In this document: positions 1 through 64,000 of the stretch, in pieces
Numbering within the stretch: position 1 is the stretch's first letter
Layout of the letters: each line of letters starts with the position of its first letter
Origin: an uncultured Candidatus Saccharibacteria bacterium
GTDB lineage: Bacteria > Patescibacteriota > Doudnabacteria > UBA920
Length of the DNA: 64,000 bases
Assembly: GCA_964483665.1 (NCBI GenBank)
Contig: CAZACP010000001.1
Location: 6,358-70,357 of the forward strand
Reading direction: 5' to 3'
The notes under the pieces: model-generated
Told to the model about the DNA's origin: nothing
Seen by the model: the letters and a program-made list of their open reading frames with translations, nothing else
The model's database searches: none
Translations under genes and position numbers: made by a program

Positions 1-318
1 AAAGCAAAACAGTATACTCAAAAAAAATTTACGGACTATTTAACGGGCATTGGAAAAAAAATCTTTTTGGACAAAGAGGCTTGGCCCGCGGCGCAGCAAT
101 TGGTATTGCAAATTATTGACAATAATTGGAGCGCGAATTTGGAGTTAATGGATGTTTTAAAAGAAGAGTCGAGCCTGTTTTCTTACGCAACGCAGGATCC
201 GCTTATGGATTTTATTTCCGAGGGGCGTAAGCTATTTACAGAAATGGGAAAGAATATAGAAAAGCAATTTGTCGCGGCAATTTTTTTAAGACTCGCCCAG
301 CAGGGAAAGATTGAGTAA
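1..318 (+). CDS. 3' part of a gene that starts upstream of the window; hypothetical protein
   Basis: Frame 1 is open from nt 1 into the listed 67..318 ORF; no recognisable family. Confidence 0.4.
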   Translation, partial: KAKQYTQKKFTDYLTGIGKKIFLDKEAWPAAQQLVLQIIDNNWSANLELMDVLKEESSLFSYATQDPLMDFISEGRKLFTEMGKNIEKQFVAAIFLRLAQQGKIE

Positions 319-469
319 AAAATGACAAAAATACAAATGCACTTGCAACTATACTTTTTTCATTTATGTCATTTTCGCCGTTTTTGTCATTAAGTCCGTT
401 AAGTAAATTGCTGTGTGGAAGAAAGGAGCAAATGTTGCAAAAGCAGCATTTTTTTTATATAATCCCTTT

Positions 470-754
470 ATGCTTACAAAAGAAGAAGTAGAGAAAATTG
501 CTGTTTTAGCCAGAATTGAACTTACCGAAAACGAGGTGGAAAAGTTTCAAAAAGACCTTTCCGCTGTTTTAGATTACGTGGAAGAGTTAAAAGAGGTGAA
601 TGTGGAAGGTTTGGAAGAGGTAAGCCAGGTAACTGGCTTAGTAAATGTCCAGAGAATGGACGTAGTGGTTGACCATGGAAATAGGGAAGAAATTTTTTCA
701 CAAGCGCCGGAAATGAAAGACGGGTATTTCAAAGTTAAAGCGATTTTGAATTAA
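470..754 (+). CDS. gatC: Asp/Glu-tRNA(Asn/Gln) amidotransferase subunit C
   Basis: MLTKEEVEKIAVLARIELTENEVEKFQKDLSAVLDYVEEL matches GatC; ~94 aa from the internal ATG at 470 (the listed ORF starts at 413); directly upstream of gatA and gatB. Confidence 0.8.
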   Translation: MLTKEEVEKIAVLARIELTENEVEKFQKDLSAVLDYVEELKEVNVEGLEEVSQVTGLVNVQRMDVVVDHGNREEIFSQAPEMKDGYFKVKAILN

Positions 755-856
755 ATAAAATTTGGAAATTAAGTAAAATTAAGTAAAATTTCAGTGCAGT
801 AATTTTTATTTAATTTTACTTAATTATGTTCAATTTTATTTAATATATTTTTAAAA
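755..856. repeat. Conserved AT-rich intergenic element, copy 1 (see 31355..31456); contains the inverted repeat aattaagtaaaatt / aattttacttaatt
   Basis: About 44 nt near-identical to the ftsE|ftsX spacer; ends immediately 5' of the gatA ATG. Confidence 0.7.
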
Positions 857-2347
857 ATGTCTGGCTTTGAATATAAAACTTTAAAAGAGTTACGTGCTTT
901 ATTAGATAGTAAGATGGTTTCGTCTGTAGAACTGACGAAATATTTTTTGTCGCGTATAAAAAATTTAGACAAAGACTTAAACAGTTTTGTTACGGTGTCC
1001 GAAGAAGAAGCTTTAAAAAATGCCAAGGAAGCAGACGAATTCATAAATTCGCCGGGTGAGAATCCTTTTTTATGCGGAATACCATATGCCAGTAAGGACT
1101 TGTTTAATACCAAAGGCATACGGACAACTGCCAGCAGTAAAATTTTAGACAATTTTTTACCGCCATTTGACGCGACGGTAACAAAAAAATTAAAAGAACA
1201 AAAATCTGTTTTATTGGGAAAGACTAATTTAGACGAATTTGCCCACGGCTCCAGCACTGAAACTTCCGCTTACGGGGCTTCTCATAACCCGTGGGATAAA
1301 AATCGAATACCGGGCGGAAGCAGCGGAGGCAGTACAGCCGCGGTAGCCGGAGGGCTTACTCCGTGGGCAACAGCCACTGAAACCGGCGGCAGTATTCGCC
1401 AGCCGGCCAGTCTTTGCGGGGTAAGCGGCTGGAAGCCGACTTACGGCCGGGTAAGCCGCTACGGCGTAATTGCTATGGGTTCTTCCCTCGACTGTCCGGG
1501 CGCAGTTGCTTACACTGTGGAAGACTTGGCTCATTTGGCAGAAATTATGTCGGGACACGACGAACAAGATTCAACTACCAGTCCTATACAAGTTCCCGCT
1601 TACCATAAAAATTTAAATAAAGATATTTCAGGTTTAACTTTAGGTGTTCCCAAGCAATATTTTGTTGACGGAATGGAAGACGGCGTGAGGGAAAAAGTTT
1701 TAGACGCTATTAAGCATTTAGAAAAACTCGGAGCTAAAATAAAAGAGGTAGATTTGCCGAATACCAAATACGGCTCTTTGGTATACGCCATAATTTGTCC
1801 TTCAGAAGTTTCTTCCAATTTAGCCCGCTTTGACGGAATACGTTATGGTCATTCTGCCAAGGATGCTAAAACTTTGCTTGAAACTTACCAAAAAAGCCGG
1901 GGCGAGGGTTTTGGCACCGAATCCAAGCGCAGGATTTTAACCGGCACTTATGTGCTTTCCGCCGGATATTTTGACGCTTACTACCGAAAGGCGCAAAAAG
2001 TCAGGAGACTTATTATAAATGAATTTAACAGCGTTTTTAAAGAAGTAGATGCTTTAATATGTCCTTCTTCGCCGAATGTAGCGGTAAAAATTGGCGGCGC
2101 AAAAGAAAATCCGCTTTTTGGCTATATTGCCGACCAGTTAAATATCCCTTCTTCGCTCGCGGGTTTACCCGCTCTTTCGGTTCCTTGCGGTTTTGCTCGT
2201 CCGAGCGATGGCGAGTCGCCAAGTATGGACGGTTTGCCGGTTGGTCTTCAAATAATCGGTCCGCAGTGGGGAGAGCAGACAATATTTAACATAGGCTACG
2301 CTTACCAGCAGGAAACGGATTGGCATAGGAAACACCCTGGGGTTTAA
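857..2347 (+). CDS. gatA: Glu-tRNA(Gln) amidotransferase subunit A (amidase family)
   Basis: Amidase signature GGSSGGSTAAVAGG and the catalytic Ser-cisSer-Lys context; 496 aa; gatCAB order. Confidence 0.95.
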   Translation: MSGFEYKTLKELRALLDSKMVSSVELTKYFLSRIKNLDKDLNSFVTVSEEEALKNAKEADEFINSPGENPFLCGIPYASKDLFNTKGIRTTASSKILDNFLPPFDATVTKKLKEQKSVLLGKTNLDEFAHGSSTETSAYGASHNPWDKNRIPGGSSGGSTAAVAGGLTPWATATETGGSIRQPASLCGVSGWKPTYGRVSRYGVIAMGSSLDCPGAVAYTVEDLAHLAEIMSGHDEQDSTTSPIQVPAYHKNLNKDISGLTLGVPKQYFVDGMEDGVREKVLDAIKHLEKLGAKIKEVDLPNTKYGSLVYAIICPSEVSSNLARFDGIRYGHSAKDAKTLLETYQKSRGEGFGTESKRRILTGTYVLSAGYFDAYYRKAQKVRRLIINEFNSVFKEVDALICPSSPNVAVKIGGAKENPLFGYIADQLNIPSSLAGLPALSVPCGFARPSDGESPSMDGLPVGLQIIGPQWGEQTIFNIGYAYQQETDWHRKHPGV

Positions 2348-2386
2348 TTTTAAATTTTAAATTTAAAATTTTAATTTGGAAACCCA

Positions 2387-2752
2387 ATGAACACTTTAAG
2401 CTATGATTTGGAAGAACGGACAGCAAAGTTTGGAGAAAGTATTTTAAAATTTTGCAAGTTTTTAAAAAGAGATGTTGTTTTAAATCCTCTTATTTCGCAA
2501 ATTGTAAGATCGTCAACTAGCATCGGGGCTAATTACATGGAAGCAAATGGAGCAAGCTCAAAAAAAGATTTTATTAATAAAATTTATATTTGTAAAAAAG
2601 AATTACAAGAGACAAAACATTGGCTTAGGATGATTGTCGCTTATGTTCCTGAAAATAGAAATGAAATTGTAGTATTATGGAAGGAAGCAAATGAACTCTC
2701 TATGATTTTTAGTAAAATTGCTTATACTTCAAGGCAGAATGCAGAAAATTGA
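2387..2752 (+). CDS. Four-helix-bundle protein (formerly 23S rRNA intervening-sequence protein family)
   Basis: 121 aa; the SIGANYMEA...KHWLRM motif pattern is typical of the TIGR02436 family; inserted between gatA and gatB; flanked by tttaaaattt-type word repeats. Confidence 0.7.
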   Translation: MNTLSYDLEERTAKFGESILKFCKFLKRDVVLNPLISQIVRSSTSIGANYMEANGASSKKDFINKIYICKKELQETKHWLRMIVAYVPENRNEIVVLWKEANELSMIFSKIAYTSRQNAEN

Positions 2753-2778
2753 AATTTAAAATTTAGAATTTAAAATTT

Positions 2779-4362
2779 GTGAAAATATTTCCATCATCAG
2801 CCGAATATAGGCCTGTAATTGGATTTGAAATCCATATACAGCTGGCAACTAAGTCTAAAATGTTTGGCCGCGCGGCCAATAATCCCGACCAGAAAGAACC
2901 AAATACAGACATAGACGAGGTTAATACCGGCCAGCCGGGAACTTTGCCGGTGGCCAACAAGGAAGCTATACGCCTTGCGGCCATGGTGGGTCTTGCTTTA
3001 AATTGCCAAATTGATGAATGGAGCAAGTTTGACCGAAAGCACTATTTTTATCCTGACTTGCCCAAAGGCTACCAAATTTCGCAGTATGATAAGCCTATTA
3101 GCAGAGATGGGTATCTTGATCTGGTGATAACCCCCTCATCCGTCCCGACTAAAGTCGGGACACCTTCTCCCTCAAGGGGAGAAGGTGATAATGTTATCCG
3201 CAAGCGGATACATATAACACGTGCTCATTTGGAAGAAGATGCGGGGAAAAATATTCACCCGGAGGGCTTGCCTTATTCATTAGTCGATTATAATAGAGCC
3301 GGCGCTCCGCTTTTAGAAATTGTTACAGAGCCAGAGCTGGAGAGCGGGGAAGACGCAAAAGCTTTTTTAACCGAGCTTAGAAACATTGTCCGGTACCTTG
3401 GCGCCAGCAGCTGCGATATGGAAAAAGGCACAATGCGGGTTGAACCGAACATTAGCGTTAGAAAACCCGGCGAAACCGGTTTGCCAAATTATAAAGTTGA
3501 AGTAAAAAATATTAACAGCATAAAATTTGCCCAGGCTGCCATAGACTACGAAATTGCCCGGCAGATAGAAATTTTAAAAGAAGGCGGCACACCCAAGCAG
3601 GTAACTATGGGTTGGGACGAAAAAAATAGCCGCACGGTTGAGCAGCGTTCTAAAGAAGAAGCCAATGACTATAGGTATTTTCCGGATCCGGATTTGCCGG
3701 TTTTGCAGTTTACTAAAGAGTATTTGGAAGACTTAAAAAATAGAATGCCCGAATTGCCCGCGCAAAAAAGAGCTAGGTTTTTAGAAGAGTTTGGTTTGCC
3801 ACAAGCCGATGTAGAGAATTTAATAAATTGGAAAGAACTTGCCAGCTATTTTGAAGATGTGGTTAGTGAAATAGATGAATGGTGGTCTCAGTTTTATCCT
3901 ATGAATTTATCAACAAAAGAAGTTCATAAACAGAACCGTGAGACTTATATAAAAAGAGCTGCTAATTGGTGTCTGCAAGATTTTAGCGCGCTATTGAATG
4001 AAAAAGGTATTAATCCGATGGATAGCAAGATAACTCCGGAAAATTTTGCAGAATTAATTTTTATGTTCCAGGGAAATAAGATATCTATTACTGCTGCCAA
4101 ACAAGTATTTAAAGTAATGTTTGAAAAAGGCGGTGAGCCGGATAATATTGTTGCGGATTTAGGTTTAGAGCAAACTTCAGACGAAGGCGCTATTTCGGCA
4201 GCAATAGACAAGGTCATCACCGCAAATTCAAAAGCAGTGGCAGACTATAAAGCTGGGCAGGAAAAGAGCTTTGGCTTTTTAGTCGGACAGGCTATGAAAG
4301 AACTTAAAGGCAAAGGGAACCCGGGGGTTATAAACGACATTCTAAAAAAGAAATTGATATAG
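2779..4362 (+). CDS. gatB: Asp/Glu-tRNA amidotransferase subunit B, carrying an in-frame repeat-element insertion
   Basis: GTG start; VIGFEIHIQL...RAHLEEDAGK...DYRYFPDPDLP are GatB hallmarks; about 19 extra residues (TPSSVPTKVGTPSPSRGEG) relative to the usual loop. Confidence 0.95.
   Translation: MKIFPSSAEYRPVIGFEIHIQLATKSKMFGRAANNPDQKEPNTDIDEVNTGQPGTLPVANKEAIRLAAMVGLALNCQIDEWSKFDRKHYFYPDLPKGYQISQYDKPISRDGYLDLVITPSSVPTKVGTPSPSRGEGDNVIRKRIHITRAHLEEDAGKNIHPEGLPYSLVDYNRAGAPLLEIVTEPELESGEDAKAFLTELRNIVRYLGASSCDMEKGTMRVEPNISVRKPGETGLPNYKVEVKNINSIKFAQAAIDYEIARQIEILKEGGTPKQVTMGWDEKNSRTVEQRSKEEANDYRYFPDPDLPVLQFTKEYLEDLKNRMPELPAQKRARFLEEFGLPQADVENLINWKELASYFEDVVSEIDEWWSQFYPMNLSTKEVHKQNRETYIKRAANWCLQDFSALLNEKGINPMDSKITPENFAELIFMFQGNKISITAAKQVFKVMFEKGGEPDNIVADLGLEQTSDEGAISAAIDKVITANSKAVADYKAGQEKSFGFLVGQAMKELKGKGNPGVINDILKKKLI
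3130..3186 (+). repeat. MITE-like hairpin element inside the gatB coding sequence, in frame
   Basis: ccccctcatccg + gtcccgac-taaa-gtcgggac + caccttctccc-tcaa-ggggagaagg; same architecture as the copies at 33136 and 33537. Confidence 0.8.
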
Positions 4363-4500
4363 TGTCGTCCCGGAATTTTTAAGGGCTGTTAAAATATCCG
4401 GGATCTAGATATTAGAAATTAAACAATAAAATTTAAAGGCTCACTCGAGTGAGCCTTTAAAAATGGCAAAATAAAACCCCTAGTTTAGGGTGGGGTAAAA

Positions 4501-4537
4501 AAAATGTGCCGCCCCGGAAATGCTCGTCGGGGCGGCT
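4501..4537 (-). terminator. Rho-independent terminator for the minus-strand orphan gene
   Basis: gccgccccg...cggggcggc stem followed by a T-run on the minus strand. Confidence 0.6.
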
Positions 4538-4542
4538 GGTGG

Positions 4543-4881
4543 TTATTCGCGTGGCCTGCGAGGCCGGTTAGGCGGTTGATAGCGGCGATCCTTGTATGGA
4601 TCGTCTTTATGCAGCCAGCCGTGAAAGCCTTCTAACCCGTAAATTGAAGGGGGACTGACGTCTTGAGGGTACGACGGGGTTGCGGTTTCGGAAGAACCGC
4701 CGAAGAGCTCAGTTGTCTCTTCTGCGCCGGTCATGAACGGAATTCCTTGGCTTGGGTCGGGTACGAACCCTAACCCTCCAGAAAAAGGCATATTGTGGCT
4801 TGTTCGAGTTGGCGGGTTTCCTAGACCCATAAACCCTTCCATAATTTCATCATGGTTTGCGATAGTTAAACAGTGTGCCAT
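4543..4881 (-). CDS. Orphan G+C-rich small protein (Pro/Gly/Ser-rich, basic C-terminal tail)
   Basis: Only long ORF in a visibly GC-rich patch; perfect SD ggaggaaagtgATG; no family recognised. Confidence 0.45.
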   Translation of the reverse strand: MAHCLTIANHDEIMEGFMGLGNPPTRTSHNMPFSGGLGFVPDPSQGIPFMTGAEETTELFGGSSETATPSYPQDVSPPSIYGLEGFHGWLHKDDPYKDRRYQPPNRPRRPRE

Positions 4882-5175
4882 CACTTTCCTCCTCTCCGGG
4901 GAAGTATAAAAAATTACAGAGAGAGAGTCAACTATTCACAGATACACAGATAATATGCAGATTGCACAGATAAGCATATTGTCATTCCGAGCGGAGCGAG
5001 GAATCGCTTCGCGATTGTTTATTAACAAGTTTTAGTATTACCGAAAGTTAAGGGATCCTTCGACTCCTCGACAATTTTAATCTAAAAATTGTCTCGTTGC
5101 TCAGGATTACAAAACATGTTGAGATTGGTTATATTTTTACCTATTTTATACCTTAATTTTTTGATTAGAAATAAC

Positions 5176-5218
5176 AAACGCCGCGGTGTAAACCTCCAGG
5201 TTCCGCAGCGTTTTTTTG
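5176..5218. terminator. Bidirectional hairpin terminator
   Basis: aaacgccgcgg...ccgcagcgttt stem with T-runs on both sides. Confidence 0.5.
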
Positions 5219-5233
5219 TTGTTCAAGGACAAG

Positions 5234-5452
5234 TTAATCCTCATCTTCATCATCGCTTTCATCGAGAGGGCAGTCGGTGCACCGGCCGCTTCCACAACAC
5301 CCGTGAGCTTCGAGGTATTCGTTATAAAGTTTGAGAATTTTATCTATATGGTAGGTACCATCTTTTAACCTTCCTTCTGCTAAGGCTTTCTTTGCCCAAG
5401 CTTCTGCCATGAAGTGGCTACCACCGGTAATGATCATGAGCCTCCTTTTCAT
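5234..5452 (-). CDS. Small Cys-rich protein with acidic tail (HGCCGSGRCTDCPLDESDDEDED); unknown function
   Basis: Starts 9 nt after the miaA stop on the same strand, so probably co-transcribed; aaggaggctcATG SD at the second Met. Confidence 0.5.
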   Translation of the reverse strand: MKRRLMIITGGSHFMAEAWAKKALAEGRLKDGTYHIDKILKLYNEYLEAHGCCGSGRCTDCPLDESDDEDED

Positions 5453-5461
5453 GATACCTTA

Positions 5462-6472
5462 TCATTTTCCTAAAAATTTTTCAACCGGCTTTGCGGTTTT
5501 TGAAAAGTCGGGCGGAAGCCAAATTATTTGTTTACTCTTTCTCCACCACGTAAGTTGGCGTTTTGAATAATGTTTTATGGCGAAAAGCAATTGCGTGAAC
5601 ATTTCATCGTAAGTTAGCTTTTTTTGCAGATACAAAGAAATAAATCGGTATTCAAGGCCAAAACTATTTAAACGTTTCCAAGATAAACCTCTCCCACCTC
5701 TCGCATTCGCTCGAGGCACCCTCTCCATGCTTTGGAGAGGGTGATTGTGTAGGTCTGCGACTTCTTTTATTATTCCTTGCTTAAAGCGCTCTTTAAGGCG
5801 TTTTTCTATTTTTTTATATAAATCTTTTTGATTGGTTTTTATGCCGAGCCATAAAGTAGGGTAGAGGGTAGAGGGCTGGGGCTTGAGTGGGGAAATGGGT
5901 TTTTTTGTTGCCTCGATGATTTCTAACGCGCGGATTAAGCGTCGTTTGTTGAATCTATCAGTGGTACTTGCCCGAGCTGGATCAAGTTTTGCAAGCTGTT
6001 TGTAAAGTTCTTCAGCAGATTTTTTTTCTAAAGCTGCGCGGAGTTTTTTGTTGGGTTTAACATCCGGGAGTTTTTGGTTATAAACGACCGCGTCTATCCA
6101 ATGAGCGGTTCCGCCACATAGAATAGGCAGTTTGCCTCTTTTTAAAACAGCAGAAATTGCTTTTTGCGCGTCCTTCTTAAAAAGCGCGGCAGAGAATTGT
6201 TTTTTTGGGTTTACGTAGTCTATGCAGTGGTGAAAAACGCCTTTGTATCTGTAAAACGCACGGCCGTGTGTTTTTACGGAAATCCATTTGCCCGGGATCT
6301 TGCCCGTGCCTAAATTAAGTCCTTTATAAATTTGCCGGCTGTCTGCGGAAATTATTTCACCGTTAAAACGCTTTGCTAGTTTTACTGCCAGTTCACTTTT
6401 GCCCGAAGAGGTAGGGCCAACAAGTACTAAAATTTTAGATTTTAGATTTAAGATTTTAGATTTTGAAAACAT
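5462..6472 (-). CDS. miaA: tRNA dimethylallyltransferase
   Basis: P-loop GPTSSGKSELAVKLA...IISADSRQIYKGL; the N-terminal SKSKILNLKSKIL is encoded by the tttagattttag word repeat. Confidence 0.9.
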   Translation of the reverse strand: MFSKSKILNLKSKILVLVGPTSSGKSELAVKLAKRFNGEIISADSRQIYKGLNLGTGKIPGKWISVKTHGRAFYRYKGVFHHCIDYVNPKKQFSAALFKKDAQKAISAVLKRGKLPILCGGTAHWIDAVVYNQKLPDVKPNKKLRAALEKKSAEELYKQLAKLDPARASTTDRFNKRRLIRALEIIEATKKPISPLKPQPSTLYPTLWLGIKTNQKDLYKKIEKRLKERFKQGIIKEVADLHNHPLQSMERVPRANARGGRGLSWKRLNSFGLEYRFISLYLQKKLTYDEMFTQLLFAIKHYSKRQLTWWRKSKQIIWLPPDFSKTAKPVEKFLGK

Positions 6473-6659
6473 TACTAAATCAGTTGCTAAAATTCGACAT
6501 GTTACTTATAGAGTTTTTGTTCAATAAAAGTTTAATGTTTTTTTGTTGTCAATTTTTTACCCGCGTGCTTAGTTTGTAATATTAAAGAACGGCTGTGAAC
6601 GCGCATGCGTGGGCGCTTTTTTTGTTCTCGTTTTTTGGCTTTGGTTAGATACTCGTCTA

Positions 6660-6691
6660 AAATTCGTTTTTTCATGGTTTTGTGGTATAAT
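6660..6691 (+). promoter_or_regulatory. Candidate extended -10 promoter (tgg-tataat)
   Basis: tgtggtataat at 6681-6691, about 100 nt upstream of the 6799 start. Confidence 0.35.
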
Positions 6692-6798
6692 TTAGCTACA
6701 GAATAATAAATTTATACACTACCGATACCTACAGAAACTTTAAAGCATTGACATTGCATAATATTGTAAATTTATCTCTAAAATTAAAAATTACACTT

Positions 6799-7314
6799 AT
6801 GAAAAAATTCACATACATTATTCTTGCCTTAATAATTATAGCAGGGGGCTACTATTTTTACGATACGTACAGGAAAGCAGATTTTGTAAAAGTTGAAGAT
6901 TTGCAGCAATCTCCCACAACGCCCAACGCACCAACACCGACTCCCACAAAAGAGTCTGTAGCAACTCCGACACCTAAAACTAACCAAGGCGGCGGGACTT
7001 TTTCCTCGGGTGAGGAGAATGTAGACGGAGGTTCAAGCGTCCAGGTTTTAGAGGTGGTTTTTGACGGCAATGCTTTTAGCCCTAGTTCGTTAAATATAAA
7101 TGTTAATGACTGGGTATTTTTTAAAAACGCTTCAGATTCAGATTTATGGGTAGCCTCCGACACTCACCCCAGCCATACCGGCTACGCGGGGTTTGATTCT
7201 AAGAAAAAAATAGCCAAGGGCGGGACTTACAAATTTGAATTTACCAAAGCAGGAACTTTTGGTTTTCATAATAATTTAAATCACGAGCAAAAAGGTAGTA
7301 TAAACGTTAAATAG
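6799..7314 (+). CDS. Membrane-anchored secreted protein with a Pro/Thr-rich linker and a cupredoxin-like beta-sandwich domain
   Basis: MKKFTYIILALIIIAGG signal/anchor; PTTPNAPTPTPT linker; C-terminal FEFTKAGTFGFHNNLNH resembles a plastocyanin-like fold but lacks the Cys ligand. Confidence 0.5.
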   Translation: MKKFTYIILALIIIAGGYYFYDTYRKADFVKVEDLQQSPTTPNAPTPTPTKESVATPTPKTNQGGGTFSSGEENVDGGSSVQVLEVVFDGNAFSPSSLNINVNDWVFFKNASDSDLWVASDTHPSHTGYAGFDSKKKIAKGGTYKFEFTKAGTFGFHNNLNHEQKGSINVK

Positions 7315-7320
7315 AAATTA

Positions 7321-8130
7321 ATGCACTGGAATATTTTTGGCCATAATCATGTAAAAAGAATTTTAGAACTACAAATAAAGTCCGGGGTTTTTTCCCATAC
7401 CTATTTATTTTTAGGCTCGGAAAGTTTGGGCAAGAAAAGTTTGGCTTTTGATTTTGCCAAAGAAATTTTAAAAACCGAGAAGCTGGAAAACCATCCGGAT
7501 TTTGTTTTTTTGGACGAAAGCAATATTTCCATAGAAAGGTTAAGGGAGTTTATGGAAAATTTAAGTCTAAGGCCTTTTTTAGGAAACCGCAAAGTGGCGG
7601 TTATAAATAACGCCGAGAATTTAAATATTCAAAGTCAGAACGCGCTGTTAAAAACGCTGGAAGAGCCTTCCAAATCTACTGTGGTTATTTTAATTTCTTC
7701 AAAGCCGCTTTTGCCCACAATTATGTCTAGGTGCCAAATTTTTAGGTTTAACAGGTTTAGCGAAAGGCAGATGAGCGAATTCTTAGCCGACTTAAAGCTA
7801 ACTCCTAGCCAGGAAAGTTTACATAGTGCGTTTGGCATGCCGGGAAAAGTTATTTCTCCCGACGCCAATTTTGCTGAAGGGGAAAATTCCTGGCAGGAAG
7901 TTAAAACTTTAACCAGAGCGGAAAAATTAGCCCGTATAACGAAATGGTCGGAGAATGAAAGCGAAGATTTGGTTAAAATGTTTGAAATGTTTTCGCGCGT
8001 CGAAATATTGAGCTTAAAGCAAGAGCCAAAAAATTTTCGCAATGTGAATCTGCTTTTACAGGCCGCAGGGGCTTTAAAAAAGAATTTTAACAAAAAATTA
8101 GTTTTGCAAACCCTTTTTTTAAATTTATAA
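7321..8130 (+). CDS. holB: DNA polymerase III delta-prime subunit
   Basis: AAA+ clamp-loader features HTYLFLGSESLGKKSLA, ...LKTLEEP... and the SRC motif. Confidence 0.8.
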   Translation: MHWNIFGHNHVKRILELQIKSGVFSHTYLFLGSESLGKKSLAFDFAKEILKTEKLENHPDFVFLDESNISIERLREFMENLSLRPFLGNRKVAVINNAENLNIQSQNALLKTLEEPSKSTVVILISSKPLLPTIMSRCQIFRFNRFSERQMSEFLADLKLTPSQESLHSAFGMPGKVISPDANFAEGENSWQEVKTLTRAEKLARITKWSENESEDLVKMFEMFSRVEILSLKQEPKNFRNVNLLLQAAGALKKNFNKKLVLQTLFLNL

Positions 8131-8147
8131 AATTTTAAAATAAAAAC

Positions 8148-9209
8148 ATGAAAAAATTTTTTATTTTTCTAATCCCTGCGCTTTTGTTGTCAGCGGGTTG
8201 CGACGTTTTTTCCAAAGGAGGCAGCGCGGGGCTTTCAAAAACTATAAATGGCGGAGTTGACTGGATTTTAGCCAACAAGCAGGATGGCGGCAGCGGGAGC
8301 ATGCAGGCAGCCAATATTTCCAAGTTGGAAATTGACCCAAATAATCGGGAGAATATTTACGCGGGAAGCTATAACGGCGGGTTGTTTTTGTCTACCGACA
8401 GCGGCGGAACTTGGAAAAATATATTAAGCAACAGCACGGTTTTTGATTTTGCGGTTAATATGGCAAACCCCAAAATTATTTATGCGGCAGGCGACATTGG
8501 GGGGTTGGGAAGAGTGGTTAAAACATCAGACGGCGGAAAAAGTTGGCTTAAAGCTTACAACGAGTCAACGCCCAATAATCCGGTTAGGAGCATTGCCCTA
8601 AACCCCTCAAACCCCGAACATCTGGTTATAGGAACAGACTCGGGGACGGTTATAAAAAGCACTGATGGGGGCTTAAATTGGCAGCTTTTAAAAAATTTTT
8701 CCAGCAAAATTAACAGAATATATTGGACAAACAGCGGGGTCTATGTATTAGTAAGAGAAAAGGGTTTGTTTAAAGGCAGCGGGGTAGGTGATGATTTTAC
8801 CGATTTAACTTCCGGGCTTAGAAGCGAAGGACTGCTTAACCAATTTTCTAAAACCGGTTCGGTAAAAATATTTAACCAGGCGTATGTTGACCCTTTAAGT
8901 AGCAATCTTTTGTATGTAACTACGGATATTGGCTTGTTTAAGTCAATAGATTTAGGAAAAAATTGGACAGCTGTAAAATTGCCGGTAAAACAGGAAGCTT
9001 TAAACGCCAGGCCAATAGTAGTAGCTAAGCAAAATAGTAATACAGTCTTGACCGCCATAGGTTCTATTGTGTATAAATCTACAGACGGGGGAAATAGTTT
9101 TCAAACTCAAAACGTGCCTTTTTTAAACGCTTTTGTAAACTACTTAGTTATGGATCCCGTATTGCCTCAAATAATGTATGTGGGAGGGTATGTAAACCAA
9201 AACAATTAA
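8148..9209 (+). CDS. Lipoprotein with BNR/Asp-box repeats (beta-propeller, Ycf48/sialidase-like)
   Basis: Lipobox LLLSAGC; repeated S/T-x-D-G-G-x-(T/S)-W motifs (TDSGGTWKN, TSDGGKSWL, STDGGLNWQ, STDGGNSFQ). Confidence 0.7.
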   Translation: MKKFFIFLIPALLLSAGCDVFSKGGSAGLSKTINGGVDWILANKQDGGSGSMQAANISKLEIDPNNRENIYAGSYNGGLFLSTDSGGTWKNILSNSTVFDFAVNMANPKIIYAAGDIGGLGRVVKTSDGGKSWLKAYNESTPNNPVRSIALNPSNPEHLVIGTDSGTVIKSTDGGLNWQLLKNFSSKINRIYWTNSGVYVLVREKGLFKGSGVGDDFTDLTSGLRSEGLLNQFSKTGSVKIFNQAYVDPLSSNLLYVTTDIGLFKSIDLGKNWTAVKLPVKQEALNARPIVVAKQNSNTVLTAIGSIVYKSTDGGNSFQTQNVPFLNAFVNYLVMDPVLPQIMYVGGYVNQNN

Positions 9210-9226
9210 CAATTTACGATTAACAA

Positions 9227-9790
9227 TTGACCATGATCGATCAAATTATAAACAATCATAAACCAGAATTTGAAAAAGCTATAGAACACTATTTGCACGA
9301 ACTTTCGTCGGTCCGCACAGGCAGGGCAAACCCGGCTTTGCTTAATACTGTTACAGTAGAAAGCTATGGCGCAAAAATGTCTTTAGAACAGGTAGCCTCT
9401 GTTACCGTGAGTGACGCTAAAACTTTAGTAATAAGCCCGTGGGACAAAAGCCAACTTCAGGCCATAGAAAAAGGCATTCAGCTGGCTAACTTAGGTTTTA
9501 ATCCTTCGAACGACGGTATTGTAATTCGAATTATTTTACCCGCTCTTTCTGAAGAGCGAAGAAAAGAAATGGTAAAAATGGTCGGGCAGATTGCTGAGAA
9601 AGGAAAAATTGCTATTCGAAATGTAAGGGAAAGCGTAATAAAAGAAATGAAAAAAGCGGAAAGCGACGGAAAAATTTCCAAGGACGATTTAACTCACGGG
9701 CAAAAAAAACTGCAGGAGAGCGTGGACAAATATAACGAGGAAATTAAAAAACACGCGGAAAGCAAGGAAAAAGAAGTAATGACTGTTTAA
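9227..9790 (+). CDS. frr: Ribosome recycling factor
   Basis: 187 aa; RRF length and the conserved RTGRANPALL block. Confidence 0.9.
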   Translation: MTMIDQIINNHKPEFEKAIEHYLHELSSVRTGRANPALLNTVTVESYGAKMSLEQVASVTVSDAKTLVISPWDKSQLQAIEKGIQLANLGFNPSNDGIVIRIILPALSEERRKEMVKMVGQIAEKGKIAIRNVRESVIKEMKKAESDGKISKDDLTHGQKKLQESVDKYNEEIKKHAESKEKEVMTV

Positions 9791-9793
9791 TTT

Positions 9794-10234
9794 ATGGCGA
9801 AATTTCCATCTTTCAAAGATGTTGGCAGGGCAATGGGTTTTGAGTTTAGTGAAGGAGAAAATGTTTTAAACAATCTGAATCAGATTTTAAAAAATTTGGA
9901 TTATTATAAAACACAAGTAGGCGAAGATTTTTTGCGCGACAAATGTGAATATTACCCCAAGGTTGCACCTGAGCCTAAAAATGGAGTCCTTTTATTTCTA
10001 CCGGAAGAGAAACGGGGTAAAACTACATCTGAAGATATGTTTCGTTTATCTATTTATGAATTTATTGATCGAGTGGAAGATTTGGCTGAAAATTCAAGAT
10101 TTAAAAAAAATGATTTAATTGGAATTTTGTCTGAGCTTAAAGATTCAATCAACCAAATGACTAATGCCGAGGCTGTTGAAAAATTAAAACATGTAAGACA
10201 GGATATATTTAATTTAGTTGAAGATATTAAATAA
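9794..10234 (+). CDS. Hypothetical protein
   Basis: ORF tightly packed between frr and rseP; no family recognised. Confidence 0.45.
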   Translation: MAKFPSFKDVGRAMGFEFSEGENVLNNLNQILKNLDYYKTQVGEDFLRDKCEYYPKVAPEPKNGVLLFLPEEKRGKTTSEDMFRLSIYEFIDRVEDLAENSRFKKNDLIGILSELKDSINQMTNAEAVEKLKHVRQDIFNLVEDIK

Positions 10235-10239
10235 TTTTT

Positions 10240-11379
10240 ATGGTAGCAACAATACTTATTTTTATATTAATTTTAGGTTTGCTGGTGTTAGTTCACGAGT
10301 TTGGACATTTTATAGTCGCTAAAAAGAGCGGAATGGTTGTGCATGAGTTCGGTTTTGGTTTCCCGCCCAGGCTAATTGGCCTAAAAAAAATTCAGGGTAA
10401 AAGGAAGGTTGTTTGGGGGCATCAAAAAAGCATTTCAGATTCAGAATTAAACCAGGGCGATGAAAATACTCTATATTCAATAAACAGCATACCGCTTGGC
10501 GGTTTTGTTCGTATAATGGGGGAGAACAATGAACACGAAAACAATCCCAAGAGTTTTATAAACAAACCCTTTTGGCCGAGATTTTTTACGCTTGTGGCAG
10601 GCGTGATAATGAACTTTATATTGGCCGTTGTGATTTTTGGGGTTGGTTTTGGCATTGGTTTGCCTGCCGCTTTTGAAAAGTCTAGCGAAATTCCGAAGTA
10701 CGCAGTAATGGAAAATGCAAAGACAGCGATTATAGAAGTTATAAAAGACCAGCCCGCGGACAAAGCGGGAATTAAGTCGGGAGATTTTATAGTAAGCATA
10801 GACAATAACAAATTTACCAAGGCGGAAGAATACAGGAATTACATACGTTCCAATTCCGGCAAGGAGTTTGCTTTTGAAATAGAACGTGGCGGGCAAATTT
10901 TTAATTTTAAATTAGTTTCCGTGTCTAATCCGGCTGAAGGCCAGGGTCCGACCGGAATTGCATTAACAATGCTAGGGAAGCTAAGATACCCTTGGTATTT
11001 AGCACCATACGAAGGTTTGAAAATGGCCATTGTGCAAACCGGCGCTATTTTTTCCGGACTCTATAAGTTGCTTACTTCCGGCCTCGGTCTTTCTTCTTTG
11101 GGCGGGCCGGTAAAAATAGCTCAGCTCACCGGACAAGTGGCTGATATGGGAATTATTTATTTAATGCAGTTTACCGCGTTTTTGTCGTTAAATTTAGCGG
11201 TTTTAAATATTATGCCGTTTCCGGCTTTAGACGGCGGCCGGGTGGTATTTTTAATAATAGAAAAAATTCGGGGCAAAAGGAATAATCAAAAGTTTGAGCA
11301 AATGGCCAATGCCGCGGGTTTTGCGCTACTGCTTTTGCTTATGTTGGTTGTTACAATTAAGGACGTGAAGGGTTTTTAG
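10240..11379 (+). CDS. rseP: RIP zinc metalloprotease (site-2 protease) with PDZ domain
   Basis: HEFGHF zinc motif in TM1; PDZ (GIKSGDFIVSIDN); C-terminal LDGG motif. Confidence 0.9.
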   Translation: MVATILIFILILGLLVLVHEFGHFIVAKKSGMVVHEFGFGFPPRLIGLKKIQGKRKVVWGHQKSISDSELNQGDENTLYSINSIPLGGFVRIMGENNEHENNPKSFINKPFWPRFFTLVAGVIMNFILAVVIFGVGFGIGLPAAFEKSSEIPKYAVMENAKTAIIEVIKDQPADKAGIKSGDFIVSIDNNKFTKAEEYRNYIRSNSGKEFAFEIERGGQIFNFKLVSVSNPAEGQGPTGIALTMLGKLRYPWYLAPYEGLKMAIVQTGAIFSGLYKLLTSGLGLSSLGGPVKIAQLTGQVADMGIIYLMQFTAFLSLNLAVLNIMPFPALDGGRVVFLIIEKIRGKRNNQKFEQMANAAGFALLLLLMLVVTIKDVKGF

Positions 11380-11459
11380 ACCGTAAAAGTTAATTTTAAA
11401 TTTTAAATTCTAAATTTTAATTTACCCTATTTACTCCATATATCTGCGAAACAACAATT

Positions 11460-12698
11460 ATGAGACAATCAAAATATTTTTTAAAGACCAGCAAAACTAA
11501 GCCGGCCGAAGACACATCGGCAAATGCTATTTTGCTCGAGCAGGGCGGGTTTGTTTATAAAGAAATGGCAGGAGTTTACGCTTATTTGCCTTTGGGTTTT
11601 AGAGTTATAGAAAAAATAAAAAATATTATTAGAGAAGAGATGAACGCTATCGGTGGCCAAGAATTGATTATGACTAGCCTGCAGCGCAAGGAGGTTTGGG
11701 AAAAAACTAATCGTTGGGATGATAATAAAGTGGATGTGTGGTTTAAATCTAAACTAAAAAATGGCGCTGACGTAGGATTAGCATGGTCACATGAGGAGCC
11801 AATTACGACTATGATGCTAAATTATATAAGCAGCTATAGAGATTTACCCGCTTATGTTTATCAATTTCAGACGAAACTTAGAAACGAACTCAGGGCAAAA
11901 AGCGGAATTTTAAGAGGCCGAGAGTTTGTGATGAAAGATTTGTATTCATACAGCCTTAGTCCTGAGGCTCATGAAGAATTTTATCAAAAAGCAATTTCAG
12001 CATATTTAAAAATTTTTGAACGGGTTGGTTTGGGAGAATCGACATTTTTAACTTTCGCTTCGGGCGGAGCGTTTACACAGTTCAGCCACGAATTTCAGAC
12101 CGTGCTTGAAGCTGGTGAAGATGTTATTTATTTAGACCGTAAGAAAAAAATAGCGATTAACAAGGAAGTTTTAACCGAGGAAGTATTAAAACAGCTAAAT
12201 TTAAAACGTGAGGAATTAGAAGAAGTAAAAGCCTCAGAAACCGGCAATATTTTTAATTTTGGCACTACTAAATCTGAACAAATAGGTTTGTATTATAAAG
12301 ATCAACAAGGAAGCAGAAAGCCTGTCATTTTAGGTTCGTATGGTATTGGTATTACAAGAGTAATGGGAGTAATTGTAGAAAAATTCCACGACGAAAAAGG
12401 CATAATCTGGCCGGAGAGCGTGGCGCCGTTTAAGGTGCATCTAATTAGTTTAAAAGGTGCCGAGAACGAAGCAGAAAATATCTACCAAGCTTTATTAAAA
12501 GAAGGAATTGAGGTATTATTAGATGATCGGGAAGTAAGCGCGGGGGCTAAATTTGCCGACTCGGATTTAATTGGAATCCCGCATAGGGTGATAGTTTCAC
12601 CTAAGACCATTGAACAATCATCCGTAGAAATTAAAAAACGATCAGATATAGAATCTAAATTAGTTAAAACTAGGGAGTTAGTTAAATACCTACAATAA
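11460..12698 (+). CDS. proS: Prolyl-tRNA synthetase, compact form without the INS editing domain
   Basis: Class II motifs and an anticodon-binding C-terminus; only 412 aa. Confidence 0.8.
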   Translation: MRQSKYFLKTSKTKPAEDTSANAILLEQGGFVYKEMAGVYAYLPLGFRVIEKIKNIIREEMNAIGGQELIMTSLQRKEVWEKTNRWDDNKVDVWFKSKLKNGADVGLAWSHEEPITTMMLNYISSYRDLPAYVYQFQTKLRNELRAKSGILRGREFVMKDLYSYSLSPEAHEEFYQKAISAYLKIFERVGLGESTFLTFASGGAFTQFSHEFQTVLEAGEDVIYLDRKKKIAINKEVLTEEVLKQLNLKREELEEVKASETGNIFNFGTTKSEQIGLYYKDQQGSRKPVILGSYGIGITRVMGVIVEKFHDEKGIIWPESVAPFKVHLISLKGAENEAENIYQALLKEGIEVLLDDREVSAGAKFADSDLIGIPHRVIVSPKTIEQSSVEIKKRSDIESKLVKTRELVKYLQ

Positions 12699-12833
12699 AT
12701 CCGAAATTCGAATATCGAAATTCGAAACAATACAAAAATCTAAAATAAAAAATTCAAAAGTCAGTAAGGGTTTGGGAATTTTTAATTTAGGATTTTTTCG
12801 AATTTCGTATTTAGCATTTCGAATTTTTAATTT

Positions 12834-13886
12834 ATGTTTGAAGGCATTTATAAAAAATTTTCCAGCGACATTGGCATAGATCTTGGCACTGCCAATACTT
12901 TGGTCTATGTAAAAGGCAAGGGCATTGTTATAAACGAGCCCTCTGTTGTCGCAATTAACCAAAGAACAAAGCAGATTTTGGCTATTGGCGATGAGGCAAG
13001 AAGAATGGTCGGCAGAACGCCCCCGCACATTGTAGCGACCAGGCCTTTGGTAGATGGAGTGATTTCTGATTTTGAAGTGACGGAAGCTATGCTTAGGTAC
13101 TTTATAGACAAAGTTCATAACCAAACTTTTGCTTTTTTGCGCCGTCCGCGTGTGGTTATTGGCATACCTTCAGGAGTAACTGAAGTGGAAAAAAGGGCGG
13201 TTATTGACGCGGCGGTAAATGCCGGCGCAGCCCAGGCTTTTTTAATAGAGGAGCCTATGGCCGCAGCTGTAGGCTCAAGGCTGCCTATTTCCGAACCGAC
13301 CGGCAGCATGATAATTGACATAGGAGGCGGCACGGCTGAAATTGCGGTTATTTCGTTGGGCGGGATTGTAATTTCTAAAAGCATACGAGTGGCCGGAGAT
13401 GAAATGAACGACAATATTGTCCAGTACGCAAGAGAAAAATTTAATTTGCTTATTGGTCCTCGCACTGCCGAAGAAATAAAAATTAGAATAGGCAGCGCAT
13501 ATCCGCTTGAATCAGCCTTAACCTTGGAGGTTAGGGGCAGGGATTTAGTGACCGGGCTTCCGAGGGAAATTCTAATGAACGACAGCCAGGTTAGGGACGC
13601 GCTTTCCCACAGTTTGAAAATGATTGTTAACAATACGAAATCCGTTATTGAGGGCATTCCGCCTGAATTAATTTCGGACATAATGCATAGGGGTATTGTT
13701 TTGGCGGGCGGTGGAGCGCTTTTAAGAGGGCTTAATAAGTTAATGCATGAAGCAACCGATATGCCGGTAGTTATAGCCGAAGACCCCCTAACTTGCGTAG
13801 CTAGGGGAGCGGGCGTGGTGGTGGAAGATTTGGAAACGCTCAAAGATGTGCTTTTGCCTAATGAATTTGGGAACGTACCTAGGTAA
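12834..13886 (+). CDS. mreB: Rod-shape protein MreB (actin-like ATPase)
   Basis: IGIDLGTANTLVYV... and IDIGGGTAEIAV are hallmarks. Confidence 0.95.
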   Translation: MFEGIYKKFSSDIGIDLGTANTLVYVKGKGIVINEPSVVAINQRTKQILAIGDEARRMVGRTPPHIVATRPLVDGVISDFEVTEAMLRYFIDKVHNQTFAFLRRPRVVIGIPSGVTEVEKRAVIDAAVNAGAAQAFLIEEPMAAAVGSRLPISEPTGSMIIDIGGGTAEIAVISLGGIVISKSIRVAGDEMNDNIVQYAREKFNLLIGPRTAEEIKIRIGSAYPLESALTLEVRGRDLVTGLPREILMNDSQVRDALSHSLKMIVNNTKSVIEGIPPELISDIMHRGIVLAGGGALLRGLNKLMHEATDMPVVIAEDPLTCVARGAGVVVEDLETLKDVLLPNEFGNVPR

Positions 13887-14000
13887 AAATATTGACAAAA
13901 ACGACGTAAATGACAAAAATAAAAAATAAAATACAGATTTTTGGGTGGTATTTTAAATTTTTGTCATTTTTATTATTTTTGATCATTTTTCATTTCTTCA

Positions 14001-14798
14001 ATGCGGTTTATATACAATAAAACATTCGTAGCCTTTTTTGTTTGCCTGTGCCTGTTGGTATTTTTTATGTTTTTAAACAGTCAAGGGGCGCTAGACCAAA
14101 TAAAACGGTTTTTTTTAAGGCTTCCGCAACCGGTGGTTAATTTTTCAGGAAATTTAGGCAGGAATACGAAGTCTTTTTTTCTGGCGCTCTATGATTTAAA
14201 GGGAATGGTTAAAGAAAACGCCCAACTCAAAGAAAATATTGCCTTGCTAGAAATTGATCTGGCTGCGGCTGAGGCCGATATTAGAGAAAACGAAATTTTG
14301 CGGAAAGAATTGGGGTTTGTTAAGAGTTCCAAACTGGATTTAGAGCCTTGCGAGGTGCTGTCGGCTAACTCGTTAAACTTAACCGACACTTTAATTATTA
14401 ATTGTGGAACTGATCAGGGTCTTTTAGAAGGACAGGTAATAATTTCTCAGGGTCATATAGTCGGGAAAATAATTTACGTCGGGAAAACTACTTCCACTGC
14501 GCAAATTGCAACCTCTTCCAAATTCTTAACAGACGCTCGCATAAGCAAGACCGGCCAGCCTGCGGTTGTACAGGGGTCGTATAACTCAGGTATGGTAATT
14601 GACCAATTACCCCAGTCAACACAACTCGAGCCAGGCTGGTTAATAGTTTCCGGGGGTATTAATTCTAAAATCCCGGCTGATTTGCCTATTGGGGAAGTTG
14701 GTCAGATTATTTCTTCCCAAAATGATTTATTTAAAAAAGCCAGCCTGCTTTCTCCGGTAGATTTTAACGACTTAAGATTTGTGTATGCCGTAAAGTAG
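14001..14798 (+). CDS. mreC: Rod-shape protein MreC
   Basis: N-terminal TM plus coiled coil plus beta domain; position after mreB. Confidence 0.8.
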   Translation: MRFIYNKTFVAFFVCLCLLVFFMFLNSQGALDQIKRFFLRLPQPVVNFSGNLGRNTKSFFLALYDLKGMVKENAQLKENIALLEIDLAAAEADIRENEILRKELGFVKSSKLDLEPCEVLSANSLNLTDTLIINCGTDQGLLEGQVIISQGHIVGKIIYVGKTTSTAQIATSSKFLTDARISKTGQPAVVQGSYNSGMVIDQLPQSTQLEPGWLIVSGGINSKIPADLPIGEVGQIISSQNDLFKKASLLSPVDFNDLRFVYAVK

Positions 14799-14816
14799 GT
14801 TTGGGGGTACGCGTAT

Positions 14817-15344
14817 ATGATTAAGACATTTGGTTTTTATATCTTGGGTCTTTTATTGTTTGCTGTAAGCGCAGGCTTTTTTAAAAATTTTTTATTGTTT
14901 GGAGCGGCGCCTAATTTGTTATTGCTAATTTCAATCTATTTAGCTTTGGAAGAACCCGGAGAAGCATATTTATTTTTTAGTTTTTTTGCCGGGCTTATGC
15001 TAGATTTTTCCACCGGTGCATATTTGGGCAGCTTTTCTTTGTCCTTTTTAATACTTTCTATTACTCTAAGATTTGTTAGTAGGGAGATAGTCGCGCTAGA
15101 AAAAAATTGGAAATATTTGCCGGCAGTTTTACTAGTTTTTCAGAGCTTGTTGCTTTTTTGGCTATTTTTCTTTAACATGGCGGCATCAAAATTGGTTTCT
15201 GCGCCCCAGGTCTTTTCATTCTTTGAAACTTTTAAAAAATTGTTTTGGCAATATTTTTATAATCTAGCTTGTTTGTATCCGATTTGGAAATTGTCTAAAA
15301 TCCCGTCCCTTTTAGAAGATAAAATTTCCCCGAAGACTAAATAG
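14817..15344 (+). CDS. mreD: Rod-shape protein MreD (polytopic membrane)
   Basis: Hydrophobic 175 aa between mreC and the PBP2 gene. Confidence 0.6.
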   Translation: MIKTFGFYILGLLLFAVSAGFFKNFLLFGAAPNLLLLISIYLALEEPGEAYLFFSFFAGLMLDFSTGAYLGSFSLSFLILSITLRFVSREIVALEKNWKYLPAVLLVFQSLLLFWLFFFNMAASKLVSAPQVFSFFETFKKLFWQYFYNLACLYPIWKLSKIPSLLEDKISPKTK

Positions 15345-15364
15345 CAAAAATTACGATTTTTTTT

Positions 15365-17317
15365 ATGAAGGATCCATTTTTAATTGAAACCAAAGTTCCA
15401 AGCAGCGAAAAAAAAGCTTCTTTAGACTGGGATGAGAGCGCTTCGGATATAAACAGCACAGTTACAGATATTCACGATTCGGAAAGAAGGCAACATGAAT
15501 TTTATTTAACAAGGATTTTTTTGTTGCTAATTTTAGTAATTTTTTCTTCGCGTCTTTTTTATTTGCAAATAATTAAAGGGTCCTATTTTCAGCAAATGGC
15601 TGAAAATAACCGTACCCGAAGCCAGGTATTAGAAGCACCTAGAGGCTTAATTTTTGATATTCGGCAAAAGCCCTTGCTGGAAAATATTGCCGGGTATAAT
15701 TTAATTGCTGTGCCTTTTGACTTGCCAAAAGAGAATTTTGAAGCCGAGATCGTTCGGCTAGCTTCCGTCTTGAATATTAGCCAGGAAGAAATTTATGACA
15801 GTTTAAAAAATATTAACAAGCGTTCAATTACGCCGGTGATAGTAAAACAAGATATTTCTCCTGAAATGGCTATTCTGTTTCAAACCCGGGCGTATGATTT
15901 TCCGGGTTTTTCCGTGCAGCAGTCGCCCATTCGAAATTATTTTTTCCCCGAACAATTTTCCGCTTTGTTAGGCTATACTGGCTTGGCCAATAGTCAAGAT
16001 ATACTGCGCTTAAATTTAAGCGATTCTGACACGGCCACGCAAGTTGGCAAGCAGGGGCTTGAGCTTGAGTATGAAAAGTTTTTAAGAGGTTCAGCCGGTC
16101 AAAATCAAGTGGAAATAGACTCCACAGGCAAGATTTTAAAAGTATTGGGTCAAAAACCCAGCAGGCCAGGGGATTCTTTAATATTAAACATTGATTCAGA
16201 ACTGCAAAAAAAACTTTACGAAGAGCTGATAAAAAACAGCGGGGGAAAAGTGCGAGCCGCGGCAGTGGCATTAAACCCTAAGACCGGGCAGGTTTTGGCT
16301 TTGCTTTCGTTGCCGGGTTTTGACACAAATTTGTTTTCGCACGGTATAACCCAAGCCGACTATCAGCTTTTGTTAAACGATCCGAAAAAACCTTTTTTAA
16401 ACAGGGCAATTTCCGGGCAGTACCCGCCTGGTTCCACGGTAAAACCTATGGTTGCGGCCGCAGCTTTGGCGGAAGGGATTGTAAATGAAGATACAATAAT
16501 AAATGACAAAGGGGTTTTGGTTATTCCAAATCAATTTGATCCGACTGTCGCGTATAATTTTGTCGGCTGGAAACTTTCGGGCTTAGGTCCAATGACCGTT
16601 AAAAGCGCTATTGCACAAAGTTCGGATATTTATTTTTATACGGTTGCGGGCGGGCATCCGAATTCCAAAATTGCAGGTTTGGGCGTTTTAAAATTGGCGG
16701 AGTATTACCGCAAATTTCATTTAAGCCAGCCTTTAGGTATAGATCTTCCGGGTGAAAAACCCGGAGTGGTCGCGGATCCTTCTTGGAAGGAAAAAGCTTT
16801 TGCTAATGACCCGATTTTAAAAAAATGGTATTTGGGCGACACCTACCACATTGGCATAGGCCAGGGCGACATGCTAACTACGCCGCTTCAGGTGGCTTAT
16901 TGGACTGCTGTTTTTGCTAACAACGGAGTCGGCATGAAACCGAAAATATTAAACAGCGTAGTTTCTTCGGAAGGTAAAAATGTTTTTGAAAACAAGCCTG
17001 AAATTTTAGCAAATAAATTTTTAAGCGATGAAATCATAAAAGTTGTCCAAGAGGGTATGAGAGAAACTGTTCTTGAAGGCAGCGGCCGGCAGCTTTTAAG
17101 TCTTCCTATTACTTCCGCCGGGAAAACCGGCACTTCGCAATTTGACGGCTCAGACCCCAAAAAAACTCATGCATGGTTTACGGCATACGCGCCTTTTGAA
17201 GACCCTCAAATAGTCATAACTGTGCTGGTTGAAGCTGGAGGCGAGGGGCATGCCGCGGCTGTGCCTGTAGTTAAAGAAGCATTTTCGTGGTGGGCAAAAG
17301 AGAGGTATGGAAAGTAG
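15365..17317 (+). CDS. mrdA: Penicillin-binding protein 2 (transpeptidase)
   Basis: PBP dimerisation domain plus transpeptidase STVKP, SxN and KTGT motifs. Confidence 0.9.
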   Translation: MKDPFLIETKVPSSEKKASLDWDESASDINSTVTDIHDSERRQHEFYLTRIFLLLILVIFSSRLFYLQIIKGSYFQQMAENNRTRSQVLEAPRGLIFDIRQKPLLENIAGYNLIAVPFDLPKENFEAEIVRLASVLNISQEEIYDSLKNINKRSITPVIVKQDISPEMAILFQTRAYDFPGFSVQQSPIRNYFFPEQFSALLGYTGLANSQDILRLNLSDSDTATQVGKQGLELEYEKFLRGSAGQNQVEIDSTGKILKVLGQKPSRPGDSLILNIDSELQKKLYEELIKNSGGKVRAAAVALNPKTGQVLALLSLPGFDTNLFSHGITQADYQLLLNDPKKPFLNRAISGQYPPGSTVKPMVAAAALAEGIVNEDTIINDKGVLVIPNQFDPTVAYNFVGWKLSGLGPMTVKSAIAQSSDIYFYTVAGGHPNSKIAGLGVLKLAEYYRKFHLSQPLGIDLPGEKPGVVADPSWKEKAFANDPILKKWYLGDTYHIGIGQGDMLTTPLQVAYWTAVFANNGVGMKPKILNSVVSSEGKNVFENKPEILANKFLSDEIIKVVQEGMRETVLEGSGRQLLSLPITSAGKTGTSQFDGSDPKKTHAWFTAYAPFEDPQIVITVLVEAGGEGHAAAVPVVKEAFSWWAKERYGK

Positions 17318-17397
17318 TATTATGTACTAGGTATAATGTATAATGTGTGGGGAAGGTATTTTATATATTATACTTAATACTTTATACACAATACGCG

Positions 17398-18228
17398 ATG
17401 CTTATAGACGGAAAAAAAATTGGCCAGGAAATTTTAAATAATTTATATAGCGAAGTAAAAAAGCTTCCCTTTCAGCCGATTTTTTGCGATATTTTGGTTG
17501 GCAAAGACCCTGCTTCCGTGCAGTACGTCAAAATGAAAGGCCAGGCGGCTGAAAAAATCGGCATTGCGGTGCATAAGGCCGAGTATCCGGAAAATATTAC
17601 TACCGAAGAGTTGTTAACAGAAATACACAAGCTGAATCAAATAAAAAATATGTGCGGACTCATAGTCCAACTGCCTTTGCCGCCGCACATTAACCAGGCA
17701 GAGGTTTTAAATTCAATAGACCCGGCAATAGACGTAGATGTGACCGGAGAAGTTAATTCGCAAAAATTTTATTTAGGTGAGCCGAATGCGTTAGAATTTC
17801 CGACCGCAGTCGCTATATTAAATTTACTTGATTCCACCGGCGAAAATTTAAAAGAAAAAAATTTTTTGGTTATGGGTTTTGGTATGCTGGTAGGCAGGCC
17901 GGTGAGCTACTTGCTCGAAAAAAAGGGTTATAAAGTCGCGGTTGCAAGAAGCAAAACGGCTAATACAAATGAGTTATTAAAAAACGCAGATGTGGTCATT
18001 TCAGCGACCGGCAAACCGAACATAGTGACAGGAGAAAAAATAAAGCCCGGGTCTATAATTATAGACGCCGGAACTTCCGAAAGCGAAGGCGGTATAGTGG
18101 GGGATGTTGATTTTGAATCTGTAAATAAAATTGCAAGTTTTGTTTCCCCGGTGCCGGGCGGCGTAGGAGCGGTAACCGTTGCCATGCTTTTAAGCAATGT
18201 TGTCCAAGTTGCAAAAACTATGAACTAA
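17398..18228 (+). CDS. folD: Methylene-THF dehydrogenase/methenyl-THF cyclohydrolase
   Basis: MLIDGKKIGQEIL start; conserved FolD blocks; the upstream 51 nt of the listed ORF are intergenic word repeat. Confidence 0.9.
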   Translation: MLIDGKKIGQEILNNLYSEVKKLPFQPIFCDILVGKDPASVQYVKMKGQAAEKIGIAVHKAEYPENITTEELLTEIHKLNQIKNMCGLIVQLPLPPHINQAEVLNSIDPAIDVDVTGEVNSQKFYLGEPNALEFPTAVAILNLLDSTGENLKEKNFLVMGFGMLVGRPVSYLLEKKGYKVAVARSKTANTNELLKNADVVISATGKPNIVTGEKIKPGSIIIDAGTSESEGGIVGDVDFESVNKIASFVSPVPGGVGAVTVAMLLSNVVQVAKTMN

Positions 18229-18234
18229 AAGTAG

Positions 18235-19152
18235 TTGGAAAATATTATGTCTGAAATTAAAATAAAAAAAAGCTACTTTCAAATTTTCTTGTTGTTTCTA
18301 GTCCGTTGGCTCAACCGGTTTTTTGTCGTACTTTCTTTGCGTAAGTCAAGAAAATTTTGGGGGTTTGTTTATGACAGTGTAACTAAACAGCCGCTTGATC
18401 CCGTAATAGTCAAGCTGGTGTATGCGCAAAGCGGCGAACCCGCTCAAACTTGCGTTACCGACCTCTCCGGTCGCTATGGTTTTTTAGCTCAGCCGGGAAA
18501 ATTTAAAATTTTTGCCAAAAAAAGCAATTACCTTTTTCCCTCGCGGAGAATACAAGGAGGCAGCGACGGAATTTTTACCGATATTTACAAAGGCGAATTT
18601 TTTGAATTATATAACGAGTCCGAAGTTGTCGGACCAAATATTCCTATGGACCCGATAAAAGAAGACTGGAATCAGGTGGCAAAAGCCAAGATTTTAAAGA
18701 CCTATCCTTTTTTAAAATTGTTTTTTAGACGCATACTGCAGGTATTTTTTTGGTTCGGTTTTGTCTGGGCGTTTGTATTTGTACTAAATGACTTTTTTAT
18801 AAGTTATCAAATTAAATTTTCCGGCTGGCCACAGTATATGCTTGCGGCTTATTTAGCCTTATTTCTTCTAAATAGCGCCATTCCAGAATTCAGGCTTTGG
18901 GGAAGGGTGATAGATTTAAAAACCGGCAAACCCGTAACAGAAGCGCAGCTAGAACTTTCTAATCCGGAAATTCAAACGGTTATTTTGGCAAAAGCCAAAA
19001 GTCAAGATGACGGAAGATTTTTATTAAGAGCTAATCCGGGTAAGTATACTTTGCGCATAAGTTTAAAAGGCCTGACTTCAACTATTCCGGTTAAAGTACA
19101 TGGCGAAGGGGTCGTGAATTTGAATTTTAGAATACTGTGGATAAATAACTAA
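18235..19152 (+). CDS. Membrane protein with two carboxypeptidase-regulatory-like beta-sandwich domains
   Basis: VYDSVTKQPLDPVIVKL...TDLSGRYGF pattern occurs twice; central TM helices. Confidence 0.45.
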   Translation: MENIMSEIKIKKSYFQIFLLFLVRWLNRFFVVLSLRKSRKFWGFVYDSVTKQPLDPVIVKLVYAQSGEPAQTCVTDLSGRYGFLAQPGKFKIFAKKSNYLFPSRRIQGGSDGIFTDIYKGEFFELYNESEVVGPNIPMDPIKEDWNQVAKAKILKTYPFLKLFFRRILQVFFWFGFVWAFVFVLNDFFISYQIKFSGWPQYMLAAYLALFLLNSAIPEFRLWGRVIDLKTGKPVTEAQLELSNPEIQTVILAKAKSQDDGRFLLRANPGKYTLRISLKGLTSTIPVKVHGEGVVNLNFRILWINN

Positions 19153-19183
19153 GCAATATTTATTTGTCTTGTATAATAGAGGT

Positions 19184-19570
19184 ATGGACAAAACCCAAAA
19201 GAAAATATTGATTGTGGAAGACGACACATCTTTGCTAAATACTCTGGCCGACAAGCTTGTTTCTCAGGGTTTTTCTGTAATGAAGGCAGAGGACGGAAAA
19301 AGGGCAATAGACAGTATTCTGCATCATAAACCGGGCTTAATTCTGCTTGATTTGCTTATTCCGGAGGTAGACGGCTACCAGGTATTACAAACAGTCAGAA
19401 CTCATGGCGACCCGCACGTTTCGGCCACCCCTGTAATAGTGTTAAGTAATTTGTGGAGCGATAAAGATATATTAAAGGCTAAGGCGCTTAGGGTTAGTGA
19501 GTATTATGTTAAGGCTCATACAAATTTGGAAGACGTTTACAAAAAAATATCTGAACTAATAAGTTCATAG
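19184..19570 (+). CDS. Stand-alone response-regulator receiver domain protein
   Basis: ILIVEDD...LILLDLLIP...D...K REC signature; no output domain. Confidence 0.8.
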   Translation: MDKTQKKILIVEDDTSLLNTLADKLVSQGFSVMKAEDGKRAIDSILHHKPGLILLDLLIPEVDGYQVLQTVRTHGDPHVSATPVIVLSNLWSDKDILKAKALRVSEYYVKAHTNLEDVYKKISELISS

Positions 19571-19612
19571 TTAAAACATATTTTATTTAATTTGTCAAGT
19601 ATATATTGTTGT

Positions 19613-19641
19613 TTGACAATGCTGTAAACTTGTATTACAAT
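19613..19641 (+). promoter_or_regulatory. Sigma-70-type promoter (TTGACA-17-TACAAT)
   Basis: ttgaca atgctgtaaacttgtat tacaat. Confidence 0.5.
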
Positions 19642-19651
19642 ACTCTTAATT

Positions 19652-19671
19652 AAAGGCCGCAAGTGGCCTTT
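19652..19671 (+). terminator. Hairpin aaaggcc-gcaagt-ggccttt plus T-rich tail, directly after the promoter
   Basis: Perfect 7-bp stem; terminator or attenuator between the receiver gene and secE. Confidence 0.45.
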
Positions 19672-19702
19672 TAAAAAAGCCTTTTTGTTTTTAAAGTAAT
19701 TT

Positions 19703-19885
19703 ATGAATATTTTAAATTTTTTCGTTGAAGTCAAAAATGAGTTAGCAAAGGTAGTTTGGCCGACACGCAAACAAACAATCCAGTATACGGCTGTGGTCAT
19801 AGTATTTAGTTTGGTAATTTCCTTAATTTTAGGCGCGGCTGACCTCGGACTCTTTACAATTTTTGAAAAAATAGTCGCCAGATAA
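19703..19885 (+). CDS. secE: Preprotein translocase subunit SecE
   Basis: 60 aa single-TM; VKNELAKVVWPTRKQ conserved; upstream of nusG. Confidence 0.8.
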   Translation: MNILNFFVEVKNELAKVVWPTRKQTIQYTAVVIVFSLVISLILGAADLGLFTIFEKIVAR

Positions 19886-19886
19886 A

Positions 19887-20423
19887 ATGTTGCCACCTGG
19901 ACATATTGCGGCCGGATATTTAACTGCACTGGCAGCCATAAAAATATTCAAGCCGGACTTTGACCAACAACAAATAAACCAGCTTTTAGTTTTAGGTATG
20001 TTTTGGGGCTTTGCTCCGGATTTAGATGTTTTTTATTCGTTTTATAAGCTTAAAAGTTTTACTTCGGACATTAACAAGGCTGATCATAGAAAATTTGTTA
20101 GTCATTCACCCGTTTTATGGTTGGCTGTAGGCGCAATATTTTATTTTTTTGTTAACAGTTCGTTTTTAAAGTTTAACGCTTTAGTGTTTGTAGCCGGAAG
20201 CTTTAGTCATTTTATTTTAGACAGCATTGAGTACGGAATTCCTTGGCTATGGCCGTTTAAAAGCCGTTTGTTCGCAATAATAAATCCGGGCAAGAAAATA
20301 TTTGAGGTAAAGGAAAAAAGTTTTTTTAAGCACTGGACGGCATTTGTTAAGTTTTATATAACCAGGCCGACATTTTATTTTGAACTTTTAATAATTAGTC
20401 TATTTGTAATCATTAGTATTTAG
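19887..20423 (+). CDS. Membrane-bound metal-dependent hydrolase (YdjM/DUF457 family) inserted between secE and nusG
   Basis: HIAAGY...PDLD...H motifs and a multi-TM profile. Confidence 0.55.
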   Translation: MLPPGHIAAGYLTALAAIKIFKPDFDQQQINQLLVLGMFWGFAPDLDVFYSFYKLKSFTSDINKADHRKFVSHSPVLWLAVGAIFYFFVNSSFLKFNALVFVAGSFSHFILDSIEYGIPWLWPFKSRLFAIINPGKKIFEVKEKSFFKHWTAFVKFYITRPTFYFELLIISLFVIISI

Positions 20424-20430
20424 TAAAGCT

Positions 20431-20976
20431 ATGTCACGACAACAAGTTACCGGAGAAAAACATTGGTACGTGCTCCACACCTACTCAGGCTATGAAGACA
20501 GCGTTGCCTTTAACTTAAAGCAGCGTATTGAGTCTTTAAATATGCAGGACAGTATTTTCGATGTTATAGTGCCAAAGGAAAAGAAAATTAAAATTTCCGG
20601 CGGAAAACGCGTTACCGTAGAAGAGAAAATTTTCCCGGGTTATGTTTTGGTAAATATGATAGTAACCGACGATTCCTGGTATGTGGTCAGAAACACGCCC
20701 AATGTAACGGGGTTTGTGGGCAGCGGTACTGTGCCAACGCCTATTGCGCAGGAAGAATGGGATTATTTGCAGAAAAGAATGGGCCAGGAAGAACCGAAAT
20801 TTAAAGTGGATTTTCAGATTGGCGAATTAGTCAGAATTTTTGACGGACCATTTAAAGACTATGAAGGTAAGGTGGGGAATGTGGACGAACAGCACGGCAA
20901 GGTAAAAGTTATGGTCACCATTTTCGGCAGAGAAACACCGGTAGAGCTGGACTTTTTGCAGGTTAAAAAAATATAA
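20431..20976 (+). CDS. nusG: Transcription termination/antitermination factor NusG
   Basis: HWYVLHTYSGYE NGN domain plus C-terminal KOW (GELVRIFDGPFKDYEGKV). Confidence 0.95.
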   Translation: MSRQQVTGEKHWYVLHTYSGYEDSVAFNLKQRIESLNMQDSIFDVIVPKEKKIKISGGKRVTVEEKIFPGYVLVNMIVTDDSWYVVRNTPNVTGFVGSGTVPTPIAQEEWDYLQKRMGQEEPKFKVDFQIGELVRIFDGPFKDYEGKVGNVDEQHGKVKVMVTIFGRETPVELDFLQVKKI

Positions 20977-21070
20977 CTACAGAAGGCTACAGAAAGAATT
21001 CACTACGGATACCTACAGAAAACTACAGAATCTATATATTCAAGTAATCATAATCTATTAATCATATTCT

Positions 21071-21271
21071 ATGAACGAAAAAGATCCACTGAGACTAATT
21101 GAACAAAGTGATGTTAACGTAATTATTGATATGAATAAAGCAATTGCGAATTTTTATAATCTCTCGGATGATGGTAAAGAACGTTATGTTGCAATGTTGT
21201 CAGAAGCCCAAAAGGATAATATTAGGCTAACTTTGCAAAACTGGATGCGATTGATTGAAAAAGAAAAATAA
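21071..21271 (+). CDS. Small hypothetical protein inserted between nusG and rplK
   Basis: 66 aa; flanked by ctacagaa words upstream and gaatttaggatttaata direct repeats downstream. Confidence 0.35.
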   Translation: MNEKDPLRLIEQSDVNVIIDMNKAIANFYNLSDDGKERYVAMLSEAQKDNIRLTLQNWMRLIEKEK

Positions 21272-21377
21272 TTTTATCCCTAATTCATACTTCGCGCTTC
21301 TCGAATTATGAATTTAGGATTTAATAATTAGAATTTGTTTCGGATTTCGATATTCGAATTTAGGATTTAATACGTTT

Positions 21378-21803
21378 ATGGCTAAAAAAGTTAAAGTAGA
21401 ATTAAAACTTACCTTACCCGCGGGCAAGGCAACCCCGGCACCTCCGGTTGGTACCGCCCTTGGACCCCACGGCGTAAACATTGCGCAGTTCGTTAAGGAA
21501 TTTAACGACAGAACCGCTCCCATGGGAGATTTAATGATCCCGGCGGTTTTAACTATTTTTGAAGACCGCTCGTTTACTTTTATTTTAAAGACTCCGCCGG
21601 CTTCCAACTTAATTATGAAGGCGATTGGTCTTGCCAAAGGCAGCGCCAACCCTCTTTCGACAAAAGTGGGAAAAATTACCAAAAAGCAGGTTAGGGAAAT
21701 CGCGGAAAAGAAAATGCCGGATTTAAACGCCGCAAGTTTGGAAGCGGCAGAAAAAATAATTGCCGGAACTGCCCGCAGTATGGGTGTGGAAGTTATAGAT
21801 TAA
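21378..21803 (+). CDS. rplK: 50S ribosomal protein L11
   Basis: [34 protein letters not shown]. Confidence 0.95.
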
Positions 21804-21863
21804 TTTAAAATTTTAATATCAAAAATTTAAAATTAATGAGCCCCTTTCGGGGCAACTAAATCT

Positions 21864-22196
21864 ATGTCACTAAAAAAAGCATACCTATATTTGGTTTCGG
21901 TCATCTCTTTGGTTATTTGGGTAATAGGCGCAATTATGCTCCTAAATATGGCGCTAAAAACCTGGGTCTTCCCAAAAGCAGACCAAGATTTTTATTCCTA
22001 CCCATGCGTAGCAAAGTATAATCCGGACGGTAGTCAAACACAATGCACCCCAGAAGAGGAGGCTAGGCAAAAAAAGCAGTCAGACGAAAACCGCTCTGCG
22101 CAAAAACAGCGCGATGCAGCCCAGGCTTTGGCTATGATAATAGTCGCAGCCCCGGTCTGGTACGGACATTGGAGACTTGCTAAGAAAGAAGTATAA
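21864..22196 (+). CDS. Small two-TM membrane protein inserted between rplK and rplA
   Basis: Two hydrophobic helices; preceded by a gcccc-tttc-ggggc hairpin. Confidence 0.45.
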   Translation: MSLKKAYLYLVSVISLVIWVIGAIMLLNMALKTWVFPKADQDFYSYPCVAKYNPDGSQTQCTPEEEARQKKQSDENRSAQKQRDAAQALAMIIVAAPVWYGHWRLAKKEV

Positions 22197-22278
22197 AGTA
22201 AACAATTAACCATAAACAATTTACAATTAACTCTTGTGGGAGATCTGACAAGATCGTTTACCACGAAAGGAATAGAGT

Positions 22279-22959
22279 ATGAAAATCGCTAAACGCGTAA
22301 AAGCCAATATGGCTTTAGTGGAAAAAGATAAAGTATATAGCCCGGAAGAGGCTATAGAGCTTGCTAAAAAAACCGCTAACACTAAGTTTGTCGGCAGCGT
22401 TGAAGTTCATGTAAAAATGAAAATCGACTCAAAGAAAACCGACCAGGCTGTTCGCGGCACGGTTAGCTTGCCAAACGGCACAGGCAAAAGCAAGAAAGTT
22501 GCGGCTTTTGTTACGGAAAGCAAGGAAAAAGAAGCCAAAGAAGCCGGGGCTTTTGTAGTTGGCGGCGAAGAATTAATAAAGCAAATTAAAGAAACCGGCA
22601 AAGTGGACTTTGAGGTTGCTATTGCCGAACCGGCAATGATGATAAAATTAGCTCCCCTGGCCAAGATTTTAGGACCAAAAGGCGTAATGCCCAACCCTAA
22701 GACCGGCACTGTAGGCGAGAATATTGGCCAAATTGTGAAGGAAATTGCAGGCGGAAAGGTTAACTTTAAGAACGACGACAGCGGCAATATCCACCAAATT
22801 ATTGGCAAAACCAATTTTGAAAGCAAAGCGCTTTTGGAAAATTTAAAGGCTTTTTACTCGGCTTTAGTGGCAGCCAAGCCGGCTACCCTGAAGGGCCAGT
22901 TTATTTCCGGAGTGAGCTTAAATTCCACAATGGGCCCTGGAATAAAGGTGAAGATTTAA
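22279..22959 (+). CDS. rplA: 50S ribosomal protein L1
   Basis: L1 conserved blocks (FVGSVEVHVKM..., GPKGVMPNPKTGTV). Confidence 0.95.
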   Translation: MKIAKRVKANMALVEKDKVYSPEEAIELAKKTANTKFVGSVEVHVKMKIDSKKTDQAVRGTVSLPNGTGKSKKVAAFVTESKEKEAKEAGAFVVGGEELIKQIKETGKVDFEVAIAEPAMMIKLAPLAKILGPKGVMPNPKTGTVGENIGQIVKEIAGGKVNFKNDDSGNIHQIIGKTNFESKALLENLKAFYSALVAAKPATLKGQFISGVSLNSTMGPGIKVKI

Positions 22960-22977
22960 AATTATCAGGCGGTAATA

Positions 22978-23011
22978 AAACAACCTCTGTGTACACAGAG
23001 GTTGTTTTTTG
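22978..23011 (+). terminator. Rho-independent terminator after rplA
   Basis: aacaacctctgtgtacacagaggttgtt followed by tttttt. Confidence 0.85.
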
Positions 23012-23051
23012 CTATATTTAATTTGCATTTACCTATAACTAAAAACTCCTT

Positions 23052-23483
23052 ATGTCTGACGATTCGATGAAAAAAGTTTTAATAGTTGAGGACGACATAG
23101 ATTTTAGAAATCCGCTTAGGGATTTTTTAACCGCCCAGGGTTTTGCCGTGAGCGTGGCCGACGACGGAGAGCAGGCTATAGATAGAATGCTGGTTCACAG
23201 GCCGCATTTAATTATTTTAGATTTGTTATTGCCTAAAATTCACGGTTTTGAAGTTTTAAAAAGGATCCGTGAATATCCTGAGGCGGAAGTTGCCAAAATC
23301 CCGGTGATTATTTTGAGTAATTTAGCCAGCGAAGCCGACGTAAAACAGGGGAATGCTTTGGGCGTTAGCGCGTATTTTATAAAAGCGCATACGTCAAAGG
23401 ACGAAATTTTGGCCAAAATTAAAGAAATTTTATTTGGCAGCGCGGACGCGAAAACCAGTGATGTTTGGGATTTTACGCAATGA
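23052..23483 (+). CDS. Stand-alone response-regulator receiver domain protein (paralog of 19184..19570)
   Basis: VLIVEDD...LIILDLLLP...; C-terminal ILSNLASEAD...YFIKAHT parallels the other copy. Confidence 0.8.
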   Translation: MSDDSMKKVLIVEDDIDFRNPLRDFLTAQGFAVSVADDGEQAIDRMLVHRPHLIILDLLLPKIHGFEVLKRIREYPEAEVAKIPVIILSNLASEADVKQGNALGVSAYFIKAHTSKDEILAKIKEILFGSADAKTSDVWDFTQ

Positions 23484-23530
23484 CCGCAGATACGCAGATT
23501 AAAAACAGATCGCGTATATAAAAAATAAGA

Positions 23531-23566
23531 AAGCCGCCGTTGGTGGTTACCGCGGGCGGCTTTTTG
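23531..23566. terminator. Bidirectional terminator
   Basis: aaagccgccgttggtggttaccgcgggcggcttttt with T-runs on both strands. Confidence 0.75.
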
Positions 23567-23586
23567 CTTTTCGCGCTGGTTGGCGC

Positions 23587-23751
23587 TTATATAGAACAAA
23601 CGCTTGATGTCGACAGGGTTGGGTTTTCCTGAATGATTAGCTGAGCCTCAAGCCAGTCATTCAAATCGTCTGTGCTGGGAATCCAATGGGGGATTTTCAG
23701 ATCCACGCCTTTAAATTCCGCTAACATCATCAGATGCTTTGTATATAACAT
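23587..23751 (-). CDS. Orphan 54-aa protein with a perfect SD (tctggaggataagtATG)
   Basis: Internal ATG of the listed ORF 23587..23814; GGAGG at the ideal spacing. Confidence 0.45.
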   Translation of the reverse strand: MLYTKHLMMLAEFKGVDLKIPHWIPSTDDLNDWLEAQLIIQENPTLSTSSVCSI

Positions 23752-23965
23752 ACTTATCCTCCAGATTTGTAGTTTCACGGACACCCAAGAAATTAGGTAT
23801 CCATCAAAATACAAAAACCCGTCCCGCTAAGCGGGACGGGTTTGTAAAATGTAAGGAATTAATTACTTACATACAAAAACCTCGCCCCAGCGGGGGTAAG
23901 TAGGCTAAGAAGCAAACCTAAGGTTTTTTGTATGAAATTCATAGAAATATTTTAAACCAATTAAA

Positions 23966-24092
23966 AAATTTTGTCAACCCAGTAGAATTACATTACTATT
24001 TGTAAAAAATAATTTTCAATATTTTTAACTAATTTATTTAAGTATAAAACAATTGCGAATAACTAGGTTGTAATGTAGATCTACTGGGTCAA
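23966..24092. repeat. About 25-nt imperfect inverted repeat (tgtcaacccagtagaattacattac / gtaatgtagatctactgggtcaaaa) around a ~55-bp AT-rich spacer
   Basis: Read directly from the sequence; MITE-like or an operator palindrome. Confidence 0.7.
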
Positions 24093-24113
24093 AAGTAAAA
24101 GCAGCTCTGGGGG

Positions 24114-24416
24114 CTAGTATGGGGTCGTTTTGCCCGCGGAGCTGCTTTTTTGTTCGTTACTCGATATTTCCTCCTTGTTATGGGGCCGGTTTGGCCTCGT
24201 AGTCTTTGTCAAAAGTTGGGCCTGAGAGCTCAACTTTGCAACAATACTTTGTTTCGACGCTCTGTTTAATGTTTGGTCCCAGATTTTAAAACTGAGCGTT
24301 AGACAACTATTTCTCTGGACGCAAATTAGGCGTATTTCAGCCTTCTTGCCATCCAAAACCACTTCAATCGGGGCAGGCCTTTCATTATTGAGAGGCTGAA
24401 TAAATCGGATGGTCAT
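24114..24416 (-). CDS. Orphan 100-aa protein with a perfect SD (ccggaggacgcaaaaATG)
   Basis: Starts MTIRFIQPLNNERPAPIEVVLDGKKAEIRL; a faint AbrB/MazE-like N-terminal flavour only. Confidence 0.45.
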   Translation of the reverse strand: MTIRFIQPLNNERPAPIEVVLDGKKAEIRLICVQRNSCLTLSFKIWDQTLNRASKQSIVAKLSSQAQLLTKTTRPNRPHNKEEISSNEQKSSSAGKTTPY

Positions 24417-24457
24417 TTTTGCGTCCTCCGGTCCGCCTTTGGCGGGCCGCAAGATAC

Positions 24458-24482
24458 AAAAAAACTCCCCGGCTTTAGGGAG
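24458..24482 (-). terminator. Minus-strand hairpin terminator upstream of the orphan gene
   Basis: ctccctaaagccggggag followed by ttttttt on the minus strand. Confidence 0.5.
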
Positions 24483-24628
24483 TAAAAGGGTTTAAATTTT
24501 ATAAAATTTATTAAACCATATTTTTTGTCCCAAAGCCAAAGCCAGATGACTTCTTAGTCATCTTAGTGGTCTTGGTTGTAAGGGACAAAATGTTATTCAT
24601 ATAGCAATTTTATGGTTAAAAACTATTT

Positions 24629-24657
24629 TTGTCAAAGACGGTAAATTATAGTAATAT
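24629..24657 (+). promoter_or_regulatory. Sigma-70-type promoter for dcd (TTGTCA-17-TAATAT)
   Basis: ttgtca aagacggtaaattatag taatat, 38 nt before the dcd ATG. Confidence 0.5.
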
Positions 24658-24694
24658 TAAACAGTGCAATTAAACAATCATCAAAATTAAAAAT

Positions 24695-25285
24695 ATGATT
24701 CTTTCTGACAAAGACATAAAAAAAGCCTTAAAAAATGGCCAGATTAGCATAGACCCTTTGTTCCCGGGCAGCATTCAGCCGGCCAGCGTGGACTTGCACT
24801 TGGGCCCGGATTTTTTAGTTTTTTCCACAGACCAGCATACCTGCATAGACCCTAAACAGCCCATAGACGATATGATGAAAGCAGTAAAAATAGACGACAA
24901 GCGCCAATTTATTTTGCACCCGGGTGAATTTGCTTTGGGTATGGTGTATGAAGTTGTGGGCGTGGCAGACAATATGGTAGGCAGGCTCGAAGGCAAATCT
25001 TCCTTAGGCAGAATGGGACTAATAATTCACGCCACAGCCGGGTACTTGGACCCCGGCAACAAGCTAAAAATGACTTTAGAGCTTTCTAATTTGTCTACTT
25101 TGCCAATAAAGCTGTATTACAAAATGCCTATTGCGCAAATGTCGTTTACCCCGCTATCATCACCAGCGGAAAACGCTTATGGCAAAACCAAATTAAATTC
25201 TAAATACTACGGAGCAATGAAGCCTCAGGCCAGCCAGTACTATAAAAATTTTACTAAGAATAATGGTTGGATGAAAATGAAGTAG
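24695..25285 (+). CDS. dcd: dCTP deaminase
   Basis: MILSDKDI...SVDLHLG... motifs of the dCTP deaminase/dUTPase superfamily; 196 aa. Confidence 0.9.
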   Translation: MILSDKDIKKALKNGQISIDPLFPGSIQPASVDLHLGPDFLVFSTDQHTCIDPKQPIDDMMKAVKIDDKRQFILHPGEFALGMVYEVVGVADNMVGRLEGKSSLGRMGLIIHATAGYLDPGNKLKMTLELSNLSTLPIKLYYKMPIAQMSFTPLSSPAENAYGKTKLNSKYYGAMKPQASQYYKNFTKNNGWMKMK

Positions 25286-25370
25286 GCTACGAAAGTACTA
25301 AATGTACCAAAATACTAAAATTGTTTTCGTATTTCGTACTTTCGTAAATTTTCGTAATTTAGTAGCCCAT

Positions 25371-25808
25371 ATGAGAACAAAAATAACCAGGTTAGACAAA
25401 ACAGTAGAGCTTCCTAAATACCACACCAGTGAGTCCGCGGCTTTTGATTTAGCCGCGAATGAAGACGCGGTTATAAAACCAGGGGAAATTGGCAAAATAA
25501 AAACCGGGTTAATAATAGAAGCGCCCAAGGGACATTTTTTGCTTATAGCCGCCCGCAGCAGTTTGGGACTAAAAAAAGGTCTTAAGCTAGTTAACGGAAT
25601 AGGCGTGGTAGACAGAGACTACGCCGGACCCACAGACGAAATTCATATTTTAGTTCATAACTTTACCGCACTGCCGGTAGAAATTAAAAAAGGCGACAGG
25701 CTAGCCCAAGGCATGTTTGTAAAGGTTGATCAAATTGAATGGGAAGAAGTAGATAATATTCGCGAGCAGAGCAGGGGAGGGTACGGAAGCACGGGAGGTT
25801 ACAAATAA
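25371..25808 (+). CDS. dut: dUTP diphosphatase
   Basis: dUTPase motifs (SAAFDL, GLIIEAP, GVVDRDYAG, RGGYGSTG); the upstream part of the listed ORF is ttcgta word repeat. Confidence 0.85.
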   Translation: MRTKITRLDKTVELPKYHTSESAAFDLAANEDAVIKPGEIGKIKTGLIIEAPKGHFLLIAARSSLGLKKGLKLVNGIGVVDRDYAGPTDEIHILVHNFTALPVEIKKGDRLAQGMFVKVDQIEWEEVDNIREQSRGGYGSTGGYK

Positions 25809-25822
25809 ATTTTAAATTTCAA

Positions 25823-26371
25823 ATGTCAAATTTTAAATTAATTATAGGGCTTGTTGGGGAAAAATTAGCCGGAAAAGACACTGTGGCTAACTATTTGGTT
25901 AAATCCAAAGGCGCTTTTCATATTCGTTTTACCCATATTTTAGACGAAATACTAACCTCGCTAGACCTTCCTTTGTCGCGCAGGAATGAAATAGACTTAG
26001 GGCTTGGTTTGAGAAAAGTTTTTGGCGACGGGGTTTTGGGCAAGGCCGTGGTGAAAAGAGCGCTTTCTGCCAACGAAGATTTTATAGTTATAAACGGCAT
26101 ACGAATGGATGAAATGAAGAATGTAAAAGAAATTGGCGCGAAAGTTATTTATGTTACCGCCCCGGTAAATTTAAGGTTTGAGCGTTACAAGCAGCGCCAT
26201 GAAAAAGCAGACGACGGTGTTATGAACCTAGAGCAGTTTGTGCAGCAGGAAAAAGAATTAACCGAAATAGGCATTCCCGAATTAGGCAAACAGGCGGATT
26301 TTAAAATTGAAAATACCGGCAGCGTGGAAGAATTATATAAACAAGTTGAAGAAATATTAGCCAAATTCTAA
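25823..26371 (+). CDS. P-loop nucleotide kinase; the P-loop resembles phage-type dNMP kinases
   Basis: GLVGEKLAGKDTVANYL compares to the T4 dNMP kinase GVKRSGKDTTADF; it sits in a dTTP-pathway cluster. Confidence 0.5.
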   Translation: MSNFKLIIGLVGEKLAGKDTVANYLVKSKGAFHIRFTHILDEILTSLDLPLSRRNEIDLGLGLRKVFGDGVLGKAVVKRALSANEDFIVINGIRMDEMKNVKEIGAKVIYVTAPVNLRFERYKQRHEKADDGVMNLEQFVQQEKELTEIGIPELGKQADFKIENTGSVEELYKQVEEILAKF

Positions 26372-26374
26372 AGT

Positions 26375-27112
26375 ATGGCCATTTTGAGGTTTGGAAAAAC
26401 AAAAAAGAAAGAAGAACCGCAGCGCGGGCGTTTTATAGTTATAGACGGGACTGACGGCAGCGGCAAGGCAACTCAGACTAAAATGCTCATAGAAACTTTG
26501 CGCTTGGAAAATTATCCGGTGGAAATGGTGGACTTTCCCCAATACGGCACCAAGTCCGCAGGCATAATTGAAGAATATTTAAACGGCAAATACGGGCAAG
26601 TGAGTCCTCAGGCAGCCAGTATTTTTTACGCTATAGACAGGTTTGACGCCAGTTACAAAATTCGGGAGTGGCTTTTGCAAGGCAAGATTGTTATTGCTAA
26701 CCGTTATGTAACGGCCAATGCCGGACATCAGGGCGGAAAAATTGAAAGCGACTTTCAACGCCTAAAATTTTTTAAGTGGCTAAATAATTTAGAGTACGAG
26801 GTGTTTAATATCCCAAGGCCGGATTTAAACATAATTCTTCATGTGCCGGCGGAAATAGCTCAAACTTTGGTAGATAAAAAGTCCGTTAGCGACCGGGCTT
26901 ATGTGAACGGAAAAAAGCGCGACTTGCACGAGTCGGATATTGAGCATTTAAAAAACGCGGAAAAAGTCTATTTGGAAATAGCCAAGCTGTTTCCAAATAC
27001 AAAATTAATAGAGTGCGTGGAAGCCGGCAGGCTGCTTGAGCCGAACACTGTACACAACAAAGTTTGGCAACTGGTAAGACGCATAGGTTTAAAAGATTTT
27101 AAAGTAAAGTAG
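26375..27112 (+). CDS. tmk: Thymidylate kinase
   Basis: FIVIDGTDGSGKATQ P-loop; DRY-like motif; 245 aa. Confidence 0.9.
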   Translation: MAILRFGKTKKKEEPQRGRFIVIDGTDGSGKATQTKMLIETLRLENYPVEMVDFPQYGTKSAGIIEEYLNGKYGQVSPQAASIFYAIDRFDASYKIREWLLQGKIVIANRYVTANAGHQGGKIESDFQRLKFFKWLNNLEYEVFNIPRPDLNIILHVPAEIAQTLVDKKSVSDRAYVNGKKRDLHESDIEHLKNAEKVYLEIAKLFPNTKLIECVEAGRLLEPNTVHNKVWQLVRRIGLKDFKVK

Positions 27113-27119
27113 TTTATCT

Positions 27120-27160
27120 CACAGATACGCAGATACTTCAGAGCGCACAGATAAAACACC
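27120..27160. repeat. Left cacagata-type repeat block bracketing the GxxExxY ORF
   Basis: tctcacagatacgcagatac...cacagataaaac; its reverse complement (gtatctgagtatctgtg) lies at 27545..27585. Confidence 0.7.
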
Positions 27161-27169
27161 AGGAATTTT

Positions 27170-27544
27170 ATGGAAGATTTTTTATACAAAGATTTAACAG
27201 AAAAATTAATAAAAGCAATTTTTAATGTTTATAATGAATTAGGATATGGTTATCGGGAAAAAGAATATCAAAATGCTTACGCGGAGGAATTAAAAGATTT
27301 AGGGCTGCTTTTTTCAAGAGAGTTATATTCAAATCTAACATATAAGGGTAAAGTAATTAGAAGATATTTTTTGGACTTTTTGGTTGAAAATAAAGTAGTT
27401 GTTGAGCTTAAAGTTGCAAATGAAGTTTATCACCAGCATTTTACTCAAGTTTTACAGTATTTGAAAAATAATAATTTGCAATTAGGTCTAATTTTAGTTT
27501 TAACCCCAACGAAGGTTCTTATTAAGAGAGTAATAAATCAGTAA
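27170..27544 (+). CDS. GxxExxY family protein (PD-(D/E)XK-like, TIGR04256)
   Basis: ELGYGYREKEYQNA...LDFLVENKVVVELK matches the GxxExxY signature; inserted between tmk and thyA. Confidence 0.75.
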   Translation: MEDFLYKDLTEKLIKAIFNVYNELGYGYREKEYQNAYAEELKDLGLLFSRELYSNLTYKGKVIRRYFLDFLVENKVVVELKVANEVYHQHFTQVLQYLKNNNLQLGLILVLTPTKVLIKRVINQ

Positions 27545-27585
27545 ATCGCGTAATCCGCGTTATCTGAGTATCTGTGAAAGAAACA
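27545..27585. repeat. Right inverted copy of the cacagata words
   Basis: cgcgtaatccgcgttatctgagtatctgtg. Confidence 0.7.
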
Positions 27586-27592
27586 TAAATAT

Positions 27593-28405
27593 ATGCAAGC
27601 ATATTTAGATTTATTAAAAAAAATAAAAGATGAAGGCGTAGAAAAGCATGACCGCACGGGCACCGGAACTAAAAGCATATTTGGCTACCAAATGCGTTTT
27701 GATTTAAGCAAAGGTTTTCCTTTACTAACTACCAAAAAGGTTCATTTAAAGTCCGTAATTTACGAGCTGCTTTGGTTTTTAAAAGGCGATACCAACGTAA
27801 AATGGCTTAATGAGCATGGAGTTACTATTTGGGATGAATGGGCTGACGAAAACGGGGACTTAGGACCCGTTTACGGCAAGCAGTGGCGAGCTTGGAGGGG
27901 TTATAACGGAGAAACTTTTGACCAGATTGCTTATGTTGTAGACCAAATTAAAAATAATCCCGACAATCGCCGTATGATTGTTAGCGGGTGGAACGTGGCA
28001 GATTTGCAATCGCTCATAGCCGGTAAAAAAACCGCGCCTCCGCCGTGCCATACTTTGTTTCAATTTTACGTGGCTAACAACAAGCTTTCTTGCCAGCTGT
28101 ATCAACGCTCAGCCGATGTGTTTTTGGGCGTGCCGTTTAATATAGCGTCTTACAGCCTTTTAACAATGATGATGGCGCAGGTAACAGACAAAGATTTAGG
28201 AGAATTTGTCCATACTTTTGGCGACGCGCATATTTATAACAATCATATGGAGCAGGTGAATTTGCAACTTAGCCGCACTCCCAAAGCCTTGCCGACCATG
28301 AAGTTAAATCCGGAAGTTAAAAGCATTTTTGATTTTAAATATGAAGATTTTACTTTGGAAAATTACAATCCCGATCCGGGCATAAAAGCGCCAATAGCTA
28401 TTTAG
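27593..28405 (+). CDS. thyA: Thymidylate synthase (ThyA type)
   Basis: Active-site PPCH plus [10 protein letters not shown] and the classic ThyA blocks. Confidence 0.95.
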
Positions 28406-28476
28406 TAAGTAGTTAGTAGTAGGTAGTAAGTAGCAAGCAAAGTTAAGAATATTGAAGTATTAACAAATTAATTAAC

Positions 28477-28950
28477 ATGATATCAATTATTGCCGCGGTG
28501 GCGGACAACAATGTAGTTGGGGTGAACAACAAGCTGCCTTGGGATTTACCCGAGGATTTAAAGCATTTTCAAGTTACCACAAAAGGCAAGCCTGTGCTTA
28601 TGGGCGACAGGACTTTTGAGTCCATAGTTTCCATTTTAGGCAAGCCTTTGCCGGGCAGAAAAAATATTGTTGTAACTTTAAACAAAGATTTTAAAGTTCC
28701 AGAAGGGGTGGAGCTGAGTTTTGATTTGTTCGGGGTTTTAGAAAAATATAAAAACGAAGATTTGTTTGTTATTGGCGGGCCCACAATATGGAAACTGAGT
28801 TTGCCAAAAGTAGACAGGCTTTATATAACCCACGTTCATAAAAGCCCGCAAGGTGACGCGTTTTTTCCGGAGGTGAATTGGAGCGAATGGAAAAAAGTTT
28901 CCAGTGACCCCCGCGAAGGCATTGAATTTGCGGTTTACGACAGGCTGTGA
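28477..28950 (+). CDS. folA: Dihydrofolate reductase
   Basis: MISIIAAVADNNVVGVNNKLPWDLPEDLKHF...VIGG. Confidence 0.9.
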   Translation: MISIIAAVADNNVVGVNNKLPWDLPEDLKHFQVTTKGKPVLMGDRTFESIVSILGKPLPGRKNIVVTLNKDFKVPEGVELSFDLFGVLEKYKNEDLFVIGGPTIWKLSLPKVDRLYITHVHKSPQGDAFFPEVNWSEWKKVSSDPREGIEFAVYDRL

Positions 28951-28962
28951 GGAAGGCAAAAT

Positions 28963-28984
28963 AAAATCCCCCTTCTTGGGGGTT
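28963..28984 (+). terminator. Hairpin after folA
   Basis: aaatcccccttcttgggggttt. Confidence 0.6.
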
Positions 28985-29034
28985 TAAAATAAAATTGTGG
29001 CCGCGGGTATAACTTCTACCGTTGGCCGGATGGC

Positions 29035-29241
29035 TTATCTCGTTACCTTAATAAACCACCTATACGCGGCTGCGACGCCTATTGGAGCGGCTGCTAGGAT
29101 CGAGGATCCTAAATGGGCCGCCGCCTTTCGGCTCTCGCCGAAAATTGGTGAATCATCCATGTGCCACATGGTTGGCACAAACCAACCGTACCAAAGATAG
29201 CCGAAAGCGACAGTACATACTAGACAAACCAACTTTTTCAT
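29035..29241 (-). CDS. Small hydrophobic protein (Trp-rich TM), uncertain
   Basis: ORF in a GC-richer patch; gagggtttATG start context. Confidence 0.3.
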   Translation of the reverse strand: MKKLVCLVCTVAFGYLWYGWFVPTMWHMDDSPIFGESRKAAAHLGSSILAAAPIGVAAAYRWFIKVTR

Positions 29242-29423
29242 AAACCCTCTTCTTAGATTGTATTTGCCCACGGTGGTCCGCAGGCAGCAATAGGCAATTT
29301 CTGAAAATAAAAAACGGCCTATTGCCGCATACGAAAGCTTATTTTATTACTTATATTTTCTTATTTTTTAGCCCTTTTGTCAATGCTAGAGGCCTTGACA
29401 AAATGTCAAAAATGTGCATATAA

Positions 29424-30527
29424 ATGAACGAATTAGTTAAACGTTTAGAAAATTTAACAACTGAAATAATAAATTTAAAATCCCATTTACACCTGCCCGA
29501 AAAACAGCAGAAGCTTTTGGAGTTGGCGGACGAAATGCAGAAAACCGGTTTTTGGCAAGACAACCAGCAAGCCCAGAAAGTTTCGCAGGAATACAACCAA
29601 CTGAAATCTTTTGTGGAATTTTGGGAGAGTTTGGAAAAAGAGACGGCTGAGGTTTTAGAGCTTGTTAAAAATAATCACGACGAATCGGAAGAAACGCTTA
29701 GCTATCTTAAGGCCCAAACAGAGGAACTGGAAAATAAGTACAAAAAAAATCGCCTGGTAGCGCTGCTAAATAAAAAATACGACGACCATAACGCTATATT
29801 TAGCATTCATAGCGGAGCTGGGGGGCTTGATGCCCAAGATTGGGCGGAAATGTTGCTGAGGATGTTTATGCGTTATGCAGGCAAAAAGGGCTTTAAAACG
29901 GAAATTTTGGAGCTTAATAAGGGCTCTGAGGGGGGAGTTAAGTCTGCGGTGGTTTCTGTCAGAGGGCCTTTTGCCTACGGCTTTTTTAAAAGTGAGGCCG
30001 GGGTGCATAGGTTAGTTAGGCTTAGTCCTTTTAATCCGGCCCATACCAGGGAAACCTCGTTTGCGCTGCTCGAACTTTTGCCTGAACTGGAAGCCCAGGA
30101 AGAAATGAAAATCGATCCCGGTGATTTAAAAATAGAAGCCAATACCGCAAGCGGCCATGGCGGCCAGTCGGTTAATACCACTTATTCAGCCATTCGCATA
30201 ACCCATATTCCGACAGGCATTAAGGTTAGTATTCAAAACGAACGTTCCCAGCACCAGAACCGCGAACTGGCAATGAAAATTTTAATGTCTAAATTAAAGG
30301 CTTTGGAAGAAGAAAGGCTTCAGAAAGAAAAACAGGAGCTAAGAGGCGAATTTAAATCCGCGGAGTGGGGGAACCAAATTCGTTCTTACGTTATACACCC
30401 CTACAAGCTGGTAAAAGACCACAGAACAGGTTTTGAATCGACTAATCCGGATGATGTGTTAGATGGCGAGTTAGACGAGTTTGTAGAGAAGTATTTAGAA
30501 AAAACAACAGCAGGTACGCAGATTTAA
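29424..30527 (+). CDS. prfB: Peptide chain release factor 2 (single ORF, no programmed frameshift)
   Basis: SPF tripeptide plus the GGQ motif (SGHGGQSVNTT); 367 aa, continuous. Confidence 0.95.
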   Translation: MNELVKRLENLTTEIINLKSHLHLPEKQQKLLELADEMQKTGFWQDNQQAQKVSQEYNQLKSFVEFWESLEKETAEVLELVKNNHDESEETLSYLKAQTEELENKYKKNRLVALLNKKYDDHNAIFSIHSGAGGLDAQDWAEMLLRMFMRYAGKKGFKTEILELNKGSEGGVKSAVVSVRGPFAYGFFKSEAGVHRLVRLSPFNPAHTRETSFALLELLPELEAQEEMKIDPGDLKIEANTASGHGGQSVNTTYSAIRITHIPTGIKVSIQNERSQHQNRELAMKILMSKLKALEEERLQKEKQELRGEFKSAEWGNQIRSYVIHPYKLVKDHRTGFESTNPDDVLDGELDEFVEKYLEKTTAGTQI

Positions 30528-30575
30528 AAGAGATAACACAGATGTTCAAAATAGAAGTTATCTCTTTTTATTTTA
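30527..30575 (+). terminator. Rho-independent terminator after prfB
   Basis: aagagataac...gttatctctt stem followed by a T-run. Confidence 0.75.
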
Positions 30576-30676
30576 ATAAAAATTTGATATAATTAATTTA
30601 TTGAACTCGCATACAGAAATAAATTAATTTCGAAAAAGTATCTGTGGTATCTGTGCGCTGAAAAGATCTGTGATCT

Positions 30677-31354
30677 ATGATTAAATTCCAAAAAGTAACA
30701 AAAAATTATAAAAATTCCAAAGCTTTGGACGGCGTGGATTTAGACATACATCACGGAGAGTTTATTTCTTTGGTGGGCAGGAGCGGAGCTGGGAAATCTA
30801 CTTTGTTAAAACTAATAATTGGCGAGGAAGAAATAGACGGCGGGAGGATTTTAATTGACGACATTGACATCTCCCAAGTTCGAAAGTCTGACCTGCCTTT
30901 CTTAAGAAGAAAGATTGGCGTGGTGTTTCAGGACATGAGGCTTTTGCCCAGGCGGACGGCTTTTGAAAATATTGCTTTTGCAATGGAAGTCTGTGGGCAC
31001 CGGTATGAAAATATTGTTAAGGAAGTTCCCAAAATTTTAGAGCTGGTCGGCCTTCACCATAAGCGCAATAATTTTCCGGACGAAATGTCGGGCGGCGAAA
31101 AGCAGCGCGTGGCTATTGCGCGCGCGCTTTCACACCGGCCTGTGCTGCTTTTGGCCGATGAGCCGACGGGAAATTTAGACGAAGTTAACGCGGCAGAGGT
31201 TTTAGATTTGCTTTTAAAAATCAACAACCTTGGGACAACTGTAATTTTAGCGACCCACGCGGCGGATTTGGTAAACAAAATTAAAAAGCGCGTAATAACC
31301 ATAGAAAACGGAAAAATTACCATTGAGCAGGAGAAGGGAAAATATAAGTTATAA
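30677..31354 (+). CDS. ftsE: Cell-division ABC ATPase FtsE
   Basis: Walker A GRSGAGKST, signature LSGGEKQR, Walker B LLLADEPT. Confidence 0.95.
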   Translation: MIKFQKVTKNYKNSKALDGVDLDIHHGEFISLVGRSGAGKSTLLKLIIGEEEIDGGRILIDDIDISQVRKSDLPFLRRKIGVVFQDMRLLPRRTAFENIAFAMEVCGHRYENIVKEVPKILELVGLHHKRNNFPDEMSGGEKQRVAIARALSHRPVLLLADEPTGNLDEVNAAEVLDLLLKINNLGTTVILATHAADLVNKIKKRVITIENGKITIEQEKGKYKL

Positions 31355-31456
31355 TTAATTAAAAATAAATAAAATTAAGTAAAATTGATCATAATTTATG
31401 TGCAGAAATTTTTATTTAATTTTATTTAATTATGGTCAATCTTATTTAATTTCATA
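31355..31456. repeat. Conserved AT-rich intergenic element, copy 2 (matches 755..856)
   Basis: aaattaagtaaaatt...gtgcagaaatttttatttaattttatttaattatggtcaatcttatttaat. Confidence 0.7.
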
Positions 31457-32374
31457 ATGTTCGATTCCATTTCATTTTTTAGAATAGTTAAGACAGGTTT
31501 CGTCAATTTTTGGCGCAATTTGTCTTTGTCCGCGGCTGCAACCATGGTTATGAGCATAACTTTGGTAATTTTTGCTTCGCTGTTTTTAATTTTTGGCGTT
31601 ACTCAGTATAGTTTAAAAACTATTAAGAATACCGTAGACATAAGTGTGTATTTTAAGTCAGGTCTTGGTGAGGACAAAATAAACAGCATAAAAAGCGAAC
31701 TGGAAACTAATACTAAAATTCAAACAGTCCGCTATACTTCGGCCGCGGAAGCATTTAAGCAATTTAAAGAAAAGCACAATAATGATCCTTTAATTCAGCA
31801 ATCTTTAAACGAGCTGACAGAAAACCCGCTGCCTGCGACTTTAAATGTTAAGGCCTATAATTTAGAAGACTATCCGGAAATAGCAAACCAGCTGTCAGAT
31901 ACAAAATTCAAAGATTTTATAGACAAAATAAATTATGAAGATAACCGGGTCGTAATTGAGCGGTTAAACAAAATTTTAAAATTCGTTATTACTTTTGGTT
32001 TAGGTTTGATTGCGGTTTTTTCACTTATAGCTGTTTTAGTCATTTTTAACACAATTACGCTTACTATTTATAACCGCAAAGAAGAAGTGGAAATTATGCG
32101 GCTGGTGGGGGCGACTAACTGGTATATTCGCGGCCCTTTTTTGGTTGAGAGTTTTTTGTACGGTATTTTTGCCAGCATAATAACCGCAAGCTTGCTTTCC
32201 CCGGTATTTACCAAGTTTTTACCCAAAATTGCTTTTTACGTAAACCCGCAAATTTCGGTGTTTAACCAAAACATATTTAATTTTTGGTTTTTAATGCTTA
32301 TTTTATTGGCTTTAGGCTTGATTTTGTCGGTTGTTTCCACTCTGCTTGCTATAAGGCGGTATTTAAAAATATAG
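31457..32374 (+). CDS. ftsX: Cell-division permease-like FtsX
   Basis: Four-TM FtsX topology with a large extracellular loop; adjacent to ftsE. Confidence 0.85.
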   Translation: MFDSISFFRIVKTGFVNFWRNLSLSAAATMVMSITLVIFASLFLIFGVTQYSLKTIKNTVDISVYFKSGLGEDKINSIKSELETNTKIQTVRYTSAAEAFKQFKEKHNNDPLIQQSLNELTENPLPATLNVKAYNLEDYPEIANQLSDTKFKDFIDKINYEDNRVVIERLNKILKFVITFGLGLIAVFSLIAVLVIFNTITLTIYNRKEEVEIMRLVGATNWYIRGPFLVESFLYGIFASIITASLLSPVFTKFLPKIAFYVNPQISVFNQNIFNFWFLMLILLALGLILSVVSTLLAIRRYLKI

Positions 32375-32685
32375 CTACAGAACTACAGGTCTGTATATTA
32401 CAGAAAACAACAGAAGTTGATAAATATCGGTTTCTAAAATTCTGTAGTTTTCCGTAGATTCGTATATTTGGTAACTTTTGCAGGATTTTTATCCACAAAT
32501 TTGCATTTTTTTTCTACATAAGTATAATAAGAAAGAGCCCTAAAATAGCAGTAAGCATAAAGGGCTAAATGGCTCTCGCGAAAGCGGGATTTTTTTATTA
32601 AGAAAACTGATGGCACGGATCGAGAAACGGATGGACACAGAAGTCCGTGTCCCTCTGTAATTGTCAGTGTAATCGGTTTTATTTT

Positions 32686-33132
32686 ATGAAAGTTATTTTT
32701 ACAAAAGATGCCCCGGGGCATGGCAAAAAAGGTGAAGTCAAAGAAGTGGCGAGTGGCTTTGCCCAGAATTTTTTAATTGCCAAAGGTTTTGCGCAAGTCG
32801 CAACTCAGCAAATAATTGCGAAAGTAGAAAAGGAAAAAAGGGAACACGATCTTAAGGTATTGAAAGATACTAAGATATTGGAAAATCTAAAAGCGGATTT
32901 AGAGAAAAGAGTTTTTACTGTGGGTGTAAAAGTAGGGGACAAGGGGCAAATTTTTGGCGGGGTGCACGAGAAAGAAATAGCGGAAACAATTGCCGAAAAG
33001 AAATTTATGGTAATAAATAGAAATATGGTTGAAATAGAAAAACCAATTAAAGCCCTGGGGGAACATATGGTAAAAGTTAAGTTAGCGCAGGGAATTATCG
33101 CAAGCGTAAAAATTAAAGTACAGCCGATGTAG
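32686..33132 (+). CDS. rplI: 50S ribosomal protein L9
   Basis: [30 protein letters not shown]. Confidence 0.9.
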
Positions 33133-33135
33133 TAG

Positions 33136-33587
33136 AGCCTTCTCCCGGCGGGGAGAAGGTGCCCGAAGGGCGGATGAGGGTGTTATATGCGCAACATAAA
33201 CAAAAGCTTTGTTAATCTTTCTAGGAATTTAAGAAAAAACGAAACACCTTGGGAAATAAAGTTATGGCAAAGGTTAAGGGGAAGGAAATTTTTAGGATTT
33301 AAATTTAAAAAACAATTGGTTATAGGTAATTATATTTACGACTTTGGCTGCTTTGAAAAGAGACTATTAATTGAACTAGATGGCGGACAATATAGTGAAA
33401 ATGATATTAAAGATAAAGATCAAATTAAGGAAGATTTTGCAAAAAACCAGGGCTATAAAATTATCAGGTTTTGGAATAATGAACTAGACAACAATTTTGA
33501 AGGAGTTTTGGAGACAATTAGAAAAAACTTATTATAACCCTCATCCGGCCGTTGGCCACCTTCTCCCCTAAAGGGAGAAGGCAAACT
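33136..33587. mobile_element. Composite miniature element: DUF559 ORF bracketed by inverted copies of the ccctcatccg/ccttctccc hairpin MITE
   Basis: Left copy 33136..33183 (reverse orientation), right copy 33537..33587; the arms are conserved and the small hairpins differ but remain stems. Confidence 0.7.
33187..33537 (+). CDS. DUF559 (Vsr-like endonuclease-fold) domain protein
   Basis: WEIKLWQRLRGRKFLGFKFKKQ...IELDGGQY matches the DUF559 pattern. Confidence 0.7.
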   Translation: MRNINKSFVNLSRNLRKNETPWEIKLWQRLRGRKFLGFKFKKQLVIGNYIYDFGCFEKRLLIELDGGQYSENDIKDKDQIKEDFAKNQGYKIIRFWNNELDNNFEGVLETIRKNLL

Positions 33588-33608
33588 AACATCCGTTTTG
33601 CTAAAATT

Positions 33609-35129
33609 ATGGAATCTTTTCCTCCAATTCATGAAATAGACCACCCGGCAATGCCAAAGTCCAGGCTTAATAGCTTGTTGATTATTTTAATGGTGACTTT
33701 ATTTTTAAGCGGCGGAGCTTTAATAGTTCTAAAGCAAATAGACACTTACCACAGAAAGCAGCTATATATAGCCACTAATGCCGCTTTGCCGGTGCATAAA
33801 GCCAAATTAACAAAATCCAATGTAGAAGTAAAAACTTTTGTGAGTCCTGAGTTTGGTTTTGTTCAGGAGTATACAGAGTTTTATGAGTCATACGAAATAA
33901 GCCCAATCGAAGCTTTTCCGGTTTTAAACTATGAAAAAGGACCAAAAGGCTACAAAAAAGGCTACAGGTTTGCTTCCTCGTTAAGCAGCGTGTTTTGTCC
34001 GGTTTTAGAAGTTTTGGTCTACTCAACCGAAGAAAAAACCGCGGCAAATTGGTTAAAGGTTAATACCGATATAAAAGGAGCTTTTGCAAGTCAGTCCGCA
34101 GAAAATATAAATCAGATTGAGTTTATAAAGCTTACGGGTCCTGGGGGCGATATGGTTCCAAGTGAGGTGTATTTGGCTTTGGCAAATAAGAATTTATACC
34201 AGTTAAATTTAAACTTTGGCCTTAAAGGCGACGCAGTAGACCCTAAATGCGGCAATATACTTTCGGGCTTTAAATTAACCGGTTTAACATCAGCAGAATG
34301 GAAAACATATAAGAATGAGGAATATGGGTTTGAGATGAAAATTCCATCCGAGTGGATAGTTGAAGAAACTCCTTACACGGTAATGTTTAGTACCCCAGAA
34401 AATAAAAAGCTTGCAGAAGAAAACAAAAAGAATTGCGAGACCGGAAAAAATGAATGCAACCCGGAATTTAATTCCCCGCACATGTTTTTTTCAAACAAAG
34501 ATTATTCCAAAACCGATATTATTCAACAGGAATTTAATATTAATGTTAATGGAACAGTTTGGTACAAGTACGCAATACCTAGTTTAGGTGACCCTTGGTA
34601 TTACAAAATTGAACACAATAACAAAATATACAATTTCATAATAAAAAAAGAACAATTCGAGCCTATTTTCTTTCAAATCCTCTCAACCTTAAGATTTACT
34701 GAAAAAGCTGACACCTCAACCTGGAAAACTTATAGGAATGAGGAATATGGATTTGAGTTTAAGTATCCTTTAGATTTTACAATTTTTGAAGGCGATAGCT
34801 ATCAACTACAGGGAGCAAAAAATGAATTAGTAGACGTTTTTTCAGTGCAGATCATAAACAATTCTAACAAAGAAGTGAAGTTAACGTATCTAATTAATAC
34901 TCCAGGTTCAGGATGTGGAGAAGGTGCTGAAAGAATTTCATCAATAAGTATGGAGGCTAGTAGTTTAGGAATAACAAAAGATGTATATTTATGGGGCATT
35001 TCTGGTAGTAAATGTTTTGATTACTCAGGATTTGGAAAAGGTTACATAATTGCTTCAATCCCAAAAAATTATGGTAATTTTGAATCTGTTTTTGACAAAA
35101 TAGTTTTGTCTATTAAATTTACTAAATAA
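33609..35129 (+). CDS. Membrane-anchored extracytoplasmic protein with a duplicated WKTY(K/R)NEEYGFE(M/F)K motif
   Basis: TM LLIILMVTLFLSGGALIVL; two repeat copies about 140 aa apart; the listed ORF start overlaps the MITE, so I trimmed it to MESFPP. Confidence 0.55.
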   Translation: MESFPPIHEIDHPAMPKSRLNSLLIILMVTLFLSGGALIVLKQIDTYHRKQLYIATNAALPVHKAKLTKSNVEVKTFVSPEFGFVQEYTEFYESYEISPIEAFPVLNYEKGPKGYKKGYRFASSLSSVFCPVLEVLVYSTEEKTAANWLKVNTDIKGAFASQSAENINQIEFIKLTGPGGDMVPSEVYLALANKNLYQLNLNFGLKGDAVDPKCGNILSGFKLTGLTSAEWKTYKNEEYGFEMKIPSEWIVEETPYTVMFSTPENKKLAEENKKNCETGKNECNPEFNSPHMFFSNKDYSKTDIIQQEFNINVNGTVWYKYAIPSLGDPWYYKIEHNNKIYNFIIKKEQFEPIFFQILSTLRFTEKADTSTWKTYRNEEYGFEFKYPLDFTIFEGDSYQLQGAKNELVDVFSVQIINNSNKEVKLTYLINTPGSGCGEGAERISSISMEASSLGITKDVYLWGISGSKCFDYSGFGKGYIIASIPKNYGNFESVFDKIVLSIKFTK

Positions 35130-35218
35130 TATTTTAGATTCCGGATATCCGCCAGAAGCGGATTCCGGGATGACATCATTTCAATCTAAAATCATCAATC
35201 TTAAACCTTAAATTTCTT

Positions 35219-36919
35219 ATGTCCTACCACATAAAAGCCCGTAAGGCGAAAAAGTTAAATACCAAGTTTATATTCGTTTCCGGCGGGGTTATATCCTCAG
35301 TAGGAAAAGGTATTACCACCGCATCTTTGTCCGCACTGCTTGAAAGCCGGGGGTATAAAGTCGCTCCGGTTAAAATGGATATGTATTTAAACGTGGACGC
35401 GGGCACCATAAGGCCTCAGGAACACGGCGAAGTATTTGTAACTAAAGACGGCGTGGAAACAGACCAGGACGTAGGAAATTACGAACGCTTTTTAAATGCC
35501 GATTTGTCATCTTCCAATTATGTAACTAACGGCCAAATATACCAAACCATAATTCAAAAAGAAAGAAATTTTGAATACGACGGCGAAGACGTGGAAATTG
35601 TGCCGCATGTGCCGGAAGAAATTATTCGCCGAATGGAAAAAGCCGCTCAGGAGCGAAAAGCGGATTTTGTAATAGCGGAAATTGGCGGAACTGTTGGCGA
35701 ATACCAGAATGTCTTGTTTATAGAGGCTAACCGTATAATGAAGTATAGAGACGGCAGAGACGTAATTCATATTCACGTGGGTTATTTGCCAACCCCGCCA
35801 AGCGTAGGGGAAATGAAGTCTAAGCCCATGCAAACCAGCGTTAGGATTTTAAACGGCAGCGGTATTCAGCCTGACTTTTTAATTTGCCGCGCGGAAAAAG
35901 CCGTAGACGACAGGCGCAAAGAAACCCTAGCCTGGATAACCAGCGTACCGGCTTCGCATATAATTTCCGCTCCAAATTTAGACACTATTTATAGAGTGCC
36001 ATTGAATTTTGACCAACAAAAACTGACAGACAAAATTTTGGAAAAATTTAAGTTAAAGCCAAAAAAGAGCGGAATGAAAGAATGGAATAATTTGCTTTCC
36101 AAAATTACCAGACTAAACAGTTCTGAAAAAACAGTAGATATAGCCGTGGTCGGAAAGTATTACGAAACAGGGGACTATAAATTAGCTGACGTGTATATTT
36201 CGGTTGTAGAAGCTATTAAGCACGCCTCCTGGAACAACGGAGTTAGGGCAAACCTTCACTGGGTTTCGAGTTTAGATGTAGAAAAGCACGGTGCGGCCAA
36301 AGTATTAAAGGAATTTGACGGAATTGTGGTGCCGGGCGGGTTTGGCAGCAGGGGAACGGAAGGGATGATAGAAACTATAAAGTATGCTCGGGAAAGTAAA
36401 GTTCCATATTTGGGACTTTGTTATGGCATGCAAATGGCAACAATAGAGTTTGCTAGAAACGTAGCCGGGCTTAAAGGCGCAAATACAACTGAGGTGGACG
36501 ACGGCAATCCGCATCCGGTTATACATATTATGCCTGACCAGGAAAAAAAGCTCTTAAACAGGGAATACGGCGCCACTATGCGCCTTGGGGCTTGGGACTG
36601 CGTAATTCAAAGAGGTACGCACACAGAAAGTGCTTATTTATCATCATCTGTAATTAAAAAAACCGGCACCGCCAAGATTTCAGAACGCCATCGCCATCGT
36701 TACGAATTTAACAACGCTTACCGAGAACAGCTTGTAAACGCGGGGCTTACTATTGCCGGCACCACGCCAGACGGCAAGTTAGTAGAAATTGTTGAAATAA
36801 AAGACCATCCGTTTTTTGTAGGTTCCCAGTTTCACCCGGAATTTCTTTCAAGGCCCCTAAGCCCGCACCCGCTGTTTAAAGGTTTTATGAAAGCGGTTAT
36901 TAAGCTAAAAACCAAGTAA
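35219..36919 (+). CDS. pyrG: CTP synthase
   Basis: FIFVSGGVISSVGKG...; GATase C-terminus with GLCYGMQ and HRHRYEFN. Confidence 0.95.
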   Translation: MSYHIKARKAKKLNTKFIFVSGGVISSVGKGITTASLSALLESRGYKVAPVKMDMYLNVDAGTIRPQEHGEVFVTKDGVETDQDVGNYERFLNADLSSSNYVTNGQIYQTIIQKERNFEYDGEDVEIVPHVPEEIIRRMEKAAQERKADFVIAEIGGTVGEYQNVLFIEANRIMKYRDGRDVIHIHVGYLPTPPSVGEMKSKPMQTSVRILNGSGIQPDFLICRAEKAVDDRRKETLAWITSVPASHIISAPNLDTIYRVPLNFDQQKLTDKILEKFKLKPKKSGMKEWNNLLSKITRLNSSEKTVDIAVVGKYYETGDYKLADVYISVVEAIKHASWNNGVRANLHWVSSLDVEKHGAAKVLKEFDGIVVPGGFGSRGTEGMIETIKYARESKVPYLGLCYGMQMATIEFARNVAGLKGANTTEVDDGNPHPVIHIMPDQEKKLLNREYGATMRLGAWDCVIQRGTHTESAYLSSSVIKKTGTAKISERHRHRYEFNNAYREQLVNAGLTIAGTTPDGKLVEIVEIKDHPFFVGSQFHPEFLSRPLSPHPLFKGFMKAVIKLKTK

Positions 36920-36933
36920 GTCGTTACAACTAT

Positions 36934-36958
36934 AAAACCCCTCAGTAGAGGGGTTTTT
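36934..36958. terminator. Bidirectional terminator between convergent pyrG and the anti-sigma gene
   Basis: aaaacccctcagtagaggggttttt. Confidence 0.8.
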
Positions 36959-36962
36959 ACAT

Positions 36963-37793
36963 TTAGTCTTCAAATAAAGGCGGTTTGCCGGTTTTTTTGT
37001 TTTCAACTTTTTTAATTTCCAGGTCTTGTTTTTGTCTGCCGGGAATTTCTTTTTCATTGTTTTCCGGTTTTTTGTCTTTTATAAATTCACCTTTAACTCT
37101 GTCTTCTTCTTTGTTAGGGTTTTCTTTTTTCAGTTCTTCAGTTTTTATTTTTACTTCTGTTGGGCTGGCTGAAGAAGCGCCTGTAAAGTTAATTTCTATT
37201 TCCACACCGCCTTCATGTTTGCCTTGCAATTTGAGTAAAGTTTCGGAAACCGAAGAAGCGGCTTGAGTATGTCCTTTGGCTTCCAGTTGTGCTTTTACAT
37301 CTGTTAAAATTTCCACCGCGTTTTGTAAGTTATTTTTGGCTTCGTTTTCGTAATTCTGTCGATTTGAATAATTTTCTGTTGGTTTTTCTACAGTTTGTAT
37401 GCGAAGCCTGCTTAATTCTTTTAAGCGCTCTTCGGCAAAATGCGACCTAAGCTTTGCCTTTCGTTCAGTAGATGTGCTTAGGCTAACCTCAATTTTTTCT
37501 TTGACTTGTTTTACCGGGTAAAGCAAGTCCCCGGGCACAGAGGAATTTGAAGCAAAAGCTGTTCCACCTATAAAAAATATTCCAACCATACCGGCTAAGG
37601 CAAAGCGTATAAAATGCGTATGCTGGTTATACCAAAATACTCCCTCAGGTTTGGTACTTTCCTGTGGTTCTTTAATTTTTTCTAAAATAGCCTGCTTAAT
37701 TTGCTCTTTTCGTAAACTGGGTAAAGAACTTTTATCCGCTAATTTTTTTAGTTTGGCTATTTCAGTATTAAATTTTTTAGTGTCCCATAGCAT
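36963..37793 (-). CDS. Putative anti-sigma factor (single TM, extracytoplasmic coiled region)
   Basis: Overlaps the upstream ECF sigma stop by 17 nt; TM FALAGMVGIFFIGGTAFA. Confidence 0.5.
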   Translation of the reverse strand: MLWDTKKFNTEIAKLKKLADKSSLPSLRKEQIKQAILEKIKEPQESTKPEGVFWYNQHTHFIRFALAGMVGIFFIGGTAFASNSSVPGDLLYPVKQVKEKIEVSLSTSTERKAKLRSHFAEERLKELSRLRIQTVEKPTENYSNRQNYENEAKNNLQNAVEILTDVKAQLEAKGHTQAASSVSETLLKLQGKHEGGVEIEINFTGASSASPTEVKIKTEELKKENPNKEEDRVKGEFIKDKKPENNEKEIPGRQKQDLEIKKVENKKTGKPPLFED

Positions 37794-38331
37794 TGTTTTG
37801 CCTTAAAATTTTTCTTAGCTTGTTAAGCGCCCTATACTGCAGAACTCTTATGCTCACAGAATTTTTATTCAAAATTTTCGCGCAATCTTTTAATTCAATG
37901 TCTTGCACGAACCTTAGCTCAATAATTTCCCTATATTTTTCCGGCAGCAAAGCAACGGCTTTTTTTATTATTTCAATGTCTGAATATATAACGAGTTCTT
38001 CCGCCGGTGTTCTGCCTGAAGAAACGTTTAAATTTTCGTCTAATTCCAAATTTTCCGGGCGCCTGTAAATTTTGCGAAAGTGGTCATTAACCGTGTTGGC
38101 CGCAATAGTGTAGAGCCATGACTTAAACTTTAAACCCTTGTCAATTTTTAAGCGGGGGAGCGCCTTGTGGGCTTTTATAAAAACTTCTTGCAGTAGATCC
38201 TCAGCCTCTTGCTGGTTTTGAACTTTGGTTTTTATATACCGAAAGAGCAGTTCTGAGTAAGCGTCGTAAAGTTTTCCAAAGGCTTTGTCGTCGCCGTTTT
38301 GCGCATGTTTAATGAGTTCTGTTGTTTCCAT
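37777..38331 (-). CDS. ECF-type sigma-70 family factor
   Basis: Region 2 (LLQEVFIKAHKAL...FKSWLYTIAANTVNDHFRK) and region 4 HTH (DCAKILNKNSVSIRVLQYRALNKLR). Confidence 0.8.
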   Translation of the reverse strand: METTELIKHAQNGDDKAFGKLYDAYSELLFRYIKTKVQNQQEAEDLLQEVFIKAHKALPRLKIDKGLKFKSWLYTIAANTVNDHFRKIYRRPENLELDENLNVSSGRTPAEELVIYSDIEIIKKAVALLPEKYREIIELRFVQDIELKDCAKILNKNSVSIRVLQYRALNKLRKILRQNNAMGH

Positions 38332-38427
38332 GCGGTTATTATAACGCATTTTGGCACTTAATGTTACAAATCAAAATCCCGCCCTTTCGCCGGTTGGCGG
38401 ATTAAGGACGGGACAAATTTACCGAAA

Positions 38428-38712
38428 TTATTTTTTAGCGGTTTCTACGCTTACAACCCTGGTTCTGCTTAAGTTGCCGTGAAATTTTTTTACCATCTTG
38501 CTTTGGAATTTTACAACGCCATTCGCAAGAGAGTAGAGGGTAGAGTCGCTGCCTTGTCGGACGTTCTTGCCAGCGTGATATTTGCTGCCTTTTTGTCTGA
38601 CAATAACCTGGCCGGTTTTAACCGCCTGATTACCGAATATTTTTACGCCTAAGCGTTTGGAGACACTGTCGCGGCCTAGCGCTGTTGAGCCTCCGGCTTT
38701 TTTATGGGCCAT
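38428..38712 (-). CDS. rpmA: 50S ribosomal protein L27
   Basis: [16 protein letters not shown]... Confidence 0.95.
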
Positions 38713-38808
38713 ATGTTTTTACTTCGTAAAAAAACAATTAATGATTAACTAAATAACAATTAACTGCGAGTGCAGTCCTGTTAATCGTGAATTGTAAATT
38801 GTTAATTG

Positions 38809-40167
38809 TTATATTTTTTTAAATATTACTATTTCCCTGGCAACTATTTGGTCTTTACGGTCGTAAATAGCTGTTCCTCTGGCTGTGAGCTTTAAAAATT
38901 TGTATTTTTTAGCCTCAGAGGAGGGGATTAAGCTTATAGAATTATATCCTAAAGCCGAGGCAAAGTCAAGACTAGGCAGCATTTCGTACTCGTGCCTGCC
39001 TTTTTTATAAGCCGGTATGCACATAACTATTTTTGCGCCGGAGGGTAAAAATTTGGTGAATTCTTGAAAGGTTTTAGAATAAAGTTCTGTTAAATCGGCG
39101 AAATTTTTCTTAATTTCGTGCTCTTTTGGATAGTTGCCGTATATTGGCCCTAAAGTGCATTCCGTCACTATGCTACTTATTTTTTCTTTGCCAATAAGCT
39201 CTGCAACTTTTGTGGCGTCGGAGGTATTTAAAATATATTTTCCCGGGGCGATTTTATAGCGGTTTCTAAACCATTCCAAATTTTGTTCACTGCCTCTTAC
39301 AGCCACCCTGTTAATGTCTGACCCGAACATTCTGTAGCCCAAAAGCAGACCTTCCTGAATAATAGTGCCGATTCCGCAGAAAGGGTCAAGTATGGTGCTG
39401 CCTGGCTTGCAGCCGCTTAAATTTAGCATGACTTGCGCGACTTTTGGCGGGATCATGCCTTGCTTGTCGTCGCGTACCGGGCGCTGGTAGTCTCTTCGCC
39501 CGTAGTCTTCAAAGTCCTGGACTGTCAAAGTTTTGCCCACATAAACTTTTTCTTTGCCGGCTATAAGGCAAACCTCGGCTCCTTTTTGTAAAAGCAAATT
39601 GCCGGTAACGGCCACAGAGGCCAAAGAAAGGGAATTTATTTCGGGTAATACCAGTCTCACGCTGGCTCCGGTTTCGGTTAGGGTTTTCTTTATCATCATG
39701 CCAATTTTCTTGGGTTCGATGAATATATTGTTAGTTCGCTGGCCGGCAGAATTGTTTTGATTTTGGTTATAGCCGCCATTTTGAAAAGCGGGACGTTTTG
39801 CCAATTCTTCGTCGAGCAAATAAATACTGACTCCAAACTGAATTTTGCCTTTGTAATCTTTTAGAAATTGTTTTTTTAGCACGCTAGGCTTGAAGTAGTG
39901 CTGTAGAGTAAAGTTAACCGAATCAAACTCTCTTTTTTTAAGTTCCTCGCAAATTTGAATTATTTTTATGCAGCCGCCCAAAAACTTTTGCAGCTTTTCC
40001 ACTTGCAAAGGTTTTTGGGTTTCTATAATTAAAACTTCAAATGAAGCGTCTACTATTGAAACGGGGTTGTCTAAAAGCCCCAAAGACGCATCTGCCCTTT
40101 CTAAAACAGCCAAAATTTCGGCCATTGAAAGAGTATAAACCCTCCCTAATATGAATCCGTAGCGCAT
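38809..40167 (-). CDS. THUMP-domain RNA methyltransferase (Trm11/RlmL-like N2-guanine MTase family)
   Basis: SAM motif I DPFCGIGTI; UPF0020-like; trimmed to MRYGFILG because the upstream 80 codons overlap a divergent gene. Confidence 0.65.
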   Translation of the reverse strand: MRYGFILGRVYTLSMAEILAVLERADASLGLLDNPVSIVDASFEVLIIETQKPLQVEKLQKFLGGCIKIIQICEELKKREFDSVNFTLQHYFKPSVLKKQFLKDYKGKIQFGVSIYLLDEELAKRPAFQNGGYNQNQNNSAGQRTNNIFIEPKKIGMMIKKTLTETGASVRLVLPEINSLSLASVAVTGNLLLQKGAEVCLIAGKEKVYVGKTLTVQDFEDYGRRDYQRPVRDDKQGMIPPKVAQVMLNLSGCKPGSTILDPFCGIGTIIQEGLLLGYRMFGSDINRVAVRGSEQNLEWFRNRYKIAPGKYILNTSDATKVAELIGKEKISSIVTECTLGPIYGNYPKEHEIKKNFADLTELYSKTFQEFTKFLPSGAKIVMCIPAYKKGRHEYEMLPSLDFASALGYNSISLIPSSEAKKYKFLKLTARGTAIYDRKDQIVAREIVIFKKI

Positions 40168-40278
40168 TGGATAGTTATCGGTTGATATAATTATAGTCCC
40201 GATGCTTTTTGGTCGGGGCTCCGACTTTACGTCGGAGTTGATAGTACAAACAGATAATGTTACGATTAAGCTAAAGAT

Positions 40279-40692
40279 ATGCTTACTTACCAAGAATTTA
40301 AGGACTGGTGCGAAACCCACAAGCAAAAATTTGTAATAGCCGCCTGTTTTTTGCTGGTGTTTTTGGCAGGAATAGGGGTGGGCAGATATGAAAAAAACAA
40401 CCGGCAAAGCAACATAAATTTAAATAATTATAGCACAAATAATTCAAAAGAGCAAAAAATTAACCAACAAGCAGGGGAGCAGGCGGTTTTGGGAACAGAG
40501 GCGGTAAAGGCTACGACGACTTTGCCGACGGTTATAAACACAGATGCCTGTAAAATAAAAGGCAACATAGGTACAGGCGGGAAAATTTACCATATGCCGG
40601 GCGGCGCTTCCTACAAAATTGTTAAGCCGGAAATGTGTTTTAATACTGAAGCCGAAGCTGTGGCTGCAGGGTTTAGGAAGGCTGGGAGGTAG
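40279..40692 (+). CDS. Membrane-anchored small secreted protein with a C-terminal Cys-pair domain (CKIKGNI...GKIYHMPGG...CFNTEAEAVAAGFRKA)
   Basis: TM VIAACFLLVFLAGIGV; the C-terminal motif is common in small extracellular proteins of Gram-positives. Confidence 0.5.
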   Translation: MLTYQEFKDWCETHKQKFVIAACFLLVFLAGIGVGRYEKNNRQSNINLNNYSTNNSKEQKINQQAGEQAVLGTEAVKATTTLPTVINTDACKIKGNIGTGGKIYHMPGGASYKIVKPEMCFNTEAEAVAAGFRKAGR

Positions 40693-40728
40693 GGTGGGAA
40701 AACAATTAACAATTAACAATTAACTACA

Positions 40729-40762
40729 ACCTGCTCGCGGTATTGACGGGCAGGCTTTTTTT
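40729..40762 (+). terminator. Rho-independent terminator
   Basis: cctgctcgcggtattgacgggcagg followed by ctttttttt. Confidence 0.75.
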
Positions 40763-40779
40763 TGATAACTTATATTAAC

Positions 40780-41050
40780 TTTGCCCTGGCCGAAATACCA
40801 GGGAAAATGGCTCATATTTACCACCTCATCCCGCGTGAGCCATAAAGTCGTCAACCTTCAAAAATGTCCCCGCAAGCTGTTAAAAAATTTTTGAAGGAAA
40901 TGGCGGCGTGTTGTTGTTAGCCAAGGAGGAACTGTCTATAGGGCATGCGTGAGCTTGCTTACAAACCTGAGACTTTATACAGCCTCTGGTTTTGACTTTT
41001 GTCCTCCTTGGCCGGCTGGTTGATGCAGCCGGTCTTTTTATTTGTTTAAC
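40780..41050 (+). other. GC-rich structured non-coding region upstream of iscS; candidate cis-regulatory RNA or sRNA
   Basis: Several hairpins; 11-nt long-range complementarity gccaaggagga / tcctccttggc; ends in the ccggctg...cagccgg hairpin plus T-run. Confidence 0.3.
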
Positions 41051-41079
41051 GAAAAGATTTTAGCTATAATCCCTGTAAT

Positions 41080-42285
41080 ATGCAAAAAGAAATTTATTTA
41101 GACTACGCGGCCACAACCCCGCTTGATACAAAAGTTAAAGCCTCAATGCTGCCATATTTAGGCAGCGCTTTTGGCAACCCTTCCGCTTTGTATAAAAAGG
41201 GGAGAGAGGCAAAACAAGCAGTCGAAAGTTCTAGAAAAAGTATTGCCGGTTTAATAGGCAGCAGGCCGGAGGAAATAATTTTTACCGCCGGAGGAACGGA
41301 AAGTAACAACCTAGCTATTTTTGGCATTTTAAGAGCGGCTTTGGGGCAGAGTAAAAAAAAGTTTCCGCACATAATTACCACCAGCATTGAACATGCTTCT
41401 GTTTTAGAGCCTATAAAGTCGCTTCAAGGGGAAGGTTTTTTGGCGAGTTTGGTAAAGGTAGATTCGGAAGGAATTGTCAGTCCTGAAAATATAAAAAAAC
41501 AAATTCGGCCGGAAACGGTTTTAGTTTCGGTTATGTATGCTAACAACGAAATAGGTTCTATTCAGCCCATAGCCGAAATAGGGAAGCTTATAAGACAAGA
41601 AAACCAAAAACGGGCGGCCAAAAAATTACCTGTAATATATTTTCATACAGACGCCTGCCAAGCAGCCGGTCTGTTGGATATTAACGTACAAAAGCTGGGT
41701 GTGGATTTAATGACCATTAACGGGAGTAAAATATATGGTCCGAAACAGTCAGGCTTTTTATTTGTAAGGAACGGACTGAATATAAAGCCTTTAATGTATG
41801 GCGGGGGGCAGGAAAAGGCTTTGCGCAGCGGAACAGAAAATGTGGCTAATATTGTTGGTTTTTCTACAGCTCTCAAATTGGCTCAAGAAAATAAATTAAA
41901 AGAAAGTAAAAGGCTTGTAGCCCTGCGCGATTATTTTTTTGAAAAACTTAACAAAAATATTTCCGAAATTAGTTTAAACGGACCTGGTCTTAAGTCAGCA
42001 AAACGTTTGGCCAATAATCTTAATATAAGTGTTATGGGCGTTGAAGGCGAAGCCTTACTTCTATATTTAGACGCCCAAGGGGTGTATGTGAGTACCGGCA
42101 GTTCATGTGATTCAAGCTCAGGGCAAGAATCGCACGTTTTAAGGGCAATAGGCTTAAATGCCAAAATGTCCGAATCGGCCATTAGAATTACTTTAGGCAA
42201 AATTACAAATAAAAAAGATATAGATTACGCGTTGCAAGTTCTGGTAAGGGCAGTGAGTCTGTTAAGAAAATCCAAAACCACATAA
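41080..42285 (+). CDS. iscS: Cysteine desulfurase (class V aminotransferase, IscS/NifS-like)
   Basis: PLP-lysine context (SKIYGPKQSG...) and the SSGQESHV cysteine-loop region. Confidence 0.85.
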   Translation: MQKEIYLDYAATTPLDTKVKASMLPYLGSAFGNPSALYKKGREAKQAVESSRKSIAGLIGSRPEEIIFTAGGTESNNLAIFGILRAALGQSKKKFPHIITTSIEHASVLEPIKSLQGEGFLASLVKVDSEGIVSPENIKKQIRPETVLVSVMYANNEIGSIQPIAEIGKLIRQENQKRAAKKLPVIYFHTDACQAAGLLDINVQKLGVDLMTINGSKIYGPKQSGFLFVRNGLNIKPLMYGGGQEKALRSGTENVANIVGFSTALKLAQENKLKESKRLVALRDYFFEKLNKNISEISLNGPGLKSAKRLANNLNISVMGVEGEALLLYLDAQGVYVSTGSSCDSSSGQESHVLRAIGLNAKMSESAIRITLGKITNKKDIDYALQVLVRAVSLLRKSKTT

Positions 42286-42292
42286 GCAGACA

Positions 42293-42318
42293 AAAACCGC
42301 TGGGGAACAGCGGTTTTT
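42293..42318 (+). terminator. Rho-independent terminator after iscS
   Basis: aaaaccgctggggaacagcggttttt. Confidence 0.85.
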
Positions 42319-42381
42319 GAAATACCTACTATGTCGCACAATGTATCTTATGCGACATTGAATATATAAATAAAGCTTTGT

Positions 42382-42410
42382 AAAACCGCCAATCTGTTAA
42401 AGGCGGTTTT
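42382..42410 (-). terminator. Terminator closing the minus-strand hydrolase operon
   Basis: aaaaccgcc...ggcggtttt. Confidence 0.7.
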
Positions 42411-42436
42411 ATTTGGTAATCAGTTAGTTATTTTTT

Positions 42437-42724
42437 TTATGGTTGTTTATTTTGATTTTGTAATAATATATCAATTTTATAATTTTGTTCTCTAATCTTA
42501 TCAATAAGTTGATTTTCTATGTCTGCCCTATCGTTTGACTCGGTAATGACGAACTGTATATAGGCAAAAGCTAAAGCAATAAAAACAGTAAAGAATGCAA
42601 CAATGACACCTGTCATCATTAGTTGCAAAAAATTTAGTTGACTATCAGGAACTTGAGTTCCAAAAGCACCAGAGGTAGAAGCTGTTGTTGTCGTGCTTTT
42701 TTTGCTTTTTTCATTCTCAGTCAT
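42437..42724 (-). CDS. Small single-TM protein (Thr/Ser-rich N-terminus), last gene of the hydrolase operon
   Basis: TM LMMTGVIVAFFTVFIALAFAYIQFV; 7-nt gap to the upstream gene. Confidence 0.45.
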   Translation of the reverse strand: MTENEKSKKSTTTTASTSGAFGTQVPDSQLNFLQLMMTGVIVAFFTVFIALAFAYIQFVITESNDRADIENQLIDKIREQNYKIDILLQNQNKQP

Positions 42725-42730
42725 TTTATT

Positions 42731-42973
42731 TTATTCAAAAATCTTAGCTGGAAAAGTTTTTAGTTCACCAGTAACTTTATTAGCAAATAGCTTTACAGGC
42801 AAACCAGAAGGCATCAGCTTAATGCCACTTGATGGTGTTCCATTAGGAACAGTTGGGGTTGCTTCTGTATACCAAAACCAACCAACAACTTCATCCCAGT
42901 CGCCATCAGTATTATTATTGTTTAATTCAAGTATCTTTTGCTGAATTTTTTCTTTGCTTAAACCGTAAGACAT
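42731..42973 (-). CDS. Small Trp-rich hypothetical protein
   Basis: 80-aa ORF in operon context. Confidence 0.35.
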   Translation of the reverse strand: MSYGLSKEKIQQKILELNNNNTDGDWDEVVGWFWYTEATPTVPNGTPSSGIKLMPSGLPVKLFANKVTGELKTFPAKIFE

Positions 42974-43132
42974 TTTTTACTATTATTTAATTAAATCTAC
43001 GTCAATTTTACCACAAAACCACAACCACGCAAAGAGCTAGAACTTGATATAAAAATTCTGGCTCTCCTACTAAAATTAAGCTGGGATTTATCAACCTATG
43101 TATCTTCAAAAATTTATTACCCTAACTAAACA

Positions 43133-43567
43133 TTAAGGTGTTTTGCTGCAAATAAAGCTTATACTGTTTTGCTGTCCTTTATTTAAATTCATGCTGGCGC
43201 TTGTTGAGCCGATTTCGATTGCTACATTGTTATTGGTTGGACTGACTGCATTTTTTATAAATCTTTCATTCGGACAAATTACACCCAATCGTTCTTTGGT
43301 GTTTGTAAAACCAACTAAAACATATTGGCTTATGTTATTTATGTCTAAGTCTACGGTCTTATCCCCCACTGTTGCTTTTGAGTAAATGTTTCCGTCAAAT
43401 TCGGTTAAGGAAATAAAGTAAAAATCTGAGGCATTAATTTCTGCCGGACTTAGCGAGGTTGAAGGCAGGGTATTTTTTGGTGCAGTTGTTAAAAAGTAAA
43501 ATATCCAGCCAAGTCCTATGACTATTAAACCAACCAGCGAGTATATAATTATTTTGTTTTGATTCAT
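43133..43567 (-). CDS. N-terminally anchored periplasmic-type protein with two Cys; candidate inhibitor/immunity partner of the adjacent hydrolases
   Basis: TM IIIYSLVGLIVIGLGWIFYFL; 7-nt gap after the hydrolase gene. Confidence 0.45.
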   Translation of the reverse strand: MNQNKIIIYSLVGLIVIGLGWIFYFLTTAPKNTLPSTSLSPAEINASDFYFISLTEFDGNIYSKATVGDKTVDLDINNISQYVLVGFTNTKERLGVICPNERFIKNAVSPTNNNVAIEIGSTSASMNLNKGQQNSISFICSKTP

Positions 43568-43573
43568 AAATTT

Positions 43574-44542
43574 TTATGTTCTATTATTGTTTAGCCAATT
43601 AGCTACTGCTTCAACGCCTGCAGCCCAATTCGGACAAAAGCTACGTCTTTGTCCGCTGTCTGTATTTCCATAATTTCCCGGATTGCAAGTATCTACCGCC
43701 ACACCATCAACCCCGTAATGACTGTCGACTTCCATAATTGCCATTAGCACCCTAATGTCGATATTTCTTGCCGCGTTAACAACCATATCACCAGTAAGTG
43801 GGCTTCTTATATTTCCGCCTTTAAAAATTTGAGCTGACCTGTCCATATATGACTTTACTTTTTCAGGGGTGCTTAAATCTTGTCTAAGTAAATTATTATA
43901 TCTGTCCTTAACTAGGTTTTCATGATTAGCATCGGTCGCATAACGGCGAATGTTGTAGCCGGCTAAAATAAATGGAGTACCGTTATTTCCGTTTGCTCCC
44001 GGCAAGCTTGAGCCTGGCACAAAACCAGGAATATAAGCAGGCTGCAGCGTCACACTCGGCGGCTGTATAGGCCTAAACTTAATCAGGTCTGGGTTTAAAG
44101 CTTTAAGTAGAATATAGCCGGCAAACAAAATAACTAAAGAAGTAACTGTGCTGGCTAATATGCTTTTAGCTTTGTCTACAGATTCCTGGTTGCCACCGGC
44201 TCCAATATACAAATATCCGGCAATCACTATAAAAAATACGCCGACTACAGCAGCTGTCACTATGGCAAACCTATACAGCCTGTTTATGCAGTTATATAAA
44301 TCACCGCTGGAAACGTTATTAGCGCCCGATGAATCCAAATGGCCTCCAAAAGCATTTGTAGCAAGATTAGTTTGGCTTTTCTCCGGATCCGAAGGAGCGC
44401 ATAAATATTGTTTTATTTGAGCTCCAACTCCGGCTGTAGTGTAATCTGCGCTGCCGGAAGTGGTGTTTTGGGCAAAGGCAAGGTTTAAAAAACCTATTGC
44501 CAAATAAAAACAAATCGAAATAAGTAAGAGTTTTTTAGGCAT
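43574..44542 (-). CDS. Fusion protein: TrbC/VirB2-like pilin-type N-terminal module (signal peptide, Cys pair, two TM helices) plus a lysozyme/lytic-transglycosylase-like C-terminal domain
   Basis: N-terminal 150 aa nearly identical to the paralog at 44574..45548; C-terminus LMAIMEVDSHYG...CNPGNYG resembles the SLT E-S...NP catalytic region. Confidence 0.6.
   Translation of the reverse strand: MPKKLLLISICFYLAIGFLNLAFAQNTTSGSADYTTAGVGAQIKQYLCAPSDPEKSQTNLATNAFGGHLDSSGANNVSSGDLYNCINRLYRFAIVTAAVVGVFFIVIAGYLYIGAGGNQESVDKAKSILASTVTSLVILFAGYILLKALNPDLIKFRPIQPPSVTLQPAYIPGFVPGSSLPGANGNNGTPFILAGYNIRRYATDANHENLVKDRYNNLLRQDLSTPEKVKSYMDRSAQIFKGGNIRSPLTGDMVVNAARNIDIRVLMAIMEVDSHYGVDGVAVDTCNPGNYGNTDSGQRRSFCPNWAAGVEAVANWLNNNRT
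44052..44310. repeat. Direct repeat, copy B (identical to 45070..45328); a second block 44385..44486 matches 45390..45491
   Basis: 259 bp identical by eye; encodes the shared TM-hairpin module. Confidence 0.85.
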
Positions 44543-44573
44543 TAAAATATTATAAAGATATTGGGATATTAAA

Positions 44574-45548
44574 TTATGGGCACTTGCCTTTTAAATCTAT
44601 GTGCAAATGAAAACTTTGGTCTCTGTCTCTGCCCGGGTTTATGCGATCCTCGGTAATACCAGCCTGTTTTGCTGCGTTATAAATAGCTTCACCAACCGGA
44701 CGGCCTTTGTGAGCTTTAATGTCATAAAAACCGCTTCCCAGCCTGTCGCTAAAGTCTACGGCGCAGCCAAGTTGGTGCTGAGAGCCTTTTGATTCTCTCC
44801 TTACAGTTGAACTAACCTGAGGCTTGCTTCCGCTTTGCGAAGCCACGGAACAAATTTGCAAAAGTTTTTGCCACATAGGCGCGGCCAAATTAGGCAGCTC
44901 GTTGCGCGGCCTGTCTTCGCTGGTTATAGTACAGCCCGCGGCTTCTAATTGCGCAATGCTTCCGCCGGCTGAACCGGTTATAGGGGTTGTAACCTGGGCT
45001 GAAGCTGGGATTTGGGCTGCCGGAGGTTCTCCGGTTTCTGCTTCCGGCGGCTCTGCCGTATCTAAAACTACACTCGGCGGCTGTATAGGCCTAAACTTAA
45101 TCAGGTCTGGGTTTAAAGCTTTAAGTAGAATATAGCCGGCAAACAAAATAACTAAAGAAGTAACTGTGCTGGCTAATATGCTTTTAGCTTTGTCTACAGA
45201 TTCCTGGTTGCCACCGGCTCCAATATACAAATATCCGGCAATCACTATAAAAAATACGCCGACTACAGCAGCTGTCACTATGGCAAACCTATACAGCCTG
45301 TTTATGCAGTTATATAAATCACCGCTGGCTTTGTTGTTATTAGCTGAATACTCGACCTGGCTGCCGGTAAAATTTGTTTGTTTTGGGTCGGGATCCGAAG
45401 GAGCACATAAATATTGTTTTATTTGAGCTCCAACTCCGGCTGTGGTGTAATCTGCGCTGCCGGAAGTAGTGTTTTGGGCAAAGGCAAGGTTAACCCAAGC
45501 CGTAAGGGTGTAAAAGAATATTGTTACAACAAGAATCTTTTTAAGCAT
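44574..45548 (-). CDS. Fusion protein: the same pilin-type N-terminal module plus a peptidase M15A (YcbK/MepK-like, LAS zinc peptidase) C-terminal domain
   Basis: SQHQLGCAVDFS ... DQSFHLHID matches the HxxGxAxD / HxH zinc-binding motifs of M15 peptidases. Confidence 0.65.
   Translation of the reverse strand: MLKKILVVTIFFYTLTAWVNLAFAQNTTSGSADYTTAGVGAQIKQYLCAPSDPDPKQTNFTGSQVEYSANNNKASGDLYNCINRLYRFAIVTAAVVGVFFIVIAGYLYIGAGGNQESVDKAKSILASTVTSLVILFAGYILLKALNPDLIKFRPIQPPSVVLDTAEPPEAETGEPPAAQIPASAQVTTPITGSAGGSIAQLEAAGCTITSEDRPRNELPNLAAPMWQKLLQICSVASQSGSKPQVSSTVRRESKGSQHQLGCAVDFSDRLGSGFYDIKAHKGRPVGEAIYNAAKQAGITEDRINPGRDRDQSFHLHIDLKGKCP
45070..45328. repeat. Direct repeat, copy A
   Basis: See 44052..44310. 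Confidence 0.85.
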
Positions 45549-45587
45549 TATTTATTGCGCTGAAAGATACGAAATTATAGCTAAAAA

Positions 45588-46955
45588 TTACTCTAAAAAG
45601 TTTAAAGGATTATAGGTATAGCCGTAAGGCAAACGATATGAGCCATAAATATTTTGGTATGCGCCGTCTTTAACCCCAAAACCTTCCTGGTCATATACGC
45701 CAAAGTGCAAGTGGTATCCCCTCTCTGGGCCGTAAAGTTTTTTGGTAGTATTGCCGGTATTGCCCTCGTAACCTATAAGGTCGCCTTGGCTGACTTTTTG
45801 TCCTGGGCTGACTTTAATTGTGCGCAAATGGGCGTAAACCGTAATTATTCCGGCAGAGCCGTTTTTAGTTGAAATATTGTGCTTTATCGCCACCCAGTTA
45901 CCATAAGAAGCGTCCGATTTGTCGGTATAAGCCACTTCCCCGCCGGCTGCCGCGTATATTGGCGAACCTGCCGGCGCGGCTATGTCTATGCCGTTGTGGA
46001 AGTTGTAGCCTAAAGCGCGAAACCCGGTATTGCCGTATTTTTGGGTTAATATGCCGTCCAGCGGCCAGGCCAATACGCCTTTTTTAGCCGCAATAGTTTT
46101 GTTTCCAAGTTTTGCTCTTACCTGTTCGTCTAGCTTGGAAATTTCCTCTTCTAACTTGTCGGCCTCGTTTTTGCTGACGGCTAAAAGTTTTTGGAAGTTG
46201 CTTTCAATGCCTCTGGTTTGGTTTAAAAGTTTTTGTTTGTCGTTTCGCTGCTGGGTAAGCGAATTTTGAACCTGTTCAAGCTCTAATTTTAATTCGTTTA
46301 AGCTGGCTAATTGAGCTTGCAAGTCTTTTTGTTGAGCTTCTAAGCGAGCCTTAAGCTGCTTAATTTTTTGCATGATTTGATAGACTTTGTCGTTATAGCT
46401 TTGGGTGTACTGAACCTGGTCTAAGAAACTCGAAAAACTGTCCGCTCCGACTGTGGTTTTTAAAAGATACTCGTTGTCAAACTCGTTTAACTGCCTTATA
46501 AGCTCTGAAAGTATTTTTTTGTTGTCGGAAATTTCTTTAATTTTTTGCTCTATAAGCTTTTGCAGAATTTCTATTTGGGTTTGGGTGTCGTCTATTTGGG
46601 TTTGTTTGGCTTCTATTTGCAGTTCCGTTTGCGCGATTTCTTTTTCAAAAATGCTAATTTCGCTTTTTAAAGTGTTGGATTTGTTGCGGGCATCAGAAAT
46701 TTGCTGGGTAAAACTTTTGATTTGCGAGTTTATTAACTCCAGCTTTTTTTGAGTTTCGCTTTTTTTGGTGTTTAACTGGTCAACCTCTGCCTTGCTTTGT
46801 TCCTGAGCGTTTAGCTCTGTATTTTCCGGAGTTTGGGCATAGGAAAAACTTGCTGCCAACAAAAAAATAATTGCCAAAAAAATTGATTTTGTATTTTTAT
46901 TTTTTTGAGTCAAAATCATTGAAGATATTATACCAGATTTATAAATAAAAAGCAT
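45588..46955 (-). CDS. M23/LytM peptidoglycan endopeptidase with a long N-terminal coiled coil (EnvC-like architecture, active-site residues present)
   Basis: HNGIDIAAPAGSPIYAAAGG...YAHL...GYHLHFGVY; about 250 aa of Q/E/K-rich heptad sequence. Confidence 0.85.
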   Translation of the reverse strand: MLFIYKSGIISSMILTQKNKNTKSIFLAIIFLLAASFSYAQTPENTELNAQEQSKAEVDQLNTKKSETQKKLELINSQIKSFTQQISDARNKSNTLKSEISIFEKEIAQTELQIEAKQTQIDDTQTQIEILQKLIEQKIKEISDNKKILSELIRQLNEFDNEYLLKTTVGADSFSSFLDQVQYTQSYNDKVYQIMQKIKQLKARLEAQQKDLQAQLASLNELKLELEQVQNSLTQQRNDKQKLLNQTRGIESNFQKLLAVSKNEADKLEEEISKLDEQVRAKLGNKTIAAKKGVLAWPLDGILTQKYGNTGFRALGYNFHNGIDIAAPAGSPIYAAAGGEVAYTDKSDASYGNWVAIKHNISTKNGSAGIITVYAHLRTIKVSPGQKVSQGDLIGYEGNTGNTTKKLYGPERGYHLHFGVYDQEGFGVKDGAYQNIYGSYRLPYGYTYNPLNFLE

Positions 46956-46996
46956 CTTTTTTCAAAAATGCTTTTTAAATAATTTGTTTTATTTTC

Positions 46997-48493
46997 TTAA
47001 AGTTTTTCTGCTGCAAACTTAAGCCTTTTTATAATTTCTGCCTTACCCAGGCCAATAAACATTGCGCTTAAAACTTCGAACGGGCTGGGGCTTTTTTCAG
47101 CCCCGGTTAAAGCAGCTCTTAGGGGCCACAAAACTGAGCCGTTATCGTAATTGTTTGTTGTTATAAATTCCTTAATTTTTATTTCCGCGTTTGCTTGTTT
47201 AAAATCTTCATCTGTAAAGGAACTTATTAATTCCACTAATTTTCCTAATACAGCCTTGGTTTTTTCTTTGTCAGACTTTTTCCAAACTAAGAGTCCGCCG
47301 TCGTAATCGGGCGCTGCAAAAAAATACCGAGTCCTTTCCCCTATTTCTGAAAGTTTTTTTAAGCGTTCTTTTTCTAAGTTTGCCACTGCTTCCAGATAAC
47401 CCGGAGGGTATTTTTCTGTTTCTACTCCGGCTGTTTGCCAGTAAGGTAATAAATTTTTTACCAAACTTTCGTTGTTTAAATTTTTTATATATTGCCCGTT
47501 AAGCCAGTCCAGTTTGGCGGTGTCAAAAACCGCGCCTGATTTGTTTACTTTGCTTAAATCAAACTGCTGAATTAAATCTTCCAGGCTAAAAATTTCCTGC
47601 TCGGTTTTTGGGTTCCAGCCCAAGAAAGCTACAAAATTTAAAAGCGCTTCTTTTAAATAGCCTTTTTGCAAAAAGTCTTCTACGCTTACATCGCCTTGGC
47701 GCTTGGAAAGTTTAGATTTGTCCGGGTTTAAAATTAAGGGCAAATGCGCAAAGGCCGTTGGCTTGTAGCCTAATGCCTGGTAAATTAGCAAATGTTTTGG
47801 AGTTGAGGGCAGCCATTCCTCGCCCCTTATAACGTGAGTAATTTGCATTTCGTGGTCGTCAACCACCACGGCTAAATGGTAAGTCGGAAACCCGTCGGAT
47901 TTTATAATTACCTGGTCGTCTAAAATTTTATGATCGTATTTTACGTCGCCGTAAATTAAGTCATTTACCACGGTTTCGCCTTCTAAGGGTATGGCAAAAC
48001 GAACCACTGGTTTTTTGCCCAAGGCGTTAAATTCGTCGGTCTGTTTTTTTATTTCTTCTTCGCTTAAATTTCTGCAGTGCCTGTCATACATCGGCGGTTT
48101 TTTTAGCGCGGTTTGTTCTTTGCGCAAATCTTCTAAGCGGGCTTCGCTGCAAAAACAATAGTAAGCTTTTTTTTCGGTAATTAATTTTTGCGCTGCCTCT
48201 TGGTATTTTTTTAAACGTTTAGATTGCAAATACGGCCCAAACTCTCCCCTCTCGCCCAGGCTGCCGTCTTCTTTTAAATAAAAACCTTCGTCAAATTCTA
48301 TTCCTACCTCTTTCATTACCTTCAGTAAATTTTCCACGGCGCCTTGTACTTGCCTGCTTTGGTCGGTGTCTTCAATTCTTAAAACGTGCGTTCCGTTGTT
48401 ATGCCTGGCAAAGAGGTAGGAAAAAAGCGCGGTTCTTAAAGAACCTATGTGTACAAAACCGGTTGGACTGGGAGCGAAACGAGTGCGAACCAT
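46997..48493 (-). CDS. gltX: Glutamyl-tRNA synthetase
   Basis: MVRTRFAPSPTGFVHIGSLRTALF... HIGH-type; KLSKR (KMSKS) motif. Confidence 0.95.
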   Translation of the reverse strand: MVRTRFAPSPTGFVHIGSLRTALFSYLFARHNNGTHVLRIEDTDQSRQVQGAVENLLKVMKEVGIEFDEGFYLKEDGSLGERGEFGPYLQSKRLKKYQEAAQKLITEKKAYYCFCSEARLEDLRKEQTALKKPPMYDRHCRNLSEEEIKKQTDEFNALGKKPVVRFAIPLEGETVVNDLIYGDVKYDHKILDDQVIIKSDGFPTYHLAVVVDDHEMQITHVIRGEEWLPSTPKHLLIYQALGYKPTAFAHLPLILNPDKSKLSKRQGDVSVEDFLQKGYLKEALLNFVAFLGWNPKTEQEIFSLEDLIQQFDLSKVNKSGAVFDTAKLDWLNGQYIKNLNNESLVKNLLPYWQTAGVETEKYPPGYLEAVANLEKERLKKLSEIGERTRYFFAAPDYDGGLLVWKKSDKEKTKAVLGKLVELISSFTDEDFKQANAEIKIKEFITTNNYDNGSVLWPLRAALTGAEKSPSPFEVLSAMFIGLGKAEIIKRLKFAAEKL

Positions 48494-48536
48494 AAAGTAA
48501 ATGACAAAAATTAAATAATTGACAAAAATGACAAAA

Positions 48537-48890
48537 TTATTCCCAAACTAAAGTTAATATTAGACCAATAAATCCTAAAATTAAACCGGCTATTGCGCCT
48601 TTAGTTGGGAGTTGGTGGGAAACGTAATAAGTCATTAGTGGTTCGGCAACCAAAATTGAGGTTATGGAAATTACTGTTACTATCCAAATATTTTTAAATG
48701 CTCTTAATCCAAACATATAGCCGCACAAAAGCATAAAGGTGCTAACTAAAGCAAAAAGCACGACTTTCCCGATTACCGGCCAAAAAGGTTTTTGTTCTGT
48801 ATAAAATAAACGAGCTGAAAGAACCTCAGCGTAAATTATAAGAGCTTCGCCAACAAACAGTACCAGACTGGAAATAATTTTTTGATACAT
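48537..48890 (-). CDS. Small 4-TM membrane protein (SMR/ArnE-ArnF-like fold?)
   Basis: 117 aa with four hydrophobic segments; next to the TagA-like glycosyltransferase. Confidence 0.4.
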   Translation of the reverse strand: MYQKIISSLVLFVGEALIIYAEVLSARLFYTEQKPFWPVIGKVVLFALVSTFMLLCGYMFGLRAFKNIWIVTVISITSILVAEPLMTYYVSHQLPTKGAIAGLILGFIGLILTLVWE

Positions 48891-48899
48891 ATTTTGCCA

Positions 48900-50243
48900 T
48901 TATATTATAGCTTTTTCGAGCATTTCTTTCAAATCATTTTGTACAATTTTGGCCAAAGTTTCTCTTTCGGGATGTACTTGTGAATTGAGTTCTTGGATAC
49001 TCGCCCATTTAAAACCTATAAACTCTTTTTGATCCATTTGAATTTCAGTGTCTGAACCTAAAAATTTTAAATAAACTATGGTTTGTTTTTGCCCGCAGTT
49101 TTTATGGTTTCTGTTTTTAAACAGTTTGCGAAGCGCGTTGTTCCAATAATAGATGTTTGTTTTGTCGGAAATTTTAATTAGGTCTAAATTTTTTATACCT
49201 GTTTCTTCAAAAGCTTCCCGCTTGGCCGCGGCAGTTGTCTCCTCTCCTTTGTCTATACCGCCTTGTGGCAACTGCCAGTAGTTTTTTTGTTTAAGTCTTT
49301 CTTCGGAATTAATCAGATCTATATAAAAATCTTTGGGGCTTCTTTCGCCGATTAAAACTTTATTTTCTTTATTTAAAATTACCACAGCCACGTTTTGCCT
49401 AAGCGGGTAGCTGTTAAAAATTTTATACCTCATTAGCATGGCTATAAGCCCAAAAGTCGCGTTAAAAATGCGCCTTAGCCTATATGGCTGGGTTATTAGC
49501 CTAAATAGCCATTCTAAACCCATTTTACGCACAAATTTGGGCGGATTTAGGCGCTTTTTGGCAATATAGTCAAAAGTACCGCCCAGGCCAATTGCCAATT
49601 TTACGGGCAAATTTTTAAGGTTGGCCTGTATCCAGGCCTCCTGTTTAATTGGCCCGTAGGCTACAAATAATATGTCAGGTGAAGCTTTTTTTATGTCTTC
49701 GTATATGGTAGGATCTTCCGGATTCTTACCCGAGAAACCGGCAATACGGAGGCCGGGATATTTTGTTATTAAAATATTCGAAACTAGTTTTGGAGTATTT
49801 CCAAAACCGCCTAAAAGGTAAATTGAAAAATTATTTTCTTCAGCCATTTTGGCAATATCCCAAATCAGCTCTGAACCCGGAATGGTTTCAAAATCCCTTT
49901 TTTTAAATAAAAGTTTTAATAGAGTTAGCTTTATTTGCCAAAGGCTTTGTAAAATTTTTCCCAAATACGATTTTGCGGTAAGCGGCAAATTTAAAAATTT
50001 ATGCGCCCAAAAAATTCCTATGCCGTCTGGCACGGCAATATCCGCCTGGTTTAGCATTGTCATAACCCTAGGGTCCTTTAGGGCCGCATACAAAAATTCC
50101 GAGTAAACAGTGGTTACCCAGGTTTGTTGATTTAAAGCTATACGATTTTTTAACTTATCGATAAGTTCTGATTTGGGCAGAGTATCGATTTTAAGTCCCG
50201 CAACGTCTATTTTATGCATAAGAAAATTATACCTATTTACCAT
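48900..50243 (-). CDS. WecB/TagA/CpsF-family glycosyltransferase fused to a C-terminal Nudix hydrolase domain
   Basis: N-terminal TagA-like fold; C-terminal Nudix box GGIDKGEETTAAAKREAFEETGI. Confidence 0.7.
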   Translation of the reverse strand: MVNRYNFLMHKIDVAGLKIDTLPKSELIDKLKNRIALNQQTWVTTVYSEFLYAALKDPRVMTMLNQADIAVPDGIGIFWAHKFLNLPLTAKSYLGKILQSLWQIKLTLLKLLFKKRDFETIPGSELIWDIAKMAEENNFSIYLLGGFGNTPKLVSNILITKYPGLRIAGFSGKNPEDPTIYEDIKKASPDILFVAYGPIKQEAWIQANLKNLPVKLAIGLGGTFDYIAKKRLNPPKFVRKMGLEWLFRLITQPYRLRRIFNATFGLIAMLMRYKIFNSYPLRQNVAVVILNKENKVLIGERSPKDFYIDLINSEERLKQKNYWQLPQGGIDKGEETTAAAKREAFEETGIKNLDLIKISDKTNIYYWNNALRKLFKNRNHKNCGQKQTIVYLKFLGSDTEIQMDQKEFIGFKWASIQELNSQVHPERETLAKIVQNDLKEMLEKAII

Positions 50244-50353
50244 TGACTTTTCAATACAAATAAGGTATATTTAGGTGTTTTCTGTCTGAAGCTTGCTTTA
50301 GGTAAAAAACCGTACGATGAATTTCGTTACGAACCTATGTTGGAGGAAAAACT

Positions 50354-50737
50354 GTGACTTCAAAAAGAGTTCTAACAGCTCTTGAGTCTCAACAGGTTAG
50401 TGCAATGGCTCAAGCTATTGTTACTATTCGTTCAATCAACTTCAGCTTACTACTACAAGTAGGAACTGAATTTGACCTCATGCTTGCATCGCTGTATCCT
50501 TTTGGTATCTTGGGGGTTATGGCTGTGATGCAAAGCTCGATGTCGGGTGAAAGTCGTAAGGCTTTTTACGTGCACCTGATGTCCGGACTGCCGTATTACT
50601 ATACCAGTTTTGGCGACATCGTAAGGTGCGTATTCGGTGGAGACGAAATAGCGGCAAGGCAGGCCTTGGCAATAGGTCAGGAAATTCTGGAACTTGCCCC
50701 ACAGCATTTTCCGGAATTACGTAGGATTGGGTTGTAG
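50354..50737 (+). CDS. Orphan GC-richer protein, GTG start with perfect SD (ggaggaaaaactGTG)
   Basis: 127 aa; no family recognised. Confidence 0.4.
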   Translation: MTSKRVLTALESQQVSAMAQAIVTIRSINFSLLLQVGTEFDLMLASLYPFGILGVMAVMQSSMSGESRKAFYVHLMSGLPYYYTSFGDIVRCVFGGDEIAARQALAIGQEILELAPQHFPELRRIGL

Positions 50738-50807
50738 TAATAGAATAAGATCCTGTTTTAGATTTATGTCCGGTATAAAATATAATAAAATTATTAGGTA
50801 AAAATAT

Positions 50808-50850
50808 AAAACCGCTACGGGACCAGCGGTAAGCAAGTTAAGGTCCTTTT
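50808..50850 (+). terminator. Alternative hairpins (ccgct...agcgg / ggacc...ggtcc) plus T-rich tail
   Basis: Read from the sequence. Confidence 0.4.
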
Positions 50851-50898
50851 AAATTTGCCAAATTATTCAAAAGTGCTAAAATCAGCTATAATATTTGT

Positions 50899-51177
50899 AT
50901 GGAAAGTTTAGGAAATATTGCTAAATTTAGCAAAAAAACATCTGCGAAAGTAAAACCAAATAGTCACCTCCACTCCCCCGCCCACTTGCTCGCAGACGAA
51001 CTGTGCCAGAAATTTAACGACAAAAAGCATTTTGCTTTTTATTTAAAAATGGCCGTACTTTACGACCATAATTATTTAAGAAACCTCGCGGGGCAAATTT
51101 TGGAAAGCAAGACTGTTCAAACCCCGGGCAAACTTTTTGCTTATTTGATTAAGAAAAACAACTTGGAAATGAAATAA
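50899..51177 (+). CDS. Hypothetical protein
   Basis: 92-aa ORF; an acidic ~52-aa ORF follows at 51181. Confidence 0.35.
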   Translation: MESLGNIAKFSKKTSAKVKPNSHLHSPAHLLADELCQKFNDKKHFAFYLKMAVLYDHNYLRNLAGQILESKTVQTPGKLFAYLIKKNNLEMK

Positions 51178-51401
51178 TTTATGGAAAAACAGGGTAATAA
51201 AGAATCTGAAAACCGAGAGACGAAAGGGCATAATTATGAATCTGACATGGATTTTGCCGATCCGTTTGAAGAAGAATTTTCGGCTCCTTCTGACCCATTC
51301 AGCCCACCTGATCTAGAAATTAAAGGAAAAAAAGAGTAACTGCAGTCGGTAGTATGTTGCATGTTAACGCAAAATTTTACTACTTACTACTTACTACTAC
51401 C

Positions 51402-51887
51402 ATGATTTTGCCAATAAAAAAACACCCGGATCCAGTGCTTAGGGCTAAAACAGAGCCAGTGGTTTTTCCTTTGTCTCCACAAATAGAGAAATTAACCAAA
51501 GATATGTTTGACACAGTAAAGGCCGCAGACGGTATCGGGCTTGCCGCGCCGCAGGTCGGCAAGAGTGTAAAATTAATTGTCATAAACTTGGAAAAATCCG
51601 GCGTTCCTTTGTTCGCGCTTTACAACCCGCGCATTAAGTCAAAAGGATTTAGAAAAGTGGAAATAGAAGAAGGCTGTCTTTCTTTGCCGGGAATTTACGG
51701 TATGGTTAAGCGGCCAAAAAAAGTTATTATAGAAGCCCAAAACCACAAGGGAGAAAAAATTCTAATTCGCGACGACGGCTGGGTTTCCAGGGTTGCCCAG
51801 CATGAAATAGACCACATAAACGGAATTTTAATAATAGACCTTATAAAGAAATACACAAAGGGAGAAAATTTACTAAATACGAATTAA
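51402..51887 (+). CDS. def: Peptide deformylase
   Basis: GIGLAAPQVG, EGCLSLPG and HEIDHING motifs; the upstream tacttactac words are intergenic. Confidence 0.9.
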   Translation: MILPIKKHPDPVLRAKTEPVVFPLSPQIEKLTKDMFDTVKAADGIGLAAPQVGKSVKLIVINLEKSGVPLFALYNPRIKSKGFRKVEIEEGCLSLPGIYGMVKRPKKVIIEAQNHKGEKILIRDDGWVSRVAQHEIDHINGILIIDLIKKYTKGENLLNTN

Positions 51888-51950
51888 TACGAATATACTA
51901 ATTTTGTTCCCATTCGTATATTAGTAAGTATTAGTATTTTGGTAAAAAAT

Positions 51951-52490
51951 ATGAAGTTTATAAAAGACCTTTTATTTTTCGAAATTAGCACTACCGGGCC
52001 GGATTTAGACAAAGACAACATTATTCAGCTTTCCGCCGTGCTTATAGACAAAGACAACCTTTTGGAAAAGGATTTTTTTAATTCCTATATCCGCATAAGC
52101 TATTTAGACAGTTTGCTTTTGGCGCATTCAAAGTTGCTAAATATAGACTATGAAAAAATGAAGAAAAGCCCAAAGCCACCCGAGGCTTTAAAGGCTTTTC
52201 ACAACAAGTTTAACCCGGCTTTAATTTTACTGGCCACCCAGAGCACCAGCAATATTTTGTTTTTAAAATCGGCTTTTAGAAAAGTCCTTTTGCCTTTTGA
52301 CTACAACCAGCACTCCTTAGACCTGTGGACTTTGGGCTACGTTTACACTTTAAATTACGGTCTTAAAAAAATGCCTTCTTTACATACTTTTGTCGAGTAT
52401 TTTAAACTTAAGCAGCACTACCCTTACGACGCGCTTGAAAAAGCCCGTCTTGAGGCGGAAATTTTTAGAAAAATAATTAAAGAAGTGTAA
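51951..52490 (+). CDS. DnaQ-like 3'-5' exonuclease paralog with degenerate catalytic motifs
   Basis: Exo I FFEISTTG (D and E not conserved) and Y instead of H in Exo III (YDALEKAR). Confidence 0.55.
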   Translation: MKFIKDLLFFEISTTGPDLDKDNIIQLSAVLIDKDNLLEKDFFNSYIRISYLDSLLLAHSKLLNIDYEKMKKSPKPPEALKAFHNKFNPALILLATQSTSNILFLKSAFRKVLLPFDYNQHSLDLWTLGYVYTLNYGLKKMPSLHTFVEYFKLKQHYPYDALEKARLEAEIFRKIIKEV

Positions 52491-52586
52491 CCCATTCGAA
52501 CCTGCGAATTAATCCGAATAATCCTTATACTTATGTATTTAGACTTCGGGTCATTCGGATGTTGTTCGGATATTAGGAGCGCTACT

Positions 52587-53141
52587 ATGAATTTTCACAA
52601 AGATTTATTACTCATTGATCTAGAAACCACCGGACTTGATGCGTCTCGTCAGGAAATTATTCAGTTGTCCGCTATACTGCTGGACAAGAAAACTTTAAAG
52701 GAAAAAAGTTTTTTTAATGCTTATGCAAAACCTGTTAAATGGGCGCAAAGAAACAAAGAGTCTATGAGAATAAACGGCATAAAAAAGGAATGGCTTAACG
52801 CCGCTCCGTCGCTTAGCAGCGTTTTAAAGGAATTTAACAAAAAGTTTAATGCCTCAGAAGTTATTTTGAGTTACTATGGCGGGCCGGTGGATATGGATTT
52901 TTTGCGCGCCGCATACTATAAGCACAAAATAAAATGGCAGTTCGATTACCATTATTTTAACCTTTGGGCGTATTTTTACGCGGTACTGGCTGGAAAAAAT
53001 CAACTTAAAAACAAAAAAAAGTTTACCGGTTTTAGTTTGGAAGATTTAATGAAGAAATTTAAAATAAAGTCCCAAAGCCGGCATGACGGCTTAGAGGATT
53101 GTCGGATTGAGGCGGAGGTTTTGAGAAAATTAATAAAATAA
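52587..53141 (+). CDS. DnaQ-like DEDDh 3'-5' exonuclease (intact motifs)
   Basis: Exo I IDLETTG; Exo III HDGLEDC. Confidence 0.7.
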   Translation: MNFHKDLLLIDLETTGLDASRQEIIQLSAILLDKKTLKEKSFFNAYAKPVKWAQRNKESMRINGIKKEWLNAAPSLSSVLKEFNKKFNASEVILSYYGGPVDMDFLRAAYYKHKIKWQFDYHYFNLWAYFYAVLAGKNQLKNKKKFTGFSLEDLMKKFKIKSQSRHDGLEDCRIEAEVLRKLIK

Positions 53142-53251
53142 TTTTGTCTACTTGTATTTTTTATTTCTGTAGATATTTGGATAAAAAAATATTCGGGATC
53201 CAGAAGCCTAGGGGTTTAGGCTGTCGGATCCCGAAATTAGCATGGTCGAGC

Positions 53252-53587
53252 TTATTTTAAGTCTTTCCCGAACAGCCACTCGACTGGCAGTGTCCAATCT
53301 TGCGGCCTATCATCTTCTGGAACCGCCCCTTCTTCCGGCTGGAATTGTCCAACAGTGAATCCCAGACCTTTCGTGTATTCCTCGATAGCGTTTGCCTCCT
53401 CTGGTGTCAGAGCTTCCAACTCTACATTTGCGTGCATATACCCTAGGGCTGCTGCTTCGCGAAGTTGGGGGCGGACCACGGTTCGGTAATACTTGCTTGG
53501 ATTTTTGCTGAACGCTTCTTCTCTAGCTTTCAATGATTTGTATCCGCGCAAGCTGAGTCCGCGTATACTTCTCAGCTGATTTGTCAT
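53252..53587 (-). CDS. Orphan GC-rich small protein with a perfect SD (aaggagtgagtgATG)
   Basis: Sits between the exonuclease pair and fmt; no family recognised. Confidence 0.45.
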   Translation of the reverse strand: MTNQLRSIRGLSLRGYKSLKAREEAFSKNPSKYYRTVVRPQLREAAALGYMHANVELEALTPEEANAIEEYTKGLGFTVGQFQPEEGAVPEDDRPQDWTLPVEWLFGKDLK

Positions 53588-53729
53588 CACTCACTCCTTT
53601 ATTTCGGACTAAAGAAAAATATCAGAGAGAGTTTTGTCAATAATCTACGGAATATGTATACTGCACTACAGATGTCTATAGAGTTTTTGTAGGTATCTGT
53701 AGATTCGTATAATTTGTAGTTTTGTAGAT

Positions 53730-54662
53730 ATGAAAATTGTATTTTTTGGAACATCTAACGTGGCTTTGCCAATTTTAGAAGCGCTGTCTAAGCAGCACGA
53801 AATTTTGGCAGTGGTTACCAGACCCGACGTTAAAGTAGGGAGAAAACAGGAAATACAGGATTCGCCTGTCAGTGTTTTGGCTACGGAAATGAAGTTAAAA
53901 ATTTTAAAACCGCAAAAGGTTAAGGGCAATAAAGAGTTTTACGAAGAACTTAAAAATTTTGGCGCAGATATTTTTGTGGTAGTTTCTTACGGCCAAATTA
54001 TGCCGTCGGAAATTATTAATATGCCAAAATATAAAACCATTAACGTGCATTTTTCGGTTTTGCCAAAATATAGAGGCCCCTCCCCTATTCAGTTTGCATT
54101 GCTTAACGGTGAATCATATACCGGCACATCGGTTTTTATTTTAGACGAAAAAGTTGACCACGGCCCCTTGCTTGCGACCGAACAAATACAAATAGACGCG
54201 GACGATAATTTTTTAACTCTTTCTCAAAAGTTGGCTTATAAGTCAGCTGCTGTAATTAACGAAGTCATTGCTAATTACGTTTTAGGTAAAATTACTCCCC
54301 TGCCCCAAAACGAAGCACTTGCCACTTACACCAAAATAATTACCAAAGCCGACGGCAAGGTAGACTGGAGCAAAACCGCTGGGGAAATTTATAACCAGTT
54401 TCGAGCTTTTTACCCTTGGCCAGGGCTTTGGACTACCTGGCAGGGAAAAATTTTAAAAATTACAGATGTATCAGTAATTCCCAATGTTGTCGAATCCCCT
54501 CTTATACAAAAAGGCGGCGGTGTCTTAGAAAATGGCGTAGTCGTTTGCGCGAAAAATACTTTTTTACAAATAAAAACCCTCCAAATGGAGGGTAAAAAGG
54601 AAATGACAGTTTCAGATTTTGTTAATGGTAACAGAAATTTTCTTGGTTCACTACTCGGTTAG
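53730..54662 (+). CDS. fmt: Methionyl-tRNA formyltransferase
   Basis: MKIVFFGTS...; formyl-transferase N- and C-terminal domains; HFSVLPKYRG. Confidence 0.9.
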   Translation: MKIVFFGTSNVALPILEALSKQHEILAVVTRPDVKVGRKQEIQDSPVSVLATEMKLKILKPQKVKGNKEFYEELKNFGADIFVVVSYGQIMPSEIINMPKYKTINVHFSVLPKYRGPSPIQFALLNGESYTGTSVFILDEKVDHGPLLATEQIQIDADDNFLTLSQKLAYKSAAVINEVIANYVLGKITPLPQNEALATYTKIITKADGKVDWSKTAGEIYNQFRAFYPWPGLWTTWQGKILKITDVSVIPNVVESPLIQKGGGVLENGVVVCAKNTFLQIKTLQMEGKKEMTVSDFVNGNRNFLGSLLG

Positions 54663-54860
54663 ATTCTCCAATTTTTGTCCATGAGATAGTAAAAAAAGAT
54701 TTATTTCCGCTAAAGCAGCATTTTGTTGGTTTTCGGTTAATTCCATTACAGCATGGTTAATTTCTGAGCGTGTGATTGTTTTTTGTTCTTCGTATTTTCG
54801 TTTAATTAGGTTGACTGCGTGGCTTATAGAGTCAAAATTTTGTTCTGTTTCATTTTTCAT
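54651..54860 (-). CDS. Small hypothetical protein
   Basis: 69 aa, AT-typical; precedes mltG on the same strand. Confidence 0.3.
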   Translation of the reverse strand: MKNETEQNFDSISHAVNLIKRKYEEQKTITRSEINHAVMELTENQQNAALAEINLFLLSHGQKLENLTE

Positions 54861-54865
54861 ATAAT

Positions 54866-55717
54866 TTATTTTAAATATTTAAACTTATTTTGTACGTGTT
54901 CTTCGTGGGTTTTGGCATAGTATGGCTGGCCGGTTTTTTGGTCGTGTAAATAATATAAATATTCGGTATCCGCCGGGTTTAAAACCGCTTCTATAGATTT
55001 TACAGAAGGGTTGGAAATTGGGGTTGGGGGCAGGCCTTTGTGCTTATAAGTATTATAGGGTGAATTAACTTCCAAATCAACCAAACTTGGGCTGGCTTCG
55101 CTCTTGCCTGTCGCGTAATTCACTGTGGCGTCGCTCTGAAGCGGCATACCGATTTTAAGTCGGTTTAAAAAAATGCCGGCAATTGTTGCTTTTTCGTTCG
55201 GAAAATTATTGGCTTCTTTTTCCACAATTGAAGCAAGAATAATTGCTTCATAAAGACTTAGCTTGTGTTGTTGTGCCAAATTTTCCGCGTCTTTGGGAAG
55301 CTTGTTTTCGAAATTTTGAAGCATTTTTTTAATTACTACCTCGCTGGCTTCCTTAGGAGTTGTTAGTGTGCGGTCGGTAATGCTTTTAAAGAAACGGTAA
55401 GTATCCGGGTACAAAAAGCCCTGCAAATTTCCGTTCGCTTGCGCCGGTAAAAATTTAAAGTTAGAAATACTAAAATTTTTTATAGCCAATTTAAAGTCTT
55501 CCTTTTTTACAACCCCTTGCTTTTCCAAATAATCGGCAATTTCGTTATTGTGCCAGCCTTCTAAAATTGTCAGATTTATTTCCTCCGCTTTTTTGTTTTT
55601 TGCCTCTTGGTATTGCTTTTGCCTTAACTTCCTGGCTTGTAGTTTTGAAACAACGTAAAAACTGCCGAAAAAACCAACAGCAGTAATTAATAAAAAAATT
55701 AGAAACTTTTTTGACAT
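54866..55717 (-). CDS. mltG: Endolytic murein transglycosylase (YceG-like)
   Basis: N-terminal TM plus YceG domain (…LQSDATVNYATG…). Confidence 0.85.
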   Translation of the reverse strand: MSKKFLIFLLITAVGFFGSFYVVSKLQARKLRQKQYQEAKNKKAEEINLTILEGWHNNEIADYLEKQGVVKKEDFKLAIKNFSISNFKFLPAQANGNLQGFLYPDTYRFFKSITDRTLTTPKEASEVVIKKMLQNFENKLPKDAENLAQQHKLSLYEAIILASIVEKEANNFPNEKATIAGIFLNRLKIGMPLQSDATVNYATGKSEASPSLVDLEVNSPYNTYKHKGLPPTPISNPSVKSIEAVLNPADTEYLYYLHDQKTGQPYYAKTHEEHVQNKFKYLK

Positions 55718-55883
55718 CTTTAAAATCTGGTTTTTATACCAGTTGATTATACCATATTACTTTCGCAGATACACAGATGAAGAAAATAGCACAGATTAGT
55801 ACCTATTACTGCTGCTCAAGAATTGTAGCCCCCTATTTATAAAGACATACGTGTAATCTGTGTTAAATTTGTGTATCTGCGAT

Positions 55884-56576
55884 CTACATTTTTTTAGTTA
55901 AGCCGTTTTCAACCTCATCGAGAATCTTTTTAGCGTGTTCTTTGCCGCCAAGACCAAAGGCAATGCCGCCGGCAATGGCTATCATGGCTACAATAGCTCT
56001 AAATAAGTCTATTAAGAAGTCCGTGGCAATTTGGAGTTGGGAAAGCGAAGCAATAAGCGCAAAAATTACAATTGCCCATTTGGTAATGCTGGCCAGCGCA
56101 GAAGCTGAAGCGTTAAGCCCGCTGGCTTTAACCGAAGATCCGACAATTCCTGAGAAAAAGTTTGCAGCTAAAATTCCCAAAAGCAAAATTGCCATGGCTA
56201 TTATGACCTGGCCGCCGTAAGCGAGCACGCTGTCGTAAAAGAAGCGACTTACTTCATTAAGTCCTAAAATTTCAGCGGTTGCAATAAAGCTGCCTAAGAA
56301 AAAGAACCACTTTATTATCCAGGCGCCTAAAGCGGAAAGGCTGAGTTTTTTTCCAACCTTCTCACCTAAAGAAGCAAGTCCTAGCGAATTGGCAAGCTGG
56401 TCTATTTTTATCGCGTTTAAGATTTTTTCAACAAAGTTAGAAAGCAGGCTGCCCAAAAGCCAGCCGAAAATTATTACAATAATCGCCGCAAGTAAATTTG
56501 GTAAAAACCAAAGTACTCTCTCGTAGAGGTCGCCAAGCGATGTTAATACAGTTGATTGATATGTCATTAGATTCAC
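55884..56576 (-). CDS. Polytopic membrane protein with conserved TM-helix repeats (MscS-N-terminal-like)
   Basis: Repeated Ala/Gly/Ile-rich helices. Confidence 0.5.
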   Translation of the reverse strand: MNLMTYQSTVLTSLGDLYERVLWFLPNLLAAIIVIIFGWLLGSLLSNFVEKILNAIKIDQLANSLGLASLGEKVGKKLSLSALGAWIIKWFFFLGSFIATAEILGLNEVSRFFYDSVLAYGGQVIIAMAILLLGILAANFFSGIVGSSVKASGLNASASALASITKWAIVIFALIASLSQLQIATDFLIDLFRAIVAMIAIAGGIAFGLGGKEHAKKILDEVENGLTKKM

Positions 56577-56775
56577 AGATACACGGATAACACAGATAAC
56601 ACAGATTTTGTGTTAGTGAGATCCGTGAGATTAATTTATTATTTATTATTATCTTTGTTTCGTTAAGGTTTCCGGTATCGACCTTAACCGGGTTGTTTAA
56701 TTTTAGATTTTTGATTACAGATTTTAGATTGTGTTAGAATCTAAAATCCAAAATTTTTAATTTGCGATTATAATT

Positions 56776-57216
56776 TTATTCGCCCACAATTTTTACCCAC
56801 GCTTCCCTGCTTCTACCGCCGTCCAGTTCTACAAAAAAGACGCTTTGTTTAGGACCTAAGAAAAGTTCGCCACGCTGAACTATGACACTTTCCGAGGCAC
56901 CTAAGAAAAAGGCTTTTACATGGGCATGGCCGTTGCTTCGTTCGTTGGGCGCAATATTTTGCCTAACCTCGAATAAGTCGTGGCTGTAGCTGGCATCAAG
57001 CGGAAATAGTTTGTATAAAGTTTTCATAAAGTCCTGCATAAGCAGCGGCTCGTTATGATTTATTTTTATAGTTGCCGTTGTATGGGGGCTAAAAATAGTA
57101 ATTAAGCCTTCCTTTATGCCGCTTTCAACAACCGCAGTTCTAATGTGCGTGGTTATGTCGAGCATCTCGAATTGTTTTTTGGTTTCTAAAAGCAGTTTTT
57201 TTTGATAGATTTTCAT
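56776..57216 (-). CDS. yjbQ: YjbQ/UPF0047 family protein (secondary thiamine-phosphate synthase)
   Basis: HTTATIKINHNEP...GHAHVKAFFLG. Confidence 0.8.
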   Translation of the reverse strand: MKIYQKKLLLETKKQFEMLDITTHIRTAVVESGIKEGLITIFSPHTTATIKINHNEPLLMQDFMKTLYKLFPLDASYSHDLFEVRQNIAPNERSNGHAHVKAFFLGASESVIVQRGELFLGPKQSVFFVELDGGRSREAWVKIVGE

Positions 57217-57427
57217 AAAGCTACAGAACTATTTGTTATACGAATCTACAGAAAACTACAGAATCGCAAAATTAAAACCTTTTATATTTAAAATGGCGGA
57301 TAATGCTTAAAATTATTTCCCACCCAAATAAATTTTTCTTAGTTTCCAAACTAAAGATTTTCATTTTTGTTTCTACTTTTCTCTAAGCACTATTCGTTAA
57401 TCTCTAAATATATTATACCACAAATTT

Positions 57428-57454
57428 AAAACCCCCGCAAAAAGCGGGGGTTTT
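57428..57454. terminator. Bidirectional terminator after hup
   Basis: aaaacccccgcaaaaagcgggggtttt. Confidence 0.8.
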
Positions 57455-57494
57455 GTTTCTGTGGTATCGGTAAATTTCCGTGGATATCTGTGAA

Positions 57495-57788
57495 TTAAAG
57501 GATAGCGTCTTTTGCGGCTTTTAATACGCGGAATTTAATAACAGTTTTAGCCGGAATTTGAATTGAAGCTCCGGTTGCCGGGTTTCTGCCCATTCTAGCG
57601 TCGCGGTGCTTTTTTAAAAGCTTGCCAAGACCCGGAATGGTGAACTCGCCTTCTTTTTTTGTCGTGGCATAAGCCATGGCAACTAAAGCGTCTATAAATT
57701 CACTAACTTCTTTGCGGGTTTTGCCTAATTTGTCGGCTAAAGCCTGCAGGATTTCTGACTTGGTCATTGTTTGGTTTCCTTTTGCCAT
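57495..57788 (-). CDS. hup: HU family DNA-binding protein
   Basis: MTKSEILQALADK...; the arm motif RNPATG. Confidence 0.9.
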   Translation of the reverse strand: MAKGNQTMTKSEILQALADKLGKTRKEVSEFIDALVAMAYATTKKEGEFTIPGLGKLLKKHRDARMGRNPATGASIQIPAKTVIKFRVLKAAKDAIL

Positions 57789-58209
57789 CTTTCCCCTTCT
57801 TGACCTTTTTTGGTCTAAGGCAAGATGGCGATTATTGATGACTTATTAATTGATAATTTAATATTAGCAAAAAACCCAATAAAATCAAGGGATTTTTACA
57901 CAGTTGTCAAGGATATGGGCGATATTAAGATATTGGATTTTAGGATATTAAATAATTTGGCTTATTTAAAAGGTAAAAGCGACGAGCCTGGCTCATCGCT
58001 TTTTGCGAGATTTTGAAACGCGGCGGACCAGAATCCAATCCCAAAATTTGCATTTGCTAAAAATTATGAGCGCTGCAAGTAGTGCGAATAAATCGCACCG
58101 ACTGCTTTTGGTTATTTGCCAGCGGTCTTTCAGGCCGGCGAAAAAAAATTCCGACAGCGGCAAGTCGTACTGCCTGTACATATCGCGCTTGGAAAGCATT
58201 ACCCACTCC

Positions 58210-59250
58210 TTATAAAACTAGCATTCCGTCGCCAAAAGAAAAGAACCGAAATTCTTTTTCTATGGCTAGTGAGTAAAGTTTAAGCAATTTTTCCTTTTCG
58301 GTCAAAGCAGATACTAGCATCATTAAGCTGCTTTTTGGTACATGAAAATTCGTTATCATTCCGTCAATTAATTTAAACTTAAACCCCGGTTGTATAAAGA
58401 GGTCTGTGCTGCCGGATAGCTTGTTATTTTTTGCAAAGCTTTCTAAGGTTCTGGTTACTGTTGTGCCAACCGCAATTATTGGCCTGCCTTGTTTTTTTGC
58501 TTTTGTTATATAATTAGCGGTTTTTGCGTCTATATAATAATTTTCTTTATGCAATTTGCCGGTTTTTATTTGTTCTTCTGTTAGTTTTGCAAAAGTGCCT
58601 AAGTTAACATCTAAGCGTACAAATTTTATTGCTATGCTTTTTTTGCGCAATTTATTTAGCAACCTTTCTGTAAAGTGTAAGCTTGCCGTAGGCGCCGCGA
58701 CCGACTCCCCTGTTTTTGCAAAAATTGTTTGGTAAGCTTCGCGTCTTTGTTTTTCCGTAAGCTTAGAATGCTTAATGTAGGGAGGTAGCGGAGTAAAGCC
58801 GTGTTTAGAAATTAGCGATAGTATTTCAGAAGTTGGAAAATTAGGCTTTAAATAGTAAATACCTTTATTTTTTTTAAAAACCTTAAAAGTTTCTTTTAAA
58901 ATACGGCCGTCAGTTAAAAGAAACTCTTGATCAGATGATAGCTTTTTATTTGCCAGTACTTGTATTAATCCGCCGGATTGTCTAATGTAAAGCGCTTCTA
59001 CTTTCCCTCCGGTTTTTTTATATAGAGTTAGTCGAGCGGGAATTACCTTAGTTTGGTTAAAAACTAAAACCGAATTTTTAGGCAAATACTTCGGCAGATT
59101 TAAAAATGTATCAAAACTGATTATTTCAGTCTTGCGGTTGTATATCAAAAGCCGCGCGTTGTCGCGCGGACTTATGGGTTTTTGCGCAATTAACTTTGGG
59201 GGTAAGGCGTAATCGTAATCTTGTGTAAGTTTAGCTAAGCTTGATTCCAT
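58210..59250 (-). CDS. queA: S-adenosylmethionine:tRNA ribosyltransferase-isomerase
   Basis: DYDYALPPKLIAQKP N-terminus and QueA blocks. Confidence 0.9.
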   Translation of the reverse strand: MESSLAKLTQDYDYALPPKLIAQKPISPRDNARLLIYNRKTEIISFDTFLNLPKYLPKNSVLVFNQTKVIPARLTLYKKTGGKVEALYIRQSGGLIQVLANKKLSSDQEFLLTDGRILKETFKVFKKNKGIYYLKPNFPTSEILSLISKHGFTPLPPYIKHSKLTEKQRREAYQTIFAKTGESVAAPTASLHFTERLLNKLRKKSIAIKFVRLDVNLGTFAKLTEEQIKTGKLHKENYYIDAKTANYITKAKKQGRPIIAVGTTVTRTLESFAKNNKLSGSTDLFIQPGFKFKLIDGMITNFHVPKSSLMMLVSALTEKEKLLKLYSLAIEKEFRFFSFGDGMLVL

Positions 59251-60163
59251 TGCTGTTAAATTTTACTGATTTGACAAAAAAATAACCGACAATCACAAAA
59301 GTTGTTACCGGAGAAACCCAAGTGTCTATATGCATACCAAAGGCATCGGCTACCATTATGCCGCCCAAAGCCAAAATGGAATACATAGCCCCATTTTTTA
59401 TAAACGCATACTTTTTAATTCTGTCTATATTGTGCAAGGTAAATTCTCTGACCACAAAAGCGCCCAAAGAATTGCCCAGCAGAATTAAAGGCACGGAAAG
59501 CGTAAAGGCAAACGCGCCTAAGACGCCGTCTATGGAAAAGGTTGCGTCTATAACTTCTAAATATAAAATTTTGCTTATATCGGACAGATTGCCTGAGCCG
59601 GACAAAAGATCTTTTTCCCTTGCCGCGGCGTTTTCTTTAAAGCCGTGGGTAATAAAAAAGGCAGTGGAACCGACCACGGCGGAAAAAGCTAAGAAAGGGT
59701 CAAGTTTAAGAGACTGCCAGACAACCACAGACAGAATTATAGAAACAACCGCGTAAAACCATACCCCTTGTTTGTGGAAAAATTTTTCGCCCCATAGCCC
59801 GTAGTTTTTGGGTTCCAAAAACAGCCAGTGAAAAAATAAAAATACTAAAAATATTCCGCCGGCCATAAGCAGCAAGGGGGCGGACTTTTCCACCGCCGCA
59901 ATAACCGAAGGGTCGGAAGAAAACGCCGCGGTTACGGCTTGCCAAGGGCCTAATCCAGGTGTTGAAAGCCAGACTATTAGCCAGGGTAAAAGTCCCCGTA
60001 TTGCAAAAACCGCGAACAGCATGCCCCAGACCAAAAACCAGCGCCTGGCTTTTTGTCCCATAGTGCTTAAAACCTCGGCGTTAATAATGGCATTGTCTAT
60101 GCTGGAAACCGTTTCAAAAAGACAAAGCCCCAAAATAATTAAGATTAAAGAAAAAATGTCCAT
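59231..60163 (-). CDS. TerC/DUF475-like integral membrane protein
   Basis: SIDNAIINA motif; multi-TM; overlaps the queA start by 20 nt. Confidence 0.55.
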   Translation of the reverse strand: MDIFSLILIILGLCLFETVSSIDNAIINAEVLSTMGQKARRWFLVWGMLFAVFAIRGLLPWLIVWLSTPGLGPWQAVTAAFSSDPSVIAAVEKSAPLLLMAGGIFLVFLFFHWLFLEPKNYGLWGEKFFHKQGVWFYAVVSIILSVVVWQSLKLDPFLAFSAVVGSTAFFITHGFKENAAAREKDLLSGSGNLSDISKILYLEVIDATFSIDGVLGAFAFTLSVPLILLGNSLGAFVVREFTLHNIDRIKKYAFIKNGAMYSILALGGIMVADAFGMHIDTWVSPVTTFVIVGYFFVKSVKFNSNGIKLS

Positions 60164-60269
60164 ATATAGTTTAAATAATTTGTTACTCTTTAAGAATTTT
60201 ACCGTATAATACAGTGTCTGCACAAGGAGAAATGAGCTATAATACTTGCAAGTAAAATTTACTCAAAAT

Positions 60270-60836
60270 ATGGAAAAAACATTGGAATCGGCAATTAACG
60301 CCTGCCAAAAAGGCCAGCTAGAACAGTTTGCGGTAATATATGACAGTTATGTAAAGAAAATTTATGACTTTCTTTTTTACCGTTTAAGGCACAAAGAAAC
60401 AGCCGAAGACTTAACCAGCGCAGTTTTTATGAAGGCTTTGGAGAAAATTCAAAGCTATAACCAGCAAAAGAGCGCCTTTAATACCTGGCTTTACACCATA
60501 GCCCGCAATACCCTCTTTGACCACTTTCGTTCCCACAAAGACCAGTCCCCCATTGACGAGGCTTTAGAACATTCTTCAAACCAAAATGTTTCTAAGGAAG
60601 TAGGACTTAAGATGGAGCTGCAAAAAGTAGAGCAGCTTTTAAATAAGCTCGATGCTGAGCAAAGGGACTTGGTTGTAATGCGAGTTTGGGACGGCTTAAG
60701 CTTTAAGGAAATTGCCGAAATTTTGGGCAAAACCGAAGCCGCCAGCAAAATGCAGTTTGGTAGGACTTTAAAACTTTTGCAGGCTCAGGTGCCAATGGCC
60801 TTACTTTATTTGTTGCTAGTAAAACCGACAACCTAA
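60270..60836 (+). CDS. ECF-type sigma-70 family factor
   Basis: Region 2 (FNTWLYTIARNTLFDHFR) and region 4 (LSFKEIAEILGKTEAASKMQFGRTLKLL). Confidence 0.8.
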   Translation: MEKTLESAINACQKGQLEQFAVIYDSYVKKIYDFLFYRLRHKETAEDLTSAVFMKALEKIQSYNQQKSAFNTWLYTIARNTLFDHFRSHKDQSPIDEALEHSSNQNVSKEVGLKMELQKVEQLLNKLDAEQRDLVVMRVWDGLSFKEIAEILGKTEAASKMQFGRTLKLLQAQVPMALLYLLLVKPTT

Positions 60837-60973
60837 ATATTAATTTAATTTAAATCATAAAACCATTCAGAGCGAAGCGAATAAGCGCTTTTGTAAGGGA
60901 CTCCTCACTCCGTTCGGAGTGGTTAAAATTAAGAAGTCATAGGTTTTATAATTCAAAATAACTAAACAATTTT

Positions 60974-62458
60974 ATGAACGAACAAATTAATCAAATATTG
61001 CAGGAATTGTATAAGTACGATCCTGAATTTATGAAGCACGAAAAAGAATTAAAAGAAATATTAGGCCAAATGCTACAAAGCGCGCCAAATACCAAATTTG
61101 ACCCTTTGTTTGCGGAAAGCTTAAGGAAAAAAATCTTAATTAGGGCGGAAGAAATATCTTCCGAATCAGGGTTAGTAAAAGACAGACCCATGTGGCAATT
61201 TGCGCTTCCTGCTTTTGCGGTTATGGCGATTGCTGTTTTAGTAGGCGCTAACTATTGGAAAAATTTAAACAATACTCAAATTGCCAGTATAAAAGAATCT
61301 AAATTACAGCCTTTGGCTTTTGGGTCTTTGTCAGGCATTGTCCCCGGGGGTTTTGGCAGAGGCGGCGGCGGGGGTATGGGCGGAGGCGATGGGTCAGCCC
61401 AAAATACCGCTGTAATTACAGATGAAGCAATGAAAGCCAGGCCGCAAAGCGGCGGAGGCGGAGATATGTCCATTTTGCCGGTTTTTGAAAACTACAAATT
61501 TGTTTATGCCGGTGAAAATTTGGATTTGAAAGAAGAAAACTTACCGGTATTTAGGCGAGTTAAGGGTTTTGGCAAAACTTTAAATTTAAGCAGTATTATT
61601 AAGAATTTTTCTGTGCCGGTTTTTAATCTAAAAAATCTTCAAAATCCTTATGTAGAAATGTTGACTTTAACTGAAGATAGGGATTTCGGCTATATGGTTA
61701 ACTTGAATTTCAAGGAAGGAAGCTTGAATATAAATGAAAACTGGTTTAAATGGCAGACTCCGGACAGAATGTGCCAGGACGAAGCCTGCTATAACCGTTA
61801 TCGCCTTAAGATTTCTGACTTACCTTCAGACGAAGAAGTAATATCAATTGCAGATAATTTTTTAGAGCAATATGGTGTTAATAAAAATATTTATGCAGAG
61901 CCTGTAGTTCAAAAGCAATGGTTTAGGGATTATCAGGTAGCTTCCGATAAATCTATGGCCTGGGTACCGGATGTATTAACTATAGTTTATCCATATCAAA
62001 TTCAAGGACAGACTGTTTATGATCAGTCAGGTTCTCAAAGCGGTCTTATGGTTAGCGTAAATGCCAGAGTAAAAAAAGTTTCCGGGCTTTATGAGTTAAC
62101 TAACCAGGTTTACGAATCATCTGATTATTCTGCTGAAACTTCTTTTGACCGCATTAAAAAAATTGCCGAAGCCGGTGGTAACCAAGTTTTTTATCCGGCC
62201 TACGAGCCTAATATTCCTTCAGTTCAGGTAAAGCTCGGTACTCCAAGCAGGTCTTTAATGCGCATGTGGAAGAACGAAGCCGGCAAAGAAGGCTATGAAA
62301 TTTTTGTGCCCGCATTAGTGTTTCCAATAATTGACCCCCCGGCAAATTTTCCTAGCTACCGCTCGGCGGTAACTATTCCTTTAATTAAAGAATTAATTAC
62401 AGAACCCTCTGTAATAGATCCGGGCCAGCCTATGCCTTTAACAGCGCCCAAGGGTTAA
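60974..62458 (+). CDS. Putative anti-sigma factor / membrane-anchored extracytoplasmic protein
   Basis: Cytoplasmic N-terminus, TM FALPAFAVMAIAVLVGA, Gly-rich linker GGFGRGGGGGMGGGDGS. Confidence 0.45.
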   Translation: MNEQINQILQELYKYDPEFMKHEKELKEILGQMLQSAPNTKFDPLFAESLRKKILIRAEEISSESGLVKDRPMWQFALPAFAVMAIAVLVGANYWKNLNNTQIASIKESKLQPLAFGSLSGIVPGGFGRGGGGGMGGGDGSAQNTAVITDEAMKARPQSGGGGDMSILPVFENYKFVYAGENLDLKEENLPVFRRVKGFGKTLNLSSIIKNFSVPVFNLKNLQNPYVEMLTLTEDRDFGYMVNLNFKEGSLNINENWFKWQTPDRMCQDEACYNRYRLKISDLPSDEEVISIADNFLEQYGVNKNIYAEPVVQKQWFRDYQVASDKSMAWVPDVLTIVYPYQIQGQTVYDQSGSQSGLMVSVNARVKKVSGLYELTNQVYESSDYSAETSFDRIKKIAEAGGNQVFYPAYEPNIPSVQVKLGTPSRSLMRMWKNEAGKEGYEIFVPALVFPIIDPPANFPSYRSAVTIPLIKELITEPSVIDPGQPMPLTAPKG

Positions 62459-62462
62459 AATT

Positions 62463-62692
62463 TTAAAATCCCCTCTTTTTTTAAAAGAGGGGCTGGGGTG
62501 AGGTTGTAAGTTAATTTATAACCTCGCCCCGGAAAACTTTTAGTCCGGATTTAAAAACAAAACGCCCTTTATGTCTAGAGCATAAGCGGGGCGTTTTAAT
62601 TTGTTTAAATTTTCGACAGGACAATTCGCGCCGTGCCCCGTACCCTTCTTCGTGGTACTGGGGCGAATTGTCCAGTCAAATTAAATGCCGAG
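62463..62692. other. GC-rich nested-hairpin region between convergent genes (terminators and/or a small structured RNA)
   Basis: Four stems including ggacaattcgc...gcgaattgtcc and cccctct...agagggg. Confidence 0.35.
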
Positions 62693-62693
62693 T

Positions 62694-63830
62694 TTAAGGT
62701 TTTAAATACTTTTTTTCCTTCAGTTTTTCTGGTAGATAATTATCATCGGAAGGATATTTTTCATAGCCTTTGCCATAGCCTAAGTCTTTCATAAGCTTGG
62801 TCGGGGCGTTTCTAATGTTTAGGGGTACAGGCAGGTTACCGTATTTTTTTACATCATCTAAAGCTTTGAAATAAGCCTCGTAAGACGAGCGGTCTTTTTT
62901 GCAGTTTGCAAGGTATGAAACGCCATGCGCTAAATTTATGGCGCATTCGGGGTAGCCAATTTTTTGGCAGGCTTCAAACACCGCGTTGGCCACAACCAAA
63001 GCCGTGGGTTGGGCAAGGCCAATGTCTTCGCTGGCGAAAATAACCATCCTCCGGGCTATAAACAAAGGGTCTTCGCCAGCTTCCACCATACGAGCGAGAT
63101 AATAAAGGGCAGCGTCGGGCTGGCTCGCGCGCATGCTTTTTATGAACGCGGAAATAGTGTTATAGTGTTCTTCGCCTGTTTTGTCGTAACGCAGGAATTT
63201 GGATTGCAGAGTGTTTTTTAAATTATCCAAAGTTATTTCGCCATAAAGTTCTCTGCAGTTGTCTAACATAGTAAGCGCTTGGCGTGCGTCGCCATTAGCC
63301 ATGCTAACCAGCCATTCCTTTGATTCTTTATTAAGCTTTAGATTGGCGGACTCTATGACTTTTTTTATTTCTTCATCACCCAGCTCGTTTAACACAAACA
63401 CCCGGCAGCGTGAAAGCAAAGCCGGGATAACTTCAAAACTGGGGTTTTCCGTGGTTGCGCCAATTAAAGTTAATTCCCCTTTTTCCACAAATGGCAATAA
63501 AAAATCCTGCTGGGCTTTGTTAAAGCGGTGAATTTCGTCTAAGAACAGAATTTTTGGCTGACCTAACATCGAAGGTTTATCGGTGATAGCCCGTATATCA
63601 TCTTTTCCTGCCGATACGGCTGATAGTTCGTGGTATTCCGCGTTAACAGCCTTCGCATAAATGCGTGCCAAGGTGGTCTTCCCTACTCCGGGCGGACCCC
63701 ACAGAATAAAACTGAACAAATGTTTTTGTTCAATGGCAAGCCGCAAAGGTTTACCTTCCCCTACCAAGTGCTTTTGGCCAATGTAGGTTTCCAAAGACGA
63801 GGGGCGAATTTTATTCGCTAGCGGTTCCAT
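62694..63830 (-). CDS. rarA: Replication-associated recombination protein A (MgsA/RarA, AAA+)
   Basis: [13 protein letters not shown] Walker A; MgsA C-terminal helical domain. Confidence 0.9.
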
Positions 63831-64000
63831 ATATTTAAGTATACGATTGTATACCTTAATAGTATACAAAAATAAACAGCGTGTCAAATTTAGTATAACA
63901 ATCCTTCCTCGCCAAGGCTATGGAGGATCTACGAAAAAGCTCGCTTTACAGCGAGCTTAGGTCTAGGTTGGTGTCTATGCGTATTTGGCTGACAAAGTCA

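Follow-up and report, generated by a model that had tools for sequence, protein, structure and literature searches.

Morons are autonomous promoter-gene-terminator units, phage or genomic, that lie between conserved genes and often have a deviant G+C content. In Bacteroidia, bS21, bS18 and bS6 sequester the anti-Shine-Dalgarno (anti-SD) sequence and rpsU is the SD gene, alongside the prfB frameshift site (Jha 2021, McNutt 2023, Naeem 2026; PMC7797042, PMC9976891, PMC13000453); in Flavobacterium johnsoniae, rpsU is reported to be the only gene with an SD, and ribosomes lacking bS21 translate it (PMC9976891, PMC13000453). About half of Parcubacteria have no anti-SD motif, and this loss overlaps the group that lacks uL1 (Tsurumaki et al. 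2022, PMC9297842). The window analyzed here, a stretch of 64,000 nucleotides from the tiny genome of a Candidatus Doudnabacteria (CPR/Patescibacteria), appears to belong to one genome with two ways of starting protein synthesis.

The initial annotation had proposed that housekeeping genes in this genome start without an SD, and the start regions confirm this for genes whose identities (gatA, gatB, frr, mreB, nusG, rplK, thyA, pyrG and prfB) agree with Pfam. The predicted duplex energy with ACCUCCUUA, the canonical anti-SD, is about 0 kcal/mol in nearly all of the 66 long ORFs (all pairing energies given here assume this canonical sequence as the putative anti-SD of the organism), and a GGAG or GAGG 4-mer lies near a possible start in only 1 of 50 ORFs of at least 150 aa. 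The core-gene start regions are AU-rich, unstructured and depleted in G, which accounts for 6-12% at positions -1 to -5 and for no more than 22% at -1 to -20. In some of these genes a -10 box lies 6-9 nt before the ATG, which makes a leaderless transcript probable. The prfB gene (RF2, with its SPF motif) has no frameshift site, and uL1 is encoded in the window (22279..22959).

A small set of orphan ORFs differs sharply from this pattern. The six reported initially as carrying textbook SDs do so, at the coordinates and with the upstream motifs first given, and a seventh was found (Table 1). In the 5'UTR of each, a near-perfect GGAGG or AAGGAGG stands 3-9 nt before the start codon, with predicted pairing to the anti-SD of -8.2 to -12.0 kcal/mol. 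One start required correction: the range 5234..5452 contains an ORF as stated, but aaggaggctcATG precedes the ATG at 5437 and not that at 5452, which would give 72 aa; public gene calls contain both starts. GGAGG occurs 61 times on the two strands of the window, roughly as composition predicts, with five copies at SD spacing before intergenic ORFs. When SD-led intergenic ORFs of at least 50 aa were counted across the 8.6 kb of intergenic DNA, six were observed against 0.26 expected from 500 dinucleotide shuffles, in which the maximum was two and the observed number was never reached (0/500); long intergenic ORFs were twice as frequent as in the shuffles (25 versus 12.4). In three independent sequence sets, an SD correctly spaced from a start codon that opens an ORF of at least 50 aa is about 20 times as frequent as in shuffled sequence, and SD-led small intergenic ORFs number 13 versus 1.0 expected in sister Doudnabacteria and 8 versus 0.8 in other CPR lineages.

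Table 1. SD-led orphan ORFs, their control elements and related features. Coordinates refer to the window unless prefixed with a contig handle; energies are predicted SD pairing in kcal/mol.
Feature	Coordinates	Strand	Energy	Details
Intrinsic-terminator-like hairpin and T-run	4497..4536	-		directly after the o4543 stop, G+C-rich
o4543, SD-led orphan ORF	4543..4881	-	-12.0	112 aa, G+C 0.52, acidic, Pro/Gly-rich
o4543 control region	4888..4931	-		promoter TTGACT-17-TATACT (4931-4903), 10/12 consensus matches; core GGAGG 4888-4892
o5234, SD-led orphan ORF	5234..5437	-	-11.6	67 aa from ATG 5437, in slot downstream of miaA; acidic tail DESDDEDED
o5234 slot control region	5441..5484	-		overlaps miaA 3' end; TTGAAA (5484-5479), 17-nt spacer, TAAGGT (5461-5456), AGGAGG (5446-5441)
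o23587, SD-led orphan ORF	23587..23751	-	-9.3	54 aa, G+C 0.42; GGAGG 23758-23762, 6 nt before ATG
Promoter and mini-ORF upstream of o23587	23859..23977	-		TTGACA-17-TAAAAT (23977-23949), 11/12 consensus
o24114, SD-led orphan ORF	24114..24416	-		100 aa, strain-variable cassette; GGAGG 24425-24429, 8 nt before ATG
Region upstream of o24114	24456..24635	-		promoter TTGACA-17-TAAAAT (24635-24607); mini-ORF; hairpin
Weak candidate, membrane-like ORF	29035..29238	-		67 aa, G+C 0.50, partial SD aagaagagggtttATG
SD-less orphan, A+T-rich, apparently leaderless	48537..48890			
o50354 control region	50243..50346	+		promoter TTGACT-17-TATATT (50243-50271), 10/12 consensus; GGAGG 50342-50346
o50354, SD-led orphan ORF	50354..50737	+	-9.3	127 aa, GTG start, predicted helical
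o53252, SD-led orphan ORF	53252..53587	-	-8.2	111 aa, G+C 0.50; AAGGAG 53594-53599
o57993, additional SD-led ORF	57993..58199	-	-8.9	68 aa, hydrophobic core, basic tail, G+C 0.46
SD-led member outside the window	L181:17280-17612	-		
SD-led member outside the window	L181:17899-18063	+		
SD-less orphan, A+T-rich, apparently leaderless	L181:15018-15347			
SD-less orphan, A+T-rich, apparently leaderless	L181:19724-19954			

The small ORFs had also been described as GC-richer, which is true of the group (0.466, where core genes average 0.393 with sd 0.042; p=1.2e-5 by Mann-Whitney test) but not of each member: with values of 0.522, 0.456, 0.418, 0.449, 0.458, 0.497 and 0.464 in the order of Table 1, only o4543 and o53252 exceed every core gene, and o23587 is unremarkable. 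Their codon usage is likewise atypical, and because the in-frame scores are close to 0, compared with +0.03 to +0.29 in small core genes, the intrinsic coding evidence is weak. The encoded proteins use more R than K and are Pro-rich and disorder-prone. Around the start, SD-led ORFs are both richer in G+C upstream (0.44 versus 0.25 in core genes) and more strongly folded (mean -11.2 versus -5.1 kcal/mol for -30 to +30; p=1.4e-4 for the split in start-region structure and G+C). Just outside the window in the same genome, SD-led orphans have a G+C content of 0.51-0.52 and SD-less ones of 0.34-0.35.

Most of the orphans would be compact units in intergenic hot spots. A candidate sigma-70 promoter of their own can be recognized for o4543, o5234 and o50354, and o23587 and o24114 lie downstream of a predicted promoter-driven mini-ORF; the promoter of o53252 is weak or not clear, and neither a promoter nor a terminator is recognizable at every orphan. 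The 5'UTR is about 20 nt for o4543, with GGAGAGGAGG placed 6 nt before the ATG, and about 76 nt for o50354. Hairpin terminators are evident by reading the sequence after o4543 (gccgccccg...cggggcggc followed by tttttttt), o5234, o23587 and o53252; a simple terminator scan did not report the o4543 element, or any other directly downstream of an orphan. The 27-aa hydrophobic mini-ORF upstream of o23587 (23942-23859) is probably leaderless, because its ATG is 6 nt after the -10 box, and is followed by hairpins and T-runs (terminator 23843-23815); the 29-aa mini-ORF at 24600-24511 is probably leaderless too, with a terminator hairpin (24483-24464) between it and o24114. The o24114 leader is itself highly structured (z = -6.4), and its SD lies inside a predicted stable hairpin. 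Public assemblies include o57993 among their gene calls; because its AAGGAG and the stop codon of queA overlap, the two genes probably share a transcript. The ORF at 29035..29238, in a 473-nt spacer of G+C 0.44 and absent from public annotation, is assigned to the class with low confidence. An intergenic hairpin at 40920-41010, in which AAGGAGGA pairs with UCCUCCUU, contains no convincing ORF.

When sister genomes are compared, the slot after miaA and its SD are found in six Doudnabacteria species with a different small ORF in each. The slot has a conserved layout, a sigma-70 promoter TTG(C/A)AA-17-TAnnnT followed by AAGGAGG and then ATG, which is shared by o5234 and its equivalents in L007, L010, L011, L009 and L006. 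The L007 and L010 ORFs are homologous (E=2e-15) and under purifying selection (pN 0.27 versus pS 0.91); the N-terminus of o4543 weakly resembles the ORFs that occupy its position in L007 and L009. Three orphans lack a counterpart in the compact spacers (16-160 nt) found at these places in sister species: o50354 occupies a spacer of 655 nt compared with about 30-130 nt in most sister species, o53252 lies between rnt2 (a second RNase T gene) and fmt in 588 nt compared with 16-164 nt, and the third is o57993. Insertion and turnover fit this absence equally well. Between strains, o23587 is identical across eight contigs, and variation is too low for a dN/dS estimate in five of the seven orphans. 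The island holding o24114 (dN/dS about 0.48) is 3-5.5% diverged, against 0.1-0.6% for the core: in L086 and L089 an unrelated 91-aa ORF, also preceded by GGAGG, takes its place, while in L087 the ORF is diverged (tblastn gives 57% aa across 100 residues; the figure is 69% across the 62-aa ORF) and truncated to 62 aa, and the upstream region carries an in-frame 6-nt deletion. The orphans are species-specific ORFans, at least one of which is swapped between strains. AAGGAG is kept on core genes such as gltX in some sister species, and in three species a G-rich motif is retained at HU, so the lineage appears able to read SDs.

We consider it reasonably probable that these ORFs are true accessory genes for small proteins of about 50-130 aa, that their translation starts in a way that sets them apart as a class from the core genes, and that they turn over fast. 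A distinct expression class had been one of two readings in the initial annotation, and the structured, G+C-normal starts, the SD in the six-species slot and the enrichment in sister Doudnabacteria and other CPR lineages support it. From such starts it would follow that SD/anti-SD pairing is needed to recruit the 30S subunit, a functional SD compensating for mRNA structure, and in that case the ribosome of the lineage must still carry a usable anti-SD. The products may be small, mostly acidic, partly disordered binding proteins; for the roles suggested initially, as candidate effectors, toxins or regulators, neither a family nor a structure or genomic context that would point to them was found. 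Slot occupants would evolve or be swapped very quickly while the expression signals stay, a pattern suggesting that turnover has gone on inside the lineage for a long time and that there was no single recent import. The other initial reading, foreign origin, would make the genes recent acquisitions, inserted between core genes, whose source was a host, phage or plasmid that uses SDs, with SD and G+C as unadapted relics of the donor. The deviant G+C, codon and amino-acid usage agree with this, as do the three orphans in spacers that are short elsewhere, the cassette replacement within a locally diverged island and the moron-like layout, yet no donor emerged. As first stated, the orphans fall into no recognized family: no homologue was found in any protein, phage, defense, structure or RNA library searched, including IMG/VR contigs, PHROGs, PADLOC, NCBIfam and Pfam (nor any match for o57993 in family searches), and o4543 and o53252 against 5.8 billion proteins and o50354 against 1.84 billion representative proteins matched only themselves. 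No integrase, transposase, tRNA, flanking repeat or otherwise informative genomic context was found in the window, the promoters look native, and the slot arrangement must be old, because promoter and SD are conserved there across six species; raised G+C in the positional counterparts of all species favors maintenance over recency. Recent import is consequently unlikely, though it is the strongest competitor.

A translational switch of the kind described for Flavobacterium johnsoniae rpsU (PMC9976891, PMC13000453) has a lower probability still. Here the anti-SD would normally be sequestered, leaving bulk ribosomes blind to SDs, and only a subset of ribosomes, such as those without bS21, would read the SD genes, under particular conditions; beyond providing a strong ribosome-binding site, the SD would then act as a regulatory switch. 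The near absence of SDs on core genes beside a few perfect ones, an AU-rich, G-depleted context resembling SD-independent start selection, and the o24114 SD within its hairpin are consistent with this; the SD genes here are diverse orphans and not rpsU, however, and AAGGAG on ordinary core genes of some sisters suggests a ribosome that is not SD-blind. De novo birth in expanded intergenic DNA, with the SD making new transcripts translatable, would explain the strict ORFan status, disorder-prone composition, near-neutral codon usage and spacers that are short in relatives, but is improbable given that the ORFs, at 0.42-0.52 G+C, are unlike the native intergenic DNA (0.28-0.35) from which they would have arisen and that no ancestral non-coding counterpart could be aligned in sister species. 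Least probable of all is that the G+C-rich patches are structured non-coding RNAs or remnants, with accidental ORFs and with GGAGG as part of RNA helices. The near-zero codon-usage scores, the very stable o24114 leader, the hairpin at 40920-41010 and low-confidence AlphaFold models (pLDDT 47-48) would allow this, but no tRNA or tmRNA was detected, nor any Rfam family with the E cutoff relaxed to 5, and the roughly 20-fold enrichment, the excess of long intergenic ORFs, the selection on the L007/L010 pair, the o24114 dN/dS and the retention of both SD and ORF in replacement cassettes all argue for proteins.

As accessory small-protein genes, the orphans resemble morons in being compact units between syntenic core genes, some with a hairpin terminator and a promoter of sigma-70 type, that frequently lie on the opposite strand, deviate in composition and are present or absent among relatives; they differ in having no prophage or phage context and no phage homologues, and in an expression site downstream of miaA that is conserved across species. 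In 'SD-blind' Bacteroidia, too, core genes have A/U-rich starts without SDs and a tiny minority with strong, extended SDs forms a special class; here several unrelated, fast-evolving orphans carry the SDs, prfB is without a frameshift site and SDs persist on core genes of some sister species. That a CPR lineage makes little or no use of SDs in its core genes also recalls the anti-SD loss in Parcubacteria (PMC9297842), from which this genome differs in encoding uL1, and the conserved AAGGAGG motifs imply that its anti-SD is retained. Like other ORFan small proteins of CPR/Patescibacteria, the orphans are small, species- or strain-specific and without detectable homologues in a reduced genome, but unlike those ORFans at large, the subset described here is set apart by its translation signal and composition.

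Each of the seven small orphan ORFs (o4543 to o57993, named by first coordinate) carries a GGAGG-type core ahead of its start at a spacing of 3–8 nt, in keeping with the canonical definition of a Shine-Dalgarno (SD) sequence as such a core lying 4–10 nt before the start codon. Pairing of the 20 nt ahead of the start with ACCUCCUUA is predicted to yield −8.2 to −12.0 kcal/mol for these seven, compared with ~0 kcal/mol for the core (housekeeping) genes (66 long ORFs), which bears out the contrast between SD-less core genes and strongly SD-led orphans drawn in the initial annotation. The six ORFs named there are all present as described, with one correction: the SD assigned to 5234..5452 exists, but it belongs to an ATG at 5437, not 5452. 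A seventh SD-led member, o57993, had been overlooked. Only one of 50 ORFs of at least 150 aa has GGAG or GAGG near any possible start, and at 51 secure ATG starts G falls to 6–12% at positions −1 to −5 and A+T over −1 to −20 is mostly ~70–90%. The GGAGG motif itself is not over-represented (61 copies in the window on both strands), and five copies lie at SD spacing ahead of intergenic ORFs. Within 8.6 kb of intergenic DNA we observed six SD-led ORFs of at least 50 aa, against 0.26 expected from dinucleotide shuffles (maximum two in 500).

The two groups also differ in the structure of their start regions. The mean folding energy from −30 to +30 is −5.1 kcal/mol for core genes, −9.5 for random 60-mers and −11.2 for the orphans, and G+C ahead of the start rises from 0.25 in core genes to 0.44 in orphans. 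That the SD goes with G+C-rich, structured start regions suggests a mechanical reason for the dichotomy: AU-rich unstructured or leaderless starts would need no SD, and structured starts would. For seven of 51 core genes, a strong −10 hexamer lies 6–9 nt ahead of the ATG, suggesting leaderless mRNAs. The higher G+C reported for the orphans holds for the group (mean 0.466 vs 0.393, Mann-Whitney p=1.2e-5; the window as a whole has 39.3%) but not for each member, as o4543 (0.52) and o53252 (0.50) alone surpass all core genes and o23587 (0.42) does not stand out. In-frame codon-usage scores of the orphans are near zero and small core genes score higher; the orphan proteins contain more Arg, Pro, Asp and Glu and less Lys, Ile and Asn, and most are acidic. 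Just beyond the window, the same genome holds two more SD-led orphans (G+C 0.51–0.52), as well as SD-less orphans of G+C 0.34–0.35 whose starts lie 7–18 nt after TATAAT-like boxes.

Promoters and other features of the individual genes are collected in the table. It is probable that o57993 is co-transcribed with queA. The leader of o24114 is predicted to fold much more stably than shuffled sequence (z = −6.4), with the SD buried in a hairpin. Two mini-ORFs upstream of o24114 and o23587 are, from the position of their −10 boxes, probably leaderless; the 29-aa one has an in-frame 6-nt deletion in one strain. They may encode micro-proteins or leader peptides of the SD genes that follow, or act as small RNAs. 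When 23587–24635 was examined as a possible leader-peptide attenuator, mini-ORFs, terminators and a structured leader were present, and no alternative fold, regulatory codon run or covariation was shown. In a test for type I toxin-antitoxin systems, hydrophobic products were limited to the 27-aa mini-ORF and o57993, with no antisense promoter of note and no PADLOC match.

Positions (counted within the window) and anatomy of the orphan ORFs and other elements
Feature	Position	Strand	Description
o4543	from 4543		sigma-70 consensus promoter, 10/12 matches; 5′UTR ~20 nt containing SD
o5234	5234–5437	−	TTGAAA-17-TAAGGT upstream, embedded in last miaA codons
o23587	from 23587		downstream of very strong promoter (11/12 matches), 27-aa mini-ORF and hairpin terminator
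o24114	from 24114		downstream of very strong promoter (11/12 matches), 29-aa mini-ORF and hairpin terminator
o50354	from 50354		sigma-70 consensus promoter, 10/12 matches; 5′UTR ~76 nt containing SD
o53252	from 53252		no clear promoter in promoter scan
o57993	57993–58199	−	SD overlaps queA stop codon
Mini-ORF, 29 aa	24511–24600	−	MNNILSLTTKTTKMTKKSSGFGFGTKNMV; ATG 6 nt after −10 box; terminator follows
Mini-ORF, 27 aa	23859–23942	−	MNFIQKTLGLLLSLLTPAGARFLYVSN; ATG 6 nt after −10 box; terminator follows
prfB	29424–30527		RF2 with SPF and GGQ motifs; single uninterrupted ORF
Stem element	40920–41042	+	intergenic, arfC to cysteine desulfurase gene
ATCTGYG sites (including)	4937–4971, 23485–23499, 27120–27152, 30640–30672, 55764–55881, 56574–56606		
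TCTGTAGAT/TTGTAGAT set	32439, 53685, 57221		related to ATCTGYG
A+T-rich ORF	2387–2752		23S_rRNA_IVP (four-helix bundle)
A+T-rich ORF	27170–27544		PDDEXK_3
A+T-rich ORF	33187–33537		DUF559
Inverted repeats	33150–33181, 33537–33568		flank DUF559 gene; 32 nt, 88% complementary
A+T-rich orphan, SD-less	48537–48890 (region 48496–48893)	−	117 aa, gltX to wecG
Tandem paralogues	43574–44542, 44574–45548	−	weak T4SS-pilin match
Block shared by paralogues	44052–44485, 45070–45491		~430 nt, 91–93% identity
Variable segment	54458–54598		fmt 3′ end
A+T-rich repeat spacers	766–854, 2338–2382, 11384–11426, 12697–12840, 21296–21369, 25800–25846, 31352–31450		

Comparison with sister Doudnabacteria species places o5234 in a conserved setting. 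Six species (L005, L006, L007, L009, L010 and L011) each have 1–4 small SD-led ORFs between gatB and miaA, with G+C of 0.45–0.62 and on the strand opposite gatB. Directly downstream of miaA, a set of six Doudnabacteria species that takes in the one studied here has a common slot, made up of TTG(C/A)AA-17-TAnnnT, then AAGGAGG in a short UTR and the ATG; the ORF that fills it differs in each species. The only significant pair among these island ORFs is formed by the slot occupants of L007 and L010 (E=2e-15), for which pN is 0.27 and pS 0.91, indicating purifying selection on the protein. Among strains whose core genes are 99.4–100% identical, the island at 23048–24700 has diverged by 3–5.5%; here o24114 is found diverged and shortened, or its place is taken by an unrelated 91-aa ORF, which carries GGAGG at SD spacing too. 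For the diverged, shortened o24114, dN/dS is ~0.48. Strain variants were otherwise too alike for such estimates, and the contigs, recovered by exact-protein look-up, are biased towards identical sequences. In sister Doudnabacteria, 13 small SD-led ORFs lie in intergenic DNA where 1.0 would be expected, and other Patescibacteria (CPR) show a similar excess (8 vs 0.8); the extended AAGGAGGTGA, which exactly complements a canonical 16S tail, is frequent among them. Core genes such as gltX have retained AAGGAG in L103, a sister of higher G+C, and in three species HU has retained a G-rich motif.

Housekeeping gene identities borne out by the Pfam tables are gatC/A/B, miaA, frr, mreB/C, nusG, rplK/A, dcd, dut, tmk, thyA, folA, prfB, ftsE/X, rplI, pyrG, gltX, def, fmt, queA and HU, those given as examples in the initial annotation among them. 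The closest species share 73–78% GatB identity, all GatB relatives are Candidatus Doudnabacteria or Patescibacteria MAGs, and the identical window sequence occurs in a 222 kb NCBI contig and several metagenome assemblies. As the initial annotation had supposed, the orphans fall into no recognized family, with nothing significant in Pfam, NCBIfam, PHROGs, PADLOC, PDB sequences or IMG/VR contigs. In a set of 5.8 billion proteins, the sole matches of o53252 and o4543 are the proteins themselves, and the same holds for o50354 among 1.84 billion representative proteins. Single-sequence AlphaFold models of o50354 and o53252 (pLDDT 47 and 48) are uninformative. The orphan products are small, for the most part acidic and partly prone to disorder; two resemble membrane proteins. 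A likeness of o4543 to ORFs of L007, L009 and L011 is marginal (E 0.008–0.03 in a very small database), and we therefore claim no family. The possibility that the G+C-rich patches encode RNase P, tmRNA, SRP or 6S RNA, of which RNase P was prompted by GGAGGAAAGTG, reminiscent of its GAGGAAAGUCC motif, was ruled out by Rfam and ARAGORN: the window has no tRNA or tmRNA and no Rfam family at the gathering threshold (chance-level matches only at E up to 5), and no riboswitch or other known structured RNA family matched a covariance model.

Several other elements of the window were recorded. The stem element at 40920 has a perfect 11-bp stem pairing GCCAAGGAGGA (SD) with TCCTCCTTGGC (anti-SD-like) around ~70 nt, folds at −50.9 kcal/mol (z = −3.6) and is directly followed by a terminator hairpin; it has no Rfam match, and the only ORF after it, 16 aa long and 15 nt away, is unconvincing. 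The element may be a small RNA or an orphaned riboregulator. The heptamer ATCTGYG occurs 30 times vs 6.2 expected (0/100 shuffles), in intergenic clusters of 2–3 copies 8–20 nt apart, often directly ahead of start codons or promoters; it may be bound by a regulator or form a promoter element particular to the lineage. It is also found upstream of rnt2, the second RNase T paralogue, in sister species L104–L106. The conserved N-terminus MNF(H/K)KD places the start of rnt2 at 52587, not 52533; AGGAG precedes it at 7 nt in the window genome only, and the sister species have no SD there. Many intergenic spacers are short periodic A+T-rich repeats (for example AATTTTAAATTT, GGATTTCGAATTT and AACAATTAAC) that recur on both strands between unrelated operons.

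Three small, very A+T-rich ORFs between core genes (G+C 0.26–0.30) are outliers in the direction opposite to the orphans, and the inverted repeats around the DUF559 gene suggest a small mobile or selfish insertion. The SD-less orphan between gltX and wecG is present in some strains and absent in L094, L095, L097 and L100, where the gltX and wecG ends differ slightly; it has no counterpart in sister species. At the fmt 3′ end, ~50 substitutions in ~110 nt separate otherwise near-identical strains (L094, L098), a pattern like that of a short recombination tract or of a hypervariable segment, and GGAGG stands on both strands at 54582 and 54587. The block shared by the tandem T4SS-pilin-like paralogues suggests recent duplication or gene conversion.

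The data, most strongly the comparison of species and strains, favor the view that the orphans are genuine accessory genes for small proteins, forming a class that depends on SDs within a genome poor in them. They are housed in intergenic hot spots, at least one of which is a conserved expression slot with fast occupant turnover. A distinct expression class, one of two explanations offered at the outset, is thus supported by the link of SDs to G+C-rich, structured start regions, the conserved slot and the lineage-wide enrichment. The other, foreign origin, is unproven. The orphans show the deviant composition and patchy distribution among relatives expected of horizontally acquired islets or phage morons, and a recent arrival from a host or phage that uses SDs may account for o50354, o53252 and o57993, the species-specific insertions. 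The spacers that hold these three measure only 16–160 nt in most sister species with conserved synteny, which counts against a purely vertical history. However, searches found no homologue in another lineage or mobile element, and the window yielded no mobility genes (integrases, transposases or phage genes in the Pfam tables) and no tRNA target, and no repeats flank the orphans; a repeat search for a mobile backbone common to the islands gave short over-represented motifs only. Nor can import account for the conserved slot or the enrichment across the lineage.

CPR bacteria make up a large, mostly uncultured share of bacterial diversity, and to our knowledge their translation start is barely characterized. 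An SD-bearing gene minority in an SD-less genome is a known theme, although we know of no description of one for CPR bacteria. The present case offers a testable contrast within a single genome, in which core mRNAs lacking an SD and orphan mRNAs with a perfect one face the same ribosome. Should the SD class prove real, Doudnabacteria have kept the anti-SD (the complementary 16S rRNA 3′ tail) and use it; gene finders tuned to the SD-less majority would mis-score or miss the orphans, one candidate being already unannotated; and slots with exchangeable occupants become candidates for the fast-evolving interaction or defense repertoire of these symbionts. No 16S rRNA gene lies in the window, in ~10 kb beyond each end or in the fetched loci. 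Loss of the anti-SD has been described for part of Parcubacteria, in a group without uL1 (Tsurumaki et al., PMC9297842); uL1 is encoded in the genome studied here.

A wider picture, which we regard as improbable, is that CPR genomes run two regimes. Housekeeping mRNAs, leaderless or AU-rich, would be initiated without SDs, and translation of rapidly renewed small accessory proteins in slots such as that after miaA would depend wholly on SD/anti-SD pairing, perhaps gated by ribosome state as in Bacteroidia. The SD would then be an address label by which symbionts switch interaction or defense proteins on and off at translation. In a Bacteroidia-like scheme (PMC9976891, PMC13000453), only a subpopulation of ribosomes would read SDs. 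There, bS21, bS18 and bS6 sequester the anti-SD, rpsU carries the SD (bS21 autoregulation) and prfB keeps its frameshift SD. The last two features are not seen here: the SD-bearing genes are orphans without family assignment, rpsU is absent from the window, and the uninterrupted prfB has no frameshift site. The near absence of SDs from core genes is nevertheless what such an SD-blind system requires, and if the SD class is real, specialized-ribosome regulation of this kind becomes a question that can be asked outside Bacteroidia.

Follow-up and report, generated by a model that had tools for sequence, protein, structure and literature searches.

The window analysed here, a stretch of 64,000 nucleotides, carries a 1.2-kb islet between a receiver gene and dcd, for which an inserted cassette, a regulatory hotspot and a pair of toxin-antitoxin-like genes had all been suggested. 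What the islet is, and how its small genes could be expressed, is the question that this locus raises. Taken jointly, the data are explained best, and with somewhat more than an even chance, by an inserted, strain-variable accessory islet that comprises two slots with ribosome-attenuated, swappable payload genes, a MITE-like element and insulating terminators. The islet is lineage-restricted and strain-variable, and it is not a toxin-antitoxin pair.

Anatomy of the Islet

The features named in the original prediction were all found in place or shifted by a few bases (Table 1). These include the bidirectional terminator (predicted at 23531..23566), two hairpins (predicted at 23815..23850 and 23878..23935, located at 23815-23843 and within 23866-23939), the minus-strand terminator (predicted at 24458..24482) and the nested palindrome (predicted at 24525..24590). 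Both orphan genes lie on the minus strand, the first with its own Shine-Dalgarno (SD) motif and the second with its ribosome binding site embedded in a hairpin.

Table 1. Positions of the features of the islet and of its right border in the window.
Feature	Position	Strand	Details
Bidirectional intrinsic terminator	23522..23571		Arms 23522-23538 and 23555-23571; inverted repeat between an A run and a T run
ORF A, 54-aa orphan, slot A payload	23587..23751	-	GGAGGA at 23757-23762, 6 nt before ATG
Hairpin between terminator A and the SD of ORF A	23779..23802	-	RNA fold
Terminator A	23806..23843	-	Hairpin 23815-23843 with 14-nt perfect arms, then U tract
Leader A, predicted leaderless sORF-A (MNFIQKTLGLLLSLLTPAGARFLYVSN)	23859..23942	-	Spans long hairpin P1 (23865-23938)
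Promoter P_A, TTGACA-17-TAAAAT	23949..23977	-	11/12 consensus matches; conserved in L081, L108, L110 and L001
Target-site duplication TCAA, 4 bp	23974-23977 and 24089-24092		Flanks the MITE-like element
MITE-like element	23978-24088, 111 bp		Terminal inverted repeats of ~20 nt; 23974..24092 with the target-site duplications
Slot B 3'-end terminator hairpin	24097..24149		Inverted repeat of 18 nt, 89%; T/A runs on both sides; fold
ORF B, 100-aa orphan, slot B payload	24114..24416	-	GGAGGA at 24424-24429, inside hairpin 24420-24452
SD-like AAGGAGGA motif	24169..24176	-	Slot B 3' flank; conserved
Terminator B	24455..24483	-	Hairpin 24464-24483, then U tract; conserved in four variants
Leader B, predicted leaderless sORF-B (MNNILSLTTKTTKMTKKSSGFGFGTKNMV)	24511..24600	-	Spans nested hairpin P1 (24523-24590)
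Promoter P_B, TTGACA-17-TAAAAT	24607..24635	-	11/12 consensus matches; back to back with the dcd promoter
dcd promoter, TTGTCA-17-TAATAT	24629..24657	+	Outside the islet; marks its right border

The bidirectional terminator is common to the receiver gene (plus strand) and ORF A (minus strand), and is 88% identical in the sister MAG L001. At the 3' end of slot B, the sequence of the variants L108, L001 and L110 is not that of the window, yet it folds into an equivalent hairpin. With a terminator at either end, the islet would be insulated from both the receiver gene and dcd. At the right border, similarity to the more distant relatives L002 and L003 starts at ~24624.

The high density of structure proposed for the region was borne out by RNA folding, as three sub-regions gave z-scores of −7.65, −6.21 and −6.80 and none of 200 shuffled sequences (0/200) folded equally well. 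A simple terminator scan alone found three terminators vs. 2.9 expected, which is not above chance, and it misses two large-loop hairpins. The proposed GC shift was not observed: the G–C content of the islet (0.29–0.46) is within the range of its surroundings, and only the AT skew flips, which is consistent with coding on the minus strand. No other copy of any islet segment was detected within the 64-kb window, the MITE-like element occurring there once. Rfam searches at E-values of up to 10 yielded no family reaching the gathering threshold in the islet; the best matches, mir-5856 (31 bits vs. 90) and L10_leader (27.8 bits vs. 44), reflect a resemblance to hairpins or terminators. ARAGORN detected neither tRNA nor tmRNA genes in the islet.

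Variation at the rplA–dcd Junction

Synteny comparison, together with presence/absence and payload swaps among strains, supports the view of the region as an inserted cassette or regulatory hotspot. The ribosomal protein L1 gene, rplA, is directly followed by dcd in many relatives (L004, L026, L018, L052, L007, L068 and others), and in L002, L003 and L005 the junction holds unrelated small genes. The content of the islet is found only in the species of the window and in one sister MAG (L001), and matches to its DNA are confined to L001 (72–76% identity) and same-species metagenome contigs.

Strains of the same species differ in the presence of the inverted-repeat element and in their payload genes, and are mosaic. 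The identity of strain L081 to the window is 99.9% up to ~23823 and ~92% beyond it, which places a recombination breakpoint within terminator A (23806..23843). L110 combines window-like flanks with an L001-like middle and an unrelated payload. Promoters, leaders and terminators are conserved at 87–97% while the payloads change. The islet would have entered an ancestral rplA–dcd junction together with the receiver gene, in a Doudnabacteria-like CPR genome, and payload genes would then be swapped between strains or species via recombination in the conserved flanks. The rplA–dcd junction would be a hotspot of recombination and insertion at which strain-specific small proteins are exchanged, and functions in symbiont-host interaction or phage conflict might be looked for among them.

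The Inverted Repeat and Its Mobility

The long inverted repeat described in the original prediction is present; its arms and core had been given as 25 nt and 55 bp, and the analysis resolved 20-nt arms (23977-23996/24070-24089) that lie 73 nt apart and are 90% complementary. The repeat constitutes the ends of a mobile MITE-like element, a point absent from that prediction. The arm pattern has three matches in the window vs. 0.24 expected, and the element is non-coding, with no ORF of at least 30 aa inside. The empty site (TTTTGTCAA/AAATTAG) with a single copy of the target was found in L108, L131 and L132, which are three independent assemblies from three samples. In turn, the window represents the empty site for a second copy in L001. 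Further copies with target-site duplications are located in the dcd promoter of L001 (CAAA) and in an unrelated CPR contig, L120 (TCAA). In total, three independent insertions were identified, every one at a TTGACA −35 box, and the copy numbers are one in the 64 kb of the window genome, two in 12 kb of L001 and one in L120. In the window, the element lies between the two slots, where its insertion point falls precisely on the upstream boundary of the slot A promoter's −35 box.

No transposase was detected in the window region or in the related loci examined, and we know of no autonomous partner of the element. Scanning of viral contigs with the repeat arm gave 23 single-arm matches, none with a second arm nearby, which were read as chance; a metagenome match (L119) proved to be an unrelated palindrome within other sequence. 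A candidate plus-strand promoter reading into the element (TTGTCA-17-TACTAT) lacks conservation in the copies of L001 and L110. A literature search on MITEs and CPR bacteria returned no relevant paper.

Shine-Dalgarno Usage

The claim that SD usage differs from that of the surrounding genes was strongly confirmed. Both ORF A and ORF B are preceded by GGAGGA, with anti-SD duplex energies of −9.3 and −9.5 kcal/mol, respectively, while GGAG or GAGG within 22 nt upstream occurs in 0/64 long ORFs of the window. The mean anti-SD duplex energy upstream of those 64 ORFs is −0.30 kcal/mol vs. −1.19 in control windows. According to the literature, the 16S anti-SD is missing in some Parcubacteria (PMC9297842). 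The host 16S gene lies outside the window, and the GGAGGA motifs of ORF A and ORF B are regarded as putative SDs. An SD would be required by the two genes because their initiation is predicted to occur internally and past structured RNA, in a genome otherwise without SD use.

The 3' flank of slot B harbors a further SD-like motif, AAGGAGGA, which has no usable start codon behind it and is kept in 5/5 variants whatever the reading frame or payload.

The Payload Genes

ORF A differs from the L106-108 allele at nine synonymous and seven non-synonymous codons, which indicates purifying selection. Among 5.8 billion proteins, its only homologs were itself and one 89% variant, and L001 has an unrelated 57-aa SD-led ORF at the same position. 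ORF B is hypervariable: its conserved core covers approximately the first 62 codons (24231-24416), in which the hydrophobic pattern is kept in four genomes, whereas the tail is variable. The only homologs of ORF B are found in L081 (62 aa, 69%), L108 (86 aa, 42% over 45 aa, E-value of 1e-8) and L001 (79 aa), and none beyond these lineage homologs was detected among 1.84 billion representative proteins. With six synonymous and 19 non-synonymous differences from L081, ORF B evolves at a nearly neutral ratio. A 91-aa ORF at the corresponding position of L110 was aligned with ORF B at first, yet has no detectable similarity to it; including it may have lowered the quality of the AF2 alignment. A diversity-generating retroelement was considered for the hypervariable patch (24210-24310) and rejected: the substitutions are of all types, not adenine-specific, and the window contains no template repeat.

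The original prediction had seen a faint AbrB/MazE-like N-terminus in ORF B and, from this, a conceivable toxin-antitoxin or small-regulator pair. As in type II modules with AbrB/MazE antitoxins, the two genes are small neighbors on the same strand, and ORF B is predicted to be beta-rich. Neither ORF A, ORF B, their variants nor the leader peptides match any Pfam, NCBIfam, PHROG or PADLOC entry, including AbrB/MazE, toxin, toxin-antitoxin and defence families, and word-indexed and exhaustive profile searches of protein libraries (5.8 billion and 1.84 billion) retrieved only four lineage-restricted proteins. Structure prediction gave low-confidence AF2 models (pLDDT 58.8 and 68.3), with two helices for ORF A (pLDDT 68) and a four-strand beta meander for ORF B; none has a significant Foldseek match in the PDB, and the best match of ORF B (E-value, 0.27) is unrelated. 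Instead of forming a tight co-transcribed pair, the ORFs are ~360 bp from one another and have separate promoters, leaders and terminators, so that a terminator, the MITE-like element, a promoter and a leader stand between them. Finally, the pair is contradicted by the independent replacement of its two members: ORF A stays the same in strains with a differing ORF B, and L001 has ORF B without ORF A. A toxin-antitoxin or small-regulator pair is therefore very improbable. The two genes probably encode small proteins with an accessory or conflict-related role.

The same data bear on whether an integrated mobile element is decaying here and has left the islet as its remnant, with hairpins that are ordinary terminators or repeat debris and ORFs that are eroding or spurious. 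Lineage restriction, strain variability, mosaicism and orphan genes would all fit such a remnant, as would the near-neutral ratio and variable length of ORF B, the SD use foreign to the genome and the presence of a MITE. Erosion is difficult to reconcile with the purifying selection on ORF A and with promoters, leaders and terminators that stay conserved while payloads change. Compensatory changes point in the same direction: the stem of terminator A is kept via two-sided changes in L081, L108 and L001, and the SD hairpin of ORF B shows compensatory pairs. In addition, no DNA or protein similarity to phages or plasmids was detected for the islet, and neither it nor its immediate surroundings revealed an integrase, a transposase or att-like features. 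We consider a decaying remnant quite unlikely.

Two Look-Alike Units and Their Leaders

The two minus-strand units share one layout, namely TTGACA-17-TAAAAT-N6-ATG, a leader ORF of 27–29 codons within a long hairpin, a terminator, an antiterminator and an SD-led orphan gene. They align with a score of 68 vs. 11.8 ± 10 for shuffled sequences and are apparently paralogous. The pattern TTGACA-N16-18-TAWAAT-N6-ATG matches only P_A and P_B in the 64 kb (0.00 expected), and does not occur in 919 kb of related loci beyond the islet. The additional hairpins are the leaders of ORF A and ORF B, which the original prediction had not recognized, and intrinsic terminators, each with a U tract, precede both SD-led ORFs; in the scan, terminator A has 13 pairs, nine of them GC, and the tail TTGTATTTTG.

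In both slots, the predicted transcription start is the A of the leader ATG. The ATG of sORF-A stands 6 nt past the −10 hexamer, and the ORF is open in 4/4 sequence variants; within its first 20 codons, 4/4 differences between the window and L081 are synonymous. For comparison, a −10-like hexamer 6–7 nt before the ATG is found in 5/64 long ORFs, a weak positional signal for leaderless genes in general. Both leader ORFs stay open in all of the variants despite indels, and each stop codon is just past the antiterminator strand. The synonymous to non-synonymous ratios of the leader ORFs are mixed (4:0, 4:5, 1:5 and 4:4), and their conservation can also be explained by RNA structure alone. Covariation is weak because no more than four to six different sequences, all of them close relatives, could be compared.

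In leader A, the antiterminator strand (23876-23892) can pair with the 5' arm of terminator A (23831-23845). This duplex reaches −18.1 kcal/mol vs. −8.9 ± 2.2 in 1000 shuffles (p ~0.001) and coincides with the RNAalifold consensus, its pairs staying compatible where the terminator stem of L001 has changed. In the scan of truncated transcripts, the antiterminator forms in the nascent RNA unless at least 63 nt are masked. At equilibrium, the mask scan showed no switching and terminator A (−24 kcal/mol) forms whatever is masked; switching of slot A therefore needs a kinetic argument.

In leader B, GGCUUUGGG (24528-24538) can pair with CCCUAAAGCC (24471-24480) in the 5' arm and loop of terminator B. 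The duplex (−14.4 kcal/mol vs. −8.2 ± 2.2 in 1000 shuffles; p ~0.008) is again the RNAalifold consensus structure. When a ribosome was simulated by masking, the probability of the terminator was 1.0, ~0 and 1.0 with 0–12, 18–63 and at least 66 nt masked, respectively, in 4/4 variants. Such an ON-OFF-ON profile was obtained in 6/200 shuffles, and an OFF window of equal length in 1/200. The strand on which the P1 hairpin of leader B acts is ambiguous, because it folds better as plus-strand RNA in 4/4 variants and two L081 substitutions keep its pairing on the plus strand only.

These computed structures would be read best as ribosome-mediated transcription attenuation that gates accessory small proteins. 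The antiterminator would be formed by the 3' half of the leader hairpin pairing with the 5' arm of the terminator. A ribosome stalled early in the leader ORF would free the antiterminator strand, and RNA polymerase would read into the gene, whereas a ribosome at the end of the leader ORF would cover this strand and let the terminator form; in slot B, the terminator would likewise form with no ribosome at all. Past the terminator, the transcript would present a hairpin-embedded GGAGGA and then the small orphan gene, ORF A or ORF B.

Two other readings of the leaders have to be weighed. The terminated leaders (~135–145 nt) could be sRNA genes acting in trans or with dual function, with incidental short ORFs and with ORF A and ORF B transcribed separately or barely. 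Both leaders are highly structured RNAs enclosed by a strong promoter and a strong terminator, terminator A has the stability to halt the majority of transcripts, and the leaders are better conserved than the genes (leader B, ~87% identity to L001 vs. ~72% for 24133-24648, which includes ORF B). Nevertheless, no convincing separate promoter was found between either terminator and its ORF, and ORF A, being under purifying selection, must be expressed in some way. The significant antiterminator pairings and the ON-OFF-ON profile would be unexpected for a plain sRNA, and none of the Rfam families reaches threshold; the sRNA reading is thus unlikely.

Alternatively, the same structures would fit terminator/antiterminator switches worked by a protein, tRNA or small ligand instead of a translating ribosome, the support for translation of the leader ORFs being indirect. 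Against such a switch, no riboswitch, T-box or protein-binding leader was matched in Rfam at E-values of up to 10, both ATGs stand exactly 6 nt past the −10 hexamer in front of ORFs that are open throughout the variants, and the position of the stop codons is the geometry that ribosome-mediated attenuation needs. This alternative seems somewhat less likely still than an sRNA, and a translating ribosome remains the preferred agent.

A more ambitious proposal would join all of these elements into an undescribed modular system of leaderless peptide sensors, SD-reserved swappable payloads and a TTGACA-targeting MITE family. In such a system, Leu-rich and Thr/Lys-rich leader peptides would sense ribosome progress or the supply of aminoacyl-tRNA in an amino-acid-auxotrophic CPR symbiont, the SD would be reserved for accessory genes with internal initiation while the rest of the genome does without it, and the MITE family would specifically target TTGACA −35 boxes and so rewire promoters. 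As a joint claim, this is speculative and rather doubtful.

Significance and Comparison with Known Systems

To our knowledge, next to nothing has been established on how CPR/Patescibacteria regulate their genes. If the proposed reading is true, the islet would provide concrete CPR examples of transcription attenuation and of leaderless leader peptides, a case of selective SD use in a genome that otherwise ignores the SD, and a mobile element that favors −35 boxes in CPR bacteria; if it is not, the region would be an ordinary accessory islet with orphan genes.

The MITE-like element resembles the Correia elements of Neisseria, which are promoter-adjoining MITEs (PMC10969869, PMC3184786). Both are non-coding and ~100–150 bp long, have terminal inverted repeats of 20–26 nt and a short target duplication, lie in intergenic regions beside promoters or reshape them, and differ in presence between strains. 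Unlike the Correia elements, the element described here duplicates 4 bp (TCAA or CAAA) and not TA, has all three of its independent insertions at a TTGACA −35 box, has a low copy number so far, and occurs in a CPR bacterium in copies that share only their ends and differ in their cores.

The predicted leaders follow the same order as the trpL, leuL, thrL, pheL and hisL attenuators, with a promoter, a short leader ORF, antiterminator and terminator hairpins that exclude each other, and a regulated gene. As in these systems, the strand that determines which hairpin forms is overlapped by the leader ORF, which contains clustered codons (L-G-L-L-L-S-L-L in leader A and T-T-K-T-T-K-M-T-K-K in leader B). 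In contrast to them, the leader ORFs of the islet are predicted to be leaderless and without an SD, regulation would act on individual tiny orphan ORFs and not on biosynthetic operons, and the host is an auxotrophic CPR bacterium. The Rfam Phe, Thr and Leu leader families score 17–25 bits against the leaders, which is chance level given gathering scores of 50–55.

The leaderless polycysteine sORF attenuators of mycobacteria (bioRxiv 10.1101/834739) belong to another phylum and have a cysteine run, which the leaders of the islet lack; the latter, predicted from sequence alone, have in turn an evident intrinsic terminator/antiterminator pair. In mycobacteria, a leaderless short ORF starting with a 5'-AUG is the first cistron and controls the expression of the downstream gene through ribosome progress (bioRxiv 10.1101/834739), and the same arrangement is predicted for the islet.

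Genomic Context and Composition of the Islet

The islet between the receiver gene and dcd (23484–24694) is an inserted, strain-variable accessory locus that comprises two attenuator-like slots (A and B) for swappable small orphan genes and a MITE-like element. Its anatomy and evolutionary pattern are shown by the analysis, and all of the structures that the original prediction had listed are present in the window sequence. The RNA fold z-scores of three islet sub-regions were −7.65, −6.21 and −6.80. A claimed GC shift was not found: the GC content is not atypical, and the AT skew alone flips, as expected for minus-strand genes.

Coordinates of the islet features and of other SD-led orphan ORFs in the window
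Feature	Position	Strand	Remarks
Bidirectional terminator	23522–23571		
ORF A	23751..23587	minus	54 aa
Hairpin	23815–23843		perfect 14-nt arms
Long hairpin region	23866–23939		
Promoter and ATG, unit A	23977..23940	minus	
Inverted repeat	23977–23996 and 24070–24089		20 nt, 90%; 73 nt separating arms
ORF B	24416..24114	minus	100 aa
AAGGAGGA motif	24169–24176	minus	slot B 3′ flank
Terminator	24483..24464	minus	
Nested palindrome	24523–24590		
Promoter and ATG, unit B	24635..24598	minus	
SD-led orphan ORF	GGAGG at 5445	minus	67 aa
SD-led orphan ORF	GGAGGA at 4892	minus	113 aa
SD-led orphan ORF	GGAGGA at 50342	plus	127 aa

The dcd protein places the window among Candidatus Doudnabacteria-like Patescibacteria, the closest genome by this protein being the sister MAG L001 (96% dcd identity). 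In many relatives (L004, L007, L018, L026, L052, L068 and others), the L1 gene rplA is directly followed by dcd, while other, unrelated small genes occupy this junction in L002, L003 and L005. Islet DNA was found only in L001 (72–76% identity) and in same-species metagenome contigs. Because of the rplA–dcd adjacency in relatives and this lineage-limited distribution, the receiver gene and the islet represent an insertion at a variable hotspot. Among these other Doudnabacteria, the cargo of L002 (3537–5884) and L003 (3493–5882) includes a conserved 69-aa protein, proteins of ~126 aa and 118–138 aa, and a 223–228-aa membrane protein; that of L005 (3800–5700) includes small CxxC zinc-ribbon-like ORFs.

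The strains are mosaic: left of ~23823, contig L081 matches the window at 99.9% identity, and right of it at ~92%. Many independent metagenome assemblies end inside the islet, and contigs L106, L113, L114, L116, L117, L118 and L125–L127 end in the leader or terminator of slot A (~23807–23915). This break zone, where co-occurring strains appear to have recombined, coincides with the boundary between 99.9% and roughly 92% identity in L081. The rplA–receiver intergenic region is entirely different between two otherwise 99.9% identical strains, and L081 carries three tandem TTTTGTCA(A) boxes at 1646–1700 (window 22990–23051).

A MITE-Like Element Between the Slots

The inverted repeat between the two slots is a MITE-like element. 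The occupied site of the window reads TTTTG-TCAA-[CCCAGTAG...CTACTGGG]-TCAA-AAGTAAAAGCAGC, whereas another strain, in three independent assemblies (L108, L131 and L132), has the empty site with a single TCAA, TTTTG-TCAA-AAATTAGAAAACAGC. L001 contains a degenerate copy at the matching position and a second, clean copy with CAAA/CAAA flanks within the dcd promoter, for which the window represents the empty site. Scanning the metagenome collection for both arms revealed one more clean copy (TCAA/TCAA flanks) in the unrelated CPR contig L120, where it adjoins, upstream, the TTGACA-17-TATAAT promoter of a sigma-70-like gene. The copies are of nearly equal length and differ in their cores; only the terminal ~22 nt on either side are shared. 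Each of the three independent insertions duplicated the opening bases of a minus-strand TTGACA −35 hexamer, and the promoter is therefore left intact. The element appears to target −35 boxes. No transposase partner was found, and the copy number is so far low.

Comparison of L001 (5783–5976) with the window (24590–24694) places the L001 element in the dcd promoter spacer, just past the −35 box. The element end together with the target-site duplication gives TGGGCA at the correct 17-nt spacing from the −10 hexamer, a possible hybrid promoter. In addition, L001 (5170–5211) carries a perfect palindrome of 42 nt (attgtcttacataaatgacggccgtcatttatgtaagacaat) between its degenerate copy and the slot B terminator; the palindrome also occurs in L110. 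The window lacks this sequence, which may represent another small mobile palindrome.

Shine–Dalgarno Sequences and Payload Genes

Motif counts and anti-SD duplex energies bore out the prediction that SD usage in the islet differs from that of its surroundings. Neither GGAG nor GAGG occurs in the 22 nt upstream of any of the 64 long ORFs of the window, whose mean duplex energy (−0.30 kcal/mol) does not improve on the value for control windows (−1.19). In contrast, GGAGGA precedes the ATG of ORF A by 6 nt and that of ORF B by 8 nt, with energies of −9.3 and −9.5 kcal/mol, respectively. The 16S anti-SD is missing in some Parcubacteria (PMC9297842); the host 16S lies outside the window. Further SD-led orphan ORFs are found at 4543–5437 (minus) and 50354–50734 (plus) of the otherwise SD-free window, and the 67-, 113- and 127-aa products have no Pfam match. 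In this genome, a strong SD may be a signature of accessory or foreign genes. The AAGGAGGA motif, an anti-SD-like CCTCCTT on the plus strand, is kept in five out of five variants (window, L081, L108, L110 and L001) independently of reading frame and payload; no start codon follows it, and TAA occurs within about 10–13 nt.

ORF A is identical across several strains and differs from the L106–108 allele by nine synonymous and seven non-synonymous codons, which indicates purifying selection. In L001, its place is taken by an unrelated 57-aa SD-led ORF. Homologs of ORF B were found only in L081 (62 aa), L108 (86 aa) and L001 (79 aa), conservation being limited to the first ~60 residues (MTIRF...VILDG...IRL..VQRN.CLTL.F); the comparison with L081 gave 6 synonymous and 19 non-synonymous differences. 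L110 has an unrelated 91-aa ORF in slot B, with flanks 95–97% identical to the window. Searches of protein libraries of 5.8 billion and 1.84 billion entries returned no relatives of either payload beyond the lineage's own, and no family, defence, phage or plasmid matches were obtained. The AF2 models show a four-strand meander of low confidence for ORF B and a pair of helices for ORF A; neither has a PDB fold match. Given no homology, family or structure match, the suggested AbrB/MazE-like or toxin–antitoxin pair is not supported; moreover, the two genes form predicted separate transcription units, each replaced independently of the other.

Apparently Paralogous Expression Units and Predicted Attenuation

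The pattern TTGACA-N16-18-TAWAAT-N6-ATG occurs at exactly two sites in 64 kb (0.00 expected), and across 919 kb of related loci in this islet only. The two units are apparently paralogous: an alignment over the stretch from promoter to start codon scores 68 (11.8 ± 10 for shuffles). Each leader ATG sits at the predicted transcription start and begins a short ORF, sORF-A (MNFIQKTLGLLLSLLTPAGARFLYVSN) or sORF-B (MNNILSLTTKTTKMTKKSSGFGFGTKNMV), and both slots are probably controlled by these leaderless sORFs. Both remain open in four out of four variants, including L001, even though the variants differ by 1-nt indels and a 6-nt deletion. Each lies within a long hairpin followed by an intrinsic terminator, a further hairpin and the SD-led ORF; in unit B, the SD lies inside this last hairpin, which has compensatory pairs. 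Clustered codons (six Leu in eight residues of sORF-A; a ten-residue run of Thr and Lys with one Met in sORF-B) are no more than suggestive. Elsewhere in the window, a few ordinary genes, starting at 19184 and 44542, have TATAAT exactly 6 nt before ATG and would be leaderless; a −10-like hexamer lies 6–7 nt upstream of 5 of the 64 long ORFs.

The RNAalifold consensus consists not of the terminators but of alternative helices, in which the 3′ half of the long hairpin pairs with the terminator 5′ arm. These antiterminators have energies of −18.1 (A) and −14.4 kcal/mol (B), compared to −8.9 and −8.2 (sd 2.2) for dinucleotide shuffles (p ~0.001 and 0.008). When an advancing ribosome was mimicked in silico by masking the 5′ end nucleotide by nucleotide, the terminator probability of leader B was 1.0 with 0–12 nt masked, ~0 with 18–63 nt and 1.0 with at least 66 nt in all four variants; among 200 shuffled leaders, six gave any such profile and one an equally long OFF window. 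In leader A, the terminator (−24 kcal/mol) always prevails at equilibrium, and in a transcript truncated before the terminator 3′ arm the antiterminator forms unless at least 63 nt are masked, so any switch would be kinetic. Ribosome progress on the leader ORF would thereby decide between terminator and antiterminator, gating the downstream SD-led gene. Computed from predicted RNA structures, such a mechanism is well supported as a proposal for slot B and less so for slot A. Several caveats apply to the switch reading: besides the loss of the 16S anti-SD in some Parcubacteria, plus-strand RNA gives the better fold of the leader B hairpin in every variant, with two L081 substitutions preserving pairing on that strand only, and the leader ORFs have mixed synonymous/non-synonymous ratios.

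Interest in the islet is moderate and comes chiefly from how sparse present knowledge of regulation and mobile DNA in CPR bacteria is. Its elements are variants of kinds already described. The architecture of the leader and terminator/antiterminator units is that of leader-peptide attenuation, and among described systems they most closely resemble the leaderless short-ORF attenuators of mycobacteria (bioRxiv 10.1101/834739).

Follow-up and report, generated by a model that had tools for sequence, protein, structure and literature searches.

Several described systems come close to the locus presented here. Tn7 (with its TnsB sites and its PD-(D/E)XK subunit TnsA), Mu and the plant hAT and CACTA elements, with their subterminal repeats, have ends that carry multiple transposase-binding sites, and a PD-(D/E)XK nuclease can join in end cleavage, as TnsA does. 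Bacterial MITEs, such as the Correia elements of Neisseria, are about 100 bp long, intergenic, bounded by inverted ends and co-transcribed. Free-standing homing endonuclease genes lie between conserved genes, for instance seg and mob of phage T4 and the PD-(D/E)XK enzyme I-Ssp6803I, and their products recognise the empty target and not repeats beside their own gene. The intervening sequences of 23S rRNA are known with decayed ORFs and in ORF-less versions (PMC4990558). Finally, REPIN-RAYT systems combine REP doublets with REP-associated tyrosine transposases (PMC3116915, PMC3337134, PMC5581495). The gene considered here belongs to TIGR04256 / PF13366, a widespread family listed as being of unknown function (PMC3424549). 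Our full-text literature searches, whose coverage excludes most subscription journals, returned no paper on the biology of TIGR04256 or PF13366 and none describing an ORF-plus-word-arm architecture.

A GxxExxY gene with inverted word arms between tmk and thyA

The DNA analyzed, a 64-kb stretch of a Candidatus Doudnabacteria genome (hereafter the window), holds a 473-bp element (27112-27584) in the gap between tmk (26375-27112) and thyA (27593-28405), within the operon dcd-dut-dnmk-tmk-thyA-folA. The single gene of the element is a plus-strand ORF of 124 amino acids (27170-27544), which is the only intact GxxExxY copy in the window. The left arm (27112-27169, plus strand) begins on the final base of the tmk stop codon and contains the words CACAGAT (27120-27126), CGCAGAT (27128-27134) and again CACAGAT (27146-27152), together with an AGGA ribosome-binding site about 8 nt 5' of the nuclease ATG. 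The right arm (27545-27584, plus strand) carries its words in antisense, namely ATCCGCG (27553-27559, for CGCGGAT), ATCTGAG (27562-27568, for a degenerate CTCAGAT) and ATCTGTG (27570-27576, for CACAGAT), and ends 8 nt 5' of the thyA ATG. No promoter or terminator was found within the element, which, from this reading of the sequence, would be transcribed with the operon and not from a promoter of its own. At gathering thresholds, Rfam had no match in the whole window, whether to rRNA or to any other RNA family.

The best inverted repeat joins the outer left arm (27112-27135, plus strand) to the outer right arm (27561-27584) over 24 nt, with 88% identity (21/24). The initial annotation had correctly placed a GxxExxY ORF between tmk and thyA, as the family matches given below confirm, and had called the flanking blocks perfectly inverted. 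This exactness is in fact limited to the pair CACAGATA/TATCTGTG, with CACAGATA on the plus strand at 27120 and 27146 and its exact reverse complement at 27569-27576. The inner parts of the blocks are non-complementary, yet word-like units still make them up: CGCAGAT and CACAGAT in the left block, and CTCAGAT and CGCGGAT, present as their complements, in the right one. The window contains 11 occurrences of CACAGATA compared to 0.58 expected, a count reached by none of 100 shuffles. The flank-to-flank inverted-repeat score was 33, compared to shuffles that averaged 13.8 and never exceeded 17.

The ORF matched Pfam PF13366 (PDDEXK_3; E 4e-28, 98.5 bits for a cut-off of 22) and NCBIfam TIGR04256 (GxxExxY; E 1e-28, 99.6 bits for a cut-off of 35, model positions 1-116 of 116). 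With scores above the curated cut-offs and a match over the full model length, it is a member of the GxxExxY family. The D-ExK catalytic motif is intact in the 124-aa protein, and 41 homologues all share its D69, E79 and K81; G25, G27 and E30 are invariant as well. An AlphaFold2 model (pLDDT 95) displayed the PD-(D/E)XK fold, with the order helix-helix-strand-strand-strand-helix-strand-strand, and its top structural matches were Cas4 SSO0001, lambda exonuclease and the resolvase Hjc. Motif and modelled alpha-beta core assign the predicted product to the PD-(D/E)XK superfamily. A sequence search detected no solved structure of a homologue, and libraries of defence systems and phages gave marginal matches only, the defence-model match being very weak.

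Between the window and locus L091 the ORF is 89% identical, despite 72% identity for the host ThyA and 50% for FolA; at the nucleotide level, identity is 80% in the ORF and 73% and 68% in the flanks. For this pair we obtained a pN of 0.059 and a pS of 0.78 for the ORF and a higher pN, 0.20, for thyA, with a dN of 0.06 for the ORF versus 0.23 for thyA. In the closest copies the synonymous sites are saturated and the protein is strongly conserved. These results show that the ORF is under purifying selection, stronger than that on thyA over the same divergence. Judging from its invariant motif, predicted fold and low pN, the nuclease protein appears to be functional. Recent horizontal transfer between the window and L091 was also considered; with saturated synonymous sites its timing is beyond resolution and the dN contrast alone remains.

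At the orthologous junction, nine related species have an empty site with tmk and thyA 1-11 nt apart and without words, among them the sister lineage L011 (Tmk 89%, ThyA 94%). The same junction holds an intact copy in a different clade (L177), a copy truncated N-terminally with both arms kept (L032) and, in L015, a remnant of 9 codons and a right arm identical to that of L177. These comparisons show that the ORF and its arms are one inserted unit, whose presence or absence is polymorphic at orthologous sites. Since L032 and L015 are deletion derivatives of the intact L177 type, word blocks without cargo can be relics of the element. No target-site duplication was recognisable between filled and empty sites, which have diverged at the junctions and in which the element lacks sharp termini. 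Beyond the known ones, no GxxExxY copies were present in the roughly 600 kb of loci retrieved from relatives with Tmk.

Word arms at other junctions and word blocks lacking an ORF

The combination of ORF and inverted word arms is shared by about 70 homologues located at other gene junctions. Each arm consists of 3-4 tandem 7-nt words of the form Y-R-C-N-R-A-W, which run in sense in the left arm and in antisense in the right arm, and the spacings, of class (14, 9/10) or (8, 10, 9), are mirrored from arm to arm. Words are alike inside one element and unlike between elements. The homologue L092, with 77% identity, is placed between a pair of RNase_T genes, and L093, with 67%, between PrgI and TraC-like genes; as both carry window-type arms at these unrelated junctions, the arms appear to travel with the ORF.

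The inverted-repeat score of the flanks exceeded all 30 shuffles in 66 of 69 homologues, and neighbouring-gene controls remained at background. Per 100 nt, there were 4.25 sense words in left flanks and 4.12 antisense words in right flanks, compared to 0.3-0.7 in the wrong orientation and 0.45 in ORF interiors. The ORF has the orientation of the upstream gene in 44/47 loci and of the downstream gene in 41/43, with a median gap of about 6 nt after the preceding stop codon and 9 nt before the following ATG. In many elements the innermost left word is 5-15 nt 5' of the ATG. The distant Arg22 homologue L174 has no word arms and is hence uninformative for the prediction on residue 22 examined below, and L172, which is the same locus as L103, was not counted as independent.

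In the window, clusters of at least 3 words occur 14 times compared to 2.3 expected, many intergenic spacers carry tandem short words of several kinds, and relic arms of the CACAGATA word type are found at five other spacers. An ORF-less mini-element with the word type of the CACAGATA element (55761-55880, no strand assigned), located between two minus-strand genes, the MscS-like gene and yceG, presents in order CGCAGATA, CACAGATG, CACAGATT, about 45 nt, ATCTGTG and TATCTGCG. A probable relic in the gap between prfB and an ftsE-like gene (30533-30676, plus strand) has one ACACAGAT word within a hairpin after the prfB stop, and a right-arm array, TATCTGTG-G-TATCTGTG...ATCTGTG, which stops 2 nt short of the ATG at 30679. 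Straight after the stop codon of a response regulator, a solo left-arm relic (23484-23515, plus strand) consists of CCGCAGATA, CGCAGATT and AACAGAT. Another solo arm (4937-4975), a right-arm array on the minus strand, has four CACAGATA-type words and is located just upstream of a promoter-like site, TTGACT-17-TATACT, and of a gene at 4543-4884 (minus strand). A CACAGATA-type arm pair on the minus strand (56574-57492; arms 57457-57492 and 56574-56606) lies between the HU stop and the MscS-like start and brackets different cargo, namely the YjbQ gene (56776-57216) along with a terminator-like hairpin and further word blocks. The dcd|dut junction holds an ORF-less mini-element of another word type (25286-25367, no strand assigned), with TACGAAA / TACTAAA followed by inverted copies; it makes ORF finders over-extend dut (to 25302), the real ATG being at 25371. 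Different word types sit at the same junction in different lineages. Outside the candidate phylum, Gemmatirosa kalamazoonensis has a doublet of 3x CGCGGAT and 3x ATCCGCG beside its GxxExxY gene, and this doublet matches 15 more places on its two megaplasmids (16 in total); at L196, the one copy of the doublet inspected, there is no GxxExxY ORF within about 700 nt.

The initial annotation had proposed an active population of miniature elements with three cargo classes that use the spacer words as ends. The two further classes are indeed present, as a four-helix-bundle / 23S_rRNA_IVP protein in the gatA-gatB gap (2387-2752) and a DUF559 protein after rplI (33187-33537), with no word set in common: four-helix-bundle elements have their own tandem words, A/T-rich in the window and element-specific in general, and DUF559 elements have G+C-rich hairpins. 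Because non-nuclease four-helix-bundle ORFs also have tandem-word arms, part of the architecture may be cargo-independent. The insertion of ORF and word blocks as one unit is borne out by the nine empty junctions, and both the expected GxxExxY copies with like ends and the miniature ORF-less versions were found, the former in the homologues at unrelated junctions, the latter in the window and elsewhere. Current activity found no support: exact-protein look-ups of P0001, P0023 and P0057 returned one genomic context each, with no identical copies at two loci, the synonymous sites of close copies are saturated, and there was no sign of recent bursts. Words at spacers without cargo, which had been named as a refutation, do occur, but the deletion derivatives show that such blocks can be relics.

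Co-variation between nuclease residues and word bases

Word position 7 is T with Asn22 in 53/53 elements and A with Lys or Arg22 in 15/15. The mutual information between residue 22 and position 7 is the maximum possible, and the next-best column reaches less than half of it. Position 5 tracks residue 10, with G accompanying Thr and A accompanying Ser; the window protein has Thr10 and Asn22, and its words have G at position 5 and T at position 7. The association of residue 22 with position 7 holds per word and per arm separately, and it was observed again in the later-fetched loci L179, L187 and L177 (Gln22 with C) and in three cultivated bacteria of other phyla. On a neighbour-joining tree with the co-varying columns masked, each character changed 7 times by parsimony, always jointly, although the tree derives from a 124-aa protein, so that 4-5 might be a better figure than 7 for the independent co-switches. 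Word positions 1-2 gave only diffuse, phylogeny-following associations with protein columns. Overall, these results suggest that the nuclease reads its own flanking words. Residues 10 and 22 are 12 residues apart on one helix and co-vary with bases separated by 2 bp, a difference in spacing because of which a simple single-protomer contact model may be wrong.

The words were also compared with one another. At the variable word positions, the two arms of one element match at 0.86 compared to 0.57 between elements, and different words within one arm match at 0.85. We propose that the words would be recognition sites for a protein on double-stranded DNA, beyond being mere halves of a stem.

Explanations for the element and its place among known systems

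In the model that we propose, the element's own nuclease would recognise its words on double-stranded DNA, residue 22 reading position 7 (Asn-T, Lys/Arg-A, Gln-C). Several protomers would bind the word arrays at both ends and the nuclease would act at or near the bound arrays, with the outcome that the copy bearing the ORF, like the ORF-less doublets scattered through intergenic spacers, would be maintained or moved. From sequence we infer the DNA binding, the cleavage at the words and the mobility mechanism. Taken as a whole, an inserted self-recognising nuclease element, with a relationship like that of REPIN-RAYT in a different enzyme superfamily, seems to us a somewhat probable interpretation. 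No transposase of a known class (DDE, HUH, serine or tyrosine recombinase) was found in the element, its sole ORF being PDDEXK_3, and we know of no transposase that is a PD-(D/E)XK nuclease alone. In a more far-reaching reading, GxxExxY proteins would by themselves supply the enzyme for an undescribed class of mobile or self-maintaining element in prokaryotes: a nuclease of roughly 120 aa would read the 7-bp words by a simple residue-base code, assemble on the inverted arrays and excise or copy its gene and the doublets into stop/start gaps of operons, by a logic that would extend to the four-helix-bundle and DUF559 ORFs with arm types of their own; we put it forward tentatively and with real doubt. 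In this reading, the code at residue 22 pairs Gln or His with C.

The arms could instead act at the RNA level, as in a 23S intervening sequence, with the words as blocks of a stem that loops out the ORF and renders the insertion harmless, whether the stem is processed by RNase III or another enzyme or brings the upstream stop and the downstream start together. The arms do close the predicted minimum-free-energy and centroid RNA structures, they adjoin the neighbouring stop and start codons, and the ORF has the operon's orientation with no internal promoter or terminator. Moreover, the four-helix-bundle family of rRNA intervening sequences has analogous arms, and the Coxiella intervening sequence is cut out by RNase III at its stem (PMC4990558). 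However, the spacers are non-complementary (0.48 between arms versus a background of 0.40), G-U-type mismatches (74) show no excess over A-C-type mismatches (95), and the fold of the whole element (z = -0.07) is no better than that of shuffled sequence. Since mismatch counts, spacer complementarity and fold z-score were all unsupportive, an RNA stem was rejected as the selected feature. Nor does a stem need words of the same arm to be as alike as words of opposite arms, or explain why a residue tracks the word base in both of them, and we hold an RNA-level element to be decidedly improbable.

If the nuclease worked for the host, in defence or repair for instance, or as an addiction module, the words would be operator or titration sites by which it controls or limits itself, and the patchiness would come from gain and loss through ordinary recombination. 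This would suit a purifying selection stronger than that on thyA, the one stable locus per protein across many samples and an innermost left word so near the ATG that binding could affect expression, and the protein-word co-variation fits it as well as it fits mobility. It leaves unexplained the right-arm arrays downstream of the gene, the ORF-less doublets dispersed over many junctions, the different word types at one junction across lineages and the repeated, precise occupation of stop/start gaps in essential operons; known defence-system models also match very weakly, and we regard a host role as unlikely. Equally, a classical free-standing homing endonuclease might cut the empty tmk|thyA junction in naive genomes and be copied in by repair, the words being incidental. 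Small PD-(D/E)XK homing endonucleases such as I-Ssp6803I exist, the same junction is filled in two host clades, and the L091 ORF is far closer to that of the window than the host proteins are. But close ORF relatives lie at quite different junctions, the protein co-varies with flanking words that empty sites do not have, and flanks less identical than the ORF give no sign of co-conversion, which makes homing very unlikely. As for a chance resemblance among low-complexity spacers around an ordinary gene, tandem short words are common in the window's spacers; with the shuffle and neighbouring-gene controls, the strict word orientation, the roughly 70 independent loci, the other phyla and the empty orthologous sites all against it, it hardly deserves consideration.

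Under the proposed self-recognising element, TIGR04256 / PF13366 would gain a concrete, testable role as a sequence-specific nuclease with its sites beside its own gene, and residues 10 and 22 become named candidates for specificity in the family. Taken together, the data suggest that the GxxExxY family may be the core of an undescribed self-recognising genetic element. If the model holds, it would be a second invention of the REPIN-RAYT arrangement with a different enzyme fold; if true, it would also explain many tandem-word spacers and small 'hypothetical' ORFs in essential operons of the candidate phyla radiation. The arms are a source of annotation errors as well, being translated as false N- or C-terminal extensions, of which 'TDNTD' and 'SAASV' are examples among database homologues. 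For engineering, a DNA-reading nuclease this small, with a code that can partly be read, could be a useful scaffold.

Compared with the known systems, the element resembles homing endonuclease genes as a small nuclease ORF between conserved essential genes, patchy in relatives, and differs from them by its inverted word arrays and ORF-less doublets. With Correia elements and other MITEs it shares an intergenic position, inverted ends and co-transcription with the neighbours, but here a candidate cognate gene co-varies with the repeats and the ends are tandem words instead of a single terminal inverted repeat. As in Tn7, Mu, hAT and CACTA, several directly repeated words lie near each end and are inverted between ends; unlike these, it has no DDE or other strand-transfer enzyme and measures only about 0.45 kb, and no target-site duplication was recognised at its diverged junctions. 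The 23S rRNA intervening sequences (S23p / four-helix-bundle) likewise place a small ORF between inverted repeats in an essential, highly expressed unit. In contrast to them, the element occupies an intercistronic gap of an mRNA operon and not rRNA helix 25 or 45, its cargo is a nuclease, its word-array arms lack stem covariation, and the model needs no RNase III excision.

The closest likeness is to REPIN-RAYT: cognate short repeats stand on both sides of a short gene for a nuclease or transposase, ORF-less inverted doublets are dispersed in intergenic DNA (in the window and in Gemmatirosa), each protein lineage has its own repeat type, and the gene is usually single-copy, locus-stable and under purifying selection. 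The protein is nevertheless of about 124 aa and of the PD-(D/E)XK type, whereas RAYTs are HUH/Y1 (IS200-like) transposases, and the ORF-bearing unit is presence/absence polymorphic and lies inside operon junctions. REPs are palindromes recognised as single-stranded hairpins, whereas each arm here is a tandem series of 3-4 words of 7 bp whose spacers are non-complementary, an arrangement that points to a readout of duplex DNA. By this comparison, the element is best described as an analogue of REPIN-RAYT and not as a member of it.

The GxxExxY ORF and its inverted words at the tmk-thyA junction

The GxxExxY ORF (27170-27544, plus strand) encodes a 124-aa protein matching Pfam PDDEXK_3 (E 4e-28) and NCBIfam TIGR04256 "GxxExxY protein" (E 1e-28). 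It lies between thymidylate kinase (tmk, 26375-27112) and thymidylate synthase (thyA, 27593-28405) in a co-directional gene run, dcd-dut-dnmk-tmk-[ORF]-thyA-folA. The window has 39% G+C, and when single genomes per species were scanned, those nearest to it were labelled Candidatus Doudnabacteria, of the candidate phyla radiation. The promoter-like site nearest to the element (27112-27584) on the operon strand was upstream of dcd, and the element itself held no terminator-like site. Rfam at gathering thresholds gave no match over the whole 64 kb (no tRNA, rRNA or riboswitch). The word CACAGATA was present at 27120 and 27146, with its exact complement at 27569-27576, and occurred 11 times in the whole window versus 0.58 expected. 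The initial annotation was therefore essentially right in describing an ORF flanked by inverted words; its "perfect" blocks hold for the word pair but not as wholes, the full inverted repeat (27112-27135 / 27561-27584) covering 24 nt at 88%. Directly 3' of thyA, agtaagtag-type tandem words (tagtaagtagttagtagtaggtagtaagtagcaag) run at 28398-28440 with no obvious inverted partner.

The exact protein was present in at least 24 public contigs. At the ten places read it stood directly upstream of thyA, and after tmk wherever the contig reached; because the flanks were identical, these carriers represent one species. We then considered about 40 Doudnabacteria loci from a Tmk-queried scan of one genome per species. 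In nine species, including L011, the sister of the window on the Tmk+ThyA tree, the junction was word-free, with 1-11 nt from the tmk stop to the thyA ATG; ORF and arms are thus an insertion. No target-site duplication was found between filled and empty tmk-thyA junctions. Other relatives' loci carried at this junction an intact GxxExxY element (L177), an N-terminally truncated copy with both arms kept (L032), the last 9 codons together with a right arm that is identical to the one in L177 (L015), a left-arm remnant with a DUF559 ORF (L016), DUF559 ORFs (L018, L024), an ORF-less inverted repeat of 242 nt (L017) or a TPR ORF (L019). Since its occupants vary across lineages, the junction is a hot spot, and decay of elements by internal deletion is directly visible there (L032, L015).

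G25, G27, E30, D69, E79, K81, Q93, Y97 and R120 were invariant in 41 homologues. The AlphaFold2 model was confident (pLDDT 95), and its nearest solved folds (Cas4 SSO0001, lambda exonuclease, tRNA-splicing endonuclease and Hjc) share a generic PD-(D/E)XK core. Between the window and L091 (logan:SRR7661008), pS of the GxxExxY ORF was 0.78 (saturated) and pN 0.059, the pN of thyA for the same pair being higher (0.20). Identity reached 89% for GxxExxY versus 72% for the host ThyA and 50% for FolA, which would mean either that constraint is unusually strong or that the gene was transferred to this site long ago. Conservation and the model both indicate that the GxxExxY protein is functional. No known transposase domain was found in the element. 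In the L091 copy, also at tmk-thyA, the stop codon is gone and the frame continues across the right arm, adding HTALSAASAYLRKKQ; a like artefact or variation is seen in many database homologues of 129-139 aa.

Word arrays across the family and their co-variation with the protein

At non-orthologous sites, we observed the same kind of arms around GxxExxY genes lying between two RNase_T genes (L092, 77% identical) and between PrgI and TraC-like genes (L093, 67% identical). Searching metagenomes with a family alignment provided 78 loci (41-63% identity), 69 of them usable for flank scoring. The inverted-repeat score of the two 100-nt flanks exceeded all 30 shuffles in 66/69 loci (median 34 vs 15); the arms are part of the element throughout the family. 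Neighbouring genes of the same loci remained at background (median 16), the few high-scoring ones being further small ORFs, for instance four-helix-bundle genes. Each arm repeats a 7-nt word (skeleton Y-R-C-N-R-A-W), whose density per 100 nt was 4.25 for sense words in left flanks and 4.12 for antisense words in right flanks, compared to 0.3-0.7 in the wrong orientation and 0.45 in ORF interiors. Each arm holds 3-4 words, spaced mostly 8-10 nt with a second mode at 13-14 nt, and the spacing classes (14, 9/10), (8, 10, 9) and (12, 12, 10) are mirrored between arms. The ORF shares the orientation of its upstream neighbour in 44/47 loci and that of its downstream neighbour in 41/43; the first word begins a median of about 6 nt past the upstream stop, the last ends about 9 nt ahead of the downstream ATG, and the median word-to-word length is 455 nt. 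The "TDNTD" N-terminal and "SAASV"-type C-terminal extensions of database homologues are arms translated by gene callers. In L104, L113, L127/L128, L101/L103 and L138, a second left arm or an ORF-less doublet (a pair of inverted word arrays) with the same words directly follows the GxxExxY element; direct-repeat scores between flanks are high there, and these are tandem or nested elements.

Such arms could pair as a continuous helix or present separate words. Arm alignments (median 40 nt) were 80% Watson-Crick and the predicted RNA fold of the window element was closed by the arms, at a stability no better than shuffled sequence (z = -0.07). Words vary between elements (CACAGAT, CACTAAT, CACGAAA, TACGAAT, CGCGGAT and others) yet agree inside one element: variable word positions matched at 0.86 between the two arms of one element versus 0.57 between elements, and different words of one arm matched as well (0.85) as words across arms. 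Inter-word spacers matched at 0.48 versus a background of 0.40, and G-U-type mismatches (74) showed no excess over A-C-type ones (95). Taken together, the word matches, the poor spacer match, the lack of G-U excess and the fold score argue for the word, and not a continuous helix, as the conserved unit.

The consensus word of each element was set against all columns of the protein alignment. Residue 22 (window numbering; N of VYNELGYGY) perfectly predicted word position 7, which was T with Asn22 in 53/53 elements and A with Lys/Arg22 in 15/15; the mutual information equalled the entropy of the trait, the next column giving less than half. On a neighbour-joining tree with the relevant columns masked, residue and position each changed 7 times by parsimony, always together, but as the tree is that of a short protein, independent co-switches may in truth number 4-5. 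Position 5 followed residue 10 (G with Thr in 28/34 G-type elements, A with Ser in 31/33 A-type), an association more confounded by phylogeny than that of position 7. Counting word by word, with position 7 unrestricted and each arm scored separately, Asn22 went with T in 168/189 left and 163/175 right words, Lys22 with A in 38/41 and 39/43, and Thr10 with G in 91/95 and 84/88. Among loci fetched afterwards, L179 and L187 (Thr10/Asn22) obeyed the rule with TACGGAT and CGCAGAT, and L177 (Gln22) carried CACGGAC / CGCGGAC, in which position 7 is C. Also fetched afterwards, three cultivated bacteria from other phyla shared Thr10/Asn22 and had ...GAT words: Treponema saccharophilum pTS1, where single inverted ACACGGATTCG / CGAATCCGTGT flank the gene, a Fusobacteria plasmid and Gemmatirosa kalamazoonensis. 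As the rule holds for both arms, whose words are oppositely oriented, the most economical interpretation is that the encoded protein would read words in double-stranded DNA.

Cargo-less arrays and other cargo in the window

Clusters of at least 3 skeleton words numbered 14 in the window versus 2.3 expected. The resident CACAGAT / CGCAGAT type forms an ORF-less mini-element (55761-55880), a probable relic at prfB-ftsE (30533-30676) and solo arms at 23484-23515 and, with CACAGATA, at 4937-4975. Left and right CACAGATA-type arms 850 nt apart on the minus strand (56574-56606 / 57457-57492) bracket a YjbQ-family gene (56776-57216), a terminator-like hairpin and ctacagaa and tttagatt word blocks; here, it seems that either the GxxExxY cargo was replaced or a relic was invaded. 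An ORF-less TACGAAA / TACTAAA doublet (25286-25367) fills the dcd-dut gap and shifts the listed dut start to 25302, the true ATG likely being at 25371. The same gap holds a doublet of different word type (CGCGGATA-type) in L070, a short word-free spacer in L012 and a small ORF resembling a membrane protein in L011. Other-word-type ORF-less doublets lie at 51871-51944 and 32376-32482. The GxxExxY gene of Gemmatirosa kalamazoonensis adjoins a doublet made up of 3x CGCGGAT and 3x ATCCGCG, and 15 more sites on the two megaplasmids match this doublet (16 in all); L196, the one of these matches read, had no GxxExxY ORF within about 700 nt.

Inverted word blocks that lack cargo were seen in intergenic DNA at 12690-12840, 13880-14005 and 53685-53726 as well as at the two doublets just named, 32376-32482 and 51871-51944 (types cgaaattcg, tgacaaaaa, ctacagaa, tactaat / tacgaat); several fit Y-R-C-N-R-A-W and would need GxxExxY proteins other than that of the window. 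Region 20978-21375 seems to combine two element types: a five-word left-type array (CTACAGAA / CTACGGAT) beginning right after nusG, an apparent 66-codon frame at about 21072-21270 (by eye; one frame translated, not open) and an unrelated right-type array (ttcggatttcgatattcgaat). Beside the solo CACAGATA arm, 4975-5100 holds hairpin-forming sequences of another kind (gtcattccgagcggagcgaggaatc; gggatccttcgactcctcgacaa...ttgtctcgttgctcagg), and similar gggatcc...gggatgaca motifs occur in the tmk-thyA spacers of L014 and L017.

The four-helix-bundle ORF (23S_rRNA_IVP / TIGR02436) at gatA-gatB (2387-2752) has arms of inverted tandem A/T-rich words (aattttaaa...) at 2340-2386 and 2753-2778, and its homologues in L093, L168, L074 and L124 have different element-specific words (atcaaag, acaggcaac, attgttaaa). 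This arm architecture matches that of GxxExxY elements, with unrelated cargo. The DUF559 ORF after rplI (33187-33537) has G+C-rich arms (33133-33186, 33538-33590), each with a local hairpin (ccttctccc...gggagaagg) and inverted gatgagggt / accctcatc; similar arms, with ccctcc / ggaggg, flank the tmk-thyA DUF559 ORFs in L016 and L018. The initial annotation had grouped the three cargo classes into one population using the spacer words as ends: the architecture is shared but the words are not, and part of this architecture may be cargo-independent.

A probable self-recognising element and its known analogues

Judged from sequence, the best-supported interpretation is that a self-recognising nuclease element has inserted into an operon junction. 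The interpretation given in the initial annotation is largely borne out. Identical copies at two loci were not found when exact proteins were looked up. We infer the mobility of the element and its mechanism. PMC3424549 lists PDDEXK_3 among families of unknown function, and a full-text literature search found no description of the GxxExxY-plus-word-array architecture.

As in 23S rRNA intervening sequences (PMC4990558), an ORF lies between inverted repeats and four-helix-bundle cargo is common to both, but the host site differs and a stem is not favoured for the GxxExxY element. In logic, the closest analogue is REPIN-RAYT, in which a short gene present in single copy has cognate repeats on either side, inverted doublets lacking the ORF are scattered, and repeat types differ with the gene lineage (PMC3337134). 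In contrast to REPIN-RAYT, the GxxExxY enzyme has a PD-(D/E)XK fold, its repeats consist of duplex-type words in arrays, and polymorphism extends to the ORF-bearing unit itself.
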